Numbered from the stretch's first letter, positions 1 through 64,000 are shown. The stretch: DNA of 64,000 bases from Candidatus Bathyarchaeia archaeon (GCA_049516875.1 JBEKSS010000001.1:288001-352000); one strand, 5' to 3'. Notes: generated by a model not told the origin, from the sequence alone. A program made the numbers and translations.

Positions 1-188
1 TTGATCGGCGTTTCAAAGTAGACCTCTTCCTTCCACACGGCCGCCCTGCCTTCCATCGGCAATTTTCTGACTATCAGATCCACCGTTCTAGGCGCCAAAA
101 AGCGTACCAGCTCTCCTTCTGCCTCGCCCAAGCTTTCGACTGTGAACTTTACTCTTACACGGGATATCTCTGCTTTTTCATCACTCAT
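1..188 (-). CDS. Cyclophilin-like (TM1367-type) protein, N-terminal part, runs off the window
   Basis: Manual translation from ATG at 188: MSDEKAEISRVRVKFTVESLGEAEGELVRFLAPRTVDLIVRKLPMEGRAAVWKEEVYFETPI. Overlaps the stop of the upstream gene (ATGA). Confidence 0.7.
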   Translation of the reverse strand, partial: MSDEKAEISRVRVKFTVESLGEAEGELVRFLAPRTVDLIVRKLPMEGRAAVWKEEVYFETPI

Positions 189-1519
189 TTTTCTTTCCGG
201 CTTCTTTGAATGAACTCGTCCAATATCTGCTCAAGCGAAACTGGCCCCAAAACTTTGAGCTCATACTTCACTCTTACAGTCGGCTTATTAATAGCTATGA
301 CTCTTCTGAGGTCTATAGGCGTCCCTATCACCACAACGTCACACGGTGTCCGATCGATGGTTTCCTTGAGCTCTGCAACCTGTTTCTCGCCGTAACCCAA
401 TGCTGGAAGGACAGCCCCCAAGTGCGGGTATTTCCTGTACGCCTCCTTTATTGAACCCACGGCGTACGGCCTTGGATCAACGAGCTCCGCTGCACCGAAC
501 TTCTTCGCGAACACGACACCGGCTCCGTAGGGCATGCCGCCGTGCGTTATCGTGGGTCCGTCTTCAATCACCAGAACCCTCTTTCCCCGGACTGCTTCTG
601 AGTTGTCTGCAGTTATAGGTGAAGCCGCTTCCAACACCGTGGCGTTCGGATTAACTGTCTTTATGTTTTCTCTGACCTGTTTCACCTTCTGCGGATCAGC
701 AGTATCAACCTTGTTTATTATTACGACATCTGCCATTCGCAGGTTGGTTTCGCCAGGATAGTAAGTCAACTCATGTCCAGCCCTGTGTGGATCGGCCACG
801 ACAATGTTTAAATCGGGCCTGTAGAACGACATGTCGTTGTTGCCTCCGTCCCACACTATCACATCGGCCTCTTTCTCGGCTTCTCTCAGGATTTTTTCGT
901 AGTCAACTCCTGCATAGACGATTATTCCGTTGTCGATGTGCGGCTCATACTCTTCTCTTTCCTCAATCGTGCACTCATACCTGTCTAAATCTGCGTATGA
1001 AGCGAAACGCTCGCACACCTGCTTCCTCAAATCCCCGTACGGCATCGGATGTCTAACGGCTGCGACGTTCAGACCCTTGCTCTTCAGGATCTTTGCAACC
1101 TGGCGGGAAGTTTGACTCTTGCCTGACCCTGTTCTGACAGCGCACACCGAGACAACGGGGACTTCGGCGTTCAGCATAGTTGTCTTTGGCCCCATCAAAC
1201 GGAAGTCAGCACCGTTTGCCAGCACTAGGGAAGCCTTGTGCATGACGTACTCGTGCGAAACGTCGCTGTAAGCGAAAACAACCTGGTCAACATCATGTTT
1301 TTTTATCAGTTCGGCCAGCTCTTCCTCCGAGTATATCGGTATTCCGTTCGGGTACTTTGGGCCAGCAAGCTCGGTTGGATAGGGACGCCCTTCTATTCCT
1401 GGGATCTGAGTGGCTGTGAAGGCCACGACTTCATAAACGTCGTTGTCCCGGAAGTAAACGTTGAAGTTGTGGAAGTCTCTTCCGGCGGCGCCCATTATTA
1501 TAACCTTGATTTTCTGCAT
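185..1519 (-). CDS. arcE: Arginine synthetase ArcE-like protein (COG2403, cDPGS-related P-loop ligase)
   Basis: N-terminus GAAGRDFHNFN..FRDN..YEVVAFTATQIP, P-loop RTGSGKS, RHPMPYG, CTIEEREEYE, WDGGNND. Confidence 0.75.
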   Translation of the reverse strand: MQKIKVIIMGAAGRDFHNFNVYFRDNDVYEVVAFTATQIPGIEGRPYPTELAGPKYPNGIPIYSEEELAELIKKHDVDQVVFAYSDVSHEYVMHKASLVLANGADFRLMGPKTTMLNAEVPVVSVCAVRTGSGKSQTSRQVAKILKSKGLNVAAVRHPMPYGDLRKQVCERFASYADLDRYECTIEEREEYEPHIDNGIIVYAGVDYEKILREAEKEADVIVWDGGNNDMSFYRPDLNIVVADPHRAGHELTYYPGETNLRMADVVIINKVDTADPQKVKQVRENIKTVNPNATVLEAASPITADNSEAVRGKRVLVIEDGPTITHGGMPYGAGVVFAKKFGAAELVDPRPYAVGSIKEAYRKYPHLGAVLPALGYGEKQVAELKETIDRTPCDVVVIGTPIDLRRVIAINKPTVRVKYELKVLGPVSLEQILDEFIQRSRKEK

Positions 1520-1598
1520 GATGAAATCCTCCGTTAAAACCCCAAACCTGGGAGTTCAATACTACTTGGGCATTCCATATAAACCTTAACGTCGCGGA

Positions 1599-2717
1599 CT
1601 ATTTTACCAGATATAGGACGCTGTCGCTTATGAAGTCTAATTGTTCCGCCGTGACTCCTGGATGGACTGGCAGCGAAAACACCTGTGCTGAAGCCTTTTC
1701 TGTCTCTGGAAGCCGGTACCTGCCAAACTTACGGTAGTAAGGCATGAGATGTATCGGGTTCACGTAGCAGACGAACGCGTCTATTCCCTTCTGCTTCAGT
1801 TTCTCAACAACTTCGTCTCTCTTCTCCCTCTTCGCATTCTTCAACCGGACGGTGTAGAGATACCAGCAGCACTTGGAGCCCTCCGGTTCCGTCGGCAGCT
1901 GGAGACCCTTTGCCTTCCGGAGATTTTCACTGAGTCTTTTGGCGTTCCGGCGTCTTTTGGCCACAAACATGGGCAGCTTTTTCAGTTGTTCGATGCCTAT
2001 GGCAGCTGCTATCTCTGGCATGTGATAATTGTGTCCAAGAATGAGGGACTGGTACTTCTTTTTCTCTCCGTGGCTACGGATGTACCGCGGCATCTCCGCA
2101 ATCTGGTCGCTGTTCGTAGTTAGCATACCGCCTTCTCCCGTAGTCATGTTCTTGCTCCCGTAGAAGCTCCAGCACGCAGCGTCGGCAAAGGCTCCCACAG
2201 GTTTTCCTTTGTACATGGCTCCGTGAGCCTGAGCCGCATCCTCAATAATGTTAAGTCCGCGCTCATCGGCAATTTCTCTTATCGGCTGCATGTCAGCAGG
2301 CATGCCATACAAGTCAACCGGCATTATCGCCTTGGTCTTCTTCGTCACAGCCTTCTCGATTGCCCTCGGAGAAACGGTGCACGTGTTCATGTTTATGTCA
2401 ACAAAGACCGGCTTCGCTCTGTTGAAGACCACAGCTTCCGCGGTGGCGACAAACGTGAAGCTTGGCAGAATGACCTCGTCGCCTGCCTTGACGCCCGCGC
2501 CTACAAGGGCCGAGTGCAGTGCAGCCGTTCCCGAGTTCATGGCGATTGCGTGCTTTGCCTTTACGAATTTTGCATATGCGTTCTCAAACTCTGTAACCTT
2601 CGGGCCCCCACCAAGGCCGGATGTCAACACGCCGCTCTTCATGACTTTGACAACAGCTTCGATCTCTTCCTTACCAATCTGCGGAGCATTAATTGATATC
2701 ATCTTACTGCCTTCCAC
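1599..2717 (-). CDS. DegT/DnrJ/EryC1/StrS family PLP aminotransferase
   Basis: NSGTAALH, EDAAQAHGA, SFYGSKNMTTGEGG. Confidence 0.92.
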   Translation of the reverse strand: MEGSKMISINAPQIGKEEIEAVVKVMKSGVLTSGLGGGPKVTEFENAYAKFVKAKHAIAMNSGTAALHSALVGAGVKAGDEVILPSFTFVATAEAVVFNRAKPVFVDINMNTCTVSPRAIEKAVTKKTKAIMPVDLYGMPADMQPIREIADERGLNIIEDAAQAHGAMYKGKPVGAFADAACWSFYGSKNMTTGEGGMLTTNSDQIAEMPRYIRSHGEKKKYQSLILGHNYHMPEIAAAIGIEQLKKLPMFVAKRRRNAKRLSENLRKAKGLQLPTEPEGSKCCWYLYTVRLKNAKREKRDEVVEKLKQKGIDAFVCYVNPIHLMPYYRKFGRYRLPETEKASAQVFSLPVHPGVTAEQLDFISDSVLYLVK

Positions 2718-2789
2718 TTACTATGCCGATCTTATGTTAATAACTTCTACGTCCGCCTTTCGACTCGAGTTCACGCCTTGAGGATATGA

Positions 2790-3434
2790 CTAAAACCCGT
2801 TCGCTGAACCTTTTACTCTGTTAAGGAACTCTTCCTTTTCTCTTTCGACCTCTTCCATCCTTTTCGACAGAAACTCTAGTTCTTCACATATTTCTTCGAG
2901 CCACTGTTCCATCGCCAAGCTGCACTCATTGTCAGTCATTTTTGAGAGGTATTTTAAGACATCTTGAGCAGCATTCTTCTTCAGCGAGTGCAAGGGATAG
3001 TTTATTTCCTGAAACTTTGAGAAGGGAAAGAAGTGCCTGGTTGAGCGCGGTTCCATCAGGTGACCGCTGACTCCAGCTAGAATGACCTCTTCGATGGATA
3101 TTTCTTTGTCGACGCCGTTTGTGTATCGGTGTATTCTCCTTTTCCCAACGTGTATTCTCTGGTTTTTGAAGACGTCCACGAGAATGACTGGTATCAGCTC
3201 GTAGCCAAGGCTCATCAGTGCGAGCCAGCGGTGCATTCCATCCAAGATGACATTCGTCTTTTCATCAGCTATTATCGGATACTTCAGCACACCGTCTCTG
3301 AGGATTTCCTTTCTCAAGAGCTCAAGATACAGCGGGGAACCCTTTTCATGCGGCTTGAGCTGGTCAACTCGTAACAAAGTCAGTTTTGCATCCGTGTTTT
3401 CGACTTTCAAGACTGTAGATGTCACATGGTTCAC
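2790..3434 (-). CDS. ParB/Srx-fold protein, SerK/SbnI-like putative free serine kinase
   Basis: LKPHE, PIIAD..ILDGMHRW and C-terminal EEV..G..P.STRH.FPF as in SerK. Lies 3 bp downstream of trpB2. Confidence 0.65.
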   Translation of the reverse strand: MNHVTSTVLKVENTDAKLTLLRVDQLKPHEKGSPLYLELLRKEILRDGVLKYPIIADEKTNVILDGMHRWLALMSLGYELIPVILVDVFKNQRIHVGKRRIHRYTNGVDKEISIEEVILAGVSGHLMEPRSTRHFFPFSKFQEINYPLHSLKKNAAQDVLKYLSKMTDNECSLAMEQWLEEICEELEFLSKRMEEVEREKEEFLNRVKGSANGF

Positions 3435-3437
3435 CTT

Positions 3438-4799
3438 TTAGTAGCTGAAGGTCGGAACTTCGATTTTTTCAGGCTCATATTCGACGAGTTTACCCGCGAG
3501 ATACTGCTCGTAAGCGGACAGATCAAGCAGGCCGTGTCCGCTGTAGTTCATTGCAATCACTTTCTTTTCGTCTGCCTTCCTACATTTCAAAGCCTCGTCC
3601 ACGACGAACTTGAGGCTGTGGGCGGTTTCAGGAGCCGCTATCAAACCTTCCGTTTGAGCCAAAAGCTTAGCAGCCTCGAAAACTTCGGCTTGATTATAAG
3701 CCACTGAACGGGCGTACCCTTTATGAATCAGGTACGATATCAGCGGTGACATGCCGTGATACCTTAAGCCGCCAGCATGGACGGGTGGACACGCGTAGTC
3801 ATGCCCTATCGTCAACATTTTGATAAGTGGAGTCATTTTAGCCGTGTCTCCATAATCGTAGGTGTAGACGCCTCTGGTTGTGTGTGGAACGGCTTTCGAT
3901 TCGCAGGCAACAAATTCTGCGTTCGTCTTTCCCTTGAGCTTGTCCATCATGAAGGGGAAACAGAAGCCGCCGTAGTTGGAGCCGCCGCCTATGCAGCCGC
4001 AGACCACGTCAGGGTTTACGTCTATGTGTTCAAACTGTTTCTTTGCTTCTAACCCTATTATCGTCTGGTGCATCAGGACGTGGTTTAGGACAGATCCGAG
4101 AGAATAGCGCGTGTCTTCATGAGTCACCGTATCTTCGATGGCCTCGCTTATGGCTATACCGAGTGTCCCAGGATGATTCGGATTCTCCTTAAGCAGCTTT
4201 CTGCCAAAATCTGTTTGATCACTCGGTGACGGAAACATTTCGGCTCCATACAACTGAGCCATTGTCCTTCTTCCAAGCTTGTTCTGATAACTCACGCGAA
4301 CCATGTAAATCCGGCATGCAAGCCCGAAAAGCGTGGTTGCCAAAGCCAAGGCTGTGCCCCATTGCCCAGCCCCCGTCTCAGTCGCTAACCTCTTGATTCC
4401 CTGCTTTCTATTGTAATATGCCTGCGCAATAGCCGTATTGGTTTTGTGACTGCCTGTAGGACTGAAGTTCTCACACTTGAAATAGATTTGCGCCGGTGTC
4501 TTGAGAAACTTCTCAAGTCTTCTGGCGCGGTAAAGTGGTGTTGGACGCGGCAGTCTTAGATACGCGTCAAGCACATCATCTGGTATTCTAACATACCGTT
4601 CCGTTGAGACCTCTTGTCCAACAAGTTCCTTTGCAAATATCCTTTCAAGAACGCTTGGGCTTATCGGCTTTAGCGTTGTTGGGTCCAATGGGGGTGGCAG
4701 AGGTTCTGGAAGATCTGCCTGTATGTTATACCATGATGTTGGCATTTCGTCAGGTTCTAACGTGGTTACATATTCTTTGGTTTTGCTCATCTGGGTCAT
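3438..4799 (-). CDS. trpB2: Tryptophan synthase beta chain 2 (TrpB2)
   Basis: WYNI.ADLP, SPTGSHK, TETGAGQWG, GSVLNHV, GGGSN, HAGGLRYHG, SGHG. Start moved to ATG 4799, which follows a GGTGA SD. Confidence 0.93.
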   Translation of the reverse strand: MTQMSKTKEYVTTLEPDEMPTSWYNIQADLPEPLPPPLDPTTLKPISPSVLERIFAKELVGQEVSTERYVRIPDDVLDAYLRLPRPTPLYRARRLEKFLKTPAQIYFKCENFSPTGSHKTNTAIAQAYYNRKQGIKRLATETGAGQWGTALALATTLFGLACRIYMVRVSYQNKLGRRTMAQLYGAEMFPSPSDQTDFGRKLLKENPNHPGTLGIAISEAIEDTVTHEDTRYSLGSVLNHVLMHQTIIGLEAKKQFEHIDVNPDVVCGCIGGGSNYGGFCFPFMMDKLKGKTNAEFVACESKAVPHTTRGVYTYDYGDTAKMTPLIKMLTIGHDYACPPVHAGGLRYHGMSPLISYLIHKGYARSVAYNQAEVFEAAKLLAQTEGLIAAPETAHSLKFVVDEALKCRKADEKKVIAMNYSGHGLLDLSAYEQYLAGKLVEYEPEKIEVPTFSY

Positions 4800-4812
4800 A
4801 TAGGCTTCACCC

Positions 4813-4899
4813 ATGTACATTTCAGTGCATTTGTGCACGTTTATAGCCAAATTATAGTGCAAGAACATATTTATACTTTATTGCACAAAAATGTACATT
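4813..4899. promoter_or_regulatory. Divergent promoter with TRP boxes (TGTACA) for TrpY
   Basis: TGTACA at 4814 and 4892, TGTGCA at 4832, TGCACA at 4882. A 17-bp imperfect inverted repeat (4813-4829 / 4882-4898) surrounds a TATA-like ATTTATA at about 4869. Confidence 0.75.
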
Positions 4900-4913
4900 A
4901 AAGGAACCGCAAC

Positions 4914-5417
4914 ATGTGGAGCAACGTGAAAAAATATTTCGAAGGCCACCCTGAAAGGCTCAACGTGGCGCGCGTGCTAATCGAAAACGGGCTGAGCGTA
5001 AGAAACGGAAGAATCTACCTCAACGAAATAGAGCTCCCACCGGTGCGCGTGGCCCGAGCTGCAGGGGTTGATAGGCGGACAGTCAAAGAGACATTAAAAG
5101 CAATAGGAGCCAACAGGGAACTTCGACTGATATTTGAAGGCATAAGGTCTGCTGGACACTCGCTGAAGGAGATCGCCAAGCACTTGAACCTCGGAGTGGT
5201 TGAAATAACGCCTGTTGACGCGAGAATGTCAGGCATTTTGGCCAATTCCGCGATGATTCTGGCAAAGAACGGCTTGAGCATAAGACAGGCAATCGTGGAC
5301 GACCCGGAACTCTCGCCAGAACCCAAACTATCGCTGATTGTTGAAAAAAAAATCCCGGGAGAGCTCATCCCAGAACTACTCAACGTGAAGGGAGTGGCCA
5401 AGGTTTCAATCTATTAG
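4914..5417 (+). CDS. trpY: TrpY tryptophan-sensing regulator (HTH + ACT, COG2150)
   Basis: MW..VKKYF..P....VAR.L.E.GL.V, HTH ARAAGVDRRTV, C-terminal ACT (GILA..SIRQ..DDPEL). Divergent from trpB2 across TRP boxes. Confidence 0.8.
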   Translation: MWSNVKKYFEGHPERLNVARVLIENGLSVRNGRIYLNEIELPPVRVARAAGVDRRTVKETLKAIGANRELRLIFEGIRSAGHSLKEIAKHLNLGVVEITPVDARMSGILANSAMILAKNGLSIRQAIVDDPELSPEPKLSLIVEKKIPGELIPELLNVKGVAKVSIY

Positions 5418-5577
5418 GTAGCCAGTAGTAATCACCCGCAAAGTCATGAATCTGAGCACACTTCACGTTGCTAAGCATTCATGGAGTCTAAACATTGAAA
5501 ACACACGTTCTTGACAGAAAGGATAATAGACAACCTGAATCGCACTTTATATATTCATGGTCACGGATGGCTAACAG

Positions 5578-7578
5578 ATGGCGAGAGTAGGCGTGTACGT
5601 TTGCCACTGCGGCTTGAACATCGCCGGAGTTGTTGACGTGGAAAAAGTTGCCGAATACGCCAGAACCTTGACAGGTGTCGTCGTGACCAAACATTACACT
5701 TACATGTGTTCTGAACCTGGACAACGCATGATTCAGGACGATATCAAGGCTAAGAAGCTTGACAGGATTGTTATCGCAACATGCTCGCCTCGTATGCATG
5801 AAGAAACGTTCCGGAGAGCAGTTGCAGAAGCCGGACTAAACCCATATTTGACAGAAATAGTCAACTTGCGGGAGCAGGTTTCTTGGGCGCACATTCATGA
5901 GCCTGGAAAGGCAACGGAAAAAGCCAAAGCGCTTGTAAGAATGGGGGTGGCCCGCGCCCGACTCCTAGAACCGCTTGAAAAACGCAGAGTGAGCGTTGAG
6001 AAAAGCGTATTGGTTGTGGGCGGCGGAATCGCAGGCATACAGGCCTCGTTGGACCTTGCCAACGCAGGGTTCCCAGTCTACCTTATAGAGAAAGCCCCAA
6101 GCATCGGCGGACGCATGGCACAGCTGGACAAGACCTTTCCAACTCTTGACTGCAGCGCGTGCATCCTGACCCCTAAGATGGTTGATGTGGCCAAAAATCC
6201 AAACATAACAATGCTGACGAATGCTGAAGTCACCGACGTGAAGGGCTTTGTCGGCAACTATGAAGCTTCAATTCTCAAGAAGCCAAGATACGTGGACGAA
6301 AAGAGATGCGTGGGTTGTGAACTGTGCACGGAAGTCTGTCCAGTCAAAGTTCCCGACAAGTTTAACGAGAACCTGGCTGAAAAACGTGCAATATCAATTT
6401 ACTCAGCACATGCCGTCCCCAAAATCGCGACAATCAATCCGGACTACTGCCTCAGACTGAAGTATGATAAAGGCGTTTGCGGTAAGTGCCAAGAGGCATG
6501 CGAAGCCAAAGCCATAAACTTTGAGCAGCAACCAGAAACAATTCAAGTCAAAGTGGGCGGCGTAGTCCTAGCCGTTGGTTCTGAGGTTTTCAACGCTTTG
6601 GAAATGGCGGAACTCGGTTATGGACGCTTCAAAAACGTCGTTTCAAACATCGAGTTTGAGAGGATTTCGGACGCATCTGGGCCGACAGGAGGGAAAATTC
6701 TCTCTCCGAAAGACGGCAAAACACCCAAAACCATCGCTTTCATCCAGTGTGTGGGCTCTCGAGACAAGCGTTTCCACGAATACTGTTGCCGAGTTGGCTG
6801 CATGGTAACCCTGAAACAAGCGATTTTAGCAAGAGAGAAAATCCATGAAAACGTGAGAATATACGTCTGCTACATCGACGTGCGAGCCTTCGGTAAGGGC
6901 TACGACGAGTTTTACAGACGGGCAAGGGACATGGATATAGACTTTGTGGCGGGCTTGCCCTCTGAGATTCACGCAACGTCAGACGGTTCACTCTACTTCG
7001 ACGTCTACGACAAGGGAACGAACAAACTATTGCAGATACGCGCGGATCTGGTCGTTCTTGGGACAGGACTTGTCCCGAACGAGAATCTTGCTGACGTCAG
7101 TGCACTGTTCCATGCTTCAAGGAGCGCGGACGGTTTTCTGTTAGAGGCACATCCTAAACTGAAGCCACTCGAGAGCGCCATGGCAGGCGTCTTTCTAGCA
7201 GGTGCGTGCCAAGGACCCAAGGACATACCGGACACGGTGGCGCAAGCAAGCGGGGCTGCGGCGAAAGCCATGGACTTGCTGTCACAGGGTGAAATTGAGC
7301 TTGAACCCTTGAAAGCCATAGTCGACGAAGACCTCTGCAGCGGATGCAAGATATGTGCGTCAATCTGCCCATTCCTAGCAATAGAAATGAAAACTGACAT
7401 CGTTGACGGAAAAGAGAGACCCAGAGCTGAGGTTATTGAGGCAGTGTGCCAAGGTTGTGGTCTTTGCAGTTCAGCGTGTCCGACTGGCGCCATCAAGATA
7501 CAGCAGTATAGCAACAAACAAGTAATGACCCAGGTTGAGGCGGCCCTGGCTGAAACCTGTGCTGAAGGAGGAAAATGA
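5578..7578 (+). CDS. hdrA: Heterodisulfide reductase subunit A
   Basis: GVYVCHCG.NI, CSPRMHE, GGGIAG, DKTFPTLDCSACI, QCVGSRD..YCCRVGC, EAHPKL, GPKDIPD, ferredoxin motifs. Confidence 0.95.
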   Translation: MARVGVYVCHCGLNIAGVVDVEKVAEYARTLTGVVVTKHYTYMCSEPGQRMIQDDIKAKKLDRIVIATCSPRMHEETFRRAVAEAGLNPYLTEIVNLREQVSWAHIHEPGKATEKAKALVRMGVARARLLEPLEKRRVSVEKSVLVVGGGIAGIQASLDLANAGFPVYLIEKAPSIGGRMAQLDKTFPTLDCSACILTPKMVDVAKNPNITMLTNAEVTDVKGFVGNYEASILKKPRYVDEKRCVGCELCTEVCPVKVPDKFNENLAEKRAISIYSAHAVPKIATINPDYCLRLKYDKGVCGKCQEACEAKAINFEQQPETIQVKVGGVVLAVGSEVFNALEMAELGYGRFKNVVSNIEFERISDASGPTGGKILSPKDGKTPKTIAFIQCVGSRDKRFHEYCCRVGCMVTLKQAILAREKIHENVRIYVCYIDVRAFGKGYDEFYRRARDMDIDFVAGLPSEIHATSDGSLYFDVYDKGTNKLLQIRADLVVLGTGLVPNENLADVSALFHASRSADGFLLEAHPKLKPLESAMAGVFLAGACQGPKDIPDTVAQASGAAAKAMDLLSQGEIELEPLKAIVDEDLCSGCKICASICPFLAIEMKTDIVDGKERPRAEVIEAVCQGCGLCSSACPTGAIKIQQYSNKQVMTQVEAALAETCAEGGK

Positions 7579-7597
7579 TCTGAGCCTTATCGATTTG

Positions 7598-8095
7598 ATG
7601 TCAATGGCCAAACCCAACATCGAAGCAAGGGACAAAATCCTAGCCAGGCTCAGCGGGAAAGAACTCGTGAACTGCTTCCAGTGTATAAAATGCACGAGCG
7701 GCTGCACCGCTCTGAAGCTTCTGGAACTGAAGCCGCATGAAATAATAAAACTCGTGAACCTGGGTTTCGTGGACGAACTGCCCTCTTCGGACATAATCTG
7801 GACGTGCGTAACCTGCCTGAAATGCGTGCAGAGATGCCCCCAGAAAGCCTCGCCTTACCACGTGATAATAGCTCTGAGAAACCTTGCCGTCGAAAAAGAA
7901 GCAAAGGTGCCCGAGGGATACTTGAAGGCCGTTTCACAAATCTTGGAAACCGGACAGGTGGAAACATACCAGAAAATCGTGACTAGAAAGATGGAAACTG
8001 TTGATCGTGAATGCCTGAAACTGCCCAAGATTAACCCTCCGAAAGAAAGCTTTCAGGCTGTCTTCATGAAAGCCATGGAGGAAAAAAAAGCTTGA
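7598..8095 (+). CDS. hdrC: Heterodisulfide reductase subunit C
   Basis: CFQCIKCTSGC and IWTCVTCLKCVQRCP. Start uncertain: an in-frame CTG at 7580 follows a GGAGG. Confidence 0.88.
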   Translation: MSMAKPNIEARDKILARLSGKELVNCFQCIKCTSGCTALKLLELKPHEIIKLVNLGFVDELPSSDIIWTCVTCLKCVQRCPQKASPYHVIIALRNLAVEKEAKVPEGYLKAVSQILETGQVETYQKIVTRKMETVDRECLKLPKINPPKESFQAVFMKAMEEKKA

Positions 8096-8967
8096 AGACG
8101 GCGGTTTTCTGGGGTTGCTGCATACTAACAAGCCAGTACGCCTATGAAATGTCCCTCCGCCAAGTTCTACCCAAGTTCGACATCGACCTTGTTGACCTCC
8201 GTGAATCCACCTGCTGCGGTGACCCCATAAAAAGCGTCAACGACTTCACAGCCAACTATCTTGCAGCGAGGGCTCTATCTCTCGCAAACTTGACAGGCTT
8301 GGAAGACCTCCTCGTCCCATGCAACCGCTGCCACTTCACAATCTCTGAAGCAAAGAAAACAATACAAGACAACATTAATATACGCCAAAAAATCGTGGGC
8401 TTGCTGAAGGAAGAAGGTTTGGAGTACAACTCGAACATCAAGATTTGGCACACAATTGATCTTTTGCACGACTATGTTGGACTCGAAAGAATCAGGAAAG
8501 CAGTGACCAAACCGCTCAAAGGCTTGAAAGTCGCGAGCCATATCGGCTGTCAGATCATCCGTTACAGCGACTTGGGAAGGGTTGACGATGCTGAAAACCC
8601 GAAGAAACTTGACGAGCTAATATGTGCCTTGGGTGCAGAAGTTGTGGACTACCCTGAGAAACTGGACTGTTGCGGTGCAGCGCTGACGCGTAGCCATCCT
8701 GACTCCGCGCTCTCACTGGCGGGATCCAAGCTTAAGGCGATTCAGAATTTGCCAGCAAACGGCTTGGTTGTCTCCTGTCCAGATTGTCAATTGATGTTCG
8801 ATGCGAAGCAGAGAGACGCAGGGACAACGGTCGGAGCCAAACTTAACGTTCCAGTGGTTTACTACACACAACTGCTCGGGTTGGCTCTAGGCATCGAGGA
8901 AAAGAAGCTTGGCCTGGATTTGAATCAAAGCCCCGTTGACCAACTTCTGAACAAAATTTCTGTCTAG
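8092..8967 (+). CDS. hdrB: Heterodisulfide reductase subunit B
   Basis: Two CCG domains (GC..CCG..C..C; HIGC..CCG..CPDC..FD), YYTQLLGLA. Confidence 0.92.
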   Translation: MKTAVFWGCCILTSQYAYEMSLRQVLPKFDIDLVDLRESTCCGDPIKSVNDFTANYLAARALSLANLTGLEDLLVPCNRCHFTISEAKKTIQDNINIRQKIVGLLKEEGLEYNSNIKIWHTIDLLHDYVGLERIRKAVTKPLKGLKVASHIGCQIIRYSDLGRVDDAENPKKLDELICALGAEVVDYPEKLDCCGAALTRSHPDSALSLAGSKLKAIQNLPANGLVVSCPDCQLMFDAKQRDAGTTVGAKLNVPVVYYTQLLGLALGIEEKKLGLDLNQSPVDQLLNKISV

Positions 8968-9028
8968 ACGCCCAAACAACTTTTATTCCAGTAATTCTAA
9001 ACTCTGTTTCTGAAAAAGGTGAAAAAGG

Positions 9029-10246
9029 ATGGTAGATTTCAGTTTCACAGAGGAACAGGAGCTTTTCCGCAAGGCTGTACGACAATGGTGCGAAAAAAAC
9101 TTGCCTCTGGAAAAAATCAGGGAAATGGACACTCAAGGCTGGATTCCGCAGGAATTACTCAGAAGCATGGGCGAAATGGGACTGCTTATAATGACTGCAC
9201 CGGAGGAACACGGTGGAACCGGTGCAGACTGGGTTACAGCATGCGTTGCAGCAGAAGAACTCGGCTACGCGGATGTAAGCATCGCTCTGCCGGTGCTCTG
9301 GCTTGTAGAATCATCATGGGGCTACGTGGTCGACAGACACTGCAGTGAAACGGTACGCGAAGCAGTCATCCGCAAGGCCATCAAAGGCGACGCCTTCATC
9401 GGCATAGGATCCACAGAAGCAGCCGGAGGCTCAGATGTCGCTGGATTTAAGTCCACAGCAAGAAGGCAGGAAAACGAGTGGATTCTCAACGGCGAGAAAA
9501 CTTACATCAGCGGCACTGAAGAAGCCAAGAAGCTGGGAGGAGGCTACTTCGTAGTTGCACGAAGTTCACCTGCCCCTCCAGAAGCTTCACACCGTGGAAT
9601 GACAGGCTTCTACGTTCCTATGAACGCGCCGGGAGTTGAAATCAATAAGCGTTACGAAGACATGGGGAGGATGGCAATTTCAACCGGCGGCTTCTTGATG
9701 AAAAACGTCAAGGTTCCAGACTCCTACCGCTTAGGAGAAGTGGACAAGGGTTTCTACTTGACGATGGAAGGATTCGACACTGCGCGCATACTGATATCAG
9801 CCGTGTGCATTGGAGCAGCAAGGCGTGCCCTAGACATTGGAATGGAATACGTAAAAGAACGGAAAGCCTTCGGAAGGCCGATCGGTAAATTCCAAGGCAT
9901 ACAGTTTGAAATGGTAGACGATTGGACGCATCTGGAAGCTTTGCGGTCATTGACTTTCCGCACTGCTTGGATGATGGACATGCGCTACAAAGAGAACAAG
10001 TTCACACCACTCGAAGTGACCAAGATGATCGCCGCCTGCAAACTCCTTGCGCCACACTTGGCGTTTGACATTTACAAACACGCGATGATTTGGCTTGGTG
10101 CATATGGCTACACAAAAGAATGCCCGTTAGAGATGGGGTTGCGAGGCATAATGTCCTACTGCGTGGGCGCTGAGGGAGCAACCAACATTCAAAGAACAGT
10201 CATAGCGAGAGAGCTGCTGGGAAAGGACTTCATAGCCTACAAGTAG
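9029..10246 (+). CDS. Acyl-CoA dehydrogenase
   Basis: TE.AGGSD, LNGEKTYIS, R.AFGRPI.KFQ, GAYGY, EGATNIQR. Confidence 0.93.
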   Translation: MVDFSFTEEQELFRKAVRQWCEKNLPLEKIREMDTQGWIPQELLRSMGEMGLLIMTAPEEHGGTGADWVTACVAAEELGYADVSIALPVLWLVESSWGYVVDRHCSETVREAVIRKAIKGDAFIGIGSTEAAGGSDVAGFKSTARRQENEWILNGEKTYISGTEEAKKLGGGYFVVARSSPAPPEASHRGMTGFYVPMNAPGVEINKRYEDMGRMAISTGGFLMKNVKVPDSYRLGEVDKGFYLTMEGFDTARILISAVCIGAARRALDIGMEYVKERKAFGRPIGKFQGIQFEMVDDWTHLEALRSLTFRTAWMMDMRYKENKFTPLEVTKMIAACKLLAPHLAFDIYKHAMIWLGAYGYTKECPLEMGLRGIMSYCVGAEGATNIQRTVIARELLGKDFIAYK

Positions 10247-10290
10247 GCCAACTTCCCGCCTTCTTTGTTTCTATTTAAAGCAAGAGAGGA

Positions 10291-11265
10291 TTATTGGAGC
10301 TGTCTTCTTAGGGCTTCTCTCAGAGCCGGCAGAACTTCGTACAGGTTGCCGACAACTCCGTAGTCCGCTATTTCGAATATCGGTGCCTCAGGATCTTTGT
10401 TGATGGCCACTATCACTTTAGAGTCGCGAATTCCAGCCACGTGCTGTATCACTCCGGAGATGCCGCAGGCTATGTAGAGCTTGGGTTTGACCTTGTGCCC
10501 TGAGAGCCCGATCCATTCTGAAAACCATTTCCTGTCTTCGACTAAGGGTCTTGAGCAGCCAACTTGGCCTCCGAGAACCTCGGCAAGCCCCTGCAACAAT
10601 GCCATATCGTCCTTCTTCTCCAGACCTCTTCCACAGCAGACCAGATACTCGGCTTCTTCGACTTTCACACTGGAGGTTTCAAGCGGTTTTGTTTCAACAA
10701 CCTCAACCTTCGGAACCTCGATCTTTGCATCCAACTTCACAACTTCCCCGTTTCGCTCTTGAGGGTCTGGCTTTTCAAATGCTCTTGCAGGCACAGTCAC
10801 TATCTGCGGCTTCGACTTGAAAGTCACTCTTGCTACGGCGTTTCCGCCGTAGGTTATTCTATCACCGATCAACCTTCTGCCGTCGTCAACGCTCAGCCTG
10901 ATGCAGTCGGGAACGCATCCAGCGTCAAGACGCGTCGCAAGTCTGGCGGCGAGAGGTTTCCCGTCTCTGGTGGATCCAACCATCAAGATTTCGGGGCGAT
11001 GACTTGCTACCAGATTGTGCAAAACACTCAGGTAGGGTTCAGCTTGAAAACGCTCCAAAGCAGGGTTGTCTACCAGATAAACCTTATCTGCCCCGTACTT
11101 TATCAGGTCGTTTGCTTTCTCCTGCACGTTGTTTCCAAGCAGAACGGCAGCAACCTCCTGCTGCAACTTGTTCGCAAGCTCTCTGGCTTTTCCGAGCATT
11201 TCAAGCGTCAAGTCGTAAGCTTCTGAAAAGACCCAGATCCCCCTGTATTCGCTCATGCTGCTCAC
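10291..11265 (-). CDS. etfA: Electron transfer flavoprotein alpha subunit
   Basis: GRG..GCSRP, IGLSG..VKPKLYIACGISG.IQH.AG, AINKD.EAPIF. Confidence 0.95.
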   Translation of the reverse strand: MSSMSEYRGIWVFSEAYDLTLEMLGKARELANKLQQEVAAVLLGNNVQEKANDLIKYGADKVYLVDNPALERFQAEPYLSVLHNLVASHRPEILMVGSTRDGKPLAARLATRLDAGCVPDCIRLSVDDGRRLIGDRITYGGNAVARVTFKSKPQIVTVPARAFEKPDPQERNGEVVKLDAKIEVPKVEVVETKPLETSSVKVEEAEYLVCCGRGLEKKDDMALLQGLAEVLGGQVGCSRPLVEDRKWFSEWIGLSGHKVKPKLYIACGISGVIQHVAGIRDSKVIVAINKDPEAPIFEIADYGVVGNLYEVLPALREALRRQLQ

Positions 11266-12050
11266 CTTCCAACCACTCCTTCCTGAATCAACGCCTTAGC
11301 GAGTTTTTCCACAATTTCCTGCACTGTTTCACCTTTGATTATGATTTTCTTCCTCTCCATCCTGGGAGCCAGGACCTCCAGCACCTCAATCTTCGACGTT
11401 ATTTTTTCCTTCTGCACGCCAATGTCTGCCAATGTCCAATTGACTATTTCCTTTTTCGAAGCCTTCATGATCATCATAAGAGAAGGAATTCTCGGCTGAT
11501 TTATCTCCCTAGTGACCGTTACAACGGCAGGCATTTTCGCCCTAACAGTCTCGCTCGCATCTTCAAGCGCCCTCTCCGCAATGACGCCGTCGCCTTCCAC
11601 CGAAAGCTTTCTAACAGAAGTTATCTGGGGCAGACCTAGAAGTTCTGACAATCTTGAACCTACAAGTCCAGAAAAACTATCCAGAGAAGTTTCGCCGCCG
11701 AGAATCAGATCAAACTCCCCCATCTTCCTCACCGCCTGAGCCAGAATGTAAGCCGTGCCTAGCGTGTCTACAGCCTCAACGACAGGATCATTAACAAAGT
11801 AAGCCTTGTCGGCACCCATTGCAAGGGCTTCCCGCAAAACCGCTTTGGCATCCTCTGAGCCGACAGTCAGAGTAAATATCTCAATCCCGCCGAGTTTCTC
11901 CTTGATCTTTATCGCCTCCTCTAAGGCGTTTTTGTCAAAGTCGCTGATTTTTCTAGGGGCGCCAGCGGTGATCAACTGTCTGGTCGCAGGGTCGACTTTC
12001 AATTGTGAAACATCAACCGCTTGTTTTAGGCAGACAATTATGCGTTTCAA
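11262..12050 (-). CDS. etfB: Electron transfer flavoprotein beta subunit
   Basis: IVCLKQ, D.NALEEA, ALAMGAD, N.PRIPS. Confidence 0.95.
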   Translation of the reverse strand: MKRIIVCLKQAVDVSQLKVDPATRQLITAGAPRKISDFDKNALEEAIKIKEKLGGIEIFTLTVGSEDAKAVLREALAMGADKAYFVNDPVVEAVDTLGTAYILAQAVRKMGEFDLILGGETSLDSFSGLVGSRLSELLGLPQITSVRKLSVEGDGVIAERALEDASETVRAKMPAVVTVTREINQPRIPSLMMIMKASKKEIVNWTLADIGVQKEKITSKIEVLEVLAPRMERKKIIIKGETVQEIVEKLAKALIQEGVVGR

Positions 12051-12117
12051 ACAATTCTACCTCTAGCAGTTAGCCTGAATCAGAAAACTAGAAACTTGAC
12101 ACTTGCAATAAAAAAGT

Positions 12118-12135
12118 TTCGCCTCAGCGCGCGCG
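12118..12135 (+). repeat. GC-palindrome junction motif (left edge of island)
   Basis: TTCGCCTCAGCGCGCGCG; 16/17 identical to the copy at 15092. Confidence 0.8.
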
Positions 12136-12404
12136 ATGACAGATAGGGTCCTACATAGAAATAGTATTGAAGAAAGAAGGCCAATTTCTAGGCGATGGAG
12201 TGCAAGCCTTCCGCTGTGTTAACTTATCACATTGAACTCCACAGAGAAAAGAAAGCGTACACTGCCAAATCGCTAAGGATAGCAATCCTAAAATTGCCCC
12301 ATCCTCTTTAATGTATAAAATTGGCTTTAAGGAGAAGGAAAAATCTAAGATGTCCTTATCCTAACCCGGAATCTACAGAGGTCTCAAGACGGAGTTTGAA
12401 CCTA

Positions 12405-13598
12405 ATGAGTGTGCGCCTAGGCGTGACCGACCGTGCCGCCGTCGCGTCCCTAATCTTGGAAAGAATAGTCTATGCAGTGAACTGGTATAACCTCGCCGCG
12501 GTGTTCTCCTTCGCGGCATCCGAACTGAATCAGAACGTTTCTGGTCTGGGATTCGTCACCGCAACGTTCTACCTCGGTATTGGAATTTTTCAGGTGCCAG
12601 GCGGAATCCTCGTAGCGAAGATAGGTCCACGACTGACCGCGATATACGGTACAACCATTGCTTCCCTAGCTGTGCTGCTGACTGGCTTCGCAAGCAATCT
12701 GGTTGAGATAGCGGTATTGCGATTTCTTGTCGGGTTGGGCATGGCCTTCGTGTTTGCTCCAGGTGTTATCCTGATTACTAGGTTTCTGCAAAAGGGTTCG
12801 GAGGGATTAGGCGTCGGTCTCTACAATTCAGCCTTCTATCTTGGGAGTGCCATCGGGCTGTCGGGATGGTCCGTACTTGCGGGCGCGGTCGGATGGAGGA
12901 ATAGTTTGGTCACTAGCGGAGCACTTGGCTTATTAACGTCAGTCTTGCTATTGGTTTCAATTCCGAAGGACAGTCGGCGCTCCGGCTTCAGAGTGGATCT
13001 TCCTCATGTGAAGGTCGTTCTTTTTAACAAATGGCTGATCGCAATATCCGTAGCAATGCTGGGCCTTGGGGTAGGTAATACCGTTGTTGGCAACTTCATG
13101 GCTTATTACGTTGAAAACGCGATCCACGTGGGTGTTGGAGCAGCTGGAACAATCGCATCACTAGCCTCACTCTCTGCGCTCGTAGCGGCTCCATTCATGG
13201 GCAGGTTATTTGACAGGTCTGGCAATGCGAAGCAGCTGCTCTTCGCATCAGGTATCCTGATGGCATTCGGGGTAGGAATAGCATTCTTCGGTACGATATA
13301 TTCGGCAATCTTGTCAGGGATCCTCGTTGGCTTAGCGGCCGGAGCCGGGTTCACTTTCGGATTCTCTGCTGCGAGGGCGGCAAACAATATCGATCCGGAA
13401 TACGAAACGCTGGCTGTGAGCTGGGTGAACAGTATCTCTTTGTTTGGTGATTCTGTCCCTCCGTTGCTCTTTTCATTCTTGGTGATACAGTACGGATACC
13501 CGCCTGCGTGGCTGTGCTTAACAGTGCTTACCTTCGTGCTGATGATTCCGGTACTCTTCGCGAAGGTTTCAAAGCGTAAACAGGTTGGCGATTACTGA
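12405..13598 (+). CDS. MFS transporter
   Basis: About 12 hydrophobic segments; motif A-like PGGILVAKIGPR and GRLFDRSG. Confidence 0.9.
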   Translation: MSVRLGVTDRAAVASLILERIVYAVNWYNLAAVFSFAASELNQNVSGLGFVTATFYLGIGIFQVPGGILVAKIGPRLTAIYGTTIASLAVLLTGFASNLVEIAVLRFLVGLGMAFVFAPGVILITRFLQKGSEGLGVGLYNSAFYLGSAIGLSGWSVLAGAVGWRNSLVTSGALGLLTSVLLLVSIPKDSRRSGFRVDLPHVKVVLFNKWLIAISVAMLGLGVGNTVVGNFMAYYVENAIHVGVGAAGTIASLASLSALVAAPFMGRLFDRSGNAKQLLFASGILMAFGVGIAFFGTIYSAILSGILVGLAAGAGFTFGFSAARAANNIDPEYETLAVSWVNSISLFGDSVPPLLFSFLVIQYGYPPAWLCLTVLTFVLMIPVLFAKVSKRKQVGDY

Positions 13599-13634
13599 AG
13601 AAAGAATGGTTTGTATTTGGTTGATATTTTTTGC

Positions 13635-13671
13635 AGCGCGCGCAACAACTTTTCACGGGTTAGCGCACGCT
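13635..13671. repeat. Paired GC motifs forming a hairpin
   Basis: AGCGCGCGC-AAC...GTT-A-GCGCACGCT. Confidence 0.7.
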
Positions 13672-13846
13672 CTCAGTAAGGGCTATCTGTTGTCGCACTA
13701 CGTCTAGTCTGTAGTGATTAGCGGATCAGAAATGTATTTGACTCCAGAAACGCAAAGGCGAAAATGAATGGAGAAGCTACATTGAAACTTGTGATTAAAG
13801 TAGCTGTTACCACTAGTGCGACAGCGCCTTATGCATCCCTGAGAAG

Positions 13847-13937
13847 AAGCGCGCGATTATTATGAATCTATGGCTAGACTGGACAAGATGACAATTCGCC
13901 GAAGAGCTTCTGTGGCGTATGAATTAATTAGCGCGCG
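13847..13937. repeat. Two GC motifs (AAGCGCGCG at 13847, TTAGCGCGCG at 13928)
   Basis: Read directly from the sequence; the second copy lies just upstream of TATA-like CTTAAATA at 13943. Confidence 0.7.
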
Positions 13938-13973
13938 TCAACCTTAAATACTTAATGTTCAGATGTGTAGGCT

Positions 13974-15035
13974 GTGAGTGAAGGGAAAATGGTTGAACTC
14001 TACGAGTATGAGATAGCAAAGGCGGCTAACATCTTAGCTACCCAACTATTCAATCTAAAAACTGGCGAAACGATTATCATAACTGCCGACACAGAGTCTG
14101 ACTCAAGAGTAGTAAACGCTGCAGCTGCGGCTGCGTTCGCAGCAGGGGCGAAACCCATGGTGATATGGCTTGCATCACCCCTTGAGTTTTCGAAAGGCGC
14201 TGATCCCATGCTGCCCATCGAAGCATTGACTGCTGCCTTGAAGGAGACTGACGCTTGGCTGGAATTCAACAGCAAGGGTTTGCTCTACTCAACACCTTAT
14301 GAGATAGCGGAAAGGGAAAACAAGAAGCTAAGATACCTCTGCCTCGACGGAATGGATGTCGATATGATGGTCAGGTGTCTGGGAAGAGTCGACTATCCCG
14401 CACTAAAGATGTTTGAAACCAAGCTTCGCGCTATGACCAAAGCAGCAAAGCACATGAAAATCACCACACCAGCAGGTACAGATGTGGAGTTCGATAACAA
14501 CTCCAAAAACCCGATGACTCTTGCCCTAGGATACGCAGACACTCCCGGATCACATATGCTAGGCGGACAGATTGGTTGGGCTCCAGAGTTTGATTCTATA
14601 AATGGCGATATAGTGTTTGATGGATTTCTGATGCCAGTGGCTCTGCTTAAAGAACCGGTCAAGATTGGAGTTAAGAAAGGTAAGATAGTGAATATTGAGG
14701 GTGGCAGAGAAGCCACAGAATTTGAAGCATGGCTCAGGAGCTGGAAAGATCCAAGGATGTTTAAGATGGCGCATGTATGTTATGGTTGCAATCCCGGTGC
14801 CAAGCTAACCCCAAGCGTTCTGGAGATGGAGAGAATCTGGGGTGCTACCGAGTGGGGAATCGGCTATGTAGGTCCTATGCTCACGGCTGATGGAAAACCC
14901 ATTGACGCCCCCTGCCACTCTGACGGTTTGTGCCAGAATTCCTCAGTGTGGCTAGACAACAAACAGATAATGGACAAAGGCAAGATGATCCACCCAGAGT
15001 TGTCTAAACTCGCTAAGAGATTAGGAAAGGAATAG
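13974..15035 (+). CDS. AmpS/aminopeptidase T-fold (COG2309, M29/NicX-like) metalloenzyme
   Basis: GE.IIITAD, IT.PAGTD, G.IVFDG, HVCYG.NP.A, E.ER.WG, HSDG. Confidence 0.8.
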   Translation: MSEGKMVELYEYEIAKAANILATQLFNLKTGETIIITADTESDSRVVNAAAAAAFAAGAKPMVIWLASPLEFSKGADPMLPIEALTAALKETDAWLEFNSKGLLYSTPYEIAERENKKLRYLCLDGMDVDMMVRCLGRVDYPALKMFETKLRAMTKAAKHMKITTPAGTDVEFDNNSKNPMTLALGYADTPGSHMLGGQIGWAPEFDSINGDIVFDGFLMPVALLKEPVKIGVKKGKIVNIEGGREATEFEAWLRSWKDPRMFKMAHVCYGCNPGAKLTPSVLEMERIWGATEWGIGYVGPMLTADGKPIDAPCHSDGLCQNSSVWLDNKQIMDKGKMIHPELSKLAKRLGKE

Positions 15036-15091
15036 AACCCATAGTTCCGCTATTTCTTAGAAAATGTAAAGGGTTTGGCTTTAGCCGCCAA

Positions 15092-15109
15092 TTCGCCTTA
15101 GCGCGCGCT
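15092..15109 (+). repeat. GC-palindrome junction motif
   Basis: TTCGCCTTAGCGCGCGCT. Confidence 0.8.
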
Positions 15110-15536
15110 GCCCAGAAGCGTGGATCGATCGACATGCAGCAAGACGTTCGATTGAGAATATTTCCCGTGAAGTACATCACCCCTCTCACTTTGCCATCGA
15201 GGCGGGATATCTGGAAAAATAAATCGAGGTTGCCCAATGCTTAACTATGACGTACGGTCTTCCTAAGGATAGACCGCCCGCGGCTCCGGCAAATGAAATG
15301 GGGGAACAATCGCCTCCTATTAGGGTTGTTACCCTCACTGAGACAGCCAAGTTTGCTACAATCTGTTCTCCAGTTTCTACCTTTTCTGTTGTTATAGAGC
15401 CATTTCAAACGACTTTTTGAATCCTTCTAGATATCTTGCCCATCTTCCTTTGAACCTCTAGGTACCCAATGGCATGAATAAGGTTTGCACGTTTCAAAAG
15501 TGCCTTCCAGAAAAGAAGGAGGGAGAACGTCGTGTT

Positions 15537-16619
15537 CTACTTGCACTTCGGATGTACAATCTTCCCTTCCTTAACAATCAATTCGTCATCAAGGTAGAAG
15601 TCATGATTCAGGAGATCGACATCGCAATGGGATGGTGCTCTATTCTTTCCACCTATGCCGCTATGCCTTGCGAGAGTGTCGAAGAAATTAGAACCAAAGG
15701 CAATCTGCATGACGCCTGGGTAGCTTTCTGCGTCAGCAACAGAGAAGAATGGAGATTCTAGCCATACAGCACCCTCAACATGGGTTCCCCAACCGATATG
15801 GGAGACTCCATACGATCTTTCGTCTCCGCGCGTTGCTAACCATTTCTCAAAAATCTTTGCTGTGGAACCCCCCTCGATCTTTGTTATGGATCCATTCTTT
15901 AATGTGCACTTGACAGGTTCTGTCACTATTCTTCCTATTCCAAGAATGTAGTCTCCTGTATCGAAGACGAGTGTTCCGTTCGCGCTATCTTCTAGTGGTG
16001 CGCATATCACGAGACCAAAGCCATAGTTGTCCCAGCTACCTCGTTCACTCGCCACTCCTTTCTGACAGGCCCCTTTCCTCCCTTTTTTATTTAGCACGAG
16101 GTCTGTACCGGCTCCTGACGTGATTCGAATCTTTTCTGCTTTCTCCATCATTTCAGCGCCTGCAAGCGATCTTCTGATCAATGCATCGGTAGGATACAGT
16201 CTGCGCAAGTTTGCTTCAGGGATTCTGAGCATCACATCCAGAATGCGTGCTCCTGATTTGAGCCAGTTGACAAAGTAGTCAGAATACATGTCCACGCGGG
16301 GCACTGGAGCTTCATAAAGGTGGCCTGGTACCGGTTCAGGATATACGGTAATTATCATGTCTGCCATCTTAAGGCTCTCCGCGGCAAATGGACCAACTGG
16401 CGAAATGGCTTTGCCCTCTTTTATCCGCGGCGGGAGTATGACCCTTAGAGAGTCGGCGTTGAAATTCACTAAGGCTATCATGAAAGCATTGACGACACTT
16501 TCAGGAAACATGTGGGTGGAGACTATTGCCACCTTCTCGCCTTCTTCAACTCGACAAGACTTCAGCAATCCTTCAACTAGTTTTGGCATATCTATCATTT
16601 TCATCACCTTAGAAAGCAT
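15537..16619 (-). CDS. NicX-like / leucyl aminopeptidase T-fold metalloenzyme
   Basis: IRITSGAGTDL, G.WDN, A.GTLV.D.GD, SHIGWG, G.N....HCD (NicX-type His/His/Asp). Confidence 0.75.
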   Translation of the reverse strand: MLSKVMKMIDMPKLVEGLLKSCRVEEGEKVAIVSTHMFPESVVNAFMIALVNFNADSLRVILPPRIKEGKAISPVGPFAAESLKMADMIITVYPEPVPGHLYEAPVPRVDMYSDYFVNWLKSGARILDVMLRIPEANLRRLYPTDALIRRSLAGAEMMEKAEKIRITSGAGTDLVLNKKGRKGACQKGVASERGSWDNYGFGLVICAPLEDSANGTLVFDTGDYILGIGRIVTEPVKCTLKNGSITKIEGGSTAKIFEKWLATRGDERSYGVSHIGWGTHVEGAVWLESPFFSVADAESYPGVMQIAFGSNFFDTLARHSGIGGKNRAPSHCDVDLLNHDFYLDDELIVKEGKIVHPKCK

Positions 16620-16734
16620 TAGTGTGTATGGTGAAGAATGTGTATAAAAAGATTGTGATTAGTGGTTCTGTGTAGTCTTCGTCGGATTTGAGCTCATGTG
16701 AAAATTCGTCGGGTGATTTCTAATAGGCGCTTTA

Positions 16735-16746
16735 ATGCGCGCGCAT
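16735..16746. repeat. Perfect palindrome ATGCGCGCGCAT (junction motif)
   Basis: Read directly; lies between the opp operon and the NicX-like gene. Confidence 0.75.
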
Positions 16747-16823
16747 GGTAAGCGTGTTCTGAATTAAACAGCCATGTAGAATCGTTTACACCCAGATATT
16801 CGTTGCGCATTCGTGGGCTGTTT

Positions 16824-17795
16824 TTACTTCACAAAAAGCCAGCATGCGACATAGTGTTCGGATTCTGTCATCACAGATTTTGGTTCCTTGGTCTTGCAGA
16901 TGCCCATTACGAATGGACACCTAGTATGAAAAGAGCAACCTGGTGGAGGATTTATTGAGCTTGGAATCTCTCCTGTTGACTTCACTTCTTTCGGCTTCAA
17001 CGCTTCTTCTTCTTCAGTGAGTACTGGTGCTGAAGAGAGCAACATCCTAGTGTAAGGATGTTGCGAGTTTTGAAAGAAAACATGAGTCGGAGCATGTTCA
17101 AAGATCTTGCCAAGATACATTACTGCAACTCTTGATGCGACATTCCGCATCAGACTGAGATCGTGGGTTATGAACAAGTATGACATATTCAGCTCTCTCT
17201 GCAGCTTGACTAGGACTTTCAGTATCTTTGCCTGAATCGAAACATCCAACGCTGAGGTGGGCTCATCAAGCACTATAAAAGATGGTTTTGTGGCGATGGC
17301 TCTTGCAATAGCAACTGCTTGTCTCTCGCCTCCACCGAGGTCTCTCGGTCGCCTTAGCACAAAGTCTTGTGGGGGTAACTCCACAGTATCAAGCAATTCC
17401 TCAACTCTCGTACGTTCCTCTTCCTTGCTATTGCATATTTTGTGCGTTCTCAGAGGCAATGCGACTATGTCCGCGACAGATTTTGTAGGATTTAGCGAAG
17501 AGGCCGGGTCTTGAAAGACTATTTGCATTTCCCTCTTCAACTCTTTAGAGCGTTTCCTGGCAGGCATCGATATGTCTTTTCCATTGAATTCTATTTTGCC
17601 CGATGTTGGTTTGTAAATCCCTACCACCATGAAGCCGATTGTACTTTTCCCTGAACCAGACTCGCCTACTAAGCCAAATATCTCACCGCGTCTTACTTGG
17701 AAGTTTGCTGATTCGACCGCCTTGACAACGCCAAAAGATGTTGAAAAACGTTTCACTAAGTCTTCGACTATTAATATGTTGTCGTCCTGGTTCGT
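16824..17795 (-). CDS. oppF: Oligopeptide ABC transporter ATPase (OppF/DppF)
   Basis: GESGSGKST, LGGGERQ, DEPTSALD, oligo_HPY C-terminus. The conserved ILIVEDLVKRF lies upstream of the first GTG (17756), so the start is uncertain. Confidence 0.9.
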   Translation of the reverse strand, partial: TNQDDNILIVEDLVKRFSTSFGVVKAVESANFQVRRGEIFGLVGESGSGKSTIGFMVVGIYKPTSGKIEFNGKDISMPARKRSKELKREMQIVFQDPASSLNPTKSVADIVALPLRTHKICNSKEEERTRVEELLDTVELPPQDFVLRRPRDLGGGERQAVAIARAIATKPSFIVLDEPTSALDVSIQAKILKVLVKLQRELNMSYLFITHDLSLMRNVASRVAVMYLGKIFEHAPTHVFFQNSQHPYTRMLLSSAPVLTEEEEALKPKEVKSTGEIPSSINPPPGCSFHTRCPFVMGICKTKEPKSVMTESEHYVACWLFVK

Positions 17796-17801
17796 GTTGT
17801 G

Positions 17802-18782
17802 TCACCTTTTATTGTAAAGCCAGCATGCAACCAAATGTGAATCAGAATCTCCAACAAATTGTGGTTTCTCTCTTTTGCAGACATCTGATGCATGATCGCA
17901 TCGTGGATGAAATCTGCATCCGGATGGTGGATCTAAATAATCAGGAACATGCCCTCTAATACCCTTTGAGAATCCACCTCCGGTAAGTTTCGGGCAAGAC
18001 TCTAGAAGCCCTCGAGTGTATGGATGTAAAGGATTTGAAAACAATTCCCCAGTTGCCGCGGTTTCGATCATATCTCCTGCGTACATAACACAGCCTCTAT
18101 CAGTTATGCCTCTTATAGTGCCGAGTGCATGCGAAATCAAAATCACTGAAAGATTTCTTTCACTCACAAGTTTGCTCATCAGATGTAACACTTGATCTTG
18201 AATTGTTACATCTAGATTTGTAGTAGGTTCATCAGCAATTAAGAGATCTCTTGCAGTGCCCAAGGACATTGCGATACAGATTCTTTGCTTCATTCCTCCG
18301 CTTAGCTGAAAAGGATAGCTATTAAGAACTCTCTCGGGATCTTGCAGGGCCACATCCTTGAGCAACTCTAGGGACTTTGCCTTTAAATCTTCATTCCTTA
18401 TATTCTTGCCTTCGATTATGCCTGAGTACTTGATTACGTTCGCGAGTTGATCTCCAGCAGTGAACACCGGGTTGAGAGCGGCTGTGGGATCTTGAAATAT
18501 CATAGTTATGTTTTTCCTCCTTATTTCGGTCAGTTCTTTTTCATTAATTTTGAGTATATCCTTTCCTTTGAAGGATATTTCGCCGCTTTCGACGATTGCG
18601 TTACTGGCAAGAACTCTGAGGATTGCTCTCATGGCAGTGGTTTTGCCAGATCCAGATTCCCCGATTATTCCAACTTTTTCCCCTTCATGAACCGTGAAGG
18701 ATAGTCCGTTCAGGACTTTCGATGATCCTTTATAGATCTTGTATCCTACTCTGAGATTGTTAACATCTAATAGCCGTTTCAT
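17802..18782 (-). CDS. oppD: Oligopeptide ABC transporter ATPase (OppD/DppD)
   Basis: GESGSGKT, LSGGMKQR, DEPTTNLD, HPYT..CRFHPRC. Confidence 0.92.
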   Translation of the reverse strand: MKRLLDVNNLRVGYKIYKGSSKVLNGLSFTVHEGEKVGIIGESGSGKTTAMRAILRVLASNAIVESGEISFKGKDILKINEKELTEIRRKNITMIFQDPTAALNPVFTAGDQLANVIKYSGIIEGKNIRNEDLKAKSLELLKDVALQDPERVLNSYPFQLSGGMKQRICIAMSLGTARDLLIADEPTTNLDVTIQDQVLHLMSKLVSERNLSVILISHALGTIRGITDRGCVMYAGDMIETAATGELFSNPLHPYTRGLLESCPKLTGGGFSKGIRGHVPDYLDPPSGCRFHPRCDHASDVCKREKPQFVGDSDSHLVACWLYNKR

Positions 18783-18786
18783 CGCA

Positions 18787-19686
18787 TTACCTGACCTCTT
18801 CCATGAAAATGTCTCGAATGCCATCTCCGAGCAGGTTGAATCCCAGAATTATCATGATGATTGCAATCGCTGGGAAAATCGTCAACCACCAGATTTCGGG
18901 CAAAAATCTTCCACCCGTGGCAACCATAGTGCCTAGGTCAGGCGTCGGGGGCTGAGCTCCTAATCCCACAAAACTCAATGCTGATCCGAGCAATATGACC
19001 CAACCGACATCCAGAGTGACCTTGGTCAGAATTGGACCCAGAGTATTAGGAAAGATTTCTCTGAATATAATGTAAAATGGACTAGCTCCGCTTATTCCCG
19101 CAGCTTGAACGAAATACTCGTTTCTCAGCGATGACGAAATACTATACGTCAGTCGAGCGTACCAAGGCCACCATATTAGACAGATGGCCAGCATTGCGTT
19201 GAGAAGACTCGGGCTCAGAACTGCTGTGACCGCCAATGCCAACACCAATGCAGGAACAGCAATGAATATGTCCGCTACTCTCATCACCAGGCTGTCAACC
19301 CATGATCCTCGATAATATCCAGCGGTTAGTCCTAGGGCTACCCCCGGCAAAACTGACACCCCCAAGACTACGGCAGCCATAAGCAGAGAATACTGAAACC
19401 CAAAGACGGTTCTGGTGAATACGTCTCTGCCTACATCATCCGTGCCAAACAGATGTGCAAGGCTTGGAGGTTGAAGGGCCTCTTTAAAATTCGTGTTGAA
19501 ACCTGTATCTTGTGGGTAAGGCGTTATGTAAGGAGCAGACAAAGCTAAGAATAGTGCAACTCCAACGATTACTAATCCCACTATTGACAATGGGTTCCTA
19601 GTGAATCTGAACCATCTCCTTCTGGCAAGATCTATGTCAATGAACTCCCCGATTTTCTTATAGATATTGCCAGCTAATCTAATCAC
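18787..19686 (-). CDS. oppC: Oligopeptide ABC permease (OppC/DppC)
   Basis: HLFGTD..GRD, LSFVGLG..PP.PDLG, FNLLGDG.RD. Confidence 0.92.
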   Translation of the reverse strand: MIRLAGNIYKKIGEFIDIDLARRRWFRFTRNPLSIVGLVIVGVALFLALSAPYITPYPQDTGFNTNFKEALQPPSLAHLFGTDDVGRDVFTRTVFGFQYSLLMAAVVLGVSVLPGVALGLTAGYYRGSWVDSLVMRVADIFIAVPALVLALAVTAVLSPSLLNAMLAICLIWWPWYARLTYSISSSLRNEYFVQAAGISGASPFYIIFREIFPNTLGPILTKVTLDVGWVILLGSALSFVGLGAQPPTPDLGTMVATGGRFLPEIWWLTIFPAIAIIMIILGFNLLGDGIRDIFMEEVR

Positions 19687-20722
19687 CTCTCTCCATCAAC
19701 CTAATCCTAGGATCCACATAGCCAACTATGATGTCGGCGAGTATGTTTGCTATGGTAAATATTATCCCTACTACCAAGACCACCGCAACTATACCATTAA
19801 GGTCTTTAGCTAACATAACTGTGATGCCATACTTGGAAAAACCTGGATAGTTGAATATCCTCTCAACCAAAAATGCATTTGCCAATATCGAAGCGATATC
19901 CATCCCCATCACTGTGATTGCAGGTATGATAGATGGTTTAAGCAGATACCTAAATCTTATCAGATTGGTAGGCATGCCCTTTGAAACCGCCATCGTTATA
20001 TAATCCTTGCTTTGGTTCTCAACCATACCAGATCGTATGATTCTTGCATCCTGCAGCATTCCACCTGCACACACAGCAAAAGCCGGCAGGACCAAGTGCC
20101 ACCCAAGGTTTCCTAATGCATCGAGTCTCCCTGTTATTAGTGAATCTATCGAGATAAAGCCAGTTATTCTCTGAGGAGACAAAACATCTGTGCTGAGTCT
20201 CCCAAAAGTTGGGAATATTGGTATATACCAAGTAAAAACCAGCTGAAGTACTATTGCCAACACAAATGAGGGAATTGCTATCCCTACGTAAGAGATTATC
20301 CTCAGAATGGTGTCTGGCCATTTGTTTGAATAGGATCCTCCTATAATACCAAGTGTAAAAGCCCCAACCACCTCAAAGATTGCCGCTAGAAATACCAATT
20401 CTAGAGAGGCAGGGAGGAATTCAAGCACATCGGCAGATACATTGCGCTGAGAATATAGTGAGTACCCCAAATCTCCATGAAATAGATTAAATAGCCAGCT
20501 GAAGTACTGCTCATATAGCGGTTTGTTGAGCCCTAGCTGCTGCCTGATTTGCTCAACAACCCAGCCTGGCGCTCTAGGTCCAGCCGCCATTCTGGCCGGA
20601 TCGCCTGGTAAGACTCTCGCAATAATGAATACAAGAATTGACAGGCCGAATAACGTGAGAATGGCGTAGGCGGTCCTCCTCAAAACAAAAGTGGAAGTTT
20701 TCATCGCACCTTCCCTATGCAC
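19679..20722 (-). CDS. oppB: Oligopeptide ABC permease (OppB/DppB)
   Basis: LPGDPA, GDLG.S, HLVLP, VERIF.YPG, DPRIR. Probable start is ATG at about 20705. Confidence 0.92.
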   Translation of the reverse strand: MHREGAMKTSTFVLRRTAYAILTLFGLSILVFIIARVLPGDPARMAAGPRAPGWVVEQIRQQLGLNKPLYEQYFSWLFNLFHGDLGYSLYSQRNVSADVLEFLPASLELVFLAAIFEVVGAFTLGIIGGSYSNKWPDTILRIISYVGIAIPSFVLAIVLQLVFTWYIPIFPTFGRLSTDVLSPQRITGFISIDSLITGRLDALGNLGWHLVLPAFAVCAGGMLQDARIIRSGMVENQSKDYITMAVSKGMPTNLIRFRYLLKPSIIPAITVMGMDIASILANAFLVERIFNYPGFSKYGITVMLAKDLNGIVAVVLVVGIIFTIANILADIIVGYVDPRIRLMERGD

Positions 20723-20846
20723 AAACGATTGCTGACGGATATATAAGTATTACCAACAAGCATCCCAGTTGGTTTCGTCACTGTGCAGTCTCAGCGCTTT
20801 TCAAATGTGAAGTAGCCCCGATGTGAAAACAAAGAAAAAAAGATTG

Positions 20847-22505
20847 TTAATGAGGAAGAATGCCGATATTCCTCACATCAAAGTCGTAGCCCATTCCAGG
20901 AATATGAACCCCGTGTGCAATTGGCCAGTCCACGTAAGTTTGGTATGCGTGTTTGGTATTCATTTCGAATGTGAATATCGTCGGACACAAACCCACAATA
21001 TAACTTTGAATGGCAGCATACTTGGCAAACCTTTCCGTTCTGTTCAGGGTTGAAACAGCATCCTTCATCTGGGCATCAAGCGTGGCATTTTTGAGCCACT
21101 CGTTCTGTTCCCACGTTCCAGCAGAGTTCGATGAATATTTTGATTCAAGAATCGAGCCCGCTTCAGAATAAGACGCAGCCACAGATACGGATTCTATGTG
21201 AGGAGCTGTGTCCACGCTTGCCGTCTCTTGGACAATCGAATTCCACGGCGTCGCAGTCAGTTGTGCTTTCAGTCCTATCTCTTGCAAGCCTTGAGCGAAG
21301 GACAAAGCAATTTTCTCCTCAAACGTTGCATCAGAAGGCCAGTGTATGGTGATTGCATAATTATCAGGGTTGTTGATAATATCCGGATAGTACTTCGACA
21401 GTTTAAGCTCTTCTCGTGCCGCACTGTAATTTAGCGTGTATTGGAAGACATTAGTCCAGCCTGGCAATGTGCTCGGCACGGGACCATCTGACACTGGCCC
21501 ACGATTTTTCATTATTGTGCTTGCCACTGTTTGATAATCGAAAGCATATGCTAAGGCCTTTCTCACGTGGATGTCGTCAAGAGGCGGTTTCTGGGTGTTC
21601 ATCATATAGTAGAGCGGACTATCGCCAGGCACCGTAGTAATGTTGATGCCGGAATTCGTAGCCATGCTAGCGTACCACTCCTCATCCAACCAGCCGAATG
21701 ATATATCCAATTGCCCCTGCAACATTTGGGTCTTCTCCAATGTAGGGTCATTAGCGGTGTAGTATACCACTATATCAGGTGAATTGCTCTTCGTAGTTCC
21801 CCAATAAGCAGAGTACTTTTCGAACGTATAATCTCCCCCTAGCACAATGTTTTTGACCTCTAGGGGACCAGAGCCGGCATCATGGGTCAGCAACCATTCC
21901 CTTCCATAGTCTCCAAAATCGCCATACGAGCCAGGGAATTTTAAATGTGCCATGACTTCCTCATGGTCAACTATGAATAATCTGACAAGTGCGATTAAGA
22001 AAGGCCCAAACGGTTTTGTGAGGTTCACCTGTACTGTATAATTAGCAATTGCGATTGCGCTGTCGTAGTAAGGAGAGAATATGTAGCCATAGCCTTCGCC
22101 AATTGTGACCAACCTCCTCATGCTGAAGGCTACATCTTCAGCTGTCAGTTCTCGCCCAGTATGGAATTTTATGCCTTGTTTAATATTGAAGGTCCAACTC
22201 AAACCATCAGGCGAGGAAGTCCAGTTCTCCGCCACCCAAGGCTTTACGTCCCCTGTCGTAGTGGGGTATACAAGCGGATCGTACAGGTTGATTTCTGCTG
22301 CAGAGCTTGAGAAGTCCGTGCCAACACCAGGGTCGCAAATCGTGTAACCCCCCCAACCAATCCTCAGGTAGGTAGAAGTACCTGTCTGTGAAGACGGTCG
22401 AAATGCTACGTAGTATCCAGCCGCTACCGCTGCTACAACCACGATGACCGCAATTATGATTGCTTGCATTTTTGTTATAGCTGACTTCGATGAAATTGTT
22501 CTCAA
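20847..22505 (-). CDS. oppA: Oligopeptide ABC substrate-binding protein (family 5)
   Basis: N-terminal class III-like signal/TM segment, YDPLV, KFHTG.ELTAEDV.FS, VRKAL.YAFDY. Confidence 0.92.
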   Translation of the reverse strand: MRTISSKSAITKMQAIIIAVIVVVAAVAAGYYVAFRPSSQTGTSTYLRIGWGGYTICDPGVGTDFSSSAAEINLYDPLVYPTTTGDVKPWVAENWTSSPDGLSWTFNIKQGIKFHTGRELTAEDVAFSMRRLVTIGEGYGYIFSPYYDSAIAIANYTVQVNLTKPFGPFLIALVRLFIVDHEEVMAHLKFPGSYGDFGDYGREWLLTHDAGSGPLEVKNIVLGGDYTFEKYSAYWGTTKSNSPDIVVYYTANDPTLEKTQMLQGQLDISFGWLDEEWYASMATNSGINITTVPGDSPLYYMMNTQKPPLDDIHVRKALAYAFDYQTVASTIMKNRGPVSDGPVPSTLPGWTNVFQYTLNYSAAREELKLSKYYPDIINNPDNYAITIHWPSDATFEEKIALSFAQGLQEIGLKAQLTATPWNSIVQETASVDTAPHIESVSVAASYSEAGSILESKYSSNSAGTWEQNEWLKNATLDAQMKDAVSTLNRTERFAKYAAIQSYIVGLCPTIFTFEMNTKHAYQTYVDWPIAHGVHIPGMGYDFDVRNIGILPH

Positions 22506-22652
22506 TATATCCCTCTTTTTATATCAATTCTAGCTTATACTACGAAAGAGCTGAATATTTATATTTTTCGGGTCGAACGGGCGCGGCACTAGTTCGAAGA
22601 ACCCGGAAAAGTTAATATGACTGATTCTCTTATCAAATAAAAAGGATTTCCG

Positions 22653-23693
22653 ATGATTGAAAAACAGAAGATAGTGAAAGGGGTCGTGAACATTCTGGAG
22701 GTGAACATGGGACTGCGAAGTGCTGAAAAAGTACTCATAGTCACAGATGTTCCGACTGCTGATGAATGGGCGAGGTATGACTTTGAAAAACTCACAGATT
22801 TTGTTGAAAGATCCATTTTGGCAAAAGCTGTGAGCGAGGTAGCGCGCGAAAATTTCCCAGATTGTTCAGTAGAATTCTACGCCTATCCCTCCATTGGAAG
22901 ACATGGAGCCGAGCTTGGGAAGGAAATTGAAGGAAGAATGAAAGCTGCGTCAGTCGTACTGGCAATAACCACCTACTCGCTGAGTCATACTGAGACGCGC
23001 GAAAACGCAACCAAGGCGGGGGTCAGAATAGCAAGCATGCCGATGTTCTTGGCAGACATGCTGTATCCAGGAGGTCCTATGACACCCGACTATGACAAAA
23101 TAGAGATAGAGACTGAAAAAATCGCTGCTGCGGTAAGGGAATCTGAAGAAGCAATGGTGACGTCTCCGGGAGGAACAAATATGAAGTTTGGCGTTAAAGG
23201 CAGAAAAGTCATTCCGGAAGCAGGAAACTTCCGCGAAAAAGGCGCCTGGGGCAATTTGCCGGCAGGCGAAGCTGCCTGTGCCCCAATTGAAGGGACAGGA
23301 GAAGGCAAACTCGTTGTTGAAGTAGATTGGTTCTCCAATTTGAAGGAAGACATGACTTTTGTCTTCAAGAATGGACTAGTGGTTGAAATAATCGGCGGTG
23401 GAAAAGTCGGGGACGAGTTCAGAACCTTATTGGCGCCTAAGAAGAATGAAGAACCCTACGTTTCAAGAAGGAATCTTGCAGAACTAGGGATTGGAACTAA
23501 TCCGAACGCGAAAAGACCTGAAAATACTCTTGAGGCTGAAAAAATCAAGGGAACAGTTCACTTGGCAATAGGTAACAGCTTCCATATAGGAGGGAAAGTT
23601 CCTGCTGACTTGCATCAAGACTTCATAATTCCTCGGCCAACATTGCTACTAGATGGAAAAGCCGTAATCAAAGATGGAAAGCTACTCATATAG
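22653..23693 (+). CDS. Aminopeptidase T / AmpS (M29-like)
   Basis: GNLPAGE, ELGIGTNP, EAEK..GTVHLA.G, HQD: full M29-type ligand set. Confidence 0.85.
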   Translation: MIEKQKIVKGVVNILEVNMGLRSAEKVLIVTDVPTADEWARYDFEKLTDFVERSILAKAVSEVARENFPDCSVEFYAYPSIGRHGAELGKEIEGRMKAASVVLAITTYSLSHTETRENATKAGVRIASMPMFLADMLYPGGPMTPDYDKIEIETEKIAAAVRESEEAMVTSPGGTNMKFGVKGRKVIPEAGNFREKGAWGNLPAGEAACAPIEGTGEGKLVVEVDWFSNLKEDMTFVFKNGLVVEIIGGGKVGDEFRTLLAPKKNEEPYVSRRNLAELGIGTNPNAKRPENTLEAEKIKGTVHLAIGNSFHIGGKVPADLHQDFIIPRPTLLLDGKAVIKDGKLLI

Positions 23694-23744
23694 ACCAGAC
23701 AAGAGATTCTCAGCACCCCACATCAGGATTAGTTGGCTTCCTCT

Positions 23745-23774
23745 TACTAACCATGTAACTACTAACCATGTAAC
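23745..23774. repeat. 15-bp tandem duplication
   Basis: TACTAACCATGTAAC x2, perfect. Confidence 0.85.
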
Positions 23775-23981
23775 CCTGCAAGCCTGATATTTTATCAGCA
23801 TTTGGAAGCTTTGCTAGCGGTTTTCGGTTCAATTTCCTTTTCTCATTCTAAGATTATTCGCGCATCGACTGCCTTTGTTCCTCTCATTTAAGCCAGTATC
23901 GGGTTCAAGTCAATTCCGCCTATTCGTGAGTGTTTGATGATGAGTCTTGAGACGCTGATCATGATTTTGATTATCGCCGCG

Positions 23982-23993
23982 ATGCGCGCGCAG
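23982..23993. repeat. GC junction motif ATGCGCGCGCAG
   Basis: Marks the 3' truncation point of the acdB pseudogene. Confidence 0.75.
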
Positions 23994-24510
23994 CCAGAGC
24001 ATTTCTGTATCCCTTTTACAGGGGTATGCTTTTACCTCGCTAATCATGTCAATGGCCTCATGCACAGCTATAGAAGCGATTCTGCGTGTAACACCCTTAA
24101 GGCTCTACGAATATTCCTCCGAGGCCAAACACCAATATTGGACCATACTGAGAGTCTTTATTGGCACCTACGATTACCTAAGTTGATGGAGGTGCCATCT
24201 CTTCGACTAAAAAGCCCCAATTCTTGCATCCCCTTTTTTTCTTTTGACGTTTTCCAGAATCTTTCTGTAGGCATTCTCGACTTCTTTTGTGCTCTTGAGG
24301 TTCACTATTACACCACCGACTTCCGATTTGTGCACTATGTCTAGAGAGGTGATCTTCAAAACCACGGCATAACCATGTTGTCAGCGAAGCTCATCGCTTC
24401 AGCCCCGTTCTTGGCGAGTTCGAACCTGATGACTAGAATTCCATACCCCAAACAAACAGTCTTGGCCTCAGTTTCCAAAAGAGATTTTTGATTTTCTAAG
24501 CCGACCTTTA
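23992..24510 (-). pseudogene. acdB: Acyl-CoA synthetase (NDP-forming) beta subunit remnant
   Basis: Manual minus-strand translation across frameshifts and a stop: LETEAKTVC.GYGI...VVLKITS.DIVHKSEVGGV.VNL...EEMAPPST*VIVGA.KD.QYGP.LVFGLGGIFVE...MISEVKAYP..GYRN, then the GC motif. Confidence 0.85.
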
Positions 24511-24828
24511 GCGGCGATTCCGATCCTCTGCTTAAGGATGAAAACTCCTACCAAATTCAGAGATACGGTATATCTCAGCTTAAATCCACTTTGGAAAAGT
24601 CAATCTGCTCTGCTTTCCATTGTTGCCACTGGATTCAAACGAGCTAAAAAACTGTGGATGGGGCGCCAGTGCATACTGAATTCAACTTCTTTTGGAAAAA
24701 GCACGCTGCGGTAGGTCGATAAAAGTCTAAAACGCTCATTTCGTATTCATCACCAACATAAAAGAGGTTCATTCATGAATATAACAGTAACAGCAAGGAT
24801 GCAATCACAAAGGATATTATATCGGTCG

Positions 24829-24842
24829 AGGCGCGCGCGCAG
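24829..24842. repeat. GC junction motif, (GC)5
   Basis: AGGCGCGCGCGCAG, about 30 bp past the ADH stop. Confidence 0.75.
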
Positions 24843-24869
24843 CTCAAGGCTACATTTCCCTATGGCCGC

Positions 24870-25895
24870 CTAGGGTTTGAGCACAACTCTAATGGGATTC
24901 CCGATCTGCTTCTCCAAGATATCGAGTCCCTGGTTGACCTCTTCCAAAGTAACTGTTTGTGATATCACCCTCTTGACATCCAATCGCCCATGCATAATCA
25001 TGTCTATTAGCGCAGGATATTCCGAGTGTGCGACAAATCCCTGTACTCCGATTATCTCCATCTCTTTTGCAGTCATATCTCTCATTGGAAGATTCGCCTT
25101 CTGTGTTCCAACGCCTGCCAAAACAACTCTTCCCCCTCTTCTAACGCTTGCAATGGCTTGCTCAAAGGTTGCTGGCAGTCCGACGAATTCCAATGCGATG
25201 TCTGCACCAGTTCCATTTGTTATCTGTAGTATTCTCTGAACAGGATCCTCCACTTCTGAATTAACTGTTTCTTCAGCACCGAATTCCATAGCTACCTGTA
25301 GCTTCTTATCCAGAATATCTACAGCTACAACTCGAGCCCCGCTTAGCCTACAGAGCTGAACGGCATTCATTCCCAAACCCCCTACTCCAAAAATGGCCAC
25401 CGTGCTGCCAAACGTTACTCTTGCGAGCTTAATAGCATGAAACGGAGTAGCTAAGGCATCGGTTAGTATCGCTGCTTCTCCATAGGACAACGAATTCGGT
25501 ATCTTGTACAGGTTCTTAGAAGGCACTGCGACATATTCTGCATATCCACCATCAATTTGTATGCCCAGCTCAACTTTACGTTGGCAGATATTGTCTTTTC
25601 CTGAAGCACAGTAATAGCATTCTCCACAAGAAATTATACCTGAAACTAGAACTCTGTCCCCTTTTCCAAATTCTTCGATTTCGGTTCCGATATCTGCGAT
25701 TCGCCCTGAAATCTCATGTCCAAGAATCAATGGAGTCTTCGGGACTCTTATCGCGCCTTTGATGATGTGAAGATCTGAGTGGCATATACCGCATGCCTTC
25801 ACTTTGACTAGAGCCCATTTTTCCCTTATCTTGGGCAAAGGAACTTCTTCTATCCGTAGAGGTTTGTTCGGTTCATAAAAACGTGCAGCTTTCAC
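24870..25895 (-). CDS. Zn-dependent alcohol dehydrogenase (MDR family)
   Basis: CGICHSD, GHE, CGECYYC..C, GVGGLG. Confidence 0.93.
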   Translation of the reverse strand: MKAARFYEPNKPLRIEEVPLPKIREKWALVKVKACGICHSDLHIIKGAIRVPKTPLILGHEISGRIADIGTEIEEFGKGDRVLVSGIISCGECYYCASGKDNICQRKVELGIQIDGGYAEYVAVPSKNLYKIPNSLSYGEAAILTDALATPFHAIKLARVTFGSTVAIFGVGGLGMNAVQLCRLSGARVVAVDILDKKLQVAMEFGAEETVNSEVEDPVQRILQITNGTGADIALEFVGLPATFEQAIASVRRGGRVVLAGVGTQKANLPMRDMTAKEMEIIGVQGFVAHSEYPALIDMIMHGRLDVKRVISQTVTLEEVNQGLDILEKQIGNPIRVVLKP

Positions 25896-27023
25896 CTATT
25901 TCTGCTCCCATTTTGGTCTTGGGAAAATCGGTTTCTTTGACGCAATATCCTTAGGCCAAACCGTGACAAATTGGCCTTCCTGAACCTGGACAATTACACA
26001 CCGAGCCATTGAGTTTTGTCCAGTTGCCGGATCAATCTTTACCCTACCAGCGATAGTCATCATATCAGTTCTTGAAAGAGCTTCACGTATTTCTTCGGGT
26101 TTTGTGGAACCTGCCTTTTCGATACCATTCAATAACACTTGAGAAGCTTGAAAGCAAGAACCAGGATGCTCGATTGGATATTCGCCGTATTTTTGGAAGT
26201 ATCTTTCTGTCAATTCTTTTGATCCTGGTGTCATCATGTCATGACACCAAAAGGCTACGCTAGCAAAATATTCGCTATCCTCTCGAGCATTCTTAAGGAA
26301 TTCAGGAATTGCATGCCCTGCTCCCATACCCACAAACGAGCGAAAATTGTAGTTCTGCTCGCGGATCTGACGTGCAATTAATACTGCGTCATCGACATAG
26401 GATGCAGCCACGATAATATCAGGATCTGCATCTTTCATTTGCTGTATTATGGGGCTGAAGTCTCTTATGTCCTGACCATAAGGTGCCTTGAGGACAGTCT
26501 TCAATCTTAGCTGCTTTGCACGTTTTTCAACCTCGGTCACAAGCATTCTACCTATTAGAAGGTCAATGTAAACTATACCTAGTGTTTTCGCTTTGAGTTC
26601 TTGTATAGCGAAGTCTAGTGCCGTCGTACAGTAAATCGTATTGGTGGCGCTAGCCCTGAAAACATAATGAAATCCGCGCTGAGTCAACTCATCTGCTGTT
26701 GCATCACTTACAACAAATGGAATATGGTACTCGTTAGCTACACTCGCTGCGGGTATTGTGAGCGAACTCGCGTAGCAACCTGTTATAATTGGAACCTTCT
26801 CTTTTTTTATGAGTTGCTCACATTCAACAACTGCGTTCTCAGGTTTGTCACTGCAGTCCACGTATTCGTATGATACCTTTGCATTCCCGAGGGACTTTAT
26901 TCCACCATTTTCGTTAACCATCTCAACCGCAATTTCGTGTCCTCTTCTGCACCTTTCAGCGATTTCAGACATGGAACCGCTCAAAGGCAGGACGCAACCG
27001 ACTTTGACTTCCTTTTCTACCAA
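25896..27023 (-). CDS. LivJ/LivK-type ligand-binding protein lacking a signal peptide
   Basis: VKVG.VLPLSG, N..GGI, G.YASS, YVFR, DFSP...K..DPD. An in-frame stop lies 12 codons upstream and there is no hydrophobic leader. Confidence 0.85.
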   Translation of the reverse strand: MVEKEVKVGCVLPLSGSMSEIAERCRRGHEIAVEMVNENGGIKSLGNAKVSYEYVDCSDKPENAVVECEQLIKKEKVPIITGCYASSLTIPAASVANEYHIPFVVSDATADELTQRGFHYVFRASATNTIYCTTALDFAIQELKAKTLGIVYIDLLIGRMLVTEVEKRAKQLRLKTVLKAPYGQDIRDFSPIIQQMKDADPDIIVAASYVDDAVLIARQIREQNYNFRSFVGMGAGHAIPEFLKNAREDSEYFASVAFWCHDMMTPGSKELTERYFQKYGEYPIEHPGSCFQASQVLLNGIEKAGSTKPEEIREALSRTDMMTIAGRVKIDPATGQNSMARCVIVQVQEGQFVTVWPKDIASKKPIFPRPKWEQK

Positions 27024-27204
27024 TCTTGTACACGCTCTGAGCCTACGCCCTGAAGTCTACCTAGTTTGAATAAGCTAAGAAGTCAGTTGCCTATTAAATA
27101 TTACCTAGTTAGTATAAACCGAGTTGCTTCGAAACAGCAGTGAATCGGCTCGCAATCTTGTTTTCGGATATCGTCGAATACTCTTTCAACTATGTTCAAG
27201 GCTT

Positions 27205-27430
27205 TCACAATTCTATCTTTTTAATCCTTAGGCCGTAAACATTTTGACGGTGCTCTCGTTCTTTGTCAGTACAAGCAAGCCCTTTTCTTTCAGTTTTGAG
27301 GCGAACTGGCTCGAAGAAACGCCTAAGCCTTTCAAATCTGCACAGATGATGTTTCTTTGAACGTTTTCGTAAGTCAATGGAAATTCTGTTCATTCTGCTC
27401 AATTTTCGAGTCGAGAGTCGAGCGTGCGCA
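27205..27430 (-). pseudogene. C-terminal remnant resembling low-specificity L-threonine aldolase
   Basis: With frameshifts reads HARLSTRKLSRMNRISIDL/ENVQRNIICADLKGLGVSSSQFASKLKEKGL, like the LtaE pattern NARxLAxxL..IxID..VETNIV..LG..F...LKExG. Begins at the degenerate motif 27421-27430. Confidence 0.5.
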
Positions 27431-27449
27431 CAGCCTTAGCGCGCGCGCT
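27421..27449. repeat. Paired GC motifs at the livH / ltaE-like fragment junction
   Basis: AGCGTGCGCA-CA-GCCTTAGCGCGCGCGCT. Confidence 0.8.
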
Positions 27450-28234
27450 TTAGGTCCGGACCTATGAAGTATCCACCGACTGTTTCAGCTACAATTATTA
27501 TCAACTCAGCAAAGAAGGCTCCAACGAAATTTCCCATGCTTCCTAAGACAACTGCAGCAATGGCAGAGAGCATGAATGCTTTTCCGACAGTGGAGGTTAC
27601 ACTATAGTAGGCCATAATGTGTAAACCAGCTATCCCAGTAAGAGCCGACCCAATTCCAAAAGCGATCAGATACATGTTGCGAACATTGATGCCCATTACG
27701 CTGGCCACAACTCTATTCTGGCTGACTGCTCGTAAGGCTTTCCAATCCTCGTTCTCTTAAGGAACAAGTACATTCCCAAAGCAGTGAATATTGAAAACAC
27801 AAAAGAAATCAAATGATGAACGTCGGCGAAAACCGAGGACACCACTATCGTTGATACTTCCGACGGTATGCTCCTAACATCGCCTCCCATTAACATAAGC
27901 ATGAAGTTCACCAAGAACAAGGACAGCCCAAACGTCACGTATATTCTGGCTGCCATAGAAAGTTCTACCACGCGACTGATGAGGAATCTCTCGATGATTA
28001 AGCCGATCAAGAAAAGGCTTAGGGGACACACCACGACAGAAAGATAGGGGCTGAGACCGAGGGCAGAGAACATTATCCACGCAACATACATCGCAATCAT
28101 CAAAAACTCGCCTTGGGCAAAGTTGACTATGGCCATCACTCTCCAGATCAAAGTCAGCCCCATGCTGACGAGCGAGTAAATGCCGCCGATCAGTAATCCG
28201 TTAATGATCAGTGGACAATGATGCTTGGATCCAT
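27436..28234 (-). pseudogene. livH: Branched-chain amino acid ABC permease LivH, frameshifted and 3'-truncated
   Basis: NGLL.GG.Y.L.S.GLTL...VNFA.GEF; frameshifts at about 28215 and 27740; GINV...VVLG.MG; ends GPDLK-RAR* inside the GC motif, so the last TM segment is missing. Confidence 0.85.
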
Positions 28235-28364
28235 TGTTTCTTCCTTTTCTTTCTGGTGCAGATTTTATGAACATACAGCAGAGTGCCGCATATAAGGTCT
28301 GTTGAATTCTTGAACTAGCCAGTTCAGATGCGCTAACAAGCATTTAACGCGGGCTGGGGGTTTG

Positions 28365-29378
28365 CTAGAAACCTAATGCCTTGCTTATCGGAGCCAAGCG
28401 GGGATGGACATATTTTCCTTCCTTTTCAAGATAATCTTCACCAACTAATATCGTTGGATTCTGCATAGTGCCATCTGAATGTGAAGCTGCAACTCCTCCT
28501 TTTCCTTTGTAGTATTCTCTTTGGTAACCTATTCCGACAACCACGCTCCCGAAGACTCTGTCGGCCTCTAAGATCTTGTCAGACAGCTTTGCACCAGGAT
28601 TGAAGCCGTAGCTAAAGTGTGCTATGTTGTACATGCTGTCATCATGCCAACTTGCAAGCCATCTCTCCAGCTTTTTTGCTTCGGCACCACCTGCGATGCT
28701 GACTATTCTGCCTTTTTCAACCTTAAGCTCAATCGGGTTATGCAAGATGCCGATTTCAGGGGGAAATATAGCTCCATCAAGCACGATCGTACCACCTACT
28801 GTCTCCTCTACAGGTGCCCATGCGATTTCGCCTGCTAGACCACCACCCACTTCAGAGCGAATGAAGGGACGATGCGCGTCTAACTTGAAAGCGACGTTAG
28901 TTCCCGCAGATGACGTTATCTTCATGCTATCAACTTTTTTGCTTACTTGGACCAGCTCTTTTCCCAATTCGATCATCTTGGCCCAGTCAACATTTCCTAT
29001 TAACCTGACCATCATGCCCACATCCATACCCCACAGCCCCAAATATCTGACACCATTTTCCATTGCGTTTTTCCATGCCTTCGAAAAGAGCAAATACTTT
29101 CTGGAGAATTCCACCATTACATCCGTATTTGACATTGCCGCCGCCACAGGTTTAGGAACATTCGCTTTTTCTCCAATGTCAGGCGGTGCAGCGTACCAAA
29201 TGACCGCGACTTTGGATCCGAGCAAATGTGCTGCCCTTGCCGCTGCCTCGACTACCATTCTATCAGTTTCCGTATCTGCGCATATCAAGAGATGTTCATC
29301 TGGCTTCAAGCCAAGCAAAGTCTCCTCTTTGACAAGAGTGTACGAAGCCTTTGCGAGCTCGAGATCAAAGAACTTCAA
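28365..29378 (-). CDS. AmpS/NicX-fold metalloenzyme, paralogue of 13974..15035
   Basis: L.C.ADTE.D, MDV.MMVR.IG.VD, GEIAWAP, HFSYGFNPGAKL, HSDG. Confidence 0.8.
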   Translation of the reverse strand: MKFFDLELAKASYTLVKEETLLGLKPDEHLLICADTETDRMVVEAAARAAHLLGSKVAVIWYAAPPDIGEKANVPKPVAAAMSNTDVMVEFSRKYLLFSKAWKNAMENGVRYLGLWGMDVGMMVRLIGNVDWAKMIELGKELVQVSKKVDSMKITSSAGTNVAFKLDAHRPFIRSEVGGGLAGEIAWAPVEETVGGTIVLDGAIFPPEIGILHNPIELKVEKGRIVSIAGGAEAKKLERWLASWHDDSMYNIAHFSYGFNPGAKLSDKILEADRVFGSVVVGIGYQREYYKGKGGVAASHSDGTMQNPTILVGEDYLEKEGKYVHPRLAPISKALGF

Positions 29379-29400
29379 AGGGTTTCCTCCTTCTGATCTT

Positions 29401-29477
29401 CGCGCGCTTTTCCTTTCATTGCAACAACCGGCGCGTTCGTATATAAAACCTATGGTGATCCGTGCCGCGCGCGCTGA
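29401..29477. repeat. Two GC motifs bracketing a promoter
   Basis: CGCGCGC at 29401 and CCGCGCGCGCTGA at 29465; TTTTATATA on the minus strand at about 29440-29448. Confidence 0.7.
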
Positions 29478-29774
29478 CGGAATTCTTCAATGGTACTACC
29501 AATGGCCAATGGGGGACAGTTTATCCTTGGAACGTTGCCACAACCACACCGGTCTTTCCAATGCCAATGTATAACCAAAGACCATAACCCACCTTTTCAT
29601 TTTTTGAGGGTTTCATTGAAACATCGCAGCCCGCTTCAAATTCTAAACTGGTTCACTTTGGCTCTTTCTAAGATCTCACTGGCTTGGCCCATGATGAAAA
29701 AGAAAAGAAAGCCAAAGCATCTTCCGCAAGATGTAAATGTTGCCGACCGTAACTATTCAAAACTGTGACGTGGG

Positions 29775-31076
29775 TTGAGGCTGAGAGCCATGACAAAACC
29801 AAGAATATTCTTAATGCCCATCGGAAAGGTTACTTCAAAAGATATCGAAGATGATGAGAGATCTGCGGTAGAGAATCTAGAATCTCTTGATGCAGACATA
29901 GTTCAAACAGAACCTATATACGATGAGAAAGAGATAACCCGCAGCGTCAGAGATCTGCAGGCCAAGGAAATCGATCTCCTCGTTCTGCTATCGCTCCATG
30001 GAGCCAGTGCTCCTTTATTAGTTTTGGCTGCTGAAAATTCTGGTCTCAGGACTGTGATATGGGCTCTTCCGACTCGATACTCCTTACCGACTTGTGCTAG
30101 CGCGATTGGCGCTCTAATGGAAAAGGACGTTAAGTCCGAGCTTGTCTACGGAGCTGCCTCTGACAAGAAAGTCACACAACGAATTATACAACTAGCGAGA
30201 ATTGGTTACACTATCAACAGACTGAAGAGAGCCCGAATAGGGACTATCGGAGGAGTGTTTGCTCTCCTGACCGCATCCTACTACGACAGAAACATTCTTC
30301 GACACAGGATAGGGCCTGATGTTGTCCGAATTCCTATGTCAGATTACAAGCAAATTGTTTTGGAGACAACGGAAGAAGAGGCTGCCAAAGCGATTGAAAA
30401 TATCCCGAAGGACATTAAAGTAGAAGTCGAAAGCGGACTTCTTATCCAGTCAATGCGCCAACACTTGGCGTTGAAGAAGATTGCGAACGCGCGCGGGCTC
30501 GAGGGGATCTGCCTTGAATGCCATTCTGAGATGATAAAAGAATTCAAAGTTAACCCGTGTCTAGGTTTTATTGATGACTCATACACAATTGGTTGTGAGG
30601 GAGATGTTGTCATTTGTGTGGCAGCATTAATGATCCTATACCTTACAGGCAAACAGTCCCTAATCAGCGACCCCTTTACTATTGATCCTGAAAGTGTGAT
30701 GACTATGCTTCACTGTGCCGGCCCTGCTTCACTCTGCGAAGATTGCGGCGATGTGAGCATAAAAACGGGCCAATCACCATCCCATGTTGGAGAACCAATC
30801 CCCCTAGCTATGTGCAGACCACAACTTCAAGAAGGAAAAGAAGTGACCTTACTAAGATTGTATGGTTCCTATATGGACAAAATGCACTTTGCCTTAGGCA
30901 AGGTAGTATCATGTCTAAATGACACGACTTTGGACCTCAAAATCAAACTTGTCGGAGGCAAAGATACATTTATTCAAAATATCTCCGGCAATCATTACAT
31001 CGTGGCAATGGGGGATATCAGAAACGATCTAAGAGCGCTGTGCAAAGAAATGAGAATTGATGCAATCGAAAGCTAG
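29775..31076 (+). CDS. L-fucose/L-arabinose isomerase-like protein (COG2407)
   Basis: L..ARIG.IG, CLECH, PCLG...GCEGD, SDP, LHC.GP, TLLRL, GNHY....GD. Probable start is ATG at about 29790. Confidence 0.75.
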   Translation: MRLRAMTKPRIFLMPIGKVTSKDIEDDERSAVENLESLDADIVQTEPIYDEKEITRSVRDLQAKEIDLLVLLSLHGASAPLLVLAAENSGLRTVIWALPTRYSLPTCASAIGALMEKDVKSELVYGAASDKKVTQRIIQLARIGYTINRLKRARIGTIGGVFALLTASYYDRNILRHRIGPDVVRIPMSDYKQIVLETTEEEAAKAIENIPKDIKVEVESGLLIQSMRQHLALKKIANARGLEGICLECHSEMIKEFKVNPCLGFIDDSYTIGCEGDVVICVAALMILYLTGKQSLISDPFTIDPESVMTMLHCAGPASLCEDCGDVSIKTGQSPSHVGEPIPLAMCRPQLQEGKEVTLLRLYGSYMDKMHFALGKVVSCLNDTTLDLKIKLVGGKDTFIQNISGNHYIVAMGDIRNDLRALCKEMRIDAIES

Positions 31077-31087
31077 CAGCAAATATA

Positions 31088-31099
31088 GAGCGCGCTAAC
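31088..31099. repeat. GC junction motif GAGCGCGCTAAC
   Basis: Between convergent genes; reads GTTAGCGCGC on the minus strand. Confidence 0.6.
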
Positions 31100-31147
31100 T
31101 GGACGAACTGCGGTGACCTGACTCATAGTTTCTATGAAAACGCGAGC

Positions 31148-32098
31148 CTAGCCTTTGCTGGCTCTGCTTCGAAGCCAGTCTATATAATCTGGGACGGCCT
31201 TCTCTATATCATATTGAGGCTGGTAACCCAAGTCATCCTGTGCTCTGCTCATGTCAAAATATGGCAAGGCTTCCTCAATTCCCGGTCCGATGTTTACGCT
31301 GATGTTTGGAAGCACTTGCTTGATGACCTTGATGATTTCGTCCACGGTTGTAAGTTTACCGCTTGAAACGTGGTACAACCTGTATTTTGGTTTCTCTTTT
31401 TCATAAGCAAGAAGTACGCCTCGAACGACATCTTTAATGTACGTATAATCCTTGCGTGTTTCACGTCCTTTCTCCATCTCTATCGTGCCGTCACTTAAGG
31501 CGCTATGAATGAACCAATCTATTGGTTGAGCACCTGCGATGAATGGTTTTCTAAACGGTCTTTGTCCAGGTCCATAGACATTTGTGAACCTAACGATTAC
31601 TGTATCGACTCCAAATCGTTCATTGTAATAGAGGCAAAGTTGTTCGGCCACAAACTTCGATAGTCCATAGATTTCGTGAAAAGGAAGGGCAGACGGGTCG
31701 CTTTCCTTCACTTTGACAAGACCTCTATCACCACAAGCTGAAACTGTACTGCAGAAGACGACTCTCTTGAAGTTCAGCAACCGAGCAGCTTCCAGTATGG
31801 TCAACGTCCCTCCTACATTGATCTTCATCGTTTGGAGTGGCATATCCTCGGAGCCTGTCGAAGGCATTATCGCGATTGTGTGAATGGCGCCCTCAATATT
31901 GTGTTGTTTCGCTAGATGCAGAATCCTAGACAAGTCAAGTATGTCTCCCTTCACTACTTCCACTTTGCCAAAAAGATGTGGCGGAGGCGGGGCAGCATCA
32001 TATCCAACTGCGCTTTTTCCTTCTTTCACGAGAGCCTGAAGAATATTTGACCCGACAAAACCGGAAGCACCTGTTACAAGTACACCCATGGATGTCAT
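31148..32098 (-). CDS. NAD-dependent epimerase/dehydratase (extended SDR)
   Basis: TGASGFVG, YGLSK, RFTNVYGPG, DYTYIKD. Confidence 0.92.
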   Translation of the reverse strand: MTSMGVLVTGASGFVGSNILQALVKEGKSAVGYDAAPPPPHLFGKVEVVKGDILDLSRILHLAKQHNIEGAIHTIAIMPSTGSEDMPLQTMKINVGGTLTILEAARLLNFKRVVFCSTVSACGDRGLVKVKESDPSALPFHEIYGLSKFVAEQLCLYYNERFGVDTVIVRFTNVYGPGQRPFRKPFIAGAQPIDWFIHSALSDGTIEMEKGRETRKDYTYIKDVVRGVLLAYEKEKPKYRLYHVSSGKLTTVDEIIKVIKQVLPNISVNIGPGIEEALPYFDMSRAQDDLGYQPQYDIEKAVPDYIDWLRSRASKG

Positions 32099-32270
32099 GA
32101 GCCAACACCTGCTGAACTGATTGGAATACAGTAGTCAAATAATAAACTTATCGCAATGCGACGTTTAACGACAAGCTCATACTTCAACATACAATTCTTT
32201 TAGAATCGTCGGCCAGAGTTGAACAGTGCTTAAACCTAGACCCAAGGCCTCAAACGAGCTTCCAGACATT

Positions 32271-32456
32271 TCATGATTGAAACATAATGACTTTACGATC
32301 AAGTACTGCGAATTTGTTTCCACCTAGTTCAAGAAGCATTCTGACAATTTCCATATCATAAATATCCCTGAAAGCCCCTTTGTTCGCATATGCTGCAAGA
32401 ACCTCACCTATAAACATCGTGTGATCGCCAGTGTAGAATTCATTACGTAGCCTGCA
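32271..32456 (-). pseudogene. Flavin reductase (DIM6/NTAB) C-terminal fragment
   Basis: CRLRNEFYTGDHTMFIGEVLAAYANKG...LGGNKF...*; the 5' part is missing and the fragment starts at the left end of the MITE. Confidence 0.8.
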
Positions 32457-32457
32457 C

Positions 32458-32645
32458 TAGCGCGCATGCGTGTTCCTAAAATGGTCAAAAATCGTCATAA
32501 TTCCATTTTGCACGTTTCTGCCGCGTTCGAGGAAAACAAGTACCTATGAAGATCAAGGACAGATATTGAGCCCAAAACCCTGCCTAAACCATGAAACCCG
32601 AATAAAAACCATTTTAGGCCAATTTCGGAACAAGCATGCGCGCTA
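32458..32645. mobile_element. 188-bp MITE-like element with about 38-bp imperfect TIRs starting TAGCGCGCATGC
   Basis: Left end TAGCGCGCATGCGTGTTCCTAAAATGGTCAAAAATCG; right end (reverse complement) TAGCGCGCATGCTTGTTCCGAAATTGGCCTAAAATGG. No coding capacity. Confidence 0.75.
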
Positions 32646-33201
32646 TTCCTTTTCTGTCTTTAACGCTCAAAGTTATGTCTGTTCCTCCAGGAGAGGTAAC
32701 CCTTGCTTGATTGGCTTTTGTAATCCACTCTGCGATTTTCCTCGTTTCCTCGTCTATCTCACGGTAGTCTGAAGTCATCGGTCCGCTGGGATAAAACATT
32801 TCAGCGACAAACATAGGCATGCTTAGAACTCGCGTTCCAGCTTTGCAAGCGTTCACTCTAGCATCAGTGTGAGTCAATGAATAGGTCGTTATGGCGACCG
32901 CCACGTCGGCACTTTTCATTTTGTCTTCAACTTCCTTTCCTGGATAGGTTCCGTGTTTGCCAATTGAGGGGTAGGTGAAGAACTTCGCTGTTTTTGGGAA
33001 ACTTTTCGGCCGCAATCTCGCTGACCGTCTTGGCAAGGATTGACCTTTCCATGACTTCAGCCAGCTTTGCGCTTATCTTGGTTTTCCATTCTTCAGCTGT
33101 AGGATTGTCGGTGATCACTACGATTTTTTCGCCGTCTTTCAGACCATGTTCACTTTGAGCATGTTGACGGTACCCTTAACAAGTTTCGCTTTGTCAATCA
33201 T
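32644..33201 (-). pseudogene. AmpS-like aminopeptidase pseudogene, paralogue of 22653..23693
   Basis: MIDKAKLVKGTVNMLKVNM/LKDGEKIVVITDNPTAEEW.../YPSIGKHG...TTYSLTHT...SPGGTD. Two frameshifts; similarity stops at the right end of the MITE. Confidence 0.88.
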
Positions 33202-33311
33202 TTTGGTCACAGCATCATGGTTGCTTAAATATCCGTGAACTAGCTATGTTCAAAAAGCTTATAAGATTTCCGATATGCCCTTCTAGACAGAACCCCACGC
33301 GAGGTTAGATT

Positions 33312-33812
33312 GTGAAAGATGAGTCTTTAATGGATGCTATCAAGCAGCGGAGAAGCGTGCGGAGATACAAGGAGAAACCTTTTCCGATGGAAGAATTAAC
33401 TTCACTGGTCGAGGCGGCTCGTTGGGCTCCTTCTGCAGGAAACTCGCAGCCTTGGGAGTTTTTGCTGATAAACGATGAGGACATGCTGAGGGCCCTTAAG
33501 TCGGTGTCTCCAGGATGGCTCAAACAGGCTCCAGCGCTCGTAGTGACGTGTACAAACAAGAAAAGGAAGACGGACTGGAGCTTAATGGACGTTGGAGCGG
33601 CGATGCAGAACATCCTGTTGTACGCGCACTCTAGGGAGTATGGCTGTTGCCCAATCGGCAGTTTCGTAGTTGAGACGGTCAAAGAACTGTTGGAGTTGCC
33701 ACCGCATCTCGAGCCCGTGCTTTTCATTACTGTAGGGTATCCTGATGAGAAGCCACCAGCTACAAAGCGTTTGTCAACAGACGAGCTTGTTTTCAAGAGG
33801 GTTGGAAAGTGA
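33312..33812 (+). CDS. Nitroreductase family protein
   Basis: RRSVRRY, AARWAPSAGNSQPWEF, D.GAAMQN.LL.A, GYP. Confidence 0.92.
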   Translation: MKDESLMDAIKQRRSVRRYKEKPFPMEELTSLVEAARWAPSAGNSQPWEFLLINDEDMLRALKSVSPGWLKQAPALVVTCTNKKRKTDWSLMDVGAAMQNILLYAHSREYGCCPIGSFVVETVKELLELPPHLEPVLFITVGYPDEKPPATKRLSTDELVFKRVGK

Positions 33813-34114
33813 CAACGAAGAAGGCGGATGATTATCTTTTTGAGATAACCTGCTTCGTGATAGCAAGTGCCGAGCGAGCAATAGGACCAGAGAGCGGCTA
33901 CGGAGCCTGCCGCCTCGTGCAGACCCTCTACATGCTGTCTTTCCTCCCAGATTACGTTGACATGAAGGGAAACGACTTGTTAATGAGGGTCAGGGCCTAT
34001 GTGGATGCGGATACTCAGAACTTCTGGCGTGAACCCCAGCTCAAGCAGTTTCTCGCAGAGCTGAGCCAGCAACTAGCGAAGGAGATCAAAAAACAGAAGA
34101 ATCTTGAAAAATAG
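33809..34114 (+). CDS. DUF6092-like small protein
   Basis: LFE..CF.I.SA......YG..RL; translationally coupled to the nitroreductase. Confidence 0.55.
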   Translation: MTTKKADDYLFEITCFVIASAERAIGPESGYGACRLVQTLYMLSFLPDYVDMKGNDLLMRVRAYVDADTQNFWREPQLKQFLAELSQQLAKEIKKQKNLEK

Positions 34115-34158
34115 CGGCGTGCCCAAGTCTTAAATACCTTTTTTCGCAGATTAAGAGC

Positions 34159-34884
34159 TTGGTAATCAATTTGCTAAAGATCTTATATATAAACCCGGTC
34201 GGCACGAGTGCCTTCGACACGCATATGCTGGACACGATAAATGAAGTCAAGAGAACTGATGCAAAACCCAAGGTTGTTTCTCTGCGCAAGGGTCCAGTCC
34301 ACTTAGAATACCACTACTACGAGCATTTGAATCTCGGTGAAACTCTAGGATGGGTGAGGTGGGCGGAGAAGGAAGGTTACGATGCGGTCGTCATTGGCTG
34401 TTTCTACGACCCGGGATTGAGGGAAGCCAGAGAACTCGTTTCAATTCCTGTGATTTTCCCGGCAGAGGCTACAATGCATGTGGCCGCGACTCTTGGGCAC
34501 AAGTTTTCCATAATTGTGAGCAGGCGGAAATCCATTCCCAGGATGGAGAGCAACGTGTACATCTATGGACTTGAGAGGAAGCTTGCCTCGTTCAGGTCGG
34601 TAGAGTTCACTGTTCCAAGGATGGGCTCCGAACCTGAGAAACTGGAAAAGGCAATATTGAAAGAGGCCAAGAAGGCAATTGAAGAGGACGGCGCGGAAGT
34701 CATAGTTCTAGGGTGCACGCTGCTGTCTGAATTCATGAAGGAGCTGACGAAAAAGTTGAAGGTGCCGGTTCTGGACGCTGTTGTGACTTCGTGGAAGTTC
34801 GCTGAAATGATGGCTGATTTGCACCGCAAGGTTGGACTGGCACACTCAAGACTCTACGGGTACGAACCTCCACCAGACGTGTAG
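34159..34884 (+). CDS. Asp/Glu/hydantoin racemase family protein
   Basis: INP, DAVVIGCFYDPGL.EARE, IVLGCT (two catalytic Cys). Confidence 0.9.
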   Translation: MVINLLKILYINPVGTSAFDTHMLDTINEVKRTDAKPKVVSLRKGPVHLEYHYYEHLNLGETLGWVRWAEKEGYDAVVIGCFYDPGLREARELVSIPVIFPAEATMHVAATLGHKFSIIVSRRKSIPRMESNVYIYGLERKLASFRSVEFTVPRMGSEPEKLEKAILKEAKKAIEEDGAEVIVLGCTLLSEFMKELTKKLKVPVLDAVVTSWKFAEMMADLHRKVGLAHSRLYGYEPPPDV

Positions 34885-34899
34885 CGCGCGCTAAGGCGC
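34882..34899 (-). repeat. GC junction motif, perfect TAGCGCGCGCTA plus AGGC
   Basis: Overlaps the racemase TAG stop; reads GCGCCTTAGCGCGCGCTA on the minus strand. Confidence 0.8.
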
Positions 34900-35045
34900 A
34901 AATATGTTTCTTGCATCACCTGATGCTCAAACTGTTTTTCGGGGTACTTCACATACTACGTGATCCGCCCAAAACACTGTGAGATCAAAGAAAGACTTTT
35001 AGGGGCTTCTTGAGATGCTAGTTATCTGTTCTGAGATGATTCCAA

Positions 35046-36467
35046 ATGCAGGAAGATGCTCTGGCAGAAGAACTTGATTACATTTTTAATCCAAGGTCAA
35101 TCGCAGTGATTGGTGCCTCAACAGAACCAAAAAAACTCGGAAACAGAATATTGAATAACCTGATAAACAGAAAATATACCGGCAAGTTATTCCCAATAAA
35201 CCCGCGCGACAGGGAAATAATGGGCTTCCAAGCCTACTCTAAGGTTGTTGAGGTCCCGGAAACGATAGACGTAGCGGTAATCGTTGTGCCTGCGTCAGCT
35301 GTTCTGCAGGCCATGGAAGAATGTGTCAAGAAAGGTGTTAGAGGAGCTGTGATAATCACGTCAGGTTTTGCAGAAACAGGCGTAAAAGGAAGAGAGTTGC
35401 AGGAGAGAATGGCTGAGGTAGCACATAAAGGAGGATTAAGGTTTGTGGGGCCAAATTGCGAAGGAATCTTCAACGCATCAGCAAACGTAGATATGACATT
35501 CGCACCAAAATCCCCGAAAAAGGGAGGCATTTCATTCATTTCCCAAAGCGGGGCTATCGGGGCAAATACAATGTTTCGCTGGGGCGCTGAACGAGGCGTA
35601 GGATTCAACGTGTTTTGCAGTTCCGGCAACGAGGCCGATCTCAGCTCAGCTGATTACCTTCAATACGTCGGCCAAGACGAGGATACCAGAGTCGTCATGA
35701 TGTATGTTGAAGGAATAAAGAAAGGGAGGCTATTCTTTGAGGTAGCTAAGAGAACTTCACAAACGAAACCTATCGTACTGATGAAAGGGGGACAAACAGA
35801 GGCTGGAAGCAGAGCTGTATCATCGCACACTGGAGTTCTCTCAGGCTCGAGTGTCATTTTCGACACTGTCTGTAGACAGACGGGTATAGTGAAAGTTGAC
35901 GATGTTGACGAACTTTTCGATGTTTCTATGACGTTTGAAACTCAACCACTCCCTAAAGGAAGCAATGTTGGAATAGTGACAGGTGCAGGCGGTGGCATGG
36001 GAGTTGTTGCAGTTGATGCCTGCATAAAGCGAGAATTGTACGTCCCTGTATTCTCCGAGAACACCATTGCCCAGCTGAAAGCCAGTCTGCCTCCCTACGC
36101 TCCGGTCAACAATCCGGTCGATCTTACACCTCCCTTTGATCCCGCGCGCCTAGTCAAATGTACTGAAATAGTACTCCAAGACGAGAAAATAGACTCAGTG
36201 ATCTCAATGGGCTTTGGCTGGAGAACAGACATGGTTTCGGTTGAACTAGCGGCTGTTGAAGAATTCCTCGGGTTGAAAAAATACGGGAAACCAATCGTTA
36301 TGGTATCGGTCGCCAGCAAATGCGAATTTGAAACTTTGAGAAAGCTTGAAGCCGAAGGTATACCTGTTTTCCTTACGCCAGGAAAAGCCTCAAGGGCGAT
36401 TGCAGCTTTGGTTCAATATCAAAAATTCAAAAGCAAACAAAAAGGGTATTCTGAGACTCGCCTCTAG
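35046..36467 (+). CDS. acdA: Acyl-CoA synthetase (NDP-forming) alpha subunit
   Basis: P.SIAVIGAS, GPNC.G, SQSG, GNEAD, SHTG (phospho-His), NPVD. Confidence 0.92.
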   Translation: MQEDALAEELDYIFNPRSIAVIGASTEPKKLGNRILNNLINRKYTGKLFPINPRDREIMGFQAYSKVVEVPETIDVAVIVVPASAVLQAMEECVKKGVRGAVIITSGFAETGVKGRELQERMAEVAHKGGLRFVGPNCEGIFNASANVDMTFAPKSPKKGGISFISQSGAIGANTMFRWGAERGVGFNVFCSSGNEADLSSADYLQYVGQDEDTRVVMMYVEGIKKGRLFFEVAKRTSQTKPIVLMKGGQTEAGSRAVSSHTGVLSGSSVIFDTVCRQTGIVKVDDVDELFDVSMTFETQPLPKGSNVGIVTGAGGGMGVVAVDACIKRELYVPVFSENTIAQLKASLPPYAPVNNPVDLTPPFDPARLVKCTEIVLQDEKIDSVISMGFGWRTDMVSVELAAVEEFLGLKKYGKPIVMVSVASKCEFETLRKLEAEGIPVFLTPGKASRAIAALVQYQKFKSKQKGYSETRL

Positions 36468-37450
36468 CGAAGCGCGTCCTTGTTGACCAAGTTGACAGGT
36501 GTTTTGCCATTGAGTGCTCTGACAACGTCTTCGGCCAGGGTGACTATCATTTTGATTCTAGAGTCTTTTGTATGACCTGCAACATGTGGTGTCACAACCA
36601 AATTCTGCAGTTTGAGGATAGGGTCAGTTGCTCTAATCGGCTCTTCTTCAAAGACATCCAAGGCTGCGCCGGCTATTCTTCTGCCTTCTAATGCTGCATA
36701 TAAAGCTCTTTGATCCACTACTCCACCACGAGATGTGTTAATGAAGTATGCGGTTTTCTTCATCGCTTTGAATTCTTCTTCACCGAACATGCGCTCTGTC
36801 TCTTTTGCAAGAGCAACATGCACCGTTATGAAATCTGCTTCCTTTAGCAGAGTTTGAAGATCAGTGTACTCAATTCCAAGCTCCTTTTCTGCATCAGCCT
36901 TTCTTCTTCGACTCTGGTACACGATGCGCATGTTGAGGCCTTTTGCCTTCCGAGCAACAGCCATGCCTATCGTTCCTAAGCCCACTATACCAAGTGTCTT
37001 CCCAGCCAAGTCTATGTTTTTGGGAAGAAGCTTGTCTCTTATGCCCCAGTTTCCTTTCCTGACTTCTCTGTCGAATTCCAAAAGGTTCTTTGCCATCGCA
37101 AGGATCAAGCAGAGAACGTGTTCTGCCACTGAATCGGTGTTCATAACGGGCAGATTGACGACCATTATCTTCTTCCCAGTTGCCGCCACAACGTCTATGT
37201 TATCCACGCCTACCCCAGTTCTTGCTATCACTTTCAGCTTGTCGGCGCTCTCGATGATTCTTCCTGTGATCTTTGCCATGCGCACAACTATGGCGTCTGT
37301 GTCTTTTGCCTCTTTGATGAGATTGTCTTCAGATGTACCTGATGCTACATTGATTGTGCCCATTTTTCTTAGGATGTCAAGACCAGCATTGTCCACTAGT
37401 TCGATCAGGGGCTCAGTTAGTAATATCTTCATTTTTCGTTCTCCCAACAT
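36464..37450 (-). CDS. D-isomer-specific 2-hydroxyacid dehydrogenase (SerA/GyaR-like, no ACT domain)
   Basis: GVGVDNID, SVAEH, GLGTIG, INTSRG, LDVF..EP, TPH.AG. Confidence 0.92.
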   Translation of the reverse strand: MLGERKMKILLTEPLIELVDNAGLDILRKMGTINVASGTSEDNLIKEAKDTDAIVVRMAKITGRIIESADKLKVIARTGVGVDNIDVVAATGKKIMVVNLPVMNTDSVAEHVLCLILAMAKNLLEFDREVRKGNWGIRDKLLPKNIDLAGKTLGIVGLGTIGMAVARKAKGLNMRIVYQSRRRKADAEKELGIEYTDLQTLLKEADFITVHVALAKETERMFGEEEFKAMKKTAYFINTSRGGVVDQRALYAALEGRRIAGAALDVFEEEPIRATDPILKLQNLVVTPHVAGHTKDSRIKMIVTLAEDVVRALNGKTPVNLVNKDALR

Positions 37451-37478
37451 TAAAAAGAAGAGAGTAGATTTGTGAAGG

Positions 37479-38678
37479 TTACTTCCCGCGTAGTTGGTTG
37501 ACGATAGATTTGAATTCTTCGTCGGAAACTAGTCCCTTTTTGCTTTCTCCTAAAGCTTTCACTTTGCCTAGTATTGGTTCAATCTGTTCTTCAGGCACGG
37601 TTATTCCGAGATTCTTCAGTTTCCATTCAATGGAGTGTCTTCCGCTCTTCTTTCCCAGGACTATTTCCCTTTTGCCGCCAACGAGTTCAGGAACAAAGCT
37701 TTCAACAGCTGGTGGATAGCTTATCAATTGCATTACAGTGACGCCAGATTCTCTCTTGAACACGTTCTCGCCCACGACGGGCTTAAACGGTGGCATTCTA
37801 ACTCCTGATAATCGTTCGACAAGCTTCGAAGTCTGAACCAGCTTATCATACTTCAATCCAACGTCAATTCCGTACAGAAGATATAGTGACAGCGCTAGTT
37901 CGCTGAGGTCTGTGTTACCAGCTTTCTCACCTAGACCATTTATTGTCACGTGCGCCCATTCAGCGCCTGCTTTTATAGCTGCAAGTTCACACGCTGTGCT
38001 AAGCCCAAAATCGTTGTGGCAGTGAATATGAATCGGAACCTTGAACCATTCTTTGAATTTCTTGGTCAAGTAGTACATTGCCTCTGGAAGGGCTACTCCA
38101 AGCGTATCCACAACTATGAGCTCATCAGCTTTTCCTTCGTTCACCGCCGCGGTATTGATTGTCTTTAGAAAATCCAGATCAGCTCTTGTCATATCGACAG
38201 AAAAGAATGCTGTGTGAAGACCATGGTCTTTAGCGTACTTTAAGGTCTCTACAGCGCGCGTCAAGGCTTTTTCTCTGTCCATGCCGTAAGCCTTGAATTT
38301 CAGCTCACTGGTCGCGATTTCACATACTACAGCATCGACATCTGCCTCTAGACAGGCATCGACGTCTGTTTTGATGCATCTACAGAAACCCCAGACTTCA
38401 GCGCTCAATCCTAGATTCGCTATGGCTTTAACAGCAGCCTTGTCTTCTGGAGAGACAACAGGCATCCCTGCCTCGATCCTCTGTACACCGAGTCCGTCCA
38501 ATGCCTTCGCTATTTTCACTTTTTCTTCCTTTTTGAAAACGACTCCAGGGGTTTGTTCTCCGTCTCTCAAAGTCACATCATAAAAACCCACTTTCTCGGG
38601 CAAATTCATTCCGCGTCTAACTTCATCAATGGAGTTAAATGGGCTCACCCACCACTTTTCTTCCAAATGTATCACCAT
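37479..38678 (-). CDS. DRE-TIM Claisen synthase (homocitrate/isopropylmalate/citramalate synthase family), no regulatory domain
   Basis: DVTLRDGEQTPG, HCHNDFG, NGLGEKAGN, LGKKSG. Confidence 0.88.
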   Translation of the reverse strand: MVIHLEEKWWVSPFNSIDEVRRGMNLPEKVGFYDVTLRDGEQTPGVVFKKEEKVKIAKALDGLGVQRIEAGMPVVSPEDKAAVKAIANLGLSAEVWGFCRCIKTDVDACLEADVDAVVCEIATSELKFKAYGMDREKALTRAVETLKYAKDHGLHTAFFSVDMTRADLDFLKTINTAAVNEGKADELIVVDTLGVALPEAMYYLTKKFKEWFKVPIHIHCHNDFGLSTACELAAIKAGAEWAHVTINGLGEKAGNTDLSELALSLYLLYGIDVGLKYDKLVQTSKLVERLSGVRMPPFKPVVGENVFKRESGVTVMQLISYPPAVESFVPELVGGKREIVLGKKSGRHSIEWKLKNLGITVPEEQIEPILGKVKALGESKKGLVSDEEFKSIVNQLRGK

Positions 38679-38821
38679 TATTTCAAAAACCCTTTGAAAA
38701 CTGGGGTTAATAAGCTTTGATCAGCGAGTTACAAGATTGGATAAGTCTCTGAAGGTGGATTGCGTGCTTGCTCTGAAAAGAATGGGGTTTGCGATGAAAA
38801 CTTGCAAAAAGTCGGATGTTC

Positions 38822-40954
38822 CTATGATAAGTTTTCTGGGTTAATTGTCTGAGTTGTAGGAAGTCTTTGACCAAAGGAGAGTGAACTCCAAGTTTGGTCC
38901 ACTTCTTGCTGGATCTCTTGGATTTCTTGGTCTGATAAGCTATCGAATCTCCCTTGGGCCTTTAGATATTCACGCACTGGTATTCTTTTTTCTGGTTTCA
39001 GGCTGAGCTTCATTTTGCCTTCTTCGACTTCATAGAGAATCCACGTACCGCTCTGAACAGCAAGCCTAGCCACTCTCACTGTTTCCGATGTTGCGAACCT
39101 CCAGCCGGTCGGGCACGGGGCATGTATGTGCAAGTACGCAAGACCCTTGTCTTCCGCAACTATTTTCGCAGCCTTGCTAACTTTTCTGTTGAGATCCGGA
39201 ATGTAAGCTATTGACGCTGTTGCCACATATGGGATTCTGTGCATGGCCATAAGGGCGGCCATGTCTTTTCTGAACGTCTTCCTTTTCCTTCTTGCTCCAT
39301 ATGGAGTAGTCGTCGTCCAAGCGCCAAATGGAGTGCTTCCACTCTTTTGAATCCCCGTGTTCATGTAAGCCTCGTTGTCGTAGCAGATGTAGATTATCGA
39401 CTCGCCTCGCTCAGCCGCAGCTGAAAGAGCCTGCAAGCCAATGTCCACTGTTCCCCCATCACCAGCGAGGCCGACTACATTTACGTGTGATTTGCCACGG
39501 ATCTTCAGCCCCGCTCTCAGACCTGTAGCCACTGCTGCTGTGCCTGCGAAGACGACTTCAGCAAAAGGCAGCTTTACCAATGGTTTAAGAGCCAAGGCAC
39601 TTTGCATCGTGACACCTGCACAGCCTGGAATGAATGTGAACACTGTATTCTTGCCTAAGGTCTGGAATACGTGGCGAGCGGTCAGCAACATGCCACAACC
39701 TGCACACGCTCGAACTCCAGGGAGAACTATACGGTCCGCATACTTCTCAAGTGGTGCTGACTTGGTAACGGGTATTTGAACCTCGTCGAGCCATTCTACA
39801 GATTCTCCTGTTCCCTTCTTCACACTTTCAAGCGTTTTATTGGCCATGAATTTGAAGTGCTCAATCGTTATCTCTCGGCCGGCTAGTCCTGCGATGAAGT
39901 TTGTTAAACAAGGTTTGTTGTCAAGATTGTACAAGGCTGACTTGAGTTCTGTGAAGACTGCTCCACCGCGTCCGCCGATACCGTGAGTCACGTCACGATC
40001 AACAACAACAACGGCTTTCACATCCTTACATGCTTCTCTCAGTTCTTCGTCTGGAAAGGGTCTATATGATCTGAGCCTAACCAAACCCGCTTGGAACCCT
40101 TCTTTTCGCAGCTCATCTACGGCAACTCTGGCTGTACCGGTCATAGACCCCATTGTCATTAGCAAAAGTTCTGCATCGTTACATCTGTACTTATCTATCA
40201 AACCGTATTCTCTCCCGAATATTTTCCCGTATTCGCTGCCGACTTCTTTCATCACGTTCTTGGCATTGTCCATGCAGTCATCTGTCTGATGCTCAAATGA
40301 AATGACCCAAGGTCGAGGTGGAACGATAGCGGCCATTCTGTTGTCAGGGTCAAGTATGAAGTGTTCAGGGGCATAAGAAGGCAGGAAATTGTCAACGACT
40401 TCTTGATCTGGAATTTCAACGTTCTCAGCCGTGTGAGAAACGAGGAAGCCGTCCATGCAGACCATTGCTGGCAATAGGACTCTCTTGTCCTCAGCGATCT
40501 TGTACGCCTGAATTATCGTATCCAAGACTTCTTGCGCATTTTCTGCGAACAGTTGCAACCAACCGGAAGTGCTCTCCGCCATCGTGTCAGAATAGTCGCA
40601 CGTTGTGGCCCAAGGCGTTGACAAAGTTCGGTTTGCAATGGCCATTACAATGGGCAAGTGATATCCATGAGCGTGGTAGACAAATTCATGCATGTAGGCG
40701 AGACCTTGAGAGGCTGTCGCGGTGAAGACTCTGACTCCGCTCAAAGAGGCACCAATGCAGACGCCCATAGCGCTGTGTTCCGATTCAACAGGAATATATT
40801 CGGCTTTGAGTTCTCCACGGTTGATAAAGTTCGCAAGATGTTCTACAATTGCCGTTGATGGACTGATCGGATATGCAGCTATTACTTTTGGTCTAGAGAG
40901 TTTTGCTCCATGTGCTGCAGCCAAGTTTCCAGACATTAAATCCTTTTTAGGCAT
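38822..40954 (-). CDS. porAB: 2-oxoacid:ferredoxin oxidoreductase, fused alpha+beta subunits
   Basis: N-half YPISP, ESEHSA, TASQGL; C-half CAGC, GDGGT.DIG.Q, DNEAYMNTGIQ, PCPTGW, all in one 710-aa ORF. Confidence 0.92.
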   Translation of the reverse strand: MPKKDLMSGNLAAAHGAKLSRPKVIAAYPISPSTAIVEHLANFINRGELKAEYIPVESEHSAMGVCIGASLSGVRVFTATASQGLAYMHEFVYHAHGYHLPIVMAIANRTLSTPWATTCDYSDTMAESTSGWLQLFAENAQEVLDTIIQAYKIAEDKRVLLPAMVCMDGFLVSHTAENVEIPDQEVVDNFLPSYAPEHFILDPDNRMAAIVPPRPWVISFEHQTDDCMDNAKNVMKEVGSEYGKIFGREYGLIDKYRCNDAELLLMTMGSMTGTARVAVDELRKEGFQAGLVRLRSYRPFPDEELREACKDVKAVVVVDRDVTHGIGGRGGAVFTELKSALYNLDNKPCLTNFIAGLAGREITIEHFKFMANKTLESVKKGTGESVEWLDEVQIPVTKSAPLEKYADRIVLPGVRACAGCGMLLTARHVFQTLGKNTVFTFIPGCAGVTMQSALALKPLVKLPFAEVVFAGTAAVATGLRAGLKIRGKSHVNVVGLAGDGGTVDIGLQALSAAAERGESIIYICYDNEAYMNTGIQKSGSTPFGAWTTTTPYGARRKRKTFRKDMAALMAMHRIPYVATASIAYIPDLNRKVSKAAKIVAEDKGLAYLHIHAPCPTGWRFATSETVRVARLAVQSGTWILYEVEEGKMKLSLKPEKRIPVREYLKAQGRFDSLSDQEIQEIQQEVDQTWSSLSFGQRLPTTQTINPENLS

Positions 40955-40969
40955 AAGCTAACCTCTTGT

Positions 40970-41224
40970 TTACTCTTCTTCCAAGACCATTTCGATGGCC
41001 TCAGTCGGACATTCTTTCGCACATACTCCACAGCCCTTACAGAATACATAGTCAATTTCGACGCCATCTTTTGTCCTGAAGATTACTCCATCCGGACAAA
41101 ACATTACACAGAGACCACACTTCTTGCAAGCCTCGTTCTTCACGACTGGCTTGAACGTTCTCCAACTGCCGGTTTCTGCGCTCTCTGTTTCGGTTCCAAT
41201 AGGAACAAGTGGAAGCTTCTTCAT
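40970..41224 (-). CDS. porD: OFOR delta subunit (2x[4Fe-4S])
   Basis: TGSWRTFKPV, CKKCGLC..CP, DY.FCKGCG.CA.ECP. Confidence 0.93.
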   Translation of the reverse strand: MKKLPLVPIGTETESAETGSWRTFKPVVKNEACKKCGLCVMFCPDGVIFRTKDGVEIDYVFCKGCGVCAKECPTEAIEMVLEEE

Positions 41225-41785
41225 CTAATTCACCTTCAATTCCAAAGCGGTAGTCTTTTCGTAAGCAATCTCAGCTGCCTTGACGTTCTTCTCAGCGGCA
41301 TCCTTAGAGAATCGGTTTGTTATCGCTTTGCGGACTGCTTTAATTCCGACCCAACCAGTAGCAACCGAAAAAGCTCCTAGCATTGCCATGTTCGTGATTG
41401 GGTTGCCAATTGTCTTCAAAGCAATGCCCGTAGCATCGACTGCAGCTATCTTGGACGGCTTACCTTGAATTGTTATTTCGGACGGCTTCATCACCGAATT
41501 GAGAACTACTATGCCGCCCTCCACTAGACCTTCCACAACATTAACCGTCCTTACAAGCTTGGGGTCGAGAACGACAACACAGCTTGGATGGTGGATCTCA
41601 GTCCTGACGCGTATTGGCACATCATCGATTCTTGTGAATGCAACGACTGGAGCCCCGCGCCTTTCTGGTCCAAAGTAAGGAAAGGACTGTGCATATTTTC
41701 CTTCATAGAATGCGGCTAGGGCAAGAATCTCCCCTGCGGTCGCGGCTCCTTGGCCTCCTCTTCCATGAATTCTGATCTCCTTCAT
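41225..41785 (-). CDS. porG: OFOR gamma subunit
   Basis: [27 protein letters not shown]. Confidence 0.93.
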
Positions 41786-43014
41786 CTTCTCATCTCAAGG
41801 AGTTTCTCATCGTATGGCGCTGTGGAAAGAACCTCATTTCCCCTTTCGGTTATCATGATTGTGTCCTCCAATCTCACACCTCCAACGCCGTGGACCGCGA
41901 CAGTAGGCTCCATTGAGAATATCATCCCCGGCTCTAGCTTGAACTTCACGAACTTCTGGTCACCGGTTAATACACGTTCCCCGATGAACGGGGCTTCTAA
42001 GCCAGCCACGCCTATACTGTGACCAAGCACACCGAAGTAAGCTTCTTTTTCGAACCCATGCTCCTTCATGACGTCTCTCGCGGCTTTGTTGACGTCCGTG
42101 TTGAGCGCTCCTGGCTTCATTACTTTGATGATGGTTTGTATTGAGTCGTATACGGTTCTGTAGATTTCTTTTTGTTTTTCAGTTGGATTTCCATGAATGA
42201 CGGTACGCGTCTGGTCTGAAAAGTATCCATTGAAGCACCCTCCAAGATCCAAGAACACTAATTCTCCTCTTCTTATCGGCTTGTCGGACGCAAACCTGTA
42301 GAGCGGCATCGTGTGATTCCCAGAGGCAATGATCAAGTTGCATTGAGGAACTTCCATTCCAAAGGAGTAGAGAATTCGCATTGCTTCGCCGAGCAGTTCA
42401 CATTCTCTCTTTCCAGATTGAATTAGACTTATGGTGCCTTCCAGGGCAAAGGATGCGATAGCGGAAGATACCCGCATCAGTTCTCTCTCCTCTGCTGTCT
42501 TTAAAACCCTTGCTTTTACGAAAACTTCGTCTCCATCGACGAAAGTTGCGTTCGGCAATGCCTGTTGCAGTCGTTGAGTCAGTCCGAACCGTGTGGCGTC
42601 TATCCCTATTCTGCCATCAGCAGCACCCATGCTGGTCAATTCCTTCTTGAACCCGTTTACTGCTGTTTTGAAAACTTCCAAGTCCTCCAAGACTGCAAGG
42701 GGTCGGATATCTTCTTTCTTGAGCCACGGCATCGTTGCTGTAGCGCGCGCCCAGTCGCCGCTTGCCACGTATAGAATCGGATCCTGATCTCTTGAGACAA
42801 TTGCGGCGTTCCTTGTGACTGCCATTCCGGTTGTCCACCACAATGGCCTATATGACGTGGTGTATCGAATGTTTTCGGGTCGGAACGCAAGAATAGCGTC
42901 GATTTCTTGTTCTTTCATCTGTTCCTTGAGTCTTGCGAGGCGCCCTTTCCTTAGTTTTTGAAAGTCTACGCGTTCTTCCCAATCGACACCAAACTGTCCA
43001 TATACATGCGACAT
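41782..43014 (-). CDS. M24 family (Xaa-Pro peptidase/creatinase-like) hydrolase
   Basis: Creatinase N-domain, DLG...GYFSD.TRT, GHSIG, EP, GVRLED. Confidence 0.88.
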
Positions 43015-43020
43015 TTCGTC

Positions 43021-44952
43021 TCACGTTTTCGCATTTTTTGTGTAAGACTTGGGTAATACTCCGTGTTTTTCCAAGTCGTCTGCAACATCCTTAAGATCCA
43101 GTTCTTCCAGTTTCTCTCGAGAGGGGATGCCTTTTTTGACGTCCCATCCTCTTGCCTTGTAGTAAGCCCTCTTCATGACGTCCAGTCGAACCACCTGACC
43201 TTTAGCGGGGCCATCGGAAACGGGTTCTTTCAGGAAATACTCAGGTATTGTATCATCTTTACTTGTCACGCCAAGCCTCATGTTGTAGCATTTCATCAGG
43301 TGATAGATTCTCTCGCCGCCTCTCTGCAGTTCCTGTTCTGACATGCCCCAACCAGTTGCGGCAGACATCATTCCCGCAATCATTTTTGCGCTGACGCTTT
43401 GAAACAGGAACAAACACTCGAGTATACATAATCCAGTGGACGCCAATACTTGTATGAAATCCTCGTGCCACTTTACCATCGGTCCTTTCGCAGGATCGTC
43501 CGAATATGGGAAAACTATGTTTTCGCTCCCGAAGAATTTCTTGGCCGTCTCTCGATCTCCCACTACCTCGAATACAGGATATCCCTTGAGATGATCAGCT
43601 CCTCTGGGGTTGACGGCATATGCCAGAGCCCAGCTCTTACCGCCTCTGAGATCTTTGTATGTCATTCCGAGACCTTTTATGTGCCCTGGTCTGGGAAACT
43701 TCAGGTTCATCGCCTCACAGGCACCTTTGACCCCTTTTGCAAGAATCTTGCCAAAACCTTCGACATGGGCGATCTTGTCCATGATTTGGGTCATTGCTTC
43801 GACATTGCCCCATGTTAATTCTATTCCGCCTGTTTGTTCTTTTGTTATGATTCCTTTTTCGTACCATTCCATCGACATGCCGATTACGTCTCCAAGCTCA
43901 TGGATGTCGATTGCTAGTTTGTTCGACAAATCTTGAAGGTAACATATGGCTGCTAGGTCGTTGTTGCCAACATTTGTCCCGAAGGCTTCTGCCGCTGTAA
44001 GCTCAGGCTTGCCTCCCATCGTTCCTGCGAACTTGCCTTCTTCTATGGAATGGAAGTGTGTGCAATGTATCGGACATGCGAAGCAGGCCATACTTCTGAC
44101 TTTGTACTTCTTTTCAAGAGTTTCTGAGGTTATGTCTTCAAGATTTTCCAGATAATGCTCGGTTCCATTCTTTACACGTGCAAGTCCCATATCGTTGTAC
44201 GAAGCTATTTGGTCCAGAGTTCCATAAGTTGCGAAACGCTTGTATGAGTGGTGACCCATTATAGACAAGACGGATTCGTTCACGAAGTTTTCGAACTCGT
44301 CTACTCTTGCAATTTGAACTGCTCTCGTTCCCCTAACCGCGATTGCTTTCAAGTTCTTTGATCCCATAACCGCTCCTAGACCGGTTCTTGCAGCAGCTCT
44401 GTATCTTTGGACAATTACGCTGGCCATCAGAACCTTGTTTTCTCCAGCGGGTCCTGTGATTGCGGTTCTAATCTCTTCATCTCCAAGTTCATCTTTGATT
44501 ATTTGGTCAGTTTCCCACGTATCTTTTCCCCACAGATGCTCACCGTTTTTAATCTCGACATTGTCATCGTCAATCCAAACGTATACGGGCTTCTTTGCCT
44601 TTCCTTCTACTACTATTTGATCATAACCAGCGAATTTCACTGTAGGACCAAAATCTCCACCAGAATTTGCATCTCCGAAGATTCCGGTCAAAGGCGACCT
44701 AGCTGTGAAGGTGACCCTTGAGCAACACGGCGCCAGTGTTCCAGAGAGTGCACCGATCCCGACCATAAGGAGATTGTCCGGGCTAAAGGGGTCTACATTC
44801 GGTCCAACATGATCATACAAGACTCTGGCGTTGAAACCTGACCCGCCAATGTACTTTCTTGCAAAATCCATGTTCAAAGGTTCTTTTACGATCTTGTCGT
44901 TTGAAAGATTGATTCTTAGAATAGTTCCTGCATAACCGTACAGAGGCATCAC
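43021..44952 (-). CDS. aor: Tungsten aldehyde:ferredoxin oxidoreductase family protein
   Basis: GYAG.ILRINLS, SPLTG, GPAGE, AAR.GLGAVMGSKNLKAI, CFACPIHC, RGADH, YY.ARGWD. Confidence 0.93.
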   Translation of the reverse strand: MMPLYGYAGTILRINLSNDKIVKEPLNMDFARKYIGGSGFNARVLYDHVGPNVDPFSPDNLLMVGIGALSGTLAPCCSRVTFTARSPLTGIFGDANSGGDFGPTVKFAGYDQIVVEGKAKKPVYVWIDDDNVEIKNGEHLWGKDTWETDQIIKDELGDEEIRTAITGPAGENKVLMASVIVQRYRAAARTGLGAVMGSKNLKAIAVRGTRAVQIARVDEFENFVNESVLSIMGHHSYKRFATYGTLDQIASYNDMGLARVKNGTEHYLENLEDITSETLEKKYKVRSMACFACPIHCTHFHSIEEGKFAGTMGGKPELTAAEAFGTNVGNNDLAAICYLQDLSNKLAIDIHELGDVIGMSMEWYEKGIITKEQTGGIELTWGNVEAMTQIMDKIAHVEGFGKILAKGVKGACEAMNLKFPRPGHIKGLGMTYKDLRGGKSWALAYAVNPRGADHLKGYPVFEVVGDRETAKKFFGSENIVFPYSDDPAKGPMVKWHEDFIQVLASTGLCILECLFLFQSVSAKMIAGMMSAATGWGMSEQELQRGGERIYHLMKCYNMRLGVTSKDDTIPEYFLKEPVSDGPAKGQVVRLDVMKRAYYKARGWDVKKGIPSREKLEELDLKDVADDLEKHGVLPKSYTKNAKT

Positions 44953-45512
44953 TCCTTTTTCGCGTCAGACAGAATCCGGTCGCGGCCACTGTAGTAGATC
45001 TTCTGAAGTATCGCTTCCTTATCCTTCACCGCATGCGCATCTTTTATTGCGGCTCTTCTCATTTTTTTCAGGTGCTGTTTGTCCGTGCGTACATATCTGA
45101 TTGCTTCAGTTGGACACCATTGGGCGCATTGAGGGTCTCCTCCGCAAAGGTCACACTTGTCAATTCTGCCTTCAGGGTTCATCCACACGAGCCCCCAAGG
45201 ACATGCAACAATACAAGAACGACATCCAACACACTTCGCAGAATCAACCAGAACGGCATCAGTGGAGCTGTCTCTGTATATTGCACCAGTTGGACATGCG
45301 TACATGCAAAAAGCCTCAGTACATTGCTTGCACACTGCAGGGATAAACAATCCTTGAGATTCCAGCCGAACAACATGAAGCAAGGCTCTAGAAGGGTTTG
45401 ATTCTCTCCGATGATGAAGCGAGCAGCGTAGTTCACATATCCTGCAACCAGTACAAACATCAGGGTCTACAATCAAGAATTTTTGGGAATTCTCCCTCAT
45501 ATGACCATGCAC
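44949..45512 (-). CDS. 4Fe-4S dicluster electron-transfer subunit (AorA/CooF-like)
   Basis: Four Cys clusters: CTGCRICE.C, CKQC..C..CP, CVGC..C..CP, CDLC..C..CP. Confidence 0.9.
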   Translation of the reverse strand: MHGHMRENSQKFLIVDPDVCTGCRICELRCSLHHRRESNPSRALLHVVRLESQGLFIPAVCKQCTEAFCMYACPTGAIYRDSSTDAVLVDSAKCVGCRSCIVACPWGLVWMNPEGRIDKCDLCGGDPQCAQWCPTEAIRYVRTDKQHLKKMRRAAIKDAHAVKDKEAILQKIYYSGRDRILSDAKKE

Positions 45513-45604
45513 CTAAGACGCATGCTTTTAGGGTATTTCCGTGACTTATCTTTCTTTCGACAAAAAGCAAGTCTTTTTAACGAGACTCTTCAATACTTCG
45601 CGAA

Positions 45605-46930
45605 GTGAGCTTGTTGCCAACTTCACATTTTGACCTAATAGTAATCGGCGGCGGAGTGGCAGGAATTCAAGCATCTCTTGAGGCAAAAAAGCTACAGCCA
45701 AGAAAATCAGTCGCACTAGTCACTGATGAAATAATCACGTATTCGAGACCCTCTCTTACTGCCGTGATCTCTGGCGCAGTGAACGATGTTGACAGAATAG
45801 GAATTTTCTCTCCTGAAACCTTGAAGAGCTCAGGTATTCAGCTTCTTTCAGGACACGAGATCTCCGAAATTGAACACCCTGCTCACACAGTCTACATGAA
45901 GAAGATAGGACAAAAACAATCAGGTAGTGCTTCTCCCTTTAATTATGAAAAACTGGTAATTGCAACTGGTGCGATACCACTGGTACCTAGAACTGAAGGA
46001 GGGGGGCTTACTGGAGTCTTCACTGTCCGAAAGTTCCAAGAAGCCCTTGCTGCTTCAAAGTTCATATCAAGTGGGATGACAGCTCACGTGGTAGGCGCAG
46101 GTTTCGTCGGACTCGACACTGCAGAAGCCTTAGCACGCAGAAGACTGAGCGTGACGCTCATAGTTCGTTCAAGAATCCTGAGAGGCATCTTGGAACAAGA
46201 TCTTTCTCAGGCATTAGTTGACCGTGCACAGATGCACGGCGTCAAAATATTGAACGGAGTTACGCTAGAAAGAATCGAAGGAAACCGAAAGGTAGAACGA
46301 GTGGTCATAGACGAAAAGGCACTCAAATCAGACGTCGTTATATTCGCAACTGGAGTTGAACCTGATACAAAACTAGCTCAATCCATGGGTTTGGTCACTG
46401 CTCGAAATGGCGCCATCAGAACCGACAAGAGCATGCAGACCAACCTAAATGGTGTTTACGCAACTGGTGATTGTTCAGAAAGCATCGACTTCGTCAGTGG
46501 CAAGAGTGTATACCGCCCACTGGGCAGTATTGCAGCACTAACCGCAAAAATTGCAGGAGCCAACGCTGTGGGCGTTGAGAAAATATACGAAGGGATCATA
46601 AGAAGGCAGTACAACAGAATATTCGACACAGAGATAATAAGCATTGGCTTAAGCACGGAAGAAGCGAAGAATCACAACATAAAAGCTAAAGCATTCAAAG
46701 TGAGGATAAAAAAACCGGAACTCTTGCTATTTCCTCAACTGGTGTCAAAGAATTTGATGAGAGTAATTGTGAACGAGGATACAGACGCTGTGATCGGATG
46801 GCAAGCGATCGGAATCAGACAAACTTCCCTGTTCTCACACTACTTCCATGACTGCATTTTCAATAGAAGAAAGCTCGAGGACGTTAATGCCTCAGGACAA
46901 AACATTGAGCTCGTCCTTGAACAGAAATAG
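45605..46930 (+). CDS. FAD-dependent pyridine nucleotide oxidoreductase (Nox-like, no redox Cys)
   Basis: GGGVAG, YSRP.L, IATG, GAGFVG, ATGD. Confidence 0.88.
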   Translation: MSLLPTSHFDLIVIGGGVAGIQASLEAKKLQPRKSVALVTDEIITYSRPSLTAVISGAVNDVDRIGIFSPETLKSSGIQLLSGHEISEIEHPAHTVYMKKIGQKQSGSASPFNYEKLVIATGAIPLVPRTEGGGLTGVFTVRKFQEALAASKFISSGMTAHVVGAGFVGLDTAEALARRRLSVTLIVRSRILRGILEQDLSQALVDRAQMHGVKILNGVTLERIEGNRKVERVVIDEKALKSDVVIFATGVEPDTKLAQSMGLVTARNGAIRTDKSMQTNLNGVYATGDCSESIDFVSGKSVYRPLGSIAALTAKIAGANAVGVEKIYEGIIRRQYNRIFDTEIISIGLSTEEAKNHNIKAKAFKVRIKKPELLLFPQLVSKNLMRVIVNEDTDAVIGWQAIGIRQTSLFSHYFHDCIFNRRKLEDVNASGQNIELVLEQK

Positions 46931-46931
46931 T

Positions 46932-48113
46932 CTATCTCAGCTTTTCCAGACTGCCCTCTATTCTCTGAAGCGCAATTTCTATCTGTTTGATGGAAGCGGC
47001 ATAGGTTAGTCTAATATGGCCTTCGCCAAGATTGCCGTACGCGATTCCGGGATAGACAGCGACTTTCGCCTTCTCAATCAGGAATTGAGTCATCTTGAGC
47101 GAATCCAATCCAAATGCTTTAACGTTTGGAAAAACGAAAAATGCTCCTTTAGGCAATTGACATGAGAGACCATCGATTGAATTTATCCTCCCAACGATGA
47201 AACGTCGGCGCTTGTCGAATTCTTTGACCATCTCACTTACACAGCCTTGGGGTCCCCTAAGTGCTGCAACAGCAGCCTTTTGAACAACAGCGTTTGTACA
47301 CAAAACGATGGAACTCTGAATCTGCAAGAGGTCGTCAACGAGACTCTTCTTGGCAGCTAGATAGCCGATTCTCCAGCCAGTCATCGCGTAAGTTTTCGAA
47401 AAACTTCCAATCAGAATTGTGCGCTCTTTCATGTCGGGAACAGACAAAATGCTTGAATGCCTTACACCATCATAGACGATTTTTTCATATGCTTCATCAG
47501 TCAATGCTATCAAGTTTTTTTTCTTGGTTATATCAGCTATTGCGACGATGTCTTTTCGATCAATCACCATCCCAGTGGGATTGCTCGGCGAGTTAAGGAT
47601 AATCATTTTGGATGCCTTGGTAATTCTTTTTTCAATCTCGGATGGTTCAAGTCGAAAACCTTCCTCTTCTTTAAGAGGTATCGGAACTGGAATCCCGCCT
47701 GCAAATCGAATACAAACCGGATACCCAACATAGCAGGGATCGGGTATAAGCACCTCGTCTCCTGGATTAATCACACCCATGATTGCAAGAAAAATACCCT
47801 GTATTGCTCCAGGCGTTGCAATTACCTCAGAAGATCTTAGGTCTACATCCTGTTCCCTTTGGATCTTTTCTGCTACGGCCTCTCTGAACTCTGGAATCCC
47901 GCCAGTTGGCGTGTAGAAAGTATTCCCTTCATCCAAAGCTCTTTTCGCTGCCTCTCTTATATGATCAGGCGTCAAAAAATCTGGTTCCCCCGACGTGAGT
48001 TTGATGACATCTTTTGTTTTCAGCGCCAGCTCGCGCATTTTCGAAGCTTCCAAAGAGCTCAAGGAAAGAATTGCTTTAAGTCTCTCAGACGCCCAGTTGT
48101 GCTCGGCATTCAT
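46932..48113 (-). CDS. Class I PLP aminotransferase (aspartate/aromatic)
   Basis: GEPDF.TP, NSPSNPTG, DEAY, SFSKTYAMTGWRIG. Confidence 0.93.
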   Translation of the reverse strand: MNAEHNWASERLKAILSLSSLEASKMRELALKTKDVIKLTSGEPDFLTPDHIREAAKRALDEGNTFYTPTGGIPEFREAVAEKIQREQDVDLRSSEVIATPGAIQGIFLAIMGVINPGDEVLIPDPCYVGYPVCIRFAGGIPVPIPLKEEEGFRLEPSEIEKRITKASKMIILNSPSNPTGMVIDRKDIVAIADITKKKNLIALTDEAYEKIVYDGVRHSSILSVPDMKERTILIGSFSKTYAMTGWRIGYLAAKKSLVDDLLQIQSSIVLCTNAVVQKAAVAALRGPQGCVSEMVKEFDKRRRFIVGRINSIDGLSCQLPKGAFFVFPNVKAFGLDSLKMTQFLIEKAKVAVYPGIAYGNLGEGHIRLTYAASIKQIEIALQRIEGSLEKLR

Positions 48114-48201
48114 AGTTCATTACCTTACTCCTAATGCTTCCTAGGTCTTTAAAAAAGCTGCTATGTACATCTTAAACGAAGCCATGCTACTCGGCTCTTT
48201 C

Positions 48202-48233
48202 TAGCGCGTGCCTCCAAAGTCTGATGCACGCGC
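48202..48233. repeat. Paired degenerate GC motifs (hairpin)
   Basis: TA-GCGCGTGC-N14-GCACGCGC, a perfect 8-bp inverted repeat. Confidence 0.6.
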
Positions 48234-48314
48234 CACGGCAACAGAACAAGCACAAAGGAAACGACAAACTACTCTCACTATTGCATGAGTCATGCATTCG
48301 TTTGAGTCTAAAAA

Positions 48315-48443
48315 AAATCACGAATTGAGCACTCAAACACAAGGACTCGAAACCCAACATCGCAGCCAACATGCCACAACAATGTTTTGACACTCAAAGA
48401 AATCACGACTTGAGCACTCAAACACAAGGGCTCAAATTCCAAC
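48315..48443. repeat. 44-bp direct repeat x2 (period 85) with TTGAGCACTCAA palindromes
   Basis: AAATCACGA(A/C)TTGAGCACTCAAACACAAGG(A/G)CTC at 48315 and 48400; TTTGACACTCAAA lies between them. Confidence 0.8.
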
Positions 48444-48695
48444 TGAGCTATTGAAGCTGAAGTTCCACAGGCTTTAACAAAGTCCGCGCTTAGTTTTCGG
48501 CCAAACAACGAATACAGAGGCCCTGCATTCTTGGCATGTCGAAAGGCTCCTAGAAAACAACACCCATACTTTTTCACTCTGGACAATTGAAAAAAGCACA
48601 AAACCAATCATGATATTGCCCTCACCCATTTCAATAATGATATATCCACGCCTGCTTCAATGAAATATGAATCAAGAAACAAAAAAGGGACACAG

Positions 48696-49832
48696 ATGAG
48701 AACAAACAACCCAAAAACCTACTTTTGGTCTGGAAATGAGGCTTGCGTTGAAGCGGCAATAATCGCTGGATGCCGATTCTTCGCCGGTTACCCGATATCG
48801 CCTGCCAATGAGATACCTGAAGGTCTTTCGGAACGTTTGCCCAAGGTTGATGGAATTTTCATGCAGATGGAAGACGAGTTGGCCTCCATAGGTGCGGTTA
48901 TGGGGGCGAGTTGGGCAGGAAAGAAGGCCATGACCGCTACTTCAGGGCCGGGTTTCAGCTTGATGCAGGAGACAATAGGCTGGGGATTTATGACTGAAAC
49001 TCCCTGTGTCATAGTGGACGTTCAACGAGTCGGGCCGGGCACTGGACAAGCGACCAAGTGCGCCCAAGGAGATGTTATGCAGGCGCGGTGGGGAACACAC
49101 GGCGACTACGCGGCCATTGCGTTGTCGCCGAACTCGGTTCAGGAGATGTTTGAACTCACGGTAAGAGCCTTCAACCTTGCTGAAAAATACCGCACGCCAG
49201 TAGTCCTTCTAGCAGACGAAACAATAGCTCATCTTAGAGAGCAGATAACGGTGCCGCCGCTGGAAAGTATAGAGGTTATTAACCGCAAAAAACCCGAGGC
49301 GGGGGAAACAGCGTTCTTCGGGTTGGAGGAAGTTGCGCCGATGCCAGCAGTGGGCGAAGGCTTCAACGTGGCCGTGACGGCTTCGACGCACGATGAGCAT
49401 GGAGTCCGATTTACCCAAGACGCTGCAGTGCACAGAAGGATGTTGGAGAGGCTTAACGCAAAGATAAACAATCACGCGGATGATATCGTGGAGGTGGAGA
49501 GCTACAACGTTGACGACTGCAAGGTGGGCATAGTTTCTTTCGGCTGCACGTCCCGCGCGGTCTATGAAGCTGTCGAGCGGGCAGAGGCGTTGGGAATCAA
49601 AACGGGCTACGTCCGCCTTAAAACAGTGTGGCCTTTTCCAGACAAGGCCGTTGAAAGGCTGGCTAAGACTGCTGAGAGGATAATCGTTCCGGAGATGAAT
49701 CTGGGACAAGTTGCTGGAGAGGTTCAGAGAGTCGCGTGCAAAGCGGAGATCATAAAGTTGGACAAGATCGGTGGAGGCGAGCTTATCACGCCTGAAGAGG
49801 TGCTTGACAAGATCGTTGAAGGAGGAAAGTGA
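48696..49832 (+). CDS. korA: 2-oxoacid:ferredoxin oxidoreductase alpha (KorA-type)
   Basis: GNEA, FFAGYPISP, MEDELAS, TATSGPG, QR.GP.TG, PEMNLGQ. Confidence 0.92.
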   Translation: MRTNNPKTYFWSGNEACVEAAIIAGCRFFAGYPISPANEIPEGLSERLPKVDGIFMQMEDELASIGAVMGASWAGKKAMTATSGPGFSLMQETIGWGFMTETPCVIVDVQRVGPGTGQATKCAQGDVMQARWGTHGDYAAIALSPNSVQEMFELTVRAFNLAEKYRTPVVLLADETIAHLREQITVPPLESIEVINRKKPEAGETAFFGLEEVAPMPAVGEGFNVAVTASTHDEHGVRFTQDAAVHRRMLERLNAKINNHADDIVEVESYNVDDCKVGIVSFGCTSRAVYEAVERAEALGIKTGYVRLKTVWPFPDKAVERLAKTAERIIVPEMNLGQVAGEVQRVACKAEIIKLDKIGGGELITPEEVLDKIVEGGK

Positions 49833-49833
49833 A

Positions 49834-50667
49834 ATGGCTGAGGCTTTCTCGTCTCGGAAGTACATGAGAGATTTGAAGCTGCCGTTCTGTCCGGGCTGCG
49901 GACTGTTTTCACTCGGCGACACGTTTCTGAGGGCTGTACATGAACTAGGCCACGGAGACTTGAGTGGGTTCTGTTTCGCCAGTGGAATAGGCTGTTCCTC
50001 ATGGATCCCGTCGCCGTACTTCCTGGCAGATTCAGTTCACACGCTGCATGGCAGGAGCATTCCGGTCGCGACGAGCATCAAGCTCATACGTCCAGACTTG
50101 AACGTGGTCGTGTTCGGCGGAGACGGAGACATCGTCGGCATCGGCCTGAGCCACTTTGTACACGCTGCGAGACGCAACACAGACTTACTTGTCATAATGG
50201 GCAACAACATGGTGTACGGCATGACAGGCGGACAGGTAGCGCCCACAACACCGTTCAAAACCAAGACCACAACCACCCCCTACGGAAGTTTTGAGCACCC
50301 ACTGGACGCTGCAAAACTGGCTGTCGCCGCTGGAGCAGCGTATTCCGCTCGTTGGACGACGGCACACCTGAGCGAACTGAAGGAATCAGTCAAAACTGCA
50401 CTCCAGATGCCCGGCTTCAAGTTTATCGAAGTCGTAACCCACTGCCCGACAGCGTACGGCAGAAGAGCCGGGTTCAAAGACATCGGAGAAATGCTGAAGT
50501 ACTACAAAGAAAACGCTGTTTCGACACAGCAGGCTGGAAAACTGAGCGAGGAAGAACTTGAAAATAGAATAGTTGTCGGAGAATTCGTCAAGAGAAAGCG
50601 TCTAACACTTGTGGAGACGGTTTACGCCATGATCAAGGAGGCGAAAGCAAGTGGCGAACAAGACTGA
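49834..50667 (+). CDS. korB: OFOR beta (KorB-type)
   Basis: FCPGCG, SGIGCS, HTLHGR, GGDGD..IG, NN.VYGMTGGQ. ATG at 49834 follows GGAGG. Confidence 0.92.
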   Translation: MAEAFSSRKYMRDLKLPFCPGCGLFSLGDTFLRAVHELGHGDLSGFCFASGIGCSSWIPSPYFLADSVHTLHGRSIPVATSIKLIRPDLNVVVFGGDGDIVGIGLSHFVHAARRNTDLLVIMGNNMVYGMTGGQVAPTTPFKTKTTTTPYGSFEHPLDAAKLAVAAGAAYSARWTTAHLSELKESVKTALQMPGFKFIEVVTHCPTAYGRRAGFKDIGEMLKYYKENAVSTQQAGKLSEEELENRIVVGEFVKRKRLTLVETVYAMIKEAKASGEQD

Positions 50668-51184
50668 GATAAAGATGGGCGGAAGTGGCGGACAAGGCGT
50701 AGTCCTAGCCGCACAGATACTGGGAAAAGCCGCCGTTTTGGATGGAAGAAACGTTTTGCAGACACAGGCTTACGGGGCTGAGGCCAGAGGAAGCCTGGCC
50801 AAGAGCGAAGTGATCATATCAGACAGCAAAATAGGCTTCCCCGCGGTCAGAAAATGCGACATACTCGTCGCGATGAACCAAGAATCCCTCAACATGCTGT
50901 TCAAGGATTTGAAAGAAAACGGAAAGCTGATAATCGACAGCACCAACGTAACAAACGTACCTGAAACAGAAGGCCAAGTCTACAAGATTCCAATCACAGA
51001 AACCGCTAAAAAAACGTTCGGAGAAGCATTCTACGCAAACATGATTATGCTCGGAGCCTTCACAAGAATAACCAACCTCGTGAGCAGAGAGGCAATGGAA
51101 AAAACAATCAGAGAAAACGTCTCAAAGAGAACCATTGAAACCAACATCAAAGCTTTCCAGAAAGGCCTAAAGCTCAAACGCTGA
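50651..51184 (+). CDS. korC: OFOR gamma (KorC-type)
   Basis: GSGGQG, YGAEARG, N.IMLGA. Confidence 0.9.
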   Translation: MANKTEIKMGGSGGQGVVLAAQILGKAAVLDGRNVLQTQAYGAEARGSLAKSEVIISDSKIGFPAVRKCDILVAMNQESLNMLFKDLKENGKLIIDSTNVTNVPETEGQVYKIPITETAKKTFGEAFYANMIMLGAFTRITNLVSREAMEKTIRENVSKRTIETNIKAFQKGLKLKR

Positions 51185-51259
51185 AAACAACAGACTCGGC
51201 ACAGCCTGATCTTACATAATGTTTTTATTGTTATAAAAAAAGTATTAACGCCGAGGCTT

Positions 51260-52258
51260 ATGTCAGACATAATCACTGTCAATAATCTTGTTGAAGTATA
51301 CTCCGACGGGACGAGGGCTGTTGACGACATTTCGTTCAGCGTGAAGGAGGGCGAGTTTTTCGGGTTTTTGGGTCCAAACGGAGCTGGAAAAAGCACAACC
51401 ATCAAGATTCTGACGACGCTTCTCAGGAAAACGTCCGGTTCGGCCATCGTGGCGGGCCATGACCTTGACAAGGAGCCTAAGGAGATTCGCAAGGTCATCG
51501 GCGTTCAGAGCCAAGAAACGGCTGTGGACGGAGACCTCACCGGCATGGAGAATCTGATGCTTCAGGGCCACTTTCAGCAGTTGCCCAGCGCCGAACTCAA
51601 ACAACGCGTCAACGAACTCCTGAAGCTCGTGGAACTCGAGGACGCCGCGAACAAGCGTGCAAGGAACTATTCGGGTGGCATGAAGAAGAGGCTTGACCTC
51701 GCTTCGGCTCTGGTCCACAGGCCGAGGTTGCTATTCCTGGATGAGCCGACGACGGGTCTGGATCCTCAGTCGCGCGCGGCGATTTGGGCTTACCTTGAGA
51801 AGCTGAATAATGAAGAGGGCACTACGATATTTTTGACGACGCAGTACATGGAGGAGGCTGATAGGCTTTGTCGGCAGCTTTCGATAATCGATTTCGGAAA
51901 AATCGTGGCCAGCGGATCTCCGGCTGAGCTCAAACGGCAGGTCGGAGCCGACTCCATCAAACTGTCGCTTGAGAATTGTGGTAAGGATAAGCCGAGTGCG
52001 AAGGAGATTCTTGGCGGTCTTGAGGGCGTTACGAAGGTCATCGATTCTGAAGAGTGCTTGACCGTTTACGCGAAGAATGCGGGACTCATCATCGCGGACA
52101 TCGTTAGGGCGTTTGACAGCAGGGGCATTCGGCTCTCGTCGGTGAGCTTTTCGTCGCCGACTCTTGATGACATTTTCCTGCAGCACACGGGAAGGAGGAT
52201 AAGGCCCGAGGAGCTTGTCAAGACCCCCAGCGTCATGTTCGGCGGGAGGAGGCGATGA
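51260..52258 (+). CDS. ABC-2 exporter ATPase (DrrA-like)
   Basis: GPNGAGKST, YSGGMKKRL, DEPTTGLD, C-terminal PTLDD.F. Confidence 0.92.
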   Translation: MSDIITVNNLVEVYSDGTRAVDDISFSVKEGEFFGFLGPNGAGKSTTIKILTTLLRKTSGSAIVAGHDLDKEPKEIRKVIGVQSQETAVDGDLTGMENLMLQGHFQQLPSAELKQRVNELLKLVELEDAANKRARNYSGGMKKRLDLASALVHRPRLLFLDEPTTGLDPQSRAAIWAYLEKLNNEEGTTIFLTTQYMEEADRLCRQLSIIDFGKIVASGSPAELKRQVGADSIKLSLENCGKDKPSAKEILGGLEGVTKVIDSEECLTVYAKNAGLIIADIVRAFDSRGIRLSSVSFSSPTLDDIFLQHTGRRIRPEELVKTPSVMFGGRRR

Positions 52259-52261
52259 AAC

Positions 52262-53044
52262 ATGACTCTCTTCTCCGACACCGGTTACCTGTTCGTTAGG
52301 TACTTGAAGAAGCTCGTCCGAAACCCCATTCTGCTCTTCTTCTCGCTGTTTCAACCCATAATTTTCTTGCTGCTTTTCACGCAGTTGTTCTCGAAGTTCT
52401 CTTCCTTACAAAATTTCACTGAATTTAGTGGAGGCGCCAGCAGCTATCTTGAGTTCGCCACTGCAGGCATCCTCCTCCAAAACGCTTTCGGCAGCGCCCT
52501 GCAATCGGGGACTTCGATAGTGCTTGACCTGGATACTGGGTATTTGCAGAAGATGCTCGTGACGCCGGTTAGCAGATATGCCATATTGTTGGGAAGGTTG
52601 ACTAGTGACGCTTTCAGAGTTGTCGTTCAGTCAGCAATCATCCTGGTGTTGGCCTATGCCTTGGGTGCTACAGTGGCAACAGGGATTGTTGGAATACTGC
52701 TCATGCTTTTTATCGTAGCCTTCTTCGGCCTCGCTTGGTCCGGAATTTCTCTGGCCATAGGATTGAAGACAAGAAGTTCCGAGACGGTGTTCGCCATAGG
52801 CGGGTTCCTTACCTTTCCGTTGCTGTTCATGAGCACGGCTTTGACTCCAAAGGGCTTTATGCCCAATTGGATATCGGACATCTCGAACTTCAACCCGATC
52901 AGCTACACCGTGGACGCGGCTCGAGCGCTCATGGTTACCGGATACGATTGGGGCACGGTGCTCAAAGCGTTCGGCGTGATTGGGCTTATCGCCGTTGTCA
53001 CTTTGGGAGCGACGCTGTACCTGTTCAGGAAGGTAGTTAGCTAG
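52262..53044 (+). CDS. ABC-2 exporter permease (DrrB-like)
   Basis: Six TM segments, G.L..MLVTP.SR, NP.SY.VDA.R. Confidence 0.9.
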   Translation: MTLFSDTGYLFVRYLKKLVRNPILLFFSLFQPIIFLLLFTQLFSKFSSLQNFTEFSGGASSYLEFATAGILLQNAFGSALQSGTSIVLDLDTGYLQKMLVTPVSRYAILLGRLTSDAFRVVVQSAIILVLAYALGATVATGIVGILLMLFIVAFFGLAWSGISLAIGLKTRSSETVFAIGGFLTFPLLFMSTALTPKGFMPNWISDISNFNPISYTVDAARALMVTGYDWGTVLKAFGVIGLIAVVTLGATLYLFRKVVS

Positions 53045-53166
53045 TTGAGAAGACCCGAATGGTTTTGAATAGCATGAGACGTGATGACCGCATGTCCTAT
53101 GAATGCAAGTGAACAAGTTTGGCTGGCTTTAAATAGTTGAATTTGCTCAGTTAATTATGGGGAACA

Positions 53167-53373
53167 GTGTTGGAAATACAACATTGGTGCTTCAACGAGT
53201 TCCCAGATCAATGCGTAGGATGCCCGGAATACAGCGAATCACGTCCAGATTCAACTATGCAACTCATTTTGCAAACAGCGAGTTGTGGCATACCATATCC
53301 GCAACGATACAGGAGATTAGTTACCAGAGAATGCAAACTGTATCACAAACGCAAAGTCGAATATTCAGAATGA
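53167..53373 (+). CDS. Small Cys-rich hypothetical protein
   Basis: 68 aa with five Cys including CVGC; TTTAAATA about 35 bp upstream. Confidence 0.4.
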   Translation: MLEIQHWCFNEFPDQCVGCPEYSESRPDSTMQLILQTASCGIPYPQRYRRLVTRECKLYHKRKVEYSE

Positions 53374-53428
53374 AGAAAAATCCTAGCCTGCGGTTGCTAT
53401 CTTCCGTTTTCTGAATAGGTTGTCCTCG

Positions 53429-53443
53429 TAGCGCGCGCTAGGC
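53429..53443 (-). repeat. GC junction motif TAGCGCGCGCTA-GGC
   Basis: Perfect 12-bp palindrome identical to the copy at 34882. Confidence 0.8.
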
Positions 53444-53857
53444 CCCATTCTGATGTCTGATTACTTGTGTTTTCTGGACAGGTTAACCTAGTTAACGGCG
53501 CGGCAAGTACACGATGAAAACAGGCTTAAACGCAGATTATGAAATTCCCGTTATTTCCCGACTTTGTCCGAGTGCTTTTTCTTCTTTTGCTTATTCTTTT
53601 TTTCTAATGAAGGCATACACTAATCCCCACAAAGCAATACTTACAATTAATGATATTACCCTATGTAGGTCTTAAGACTTTTCACAGTTAAGCCTATAGG
53701 AGTTAGAAAAAGGGGATTGTGCTGGAGACATCTCCACTTTAAATGTAAGTATCTTACTCCGGCCACTTCTTTGCATACTCCGCCATCTTTTTGTATTGCG
53801 GGCGCCCACTTGGACAGGCATAAGTCAAACCCTAAGAGAACGGACAAGGGTGTTTCG

Positions 53858-54970
53858 ATGAAGTATGAAATCAGATGCTCAGTGTGCAACAAGCCCTCTT
53901 CCAGTTTACTTGCCTTCAAATGTCCCTCATGTGGGCAGCCATTGGACATTCAACTTGACTTCAATTTTGAACCCGAAAAGATTTTCAGGAATAACTACAG
54001 CGTTTGGAGGTACGCGCAATTTTTCCCGTATGCGCAGGAGAACAAAATCATCAGTCTGGGTGAAGGCTGGACTCCTCTGGTCAGGTTGTCAGACAACACG
54101 TACGTGAAGCTTGAGAGCCAGAATCCTACTGGTTCTTTCAAGGACAGAGGCTCAACGGTCCTGATCTCCGCTTTGCACAGGCTGATAGAAGAGGCGGGGG
54201 GTTACATTGCTGAGGATTCTTCGGGCAACGCTGGAGCTTCGATGGCCGCCTACGCTGCGCGCGCGGGCTTGAAGGCCAGAATTTACGTTCCAGAGACTGT
54301 TGCGGGTCCAAAGTTCAATCAAATCCAGTTTTACGGGGCGCAAGTCACGAGGGTTTCGGGCAGCCGTAGCAGAGTTGCTGAGGAAGCGCAGAGACCTCAG
54401 AAGGGGAAAGTCTACATCGGACACATTCTTCACCCCTTGTTTAGAGACGGAATCAGGAGCCTAGCTTACGAGATTGCTGAACAGTTTGACTGGCAACTCC
54501 CTGAGCGCATTTACTTGCCTGTATCTGCCGGAACTCTTCTTCTTGGCGTACTAAGCGGGTTCAGACACCTAGCTGAATCTGGCATCATCAAGTCCACGCC
54601 GAAGATTGTGGCTTGCCAGACACGCCAAGTTTCACCCCTTTATCATCGATTCAAGGGTTTGGGCTATACTCCACCTGAAAGGGTTACATCTGCTGCCGAC
54701 GCGCTTGTCAGCGTGAATCCGCCACTGCTTGAACTCATGGTCAAAGGATTGAGAGATGCAAGGGGAGACGCCGTCATGGTTGAGGAAAATGAGATTCTGG
54801 AGGCTTTCAAGGAACTGGCCAGAAACGGCTTTTTTGTCGAACCCAGCTCAGCTGTTGCGTATGCGGCTTACAAGAAACAAATCAGGACCAAACGGACTTC
54901 AAAAGATGCCATTGCGACAGTGGTATTAACGGGTATGGGGTTGAAGACCACATTTCAACCACTCGCATGA
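53858..54970 (+). CDS. thrC: Threonine synthase-like PLP enzyme with N-terminal Zn ribbon
   Basis: CSVC..CPSC, LGEG.TPL, NPTGSFKDRG, SSGNAG, EPSSA, LTG.GLK. Confidence 0.85.
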   Translation: MKYEIRCSVCNKPSSSLLAFKCPSCGQPLDIQLDFNFEPEKIFRNNYSVWRYAQFFPYAQENKIISLGEGWTPLVRLSDNTYVKLESQNPTGSFKDRGSTVLISALHRLIEEAGGYIAEDSSGNAGASMAAYAARAGLKARIYVPETVAGPKFNQIQFYGAQVTRVSGSRSRVAEEAQRPQKGKVYIGHILHPLFRDGIRSLAYEIAEQFDWQLPERIYLPVSAGTLLLGVLSGFRHLAESGIIKSTPKIVACQTRQVSPLYHRFKGLGYTPPERVTSAADALVSVNPPLLELMVKGLRDARGDAVMVEENEILEAFKELARNGFFVEPSSAVAYAAYKKQIRTKRTSKDAIATVVLTGMGLKTTFQPLA

Positions 54971-54991
54971 GTTTACTTTTCAAAATCTGGC

Positions 54992-55003
54992 GGGCGCGCT
55001 TAA
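54992..55003. repeat. Short GC motif GGGCGCGCTTAA (right edge of island)
   Basis: Between convergent thrC and dppF. Confidence 0.5.
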
Positions 55004-55030
55004 AAGCTGGGGTTCTGATTTTGCCTAGTG

Positions 55031-56020
55031 TCAATAAAGTAAACAGGCGACAAAATGCTCCTTCTCAACTTCAACGAGTTCCAGCTGCTTTTCAGCGCAT
55101 TCACGCTTCTTATGTGGACATCGTGGATTGAACCTGCACCCTGGTGGAACATTTATTGCTGAAGGGATTTCTCCTTGCAGCTCTACAGTTCTCCTTTTGC
55201 GCTCAGGATCAGGCACTGGAACCGCAGATAGCAAGGCCTGCGTGTAGGGGTGTAATGGTTTTAAGAAGATAGATTCTTTGCTGCCCATCTCTATTATTCT
55301 TCCAAGATACATAACAGCTATGCGATCGGATATATACTTGGCAACTGCCAAATCGTGGGTCACAAAAAGATAGGTCAAATTGAGTTCTTTCCTGAAACTC
55401 AACATAAGATCGATTATGGTTGTTCTGAGGGAAACGTCAATCATGGAGACAGGTTCATCCGCAACCATAAACTCGGGTCTCAAAATTATCGAACGCGCTA
55501 ATGCTATCCTCTGTCTTTGACCACCACTGAGCTGATGCGGAAAAAGCCTCACGAACTGCTCAGGAGGCGACAATCCTACCTTTTCAAGAACCTCCAGAAC
55601 CATTTTCTCCCTTTCTCTCCCATGAGCTATCCCATGGATCTTGAGCGGATGACCGACTGCATCACCAATCCTCATTCGCGGGCTGAGCGATGCATACGGG
55701 TCTTGAAAGATCATCTGAATTTTTCGTCGAAGAAGCCTAAGCGTCTCACCCTTAAGCTTTGTGACGTCCGTGCCTTCAAACCAGATTTTGCCCGATGTCG
55801 GCTCGATCAGCCTTACGATGAGCTTTCCAGAAGTTGTCTTCCCACATCCACTTTCCCCGGCTAAGGTGAAGATTTCTCCTTTCTTTACTGAGAACGTTAT
55901 ATCGTCAACGGCCTTGAGATAACTCTTTTTCCTCGTGAATAGTTGTTCAAGCACGTTCTTTTGAACAGGGAAATACTTCTTTAGATGTTCGACTTTCAGG
56001 ACTTCACTCACTGCGAACAC
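55031..56020 (-). CDS. dppF: Peptide ABC ATPase (DppF/OppF)
   Basis: GESGCGKT, LSGGQRQR, DEPVSMID, HPYT. Confidence 0.92.
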   Translation of the reverse strand: MFAVSEVLKVEHLKKYFPVQKNVLEQLFTRKKSYLKAVDDITFSVKKGEIFTLAGESGCGKTTSGKLIVRLIEPTSGKIWFEGTDVTKLKGETLRLLRRKIQMIFQDPYASLSPRMRIGDAVGHPLKIHGIAHGREREKMVLEVLEKVGLSPPEQFVRLFPHQLSGGQRQRIALARSIILRPEFMVADEPVSMIDVSLRTTIIDLMLSFRKELNLTYLFVTHDLAVAKYISDRIAVMYLGRIIEMGSKESIFLKPLHPYTQALLSAVPVPDPERKRRTVELQGEIPSAINVPPGCRFNPRCPHKKRECAEKQLELVEVEKEHFVACLLY

Positions 56021-56981
56021 CTACTTCACCATAAAGAAAGCAGCGGACGAGATGGTTGCTTCCAACGTCGATTAAAGGTGGCTTCTTGTTCGGGCAGATT
56101 TCCATTGCGTATGAACACCGTGGCCAAAAGGGGCAACCTCTTGGTGGATCGAGCATATTCGGAGGTGACCCTGGTATAGCTGTCAGTCTCTGGTCGGAGA
56201 GCTCTATGTTAGGAATACTTTGCAGAAGCTTCTGTGTGTAGGGATGTTTGGGCGATCGATAGAGTTCGGTGCTGGTTGTGTATTCAACCATGTGTCCAGC
56301 ATACATTACGATTATTCTGTCACATCTCTCCAAGATTATGCTCAGGTCGTGGGAAATGAGGATTAGGGCCATGTGGTGTGTTTTGCGCAGACTTGCGAGC
56401 AGGTCCAGTATTTTTGCTTGAACAATCACGTCTAGGGCGGTTGTCGGTTCATCGGCTATTACCAGATCAGGGTTCAGTGCTATTGCCAAACCGATCATTA
56501 TACGTTGCCGCATTCCACCACTGAATTGATGAGGATAATCATTGACGCGTTCAGACTGTATTCCCAAGTCTTTCAAGACAGTCTTTGCCCGTTCGAATGC
56601 TTGTTTTTTGCTTGTGTTAGGTTCATGCGTTCGTATCAGCTCCACAAAATGTTCGCCGATTCGTTTGACAGGATCCAAGGATATCATCGGGTCTTGGAAG
56701 ACATAAGCAACGCGCTTTCCTCTGATGGAACGCATCTTGTCCTCTGGCAGTCCCAAAATGCTTTCTCCATCAACGTTTATTTCGCCTCTGCTTATAACAC
56801 CCGGGTACGGGACTAATCGGATGATAGAAACGCCTAGGGTTGATTTTCCAGAACCCGATTCTCCAACCAGACCCAGCGTTTCTCCTTTTCCCAAGGAGAA
56901 CGACATGTCGTCAACGGCGTGTATTGTTCCTCTGCTTGTGCGATAATCAATGGCTAATGAGTCCACCTCCAACAAAGGCAA
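56004..56981 (-). CDS. dppD: Peptide ABC ATPase (DppD/OppD)
   Basis: GESGSGKS, FSGGMRQR, DEPTTALD, HPYT. Confidence 0.92.
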   Translation of the reverse strand: MPLLEVDSLAIDYRTSRGTIHAVDDMSFSLGKGETLGLVGESGSGKSTLGVSIIRLVPYPGVISRGEINVDGESILGLPEDKMRSIRGKRVAYVFQDPMISLDPVKRIGEHFVELIRTHEPNTSKKQAFERAKTVLKDLGIQSERVNDYPHQFSGGMRQRIMIGLAIALNPDLVIADEPTTALDVIVQAKILDLLASLRKTHHMALILISHDLSIILERCDRIIVMYAGHMVEYTTSTELYRSPKHPYTQKLLQSIPNIELSDQRLTAIPGSPPNMLDPPRGCPFWPRCSYAMEICPNKKPPLIDVGSNHLVRCFLYGEVGVRSE

Positions 56982-56990
56982 TTTTCCACC

Positions 56991-57872
56991 TCAACGCTGA
57001 AGTTTCGGGTTTAGCAATTCACTCAATCCTTCTCCTACCAGAGTGAACCCGAGGGCTAAGAGGATTATCATGAGACCGGGAAAAGTTATGATCCACCATG
57101 CTCCACTAGAAAGAAATTGCCATCCGTTCTTCAAGTCCCATCCCCAGTCAGGTATGTTGTAGGGCACTCCTAGACCTATAAAAGTCAAGCCAGCAGCTGT
57201 GAGAACGGCGTCAGCAAAGTTGACTGTGGCAACGATTATTATCGAGGGAATAACGTTTGGAAACACGTAGCTTATCAGTATCGTGTACCATTTTGCACCA
57301 GATGATTTGGCTGCTTCTATGTACGTTAGCTCTTTTATACTCAAGACCTGGCTTCGAACTATCCTGAAATAGGAGGGGATATAGACGACGGCTATTGAAA
57401 GAGCCATGTTGATCACTCCAGGACCTAGCATGGCAGCCACAGCAATTGCGATGACGAGGCCCGGGAATGCGTAAACGGCGTCTATCACCAAGGAGAAACC
57501 TCTGTCAAACATTCCCCCAACATAGGAAGAAAAGAGCCCTAAAGGTACACCGACGAGAAAACAGATGAGGACAGAAAGAACTGAAATCTCAAGCATTATC
57601 GAACCTCCGAACAGAATCCTGCTGAGCATGTCAAAGCCGAGTTGATTGGTCCCCATTGGGAACCCCAGACTTGGTGGAGCCCTTATCGAACCGACCTGTA
57701 AATTTGGATCGTGCGGCGATATCCACGGAGCCACTGCTGTCATGACGATGATTGCTGAAACGATGGCTATACCAACAATAACCATCCATCCCGAGGGGCC
57801 TCTTCTTGTAAGGGAAGTCAGTTGTGGAACTATGCGCGCGAGGATGCTTCGCTTCATCTTGGCTTCTGTCAT
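56991..57872 (-). CDS. dppC: Peptide ABC permease (DppC)
   Basis: MGT..LG.D..SR, EAA loop YIEAAKSSGA, PDWG. Confidence 0.92.
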   Translation of the reverse strand: MTEAKMKRSILARIVPQLTSLTRRGPSGWMVIVGIAIVSAIIVMTAVAPWISPHDPNLQVGSIRAPPSLGFPMGTNQLGFDMLSRILFGGSIMLEISVLSVLICFLVGVPLGLFSSYVGGMFDRGFSLVIDAVYAFPGLVIAIAVAAMLGPGVINMALSIAVVYIPSYFRIVRSQVLSIKELTYIEAAKSSGAKWYTILISYVFPNVIPSIIIVATVNFADAVLTAAGLTFIGLGVPYNIPDWGWDLKNGWQFLSSGAWWIITFPGLMIILLALGFTLVGEGLSELLNPKLQR

Positions 57873-57884
57873 TCTTCTTCCTTC

Positions 57885-59147
57885 CTAGAGTCTTATTCTG
57901 GGGTCAAGATAGGCATAGAGGATGTCGACGACGAGACTTACGAGCGCGACGAGCAGGCCGAAGACTACTATGGCGCCTTGGATTGCGGTGTAGTCTCTGA
58001 AATTGATCCTGTTTACGATGTATCTTCCAAGTCCAGGCCATGAAAAAGTGGTCTCGGTGAGTATCGCTCCTCCCAGCAGCATGGCGAACTGAAGTCCCAT
58101 CATTGTCAGGATGGGCAGGAAAGCGTTTCTTAATGCGTATCCATAGGTCACTGTTGTCTCTTTTAGCCCTCTTGCTTTTGCAGCTGTTACAAAGTCAAGT
58201 CGAAGGGTTTCAAGCATGTTTGTCCTTGTCAACCTTACGAAGATCCCTGATAGAACAATTCCGAGCGTTATGGAAGGCAGCAGAAGGGCCTTGACAGATC
58301 CGAAGAACGTGAATATGTTACCTTGGAGAAGACTGTCAATCGTGTACAAGCCTGTTGATATCTGCAGTTTTCCTGCCTGCACAAAGTGCCATGAAACAAA
58401 GGCGTAGATAACCCACGTTATTATGAAAGCAACGACAGAGATGGCAATTCCTCTGTACTTGAGGTTCTTGCGTCTCATTTTCAGGATGACGATACACATG
58501 AGGAAAACGATTAACCCAGCAATGGATGAAAGCAGGAAATGGTTGGGAAAGCCTCCCGGTAGGGCGCTCAAGGTTATAGTAAGACCAGTGGGTGGCGTTA
58601 TGGATGGGTCGAGGCGCAGTCCGGTTGGAAGCCAATGAAGGTAAACTCCAAAGATTAGCTGTAGGACTATGCCCAAGAAGAAGACTGGAACGGCGTATGT
58701 TACTGTGCCGAAGCCTCTTATGAATTGGTCTAGAACAGAATTGTACGACTTGGAGGCCACGACGCCCAGAAGTATTCCTATCACACACGCGATGATCATG
58801 GAGTAAATGGCCAGTTCGAGGGTGGCAGGAAATGCTGAGAAAATCTGGCCTCCCACATCCTCAAAGGTTTGCATGGACTTTCCCAGGTTGGGGTACCCGT
58901 GTGCCAACAGATAGTTGATGTCTACAATACCCCCAATGTAATCAATGTACTGTTCCAGTATCGGTCTGTCTAACCCCAAGATATGTCTCATCTGGTCCAT
59001 TGTTGCCGGGTCAGCCTTCTTCTCGAAATGGAGGGCAACAGGATCGCCGGGGAGAACACGCATTACCAAGAAAACCATTGAAAGAAGCAGTAGTAGAGTT
59101 GGTATCATGAGCACTAGTCTTGTGATGATGTATGAACGAAGCCCCAT
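57885..59147 (-). CDS. dppB: Peptide ABC permease (DppB) with a 2-TM insertion
   Basis: LPGDP, FPATLEL, TAAKARGL, TET.FSWPGLG, DPRIR. Confidence 0.9.
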   Translation of the reverse strand: MGLRSYIITRLVLMIPTLLLLLSMVFLVMRVLPGDPVALHFEKKADPATMDQMRHILGLDRPILEQYIDYIGGIVDINYLLAHGYPNLGKSMQTFEDVGGQIFSAFPATLELAIYSMIIACVIGILLGVVASKSYNSVLDQFIRGFGTVTYAVPVFFLGIVLQLIFGVYLHWLPTGLRLDPSITPPTGLTITLSALPGGFPNHFLLSSIAGLIVFLMCIVILKMRRKNLKYRGIAISVVAFIITWVIYAFVSWHFVQAGKLQISTGLYTIDSLLQGNIFTFFGSVKALLLPSITLGIVLSGIFVRLTRTNMLETLRLDFVTAAKARGLKETTVTYGYALRNAFLPILTMMGLQFAMLLGGAILTETTFSWPGLGRYIVNRINFRDYTAIQGAIVVFGLLVALVSLVVDILYAYLDPRIRL

Positions 59148-59218
59148 AATGTTCTACCCTAGGTTGGGATTTGTGATTTCAGCATAAAAATAGAAAGAGG
59201 GGAGATTAAAGCTTGCTA

Positions 59219-61009
59219 TTATGTGAAGGATATCAGCCAGTACCTCATGTCTTGGGTGATGTCCAAGTAGATGCCGTTAATGTTCGGTTTCGTCACTGCC
59301 CAAGCGCTACTCACGTAAAGCGGGACAACCGAGCATTGCTGTACGGCCATAGCGTCTATCTGGCCATAGAGTTGTGTTCTTAGAGTCAGGTTTCCTGTAG
59401 CCCTTGCTTGATCGTACAAACTGACCTGGGTACTGTTAGCGTAGTTAGTGTGCAGCCATTCGGCCCAGTAGAGGAATGAGTAGTCATCTGGGTCAACGTA
59501 GTCTGGGTACCAACCGTATACGTAAGCGTCCATTATCTCGCTGTTCCTATTCGCTCTGTAGCTTGCCCAATCTGCAGATTTCAAAGTGACTGATATGACG
59601 CCGCTTAATTCAAGTGCAGTCTTGTAGAGGAGGGCTTGGTCGGCGCTACTTGGGTAGTGTCCTGAAGACTCGTACCACAATTCAAACGTGAGCTTGTTGT
59701 TCTCGTTGTAGCCCAGTTGGGCGAGCAAGCTTCTGGTCAACGTGTAATTTGCGTCTCCGAGATCTTTGAAAGCTTCTGTATGTCCCAGCATACCTGGAGG
59801 AATTATGCTGTACAGCGGCTGCGACAGGCCGAGGAACACTGTCTGGCACACATCTGACCTGTTCAATGCGGCTGCTACTGCCATCCTCACTCGGGCGTCA
59901 TTGAACGGTGGACGTTTTTCTTGGAAGCACAAGTATTGGACGAAGGCGCCTGTACCCCACCAGACCTTGACGTTCGGATTATTGTTGAGGTCAAGTGCAT
60001 CGGTTGGCGATATTTGCCTGAAGGCCATGTCCACGTCGCCTGCTTCAATTGCCAGTCGCAGCACCGACGCGTCGCTGTAGAACCTGAATATTATGTGCTT
60101 TATCTTTGGGTATCCGCTTGTAGCGTTCCAGTAATGCGGGTTTGCGTCCAGTTTGATCTCAACGTCTGATCCGCCCACACGGTTCCATTCGGACAAGTAG
60201 TAGGGGCCGACAGACGCAACTGGGGTGCTTTGCCTAGGATTCCCTGCTGTGTAGTTCACCTGTGCGATTGGAGCGTAGGCGGGGTCAACTATGGCTGAGG
60301 CTCTGCACGCTATAATTCCTAGGAACGCACTGAATGGAAAATTCAGGACGAACCTCACTCTGTAAGTGTCAAGAACCTCTGTGTGGTTTATGATTAGGTC
60401 GTATCCCAAACCTGCTGGTGCACCTTCTGGAATGCTGGGTTCCAGTGTTATGTCTCTGTCGAAGCTGTACTTCACGTGTGTGGCGTTGAATACTGTGCCA
60501 TCTGGAAACGTTACGTTTTGTCTCAGGTTGAAGTCCCAGACTGTTAGGTCACTACTGAAATTCCAGCTTGTGGCTAGGTCTGCCTCGAAGTCGGCCCCTG
60601 TCGTTGAGTTCGGCTGGACGCTGACAAGCGTTCCGGATATCTGTTGGAGTATGTTCCATCCGAAATAGTCGTATGCTTGGGCAGGGTCAAGGGTGAGCTC
60701 AACAGAGTCTGTTGTTCCCACAATTATGGTTTCTTTCGCTTGCGCTGCCAAACCTGCTTCTATCGCCGTCAACCTTGCCAAAACGCTGGCAAGTGTCTCA
60801 CCAGTTAGTCCAACGGACTGCGCTACAGCTGAGGTTAGGTTTGCTATGCTAGTCGTCAAGGTGGTGACGTCGTCGGTTAGTTTGGATATGTTATTCGTTA
60901 CCGTAGAAGTGTAGTATATTGAAGTGCTTGAAAGAATAATGCTGATTAATACCAAAACTACTATTCCGATTTCAATCCTGCTTGCCATATGTTTATTCTT
61001 CCTTTTCAA
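59219..61009 (-). CDS. dppA: Peptide ABC substrate-binding protein with N-terminal TM segment and coiled-coil stalk
   Basis: LDPA, LR..V.F.DGT.F.A..VKYS.DR, GPY, PF.D.RVR.A. Confidence 0.9.
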   Translation of the reverse strand: MKRKNKHMASRIEIGIVVLVLISIILSSTSIYYTSTVTNNISKLTDDVTTLTTSIANLTSAVAQSVGLTGETLASVLARLTAIEAGLAAQAKETIIVGTTDSVELTLDPAQAYDYFGWNILQQISGTLVSVQPNSTTGADFEADLATSWNFSSDLTVWDFNLRQNVTFPDGTVFNATHVKYSFDRDITLEPSIPEGAPAGLGYDLIINHTEVLDTYRVRFVLNFPFSAFLGIIACRASAIVDPAYAPIAQVNYTAGNPRQSTPVASVGPYYLSEWNRVGGSDVEIKLDANPHYWNATSGYPKIKHIIFRFYSDASVLRLAIEAGDVDMAFRQISPTDALDLNNNPNVKVWWGTGAFVQYLCFQEKRPPFNDARVRMAVAAALNRSDVCQTVFLGLSQPLYSIIPPGMLGHTEAFKDLGDANYTLTRSLLAQLGYNENNKLTFELWYESSGHYPSSADQALLYKTALELSGVISVTLKSADWASYRANRNSEIMDAYVYGWYPDYVDPDDYSFLYWAEWLHTNYANSTQVSLYDQARATGNLTLRTQLYGQIDAMAVQQCSVVPLYVSSAWAVTKPNINGIYLDITQDMRYWLISFT

Positions 61010-61099
61010 CTTACAAAGCTACATGTGACAGCTTACGTTATTTAAGACTTGCTCATTGAATTGATGGGGCACAGTCGATATCTTGGCGCAGAATAACTG

Positions 61100-61435
61100 A
61101 ACCGAAGAATCTTCGCATGTAAGTACAACTCCAGCCCATGAGGTTTTAAGAAACAATCCAAGAAAGCCTGGTGACAGCGTTCTGAAAAGGTGGAAAAGAC
61201 CATCTTGGCAGCGGGCGTATTGGGCTCAAGGATTTTGGATGCTGTGGTTGAAGAAGATGAGATACTGGAAGCATACGTGGAACTTGGAAGAAAAGGCCTC
61301 CTCGTGGAGCCGAGTTCCGCTGTTGCATACGCGAGTTACAAGAAACAGCTCATAAACAAAGAGATCTCACGAGAAAGTAGCACGATGATAATCCTGACGG
61401 GAAACGGTTTGAAAACGACGATTAGGCCGGTTTGA
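61100..61435 (+). pseudogene. 3' remnant of a thrC-like paralogue
   Basis: From 61238: DAVVEEDEILEAY.EL.R.GL.VEPSSAVAYA.YKKQ...LTGNGLKTT, matching the C-terminus of 53858..54970. Degraded PK/IFAC trace at about 61100. Confidence 0.8.
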
Positions 61436-61547
61436 TACGGGTTCTCATGGGTTAATCCTCTGAAATCTTGGTTTCGGCTGATTTTTTTAGAAATACTTAT
61501 ATTGTGAGGCTGTTTCTGTTTGTGACGCATTAAGGAGGTTATAGGAT

Positions 61548-63102
61548 TTGTCATCACAACAAGCTGGCGGTGTTCCAGTTTTAGTGCTGAAAGAAGGTTC
61601 AAACCGCTCAAGAGGAAAGGAAGCGCAAAACTCAAACATAGAAGCAGCAAAAATCGTTGCTGAAGTAATCAAGAGCTCTCTCGGACCTAAGGGCATGGAC
61701 AAAATGCTTGTCGACAGTTTCGGCGACGTGACGATAACGAGTGACGGGCGCACAAATATCTGGCGAGCTTCTGAACAGGGCTCAGGAACTGATTGAGAAG
61801 GGCGTTCATCCCACGATAATAATTGACGGATACAGAAAAGCTTCAGAAAAAGCATTGGAAATCTTGGAGAAAATCGCGATAGAAGTGGATCTTAACTCTC
61901 AAGATTACTTGAAGAAGGTTGCAATGACCTCGATGGCCAGCAAGCTGGTCGCTGAGCACAAGGAATACCTGGCGGATATAGCGGTCAAGGCGATTCTTGC
62001 AGTTGCGGAGAAGGAAGGCGAGAAATACAAGGTCGACGTGGACGATGTCAAGGTCGAGAAGAAGGCTGGCGAGTCTGTGAGGGACACGAAGCTCATTCAA
62101 GGCATTGTTCTGGACAAGGAAATCTCACATTCGGGAATGCCCAAGCGTGTGGAAAAAGCGAAAATAGCCCTGCTGGACTGCGCGCTCGAGATTGAAAAGA
62201 CCGAGTTCGACGCCAAAATCAACATCGAAAGCCCTGAGCAGATGGAGGCTTTCCTAAAACAGGAAGAAGACATGATGCGTGACATGGTTGATAAAATTGC
62301 GAAGACGGGCGCAAACGTTGTTCTGTGCGAGAAAGGCATTGACGACATGGTTCAACACTTCCTTGCAAGAAAAGGAATCATTGCGGTTCGACGCAACAAG
62401 AAGTCAGACATGGAGAAGCTTGCAAAGGCCACTGGAGGAAAAGTAGTTTCAAACTTGGACTCTATTACCTCGGAAGATCTGGGTTATGCAGCCCTCGTGG
62501 AGGAACGCAAGATAGGCGACGACAAGATGACTTTCATAGAAGGGTGCAAACATCCCAAAGCCGTCACGATTCTGATCAGAGGCGGAACACAGCGCATAGT
62601 CGACGAAGCTGAAAGATCCCTGCACGACGCACTGTGCGTGGTCAGAGACGTGGTTCAAGAGCCAAAAGTGGTCGCCGGCGGCGGCGCGCCTGAACTGGAA
62701 GTTTCACGCATGCTGAAGAAGTTCGCGGAAACTCTTCCGGGAAGGGAGCAGCTGGCAGCCCGAGCCTTTGCGGAAGCTCTTGAAGCCATTCCGACAACGC
62801 TGACGGAAAACGCTGGTCTAGACCCGATTGACATACTGTCCGAACTGAGGTCAAGACACGAGAAAGGCGAAACATGGGCTGGAATAGAAGTCAACACTGG
62901 AAAAGCACAGGACATGACTAAAGCCGGAGTTTTTGAACCCCTTGCCGTCAAGAAGCAAATAATCAAATCGGGAACTGAAGCTTCCACGATGTTACTGAAA
63001 ATCGACGACGTGATTGCCTCTGGAAAGATGAAGACTCCTCCGGGACCCCCAGGAGGCGGTGGCCCACCGGGCGGTGGCTACCCAGGAATGGGTGAGTACT
63101 AG
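61548..63102 (+). pseudogene. ths: Thermosome (group II chaperonin) subunit with internal deletion and frameshift at about 61755
   Basis: PVLVLKEG...[25 protein letters not shown] jumps frame to ISGELL..A.ELI..GVHPT; the HPAAK..GDGTTT segment is missing. The rest is intact to a GGM-like tail. May be an assembly error. Confidence 0.8.
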
Positions 63103-63105
63103 AAC

Positions 63106-63363
63106 ACGTCAGAAAAAAAGAGAATCACGATTGGACCGCCAAAAATAACTCGGTTCGAAAAGGCAAGGATAGTGGGGGCTAGAGCCCTTCAAATAAGTAT
63201 GGGAGCCCCCATACTTGTCGACGTTTCAGAAGGCTTCACGGGACCCATAGACATAGCGTTGAAAGAGTTCGCAGCCGACATACTGCCCATGACTGTGAGA
63301 CGAAAGTTGCCAGACGGTTCCTTCCAGGACATCCCGCTGACATGGCTTCTTGAACAGCGCTAG
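63106..63363 (+). CDS. rpoK: DNA-directed RNA polymerase subunit K (Rpo6)
   Basis: [26 protein letters not shown]...P.DIA..E....LP.T.RR.LPDG. No canonical start before the conserved N-terminus. Confidence 0.92.
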
Positions 63364-63851
63364 ACACTTCCCCTTTTTTGTTTCTGCAAACTCTGCTCTG
63401 CCGTTTTGAGTGTTTCCCTGATTTTCGTCCAGTGTGCACCTTGCCAGTAGACTTGGCCGCATTTTGGACACTCCCAGAACTCTGTGTAATGTTCAAAAGT
63501 GCTTTTCTCAACTCGGCTGGCCACTTCTTCTTTTGAAACGGGCTTCACTTGGGTGTTGCATTTTGGGCATCTGGATGTTGCCATGTCTATTTCAAGGCTG
63601 ATGCCGAATCTCTTAGCGAGTTCTGCGAGTCTCTGTTCTTCTGTTTGTCCTTGAACGTAGAAGGCGTCGACTTCTTTGGCGACAGCGTGCTGATAGAGTT
63701 CAAAGTCCCTCGTGAGTAGGATCCTTTGCTGCTTCTTGGCGATTGTTAACAGTTCAGAATCGTCCATGTTGTTTGAGTATTTCACGTCGTGTCCCATCAT
63801 TCGAAGCCAGCGAGCCAGTTTGCCGAGCATTCCATCGATGACAAACTTCAA
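63360..63851 (-). CDS. Mut7-C RNase (PIN) domain protein
   Basis: [34 protein letters not shown]. Confidence 0.92.
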
Positions 63852-63855
63852 AGGG

Positions 63856-64000
63856 CTACTCTCTCCGGATTATTCGTCCGCTTCCAGGTTTCGCCACTAT
63901 TTCGTCATCGTCCATGACCAGTTGACCGGCAACGATGGTTTTAACCGGTTTTCCTTCGACCTCGCGGCCTTCGAATGGTGACCATTTTGCTTTTGAATGG
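63856..64000 (-). CDS. pyrC: Dihydroorotase/allantoinase family, C-terminal end (partial)
   Basis: HSKAKWSPFEGREVEGKPVKTIVAGQLVMDDDEIVAKPGSGRIIRRE*. Confidence 0.75.
   Translation of the reverse strand, partial: HSKAKWSPFEGREVEGKPVKTIVAGQLVMDDDEIVAKPGSGRIIRRE

Follow-up and report, generated by a model that had tools for sequence, protein, structure and literature searches.

The window analysed here, a stretch of 64,000 nucleotides from a Candidatus Bathyarchaeia archaeon, contains a series of catabolic and transport genes whose spacers carry repeated copies of the octamer GCGCGCGC, together with one MITE that begins and ends in the hexamer GCGCGC. Comparison with the sister species (G003) was used to define synteny; the relatives share ~80% nucleotide identity with the archaeon's own genome (G000). 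The features are as follows:

12127..12134, no strand, solo copy of GCGCGCGC between the divergently oriented ETF and MFS genes
13636..13643, no strand, solo copy of GCGCGCGC 38 nt past the MFS stop codon, alignable with G003, which has TGTTAGC there
13663..13672, no strand, degenerate copy TAGCGCACGC at the exact left edge of an 11.3-kb stretch (~13663-24860) absent from G003
15101..15108, no strand, solo copy of GCGCGCGC in a convergent spacer
16737..16744, no strand, solo copy of GCGCGCGC 80 nt past the opp ATPase stop codon
23984..23991, no strand, solo copy of GCGCGCGC within a 136-aa ORF that has no Pfam match
24831..24840, no strand, (GC)5 copy 30 nt past the ADH stop codon, ~20-30 nt from the right edge of the 11.3-kb G003 indel
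27439..27448, no strand, (GC)5 copy, with G003 homology restarting at the next base
29467..29474, no strand, solo copy of GCGCGCGC in a divergent spacer
32460..32643, no strand, multi-copy 184-bp MITE with 46-nt inverted ends, running from GCGCGCATGCGTGTTCC to GGAACAAGCATGCGCGC with TA on either side
34884..34891, no strand, copy of TAGCGCGCGCTA whose first G is the final base of the racemase TAG stop codon
34924..48085, no strand, 13-kb block syntenic with G003 at 85% identity, with 0 intergenic octamers and only the coding one at 42743
42743..42750, no strand, GCGCGCGC in an M24 peptidase gene (Pfam)
53431..53438, no strand, solo copy of TAGCGCGCGCTA between the ABC-2 permease and ThrC-type genes
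54257..54264, no strand, GCGCGCGC in a PALP (ThrC-type) gene (Pfam)

We found 12 distinct GCGCGCGC loci in the window, equivalent to 14 overlapping matches, against a mean of 0.65 in dinucleotide-preserving shuffles (n=100), of which the largest value was 4 and none reached 14. The hexamer GCGCGC was observed 43 times against 11.4 expected. The initial annotation had regarded the motif as non-random, which these counts support, and all ten octamer positions that it listed were present; it had overlooked the copies at 42743 and 54257, each within a Pfam-supported gene. As the 136-aa ORF around the 23984 site lacks a Pfam match, that site is probably non-coding. Among 11 further copies described as shorter or degenerate, seven are exact hexamers (13849, 13931, 29402, 31090, 32460, 32638 and 54994) and three are variants with 1-2 mismatches (13663, 27422 and 48204), but the sequence at 22580 is merely GGCGCGGC and was not convincing. 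The reported absence of intergenic copies at 1-12 kb and 55-64 kb holds for the octamer but has little weight, because the spacer there, as measured with a crude ORF caller, is only 461 and 744 bp long and less than one site is expected at 0.7/kb. An assembly artefact was excluded, since Logan contigs from two runs, perhaps those of the source samples, covered 15001-32487 with 0 differences, and a separate public metagenome contig, not necessarily from an independent sample, matched 19775-41073 at 99.995%.

The motif had been taken as specific to this island; the genome-wide distribution contradicts this. There are 388 GCGCGCGC loci in 2.43 Mb, 297 of them outside called ORFs, and the density in the window (0.19/kb) is close to the genome mean (0.16/kb). 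The abundance of copies in the window reflects the variable DNA that makes up its middle 40 kb, and not a special island. The density was 0.70/kb between ORFs and 0.045/kb within them, and it fell to 0.013/kb in 705 conserved genes (9 loci in 676 kb); in spacers, 333 copies were present against 1.47 expected from the dinucleotide background. The motif was found in all five genomes of the genus and also occurs in other genera and families. Its distribution across the class is patchy: the 12-mer TAGCGCGCGCTA is present in 41 of 301 class genomes, with at least 9 copies in 15 of the 301, and recurs in distant families. Five genomes from other families contain hundreds of GCGCGCGC copies, and G107, a single 2.0-Mb contig, has 601. 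No description of the motif was found in the literature searched.

The form of the motif is narrowly defined. For TA(GC)nTA, the observed and expected numbers were 5 and 6.7 at n=2, 6 and 1.05 at n=3, 18 and 0.16 at n=4, and 2 and 0.03 at n=5, so that the length optimum is sharp; spacer loci of (GC)3, (GC)4 and (GC)5 numbered 342, 258 and 37, with ~3 at the next length. No enrichment was seen for (AT)4, (AC)4, (AG)4 or other GC palindromes. In the flanks only A at -1 (0.57) and T at -2 (0.42) are favoured, with no conservation beyond 2 nt and no extended inverted repeats above the null, and solo sites are not framed by direct repeats of 3-6 nt. The two half-site flank preferences are independent, as A at -1 and T at +1 coincide at 80 sites against 80.4 expected. 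The number of sites per spacer and their spacing are near random, and densities are similar in divergent, convergent and tandem spacers (0.65-0.80/kb). Sites are mildly enriched 10-60 nt past stop codons (1.0-1.6/kb) and scarce in the 40 nt ahead of start codons (0.24-0.44/kb).

As had been proposed, the motif is tied to variable DNA. Spacers with gene adjacency conserved in G003 contained only 3 sites in 28.4 kb (0.11/kb), compared with 0.49-0.78/kb in the other classes, a depletion of ~7-fold that was seen in every length class: conserved spacers of 50-400 bp, 20.3 kb in total, had none, and those of 200-800 bp had just 3 in 17 kb. Alignable DNA of the two species held only 4 of 293 sites in G000 and 3 of 129 in G003; a site in either genome was found in 4 of 394 conserved-adjacency spacers, and in none of them in both. 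Variants at the central four positions numbered 234 against ~24 expected, and among mismatch variants transitions were ~2x as frequent as transversions per type. This mismatch spectrum fits copies that are born perfect, and the copies seem to arise in that form and then decay neutrally; counted against pure neutrality were a perfect octamer at one same place in three species and one site common to G000 and G003. Two cases point to gain by a concerted event: the G003 sequence TA-GCGCGCGC-AA stands in place of the TA-GCT[A/C]CT-AA of four other genomes, and one clean insertion of 11-12 nt was found at C1:121879. In three of the few alignable cases, which count against a mobile-DNA generator, the motif replaces a stretch of similar length, without the addition of TA plus 8 nt.

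The initial annotation had read GCGCGC(GC) as a recombination or attachment site at which modules of 1-14 kb enter, leave and are rearranged, and the depletion in conserved spacers favours such a reading. In the breakpoint comparison, 21 of 462 ends of G003 homology blocks lay within 10 bp of a site, ~2x the 10.4 +/- 2.0 of a random-position null that takes no account of the motif's preference for the 10-60 nt after stop codons, but 93-95% of homology ends had no site within 10-35 bp. The 11.3-kb stretch absent from G003, with motif copies at or near both edges, also agrees with exchange at the sites. Cassettes bounded by the motif were nevertheless not observed; among 28 gene-scale indels (at least 1.5 kb, between conserved flanking genes), two had the octamer in the left border spacer, three in the right and none in both, so that 5 of 56 border spacers held one. 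At 0.32 and 0.09 sites/kb, these border spacers were less dense than non-conserved spacers generally (0.7/kb). Alternative junctions were not found at 7 sites in the public contigs of 4 runs, although rare variants are lost from such contigs.

A resident IS5/IS1182-like insertion sequence and ~19 MITE copies also end in the hexamer GCGCGC. We identified 47 inverted-repeat-like termini starting with GCGCGC by pattern, and 19 paired MITEs; all 19 are located where the flanks are non-adjacent in G003. The MITE at 32460-32643 has no ORF and resembles IS5/IS1182 MITEs of the Tourist/Stowaway type in its inverted repeats, TA flanks, many copies and autonomous relatives that share its ends. Public contigs break at either end of it and continue into many different flanks. 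TA stands on both sides of ~12 of the 19 MITE copies. The four copies of the insertion sequence are preceded by TA (seen in 3) and followed by G, and this right-hand G suggests that the TA may belong to the repeat itself. The insertion sequence on contig C7 is 1.1 kb long and encodes a 333-aa DDE_Tnp_1 transposase that scores under all curated NCBIfam cut-offs (IS1182, 83.7 vs 270; IS5, 66 vs 140). Its relatives in G001, G003 and G004 are 84-87% identical and have unrelated flanks, with homology halting at the GCGCGC ends. The C7 copy matches TGGC-type MITEs, and an autonomous partner in G002 ends in GCGCGCATGC[G/T]TGTTCCTAAATT and has a 329-aa transposase-like open frame. At C15:17040, one terminal inverted repeat has (GC)4 in place of (GC)3. 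The expectation that an enzyme would be encoded elsewhere agrees with the position of this transposase outside the window, where a Pfam scan of 52 ORFs revealed no integrase or recombinase.

Taken together, we interpret the sites as a genome-wide iterated octamer palindrome, (T)A-GCGCGCGC-T(A), in fast-turnover non-coding DNA and with a mobile-DNA origin, a reading to which we assign a probability of roughly 40%. Its descriptive part, namely the spread, the exclusion from genes and conserved spacers, the lack of a longer flank, target-site duplication or cassette, and the decay spectrum, we hold by itself with high confidence. In overall character the sites resemble REP/BIME, Correia and RPE-type repeats and the mobile GC clusters of yeast mitochondria, which are likewise intergenic GC-rich palindromes, present in hundreds and marking variable spacers. 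Some of these repeats are insertion-sequence targets. They are, however, units of 20-150 bp with conserved sequence and hairpin potential, whereas GCGCGCGC is conserved over at most ~12 bp and the octamer forms no stable hairpin.

As to origin, we infer with modest confidence that a mobile-DNA process with sequence specificity generates the new copies. The sole concrete lead is the group of IS5/IS1182-like insertion sequences and MITEs, with their conserved outermost hexamer GCGCGC; a solo copy would then be the scar left by an excision or an abortive event that removed a little of the flanks. The terminal GCGCGC and the preference for TA/A flanks are common to both, solo sites are denser in 10-kb bins with element termini (1.09 per kb of spacer, compared with 0.64 elsewhere), and the patchy lineage distribution, typical of mobile DNA, was counted for the link. 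The transposon connection suggested at the outset thus holds for the element ends, but the IS/MITE family is neither necessary nor sufficient for solo sites. Solo sites lack internal element sequence, flank coupling and any target-site duplication beyond a partial TA: TA is found at only ~1/4 of solo ends, and 19 of 258 sites have it at both ends where independence of the sides predicts 15.5, which together with the missing 3-6 nt repeat gives no sign of a footprint flanked by the element's target-site duplication. They also occur in genomes without that transposase family. A transposase homologue (E <= 1e-20) was found in 4 of 15 motif-rich genomes and in 43 of 286 others. Footprints do not appear wherever the element family occurs: in family f24, 29 of 71 genomes encode the transposase, with as many as 8 matches in one genome, yet copies of TAGCGCGCGCTA number only 0-1; conversely, 7 of the 10 genomes of family f31 contain the motif and none of the 10 the transposase, and G107 has neither a PF01609 match nor a matching terminal inverted repeat despite its 601 copies. 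Contig C1 of G003 contains 129 solo sites but just 2 termini of the MITE/IS terminal-repeat pattern, and additionally one 4-copy repeat family ending in (GC)3-4. No filled/empty pair with adjacent flanks was found for the 19 MITEs or for 7 insertion-sequence loci of the relatives, which at ~80% nucleotide identity are too diverged.

We consider it unlikely that the sites are instead a host cis-element, either bound by a lineage-specific dimeric DNA-binding protein (nucleoid, insulator or silencer) or prone to form Z-DNA, and kept outside transcription units. The palindrome with independent half-site flanks would suit such a protein, as would the exclusion from genes, from the 40 nt before starts and from conserved spacers, the mild enrichment after stops, the recurrence of TAGCGCGCGCTA in distant families and the one site kept in three species. 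Orthologous positions, however, almost never conserve sites, and conserved 200-800 bp spacers are nearly site-free. The equal density in the three spacer types, a mismatch spectrum resembling neutral decay and the lack of a candidate binding protein also argue against it. Moreover, a passage in PMC4060949 states that alternating GC runs are generally suppressed in prokaryotes.

The comparison with HIP1 made in the initial annotation is apt in form. HIP1, GCGATCGC of cyanobacteria, is likewise an 8-bp GC-rich perfect palindrome, patchy among lineages, of unsettled function and present in hundreds of copies, and GCGCGCGC similarly exceeds its compositional expectation by far. HIP1 is common within genes, and cognate methyltransferases that act within the palindrome are linked to it. 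A similar drive, in which a GCGC-specific methyltransferase, restriction system or short-patch repair biases mutation or repair towards the palindrome, appears improbable in this archaeal host. Conserved genes do contain 9 loci where ~2 would be expected by rough arithmetic from the spacer background rate, and CpG-type transitions, as in GCACGCGTGC, are frequent among the degenerate copies. Repair should nevertheless act on genes and conserved spacers too, where the density is ~50-fold and 7-fold lower, and the gains observed are multi-base replacements rather than single steps. In a methyltransferase search that covered the C5 type (PF00145), none of the 5 genus genomes had a match above the cut-off (best, 19.4 bits in G002 vs 22 bits).

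Even less probable is a plain mutational bias in which GC dinucleotide runs, for which MITE or IS termini might be one seed, slip or expand. The presence of (GC)3, (GC)4 and (GC)5 and the longer terminus at C15:17040 agree with it, but slippage is rare at dinucleotide runs this short, the length distribution is not geometric and other dinucleotide repeats are not enriched; the lineage restriction and the gains that replace unrelated bases would be left unexplained. Least of all can we retain cassette exchange, which as a general mechanism is largely refuted by the indel, breakpoint, junction and near-random spacing results and which, although the sites recall an integron in lying between short gene modules of a variable region, has no integrase (IntI) in the window and no attC-like imperfect inverted repeat of 60-140 bp around an 8-12 bp motif, with modules in either orientation and sites scattered genome-wide.

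A more speculative reading, which we hold to be rather doubtful, is that an undescribed sequence-specific DNA-processing activity, such as a nuclease or a transposase-derived or repair enzyme, recognises GCGCGCGC or leaves it as its product. Such an activity would be distributed horizontally and patchily across the class and would write perfect palindromes into non-coding DNA, and the IS/MITE ends may exploit the same activity. If this were true, the rapid turnover of accessory intergenic DNA in these archaea would be marked, and may even be driven, by a palindrome-writing activity.

The octamer palindrome GCGCGCGC, a (GC)4 run, was found at 12 separate loci of the window, or 14 matches when overlapping ones are counted, while dinucleotide-preserving shuffles of the window gave a mean of 0.65 and a maximum of 4; the hexamer GCGCGC was observed 43 times against 11.4 expected. 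All ten octamers that the initial annotation had taken as the borders of cassettes in a 43-kb catabolic island were present, and two more, at 42743 and 54257, both lay within Pfam-supported genes. Among its 11 shorter copies, seven were exact hexamers and three were variants with 1-2 mismatches, and that at 22580 was unconvincing. The window flanks, described as free of octamers, contain just 461 and 744 bp of spacer, and the absence of sites there therefore carries little information. Additionally, a 13-kb block (window 34924-48085) that is syntenic with the sister species (G003) had no intergenic octamers.

The sites are not an assembly artefact, a possibility raised together with the cassette claim, as public contigs run through them unchanged. 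Two public runs, possibly made from the source samples themselves, yielded contigs that covered positions 15001-32487 with 0 differences, and a separate public contig matched window 19775-41073 at 99.995%. The contigs of the two runs break solely at the multi-copy element at 32460-32645, which corresponds to the following feature:

Window 32460-32643, 184 bp: MITE, with TA, GCGCGCATGCGTGTTCC...GGAACAAGCATGCGCGC and TA in order

Joints listed at 32488-32608 fall within this multi-copy MITE, and no alternative joints at solo sites (octamers without an adjoining element) were shown by the Logan contigs, which are contigs rather than raw reads. In the low-depth run X6, two listed contig pieces stopped within 5 nt of the octamers at 24831 and 34884 (ends 24829 and 34879); these ends could reflect either reduced coverage around GC palindromes or a polymorphism in length, which contigs cannot tell apart.

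The genome holding the window (G000) is a 2.43-Mb assembly of 20 contigs with 47% GC, in which the window is C1:288001-352000. Genome-wide, 388 loci of (GC)4 or longer were identified, with 297 in the 422 kb outside ORFs and 91 inside, under crude ORF calls (at least 90 aa, greedy by length) that made 82.6% of the sequence 'coding' and are too generous, as four of ten non-genic window sites landed in shadow or unsupported ORFs. Sites in non-conserved ORFs numbered 82, half of them in ORFs shorter than 150 aa, and the conserved genes (n = 705; 676 kb) held 9 loci (0.013/kb). In spacers, 333 octamers were observed compared with 1.47 expected from the dinucleotide background. The motif is not special to the proposed island: octamer density was 0.19/kb in the window and 0.16/kb in the genome, other 16-kb bins of C1 had as many as 8 loci each, and the density rose to 0.48/kb on contig C14.

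Comparison with contig C1 of the sister species (1.44 Mb, 129 spacer loci of the motif) yielded 809 orthologues by reciprocal best hits, with a median amino acid identity of 81%. Spacers in which gene adjacency was kept contained 3 sites in 28.4 kb (0.11/kb), whereas the remaining spacer classes contained 0.49, 0.62, 0.78 and 0.77 sites/kb, a comparison that rests on this one contig and on relatives about 80% identical in nucleotide sequence. The depletion was seen in all length classes, and conserved spacers of 50-400 bp had 0 sites in 20.3 kb. The site density thus varies with synteny, and the initial annotation was right to associate the motif with shuffled DNA. Only 4 of 293 sites in G000 and 3 of 129 in G003 lay within DNA alignable between the species. 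All matches in a scan of metagenome contigs belonged either to this strain itself or to one resembling G003. At window 27187-27446, 260 bp in G000 correspond to a 5.1-kb insert in G003 that carries three octamers and one hexamer in 600 bp (C1:628725-629319, locus L013, also L096).

The cassette model was examined with 28 indels, each of at least 1.5 kb between conserved flanking genes, with the extra DNA in G000 in 18 cases and in G003 in 10. The octamer occurred in the left border spacer of 2/28, in the right border spacer of 3/28 and in both of 0/28, and spacers inside the inserts were richer in sites than the border spacers. An 11.3-kb indel in the window, with a degenerate copy at its start and a (GC)5 copy near its end, is accordingly an exception and not the rule. 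Of 462 ends of homology blocks, 21 lay no more than 10 bp from a site, compared with 10.4 ± 2.0 when sites were randomized within their own spacers, a twofold excess over a null that takes no account of the preference of sites for gene 3' ends; 95% of the ends had no site. The cassette model was rejected on the indels, and shuffling of motif-delimited cassettes specific to the island is not supported. A Pfam scan of the window ORFs revealed no recombinase.

The gene labels given earlier were broadly matched by Pfam, and the window encodes transporters, oxidoreductases, POR/KOR/AOR-type enzymes and an ADP-forming CoA ligase. Three 'ampS' labels were not confirmed; the ORFs at 13974-15035, 22653-23693 and 28365-29378 had no Pfam match at E ≤ 1e-5 and no NCBIfam match at E ≤ 1e-3. 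The 433-aa ORF at 29775-31076 had no Pfam match and a weak full-length match to the NCBIfam sulfoquinovose isomerase (52.9 bits, cut-off 700). The 'catabolic island' is ordinary variable gene content without dedicated shuffling machinery.

Around the octamers, no conservation was found beyond approximately 12 bp. The only two flank signals were A at -1 (0.57) and T at -2 (0.42), with the left and right flanks independent of each other, and neither direct repeats of 3-6 nt nor extended inverted repeats were found around solo sites. A sharp optimum in length was apparent from TA(GC)nTA, which with n of 2, 3, 4 and 5 occurred 5, 6, 18 and 2 times, compared with 6.7, 1.05, 0.16 and 0.03 expected. 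No other dinucleotide repeat or GC palindrome was enriched. Octamer density was equal in divergent, convergent and tandem spacers (0.65-0.80/kb), low in the 40 nt upstream of start codons (0.24-0.44/kb) and approximately twofold higher 10-60 nt downstream of stop codons. In a distant motif-rich genome (G107), a copy of the 12-mer TAGCGCGCGCTA, the octamer plus flanks, lies 20 nt 3' of a tRNA-Val gene (locus L150, C1:371379-374390, positions 1406-1512), which fits the mild preference for sites just downstream of genes. Site number per spacer and site spacing were near random; neighbour spacing departed from the random model only in the 150-200 bp bin, at MITE length, and paired sites bounding small elements were rejected.

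Variants with one mismatch among the four central positions numbered 234, compared with approximately 24 expected; per type, transitions outnumbered transversions about two to one. This spectrum is the one that neutral decay of copies born perfect would give. In a five-genome alignment, one gain in G003 replaced TA-GCT[A/C]CT-AA with TA-GCGCGCGC-AA, and another aligned site had a perfect octamer in three species and an unrelated heptamer common to two. The other alignable cases were a clean insertion of 11-12 nt, a site shared between species and two variants that differ by a single base. Sites thus seem to arise via concerted small events and not by stepwise drift, in cases too few to fix the mechanism. 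A conserved octamer lies in an intergenic stretch (G000 C14:26577-26857, G003 C1:1355735-1356075; 85-92% identical) that, in G003, adjoins fragments resembling the ends of an insertion sequence of the type found in the congeneric genome G002; this stretch could represent either a small RNA gene or the remnant of a mobile element shared by the two species.

As to what generates the sites, the leading idea, held with modest confidence, is that they are a by-product of mobile DNA. The MITE family has 19 paired copies in the genome, and 47 termini of this kind were counted. On contig C7, an insertion sequence of 1.1 kb bounded by GCGCGC at both ends encodes a 333-aa DDE_Tnp_1 transposase (54 bits in Pfam; under every curated NCBIfam cut-off, the best being IS1182 and IS5). 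Copies in three other genomes of the genus (G001, G003 and G004) were 84-87% identical, with unrelated flanks and homology ending at GCGCGC, and the inverted repeat of a relative in G002 (43-45% identical) is exactly that of the MITE. Relatives in families f7 and f24 keep GCGCGC although their hosts lack the 12-mer, and the hexamer is integral to the element family. A self-BLAST revealed no assembled multi-copy insertion sequences; the repeated segments proved to be paralogues of TBP (TATA-binding protein) and an ORF of 224 aa, situated at contig ends. These occur at C1:367311-369206 and at the ends of C8, C12, C13 and C16, also border the insertion-sequence copies of the relatives, and resemble a hypervariable multi-gene region at which assemblies break. 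G000 had no IS630/Tc1-type transposase (PF13358), and no filled/empty pair for MITEs or insertion sequences was found between the genomes compared.

The 12-mer was present in all five genomes of the genus (23, 3, 9, 10 and 16 copies) and in 2/26 other nearest relatives, and a reversed control pattern gave 0 in every genome checked. Across the class, it occurred in 41/301 sampled genomes, with at least 9 copies in 15, which belong to families f1, f26, f27, f31 and f37. Homologues of the transposase were found in 4/15 motif-rich genomes compared with 43/286 others; in f24 the transposase occurred in 29/71 genomes and the 12-mer in 3/71, and in f31 these numbers were 0/10 and 7/10, respectively. 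G107, a single 2.0-Mb contig, contained 601 octamers, no PF01609 match and no such terminal repeats, and its 12-mers were isolated too, with unrelated flanks. The transposon link is real but insufficient to explain the solo sites. A target-site model, in which the GCGCGC ends were copied from an GCGCGCGC target, was rejected on account of termini of exactly six bases throughout and of the ends kept in f7 and f24 hosts without solo sites. Sites as scars of NHEJ were rejected: G000 has Ku (PF02735), yet Ku was found in 3/15 motif-rich genomes compared with 73/301 overall, chiefly in f24 and f35 (1/14 control genomes, Bacillus subtilis). The Ku-domain protein of G000 is encoded at C9:92481-93017 (139 bits). 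A C5 methyltransferase as the generator was a poor fit, as none scored above the PF00145 cut-off in the five genomes of the genus.

The octamer is a real, highly iterated palindrome that populates rapidly turning-over intergenic DNA throughout the genome, and several lineages of the class have it. No description of it was found in the literature searched. Alternating GC runs are described as generally suppressed in a survey of prokaryotes (PMC4060949), which makes the octamer excess unusual. For the window itself, the outcome is deflationary. Where a motif spread over the whole genome clusters locally, it can pass for a locus-specific system, hence a warning for genome scans. If confirmed, the motif would represent in archaea what the highly iterated palindromes are in cyanobacteria, with a distribution that differs and is informative: it is nearly confined to fast-evolving intergenic DNA, patchy over lineages and absent, at the measured 0.11/kb, from syntenically conserved spacers. 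It would then also serve to flag DNA that is young or unstable in metagenome-assembled genomes, and as a handle for tracing the enzyme by which it is made or read.
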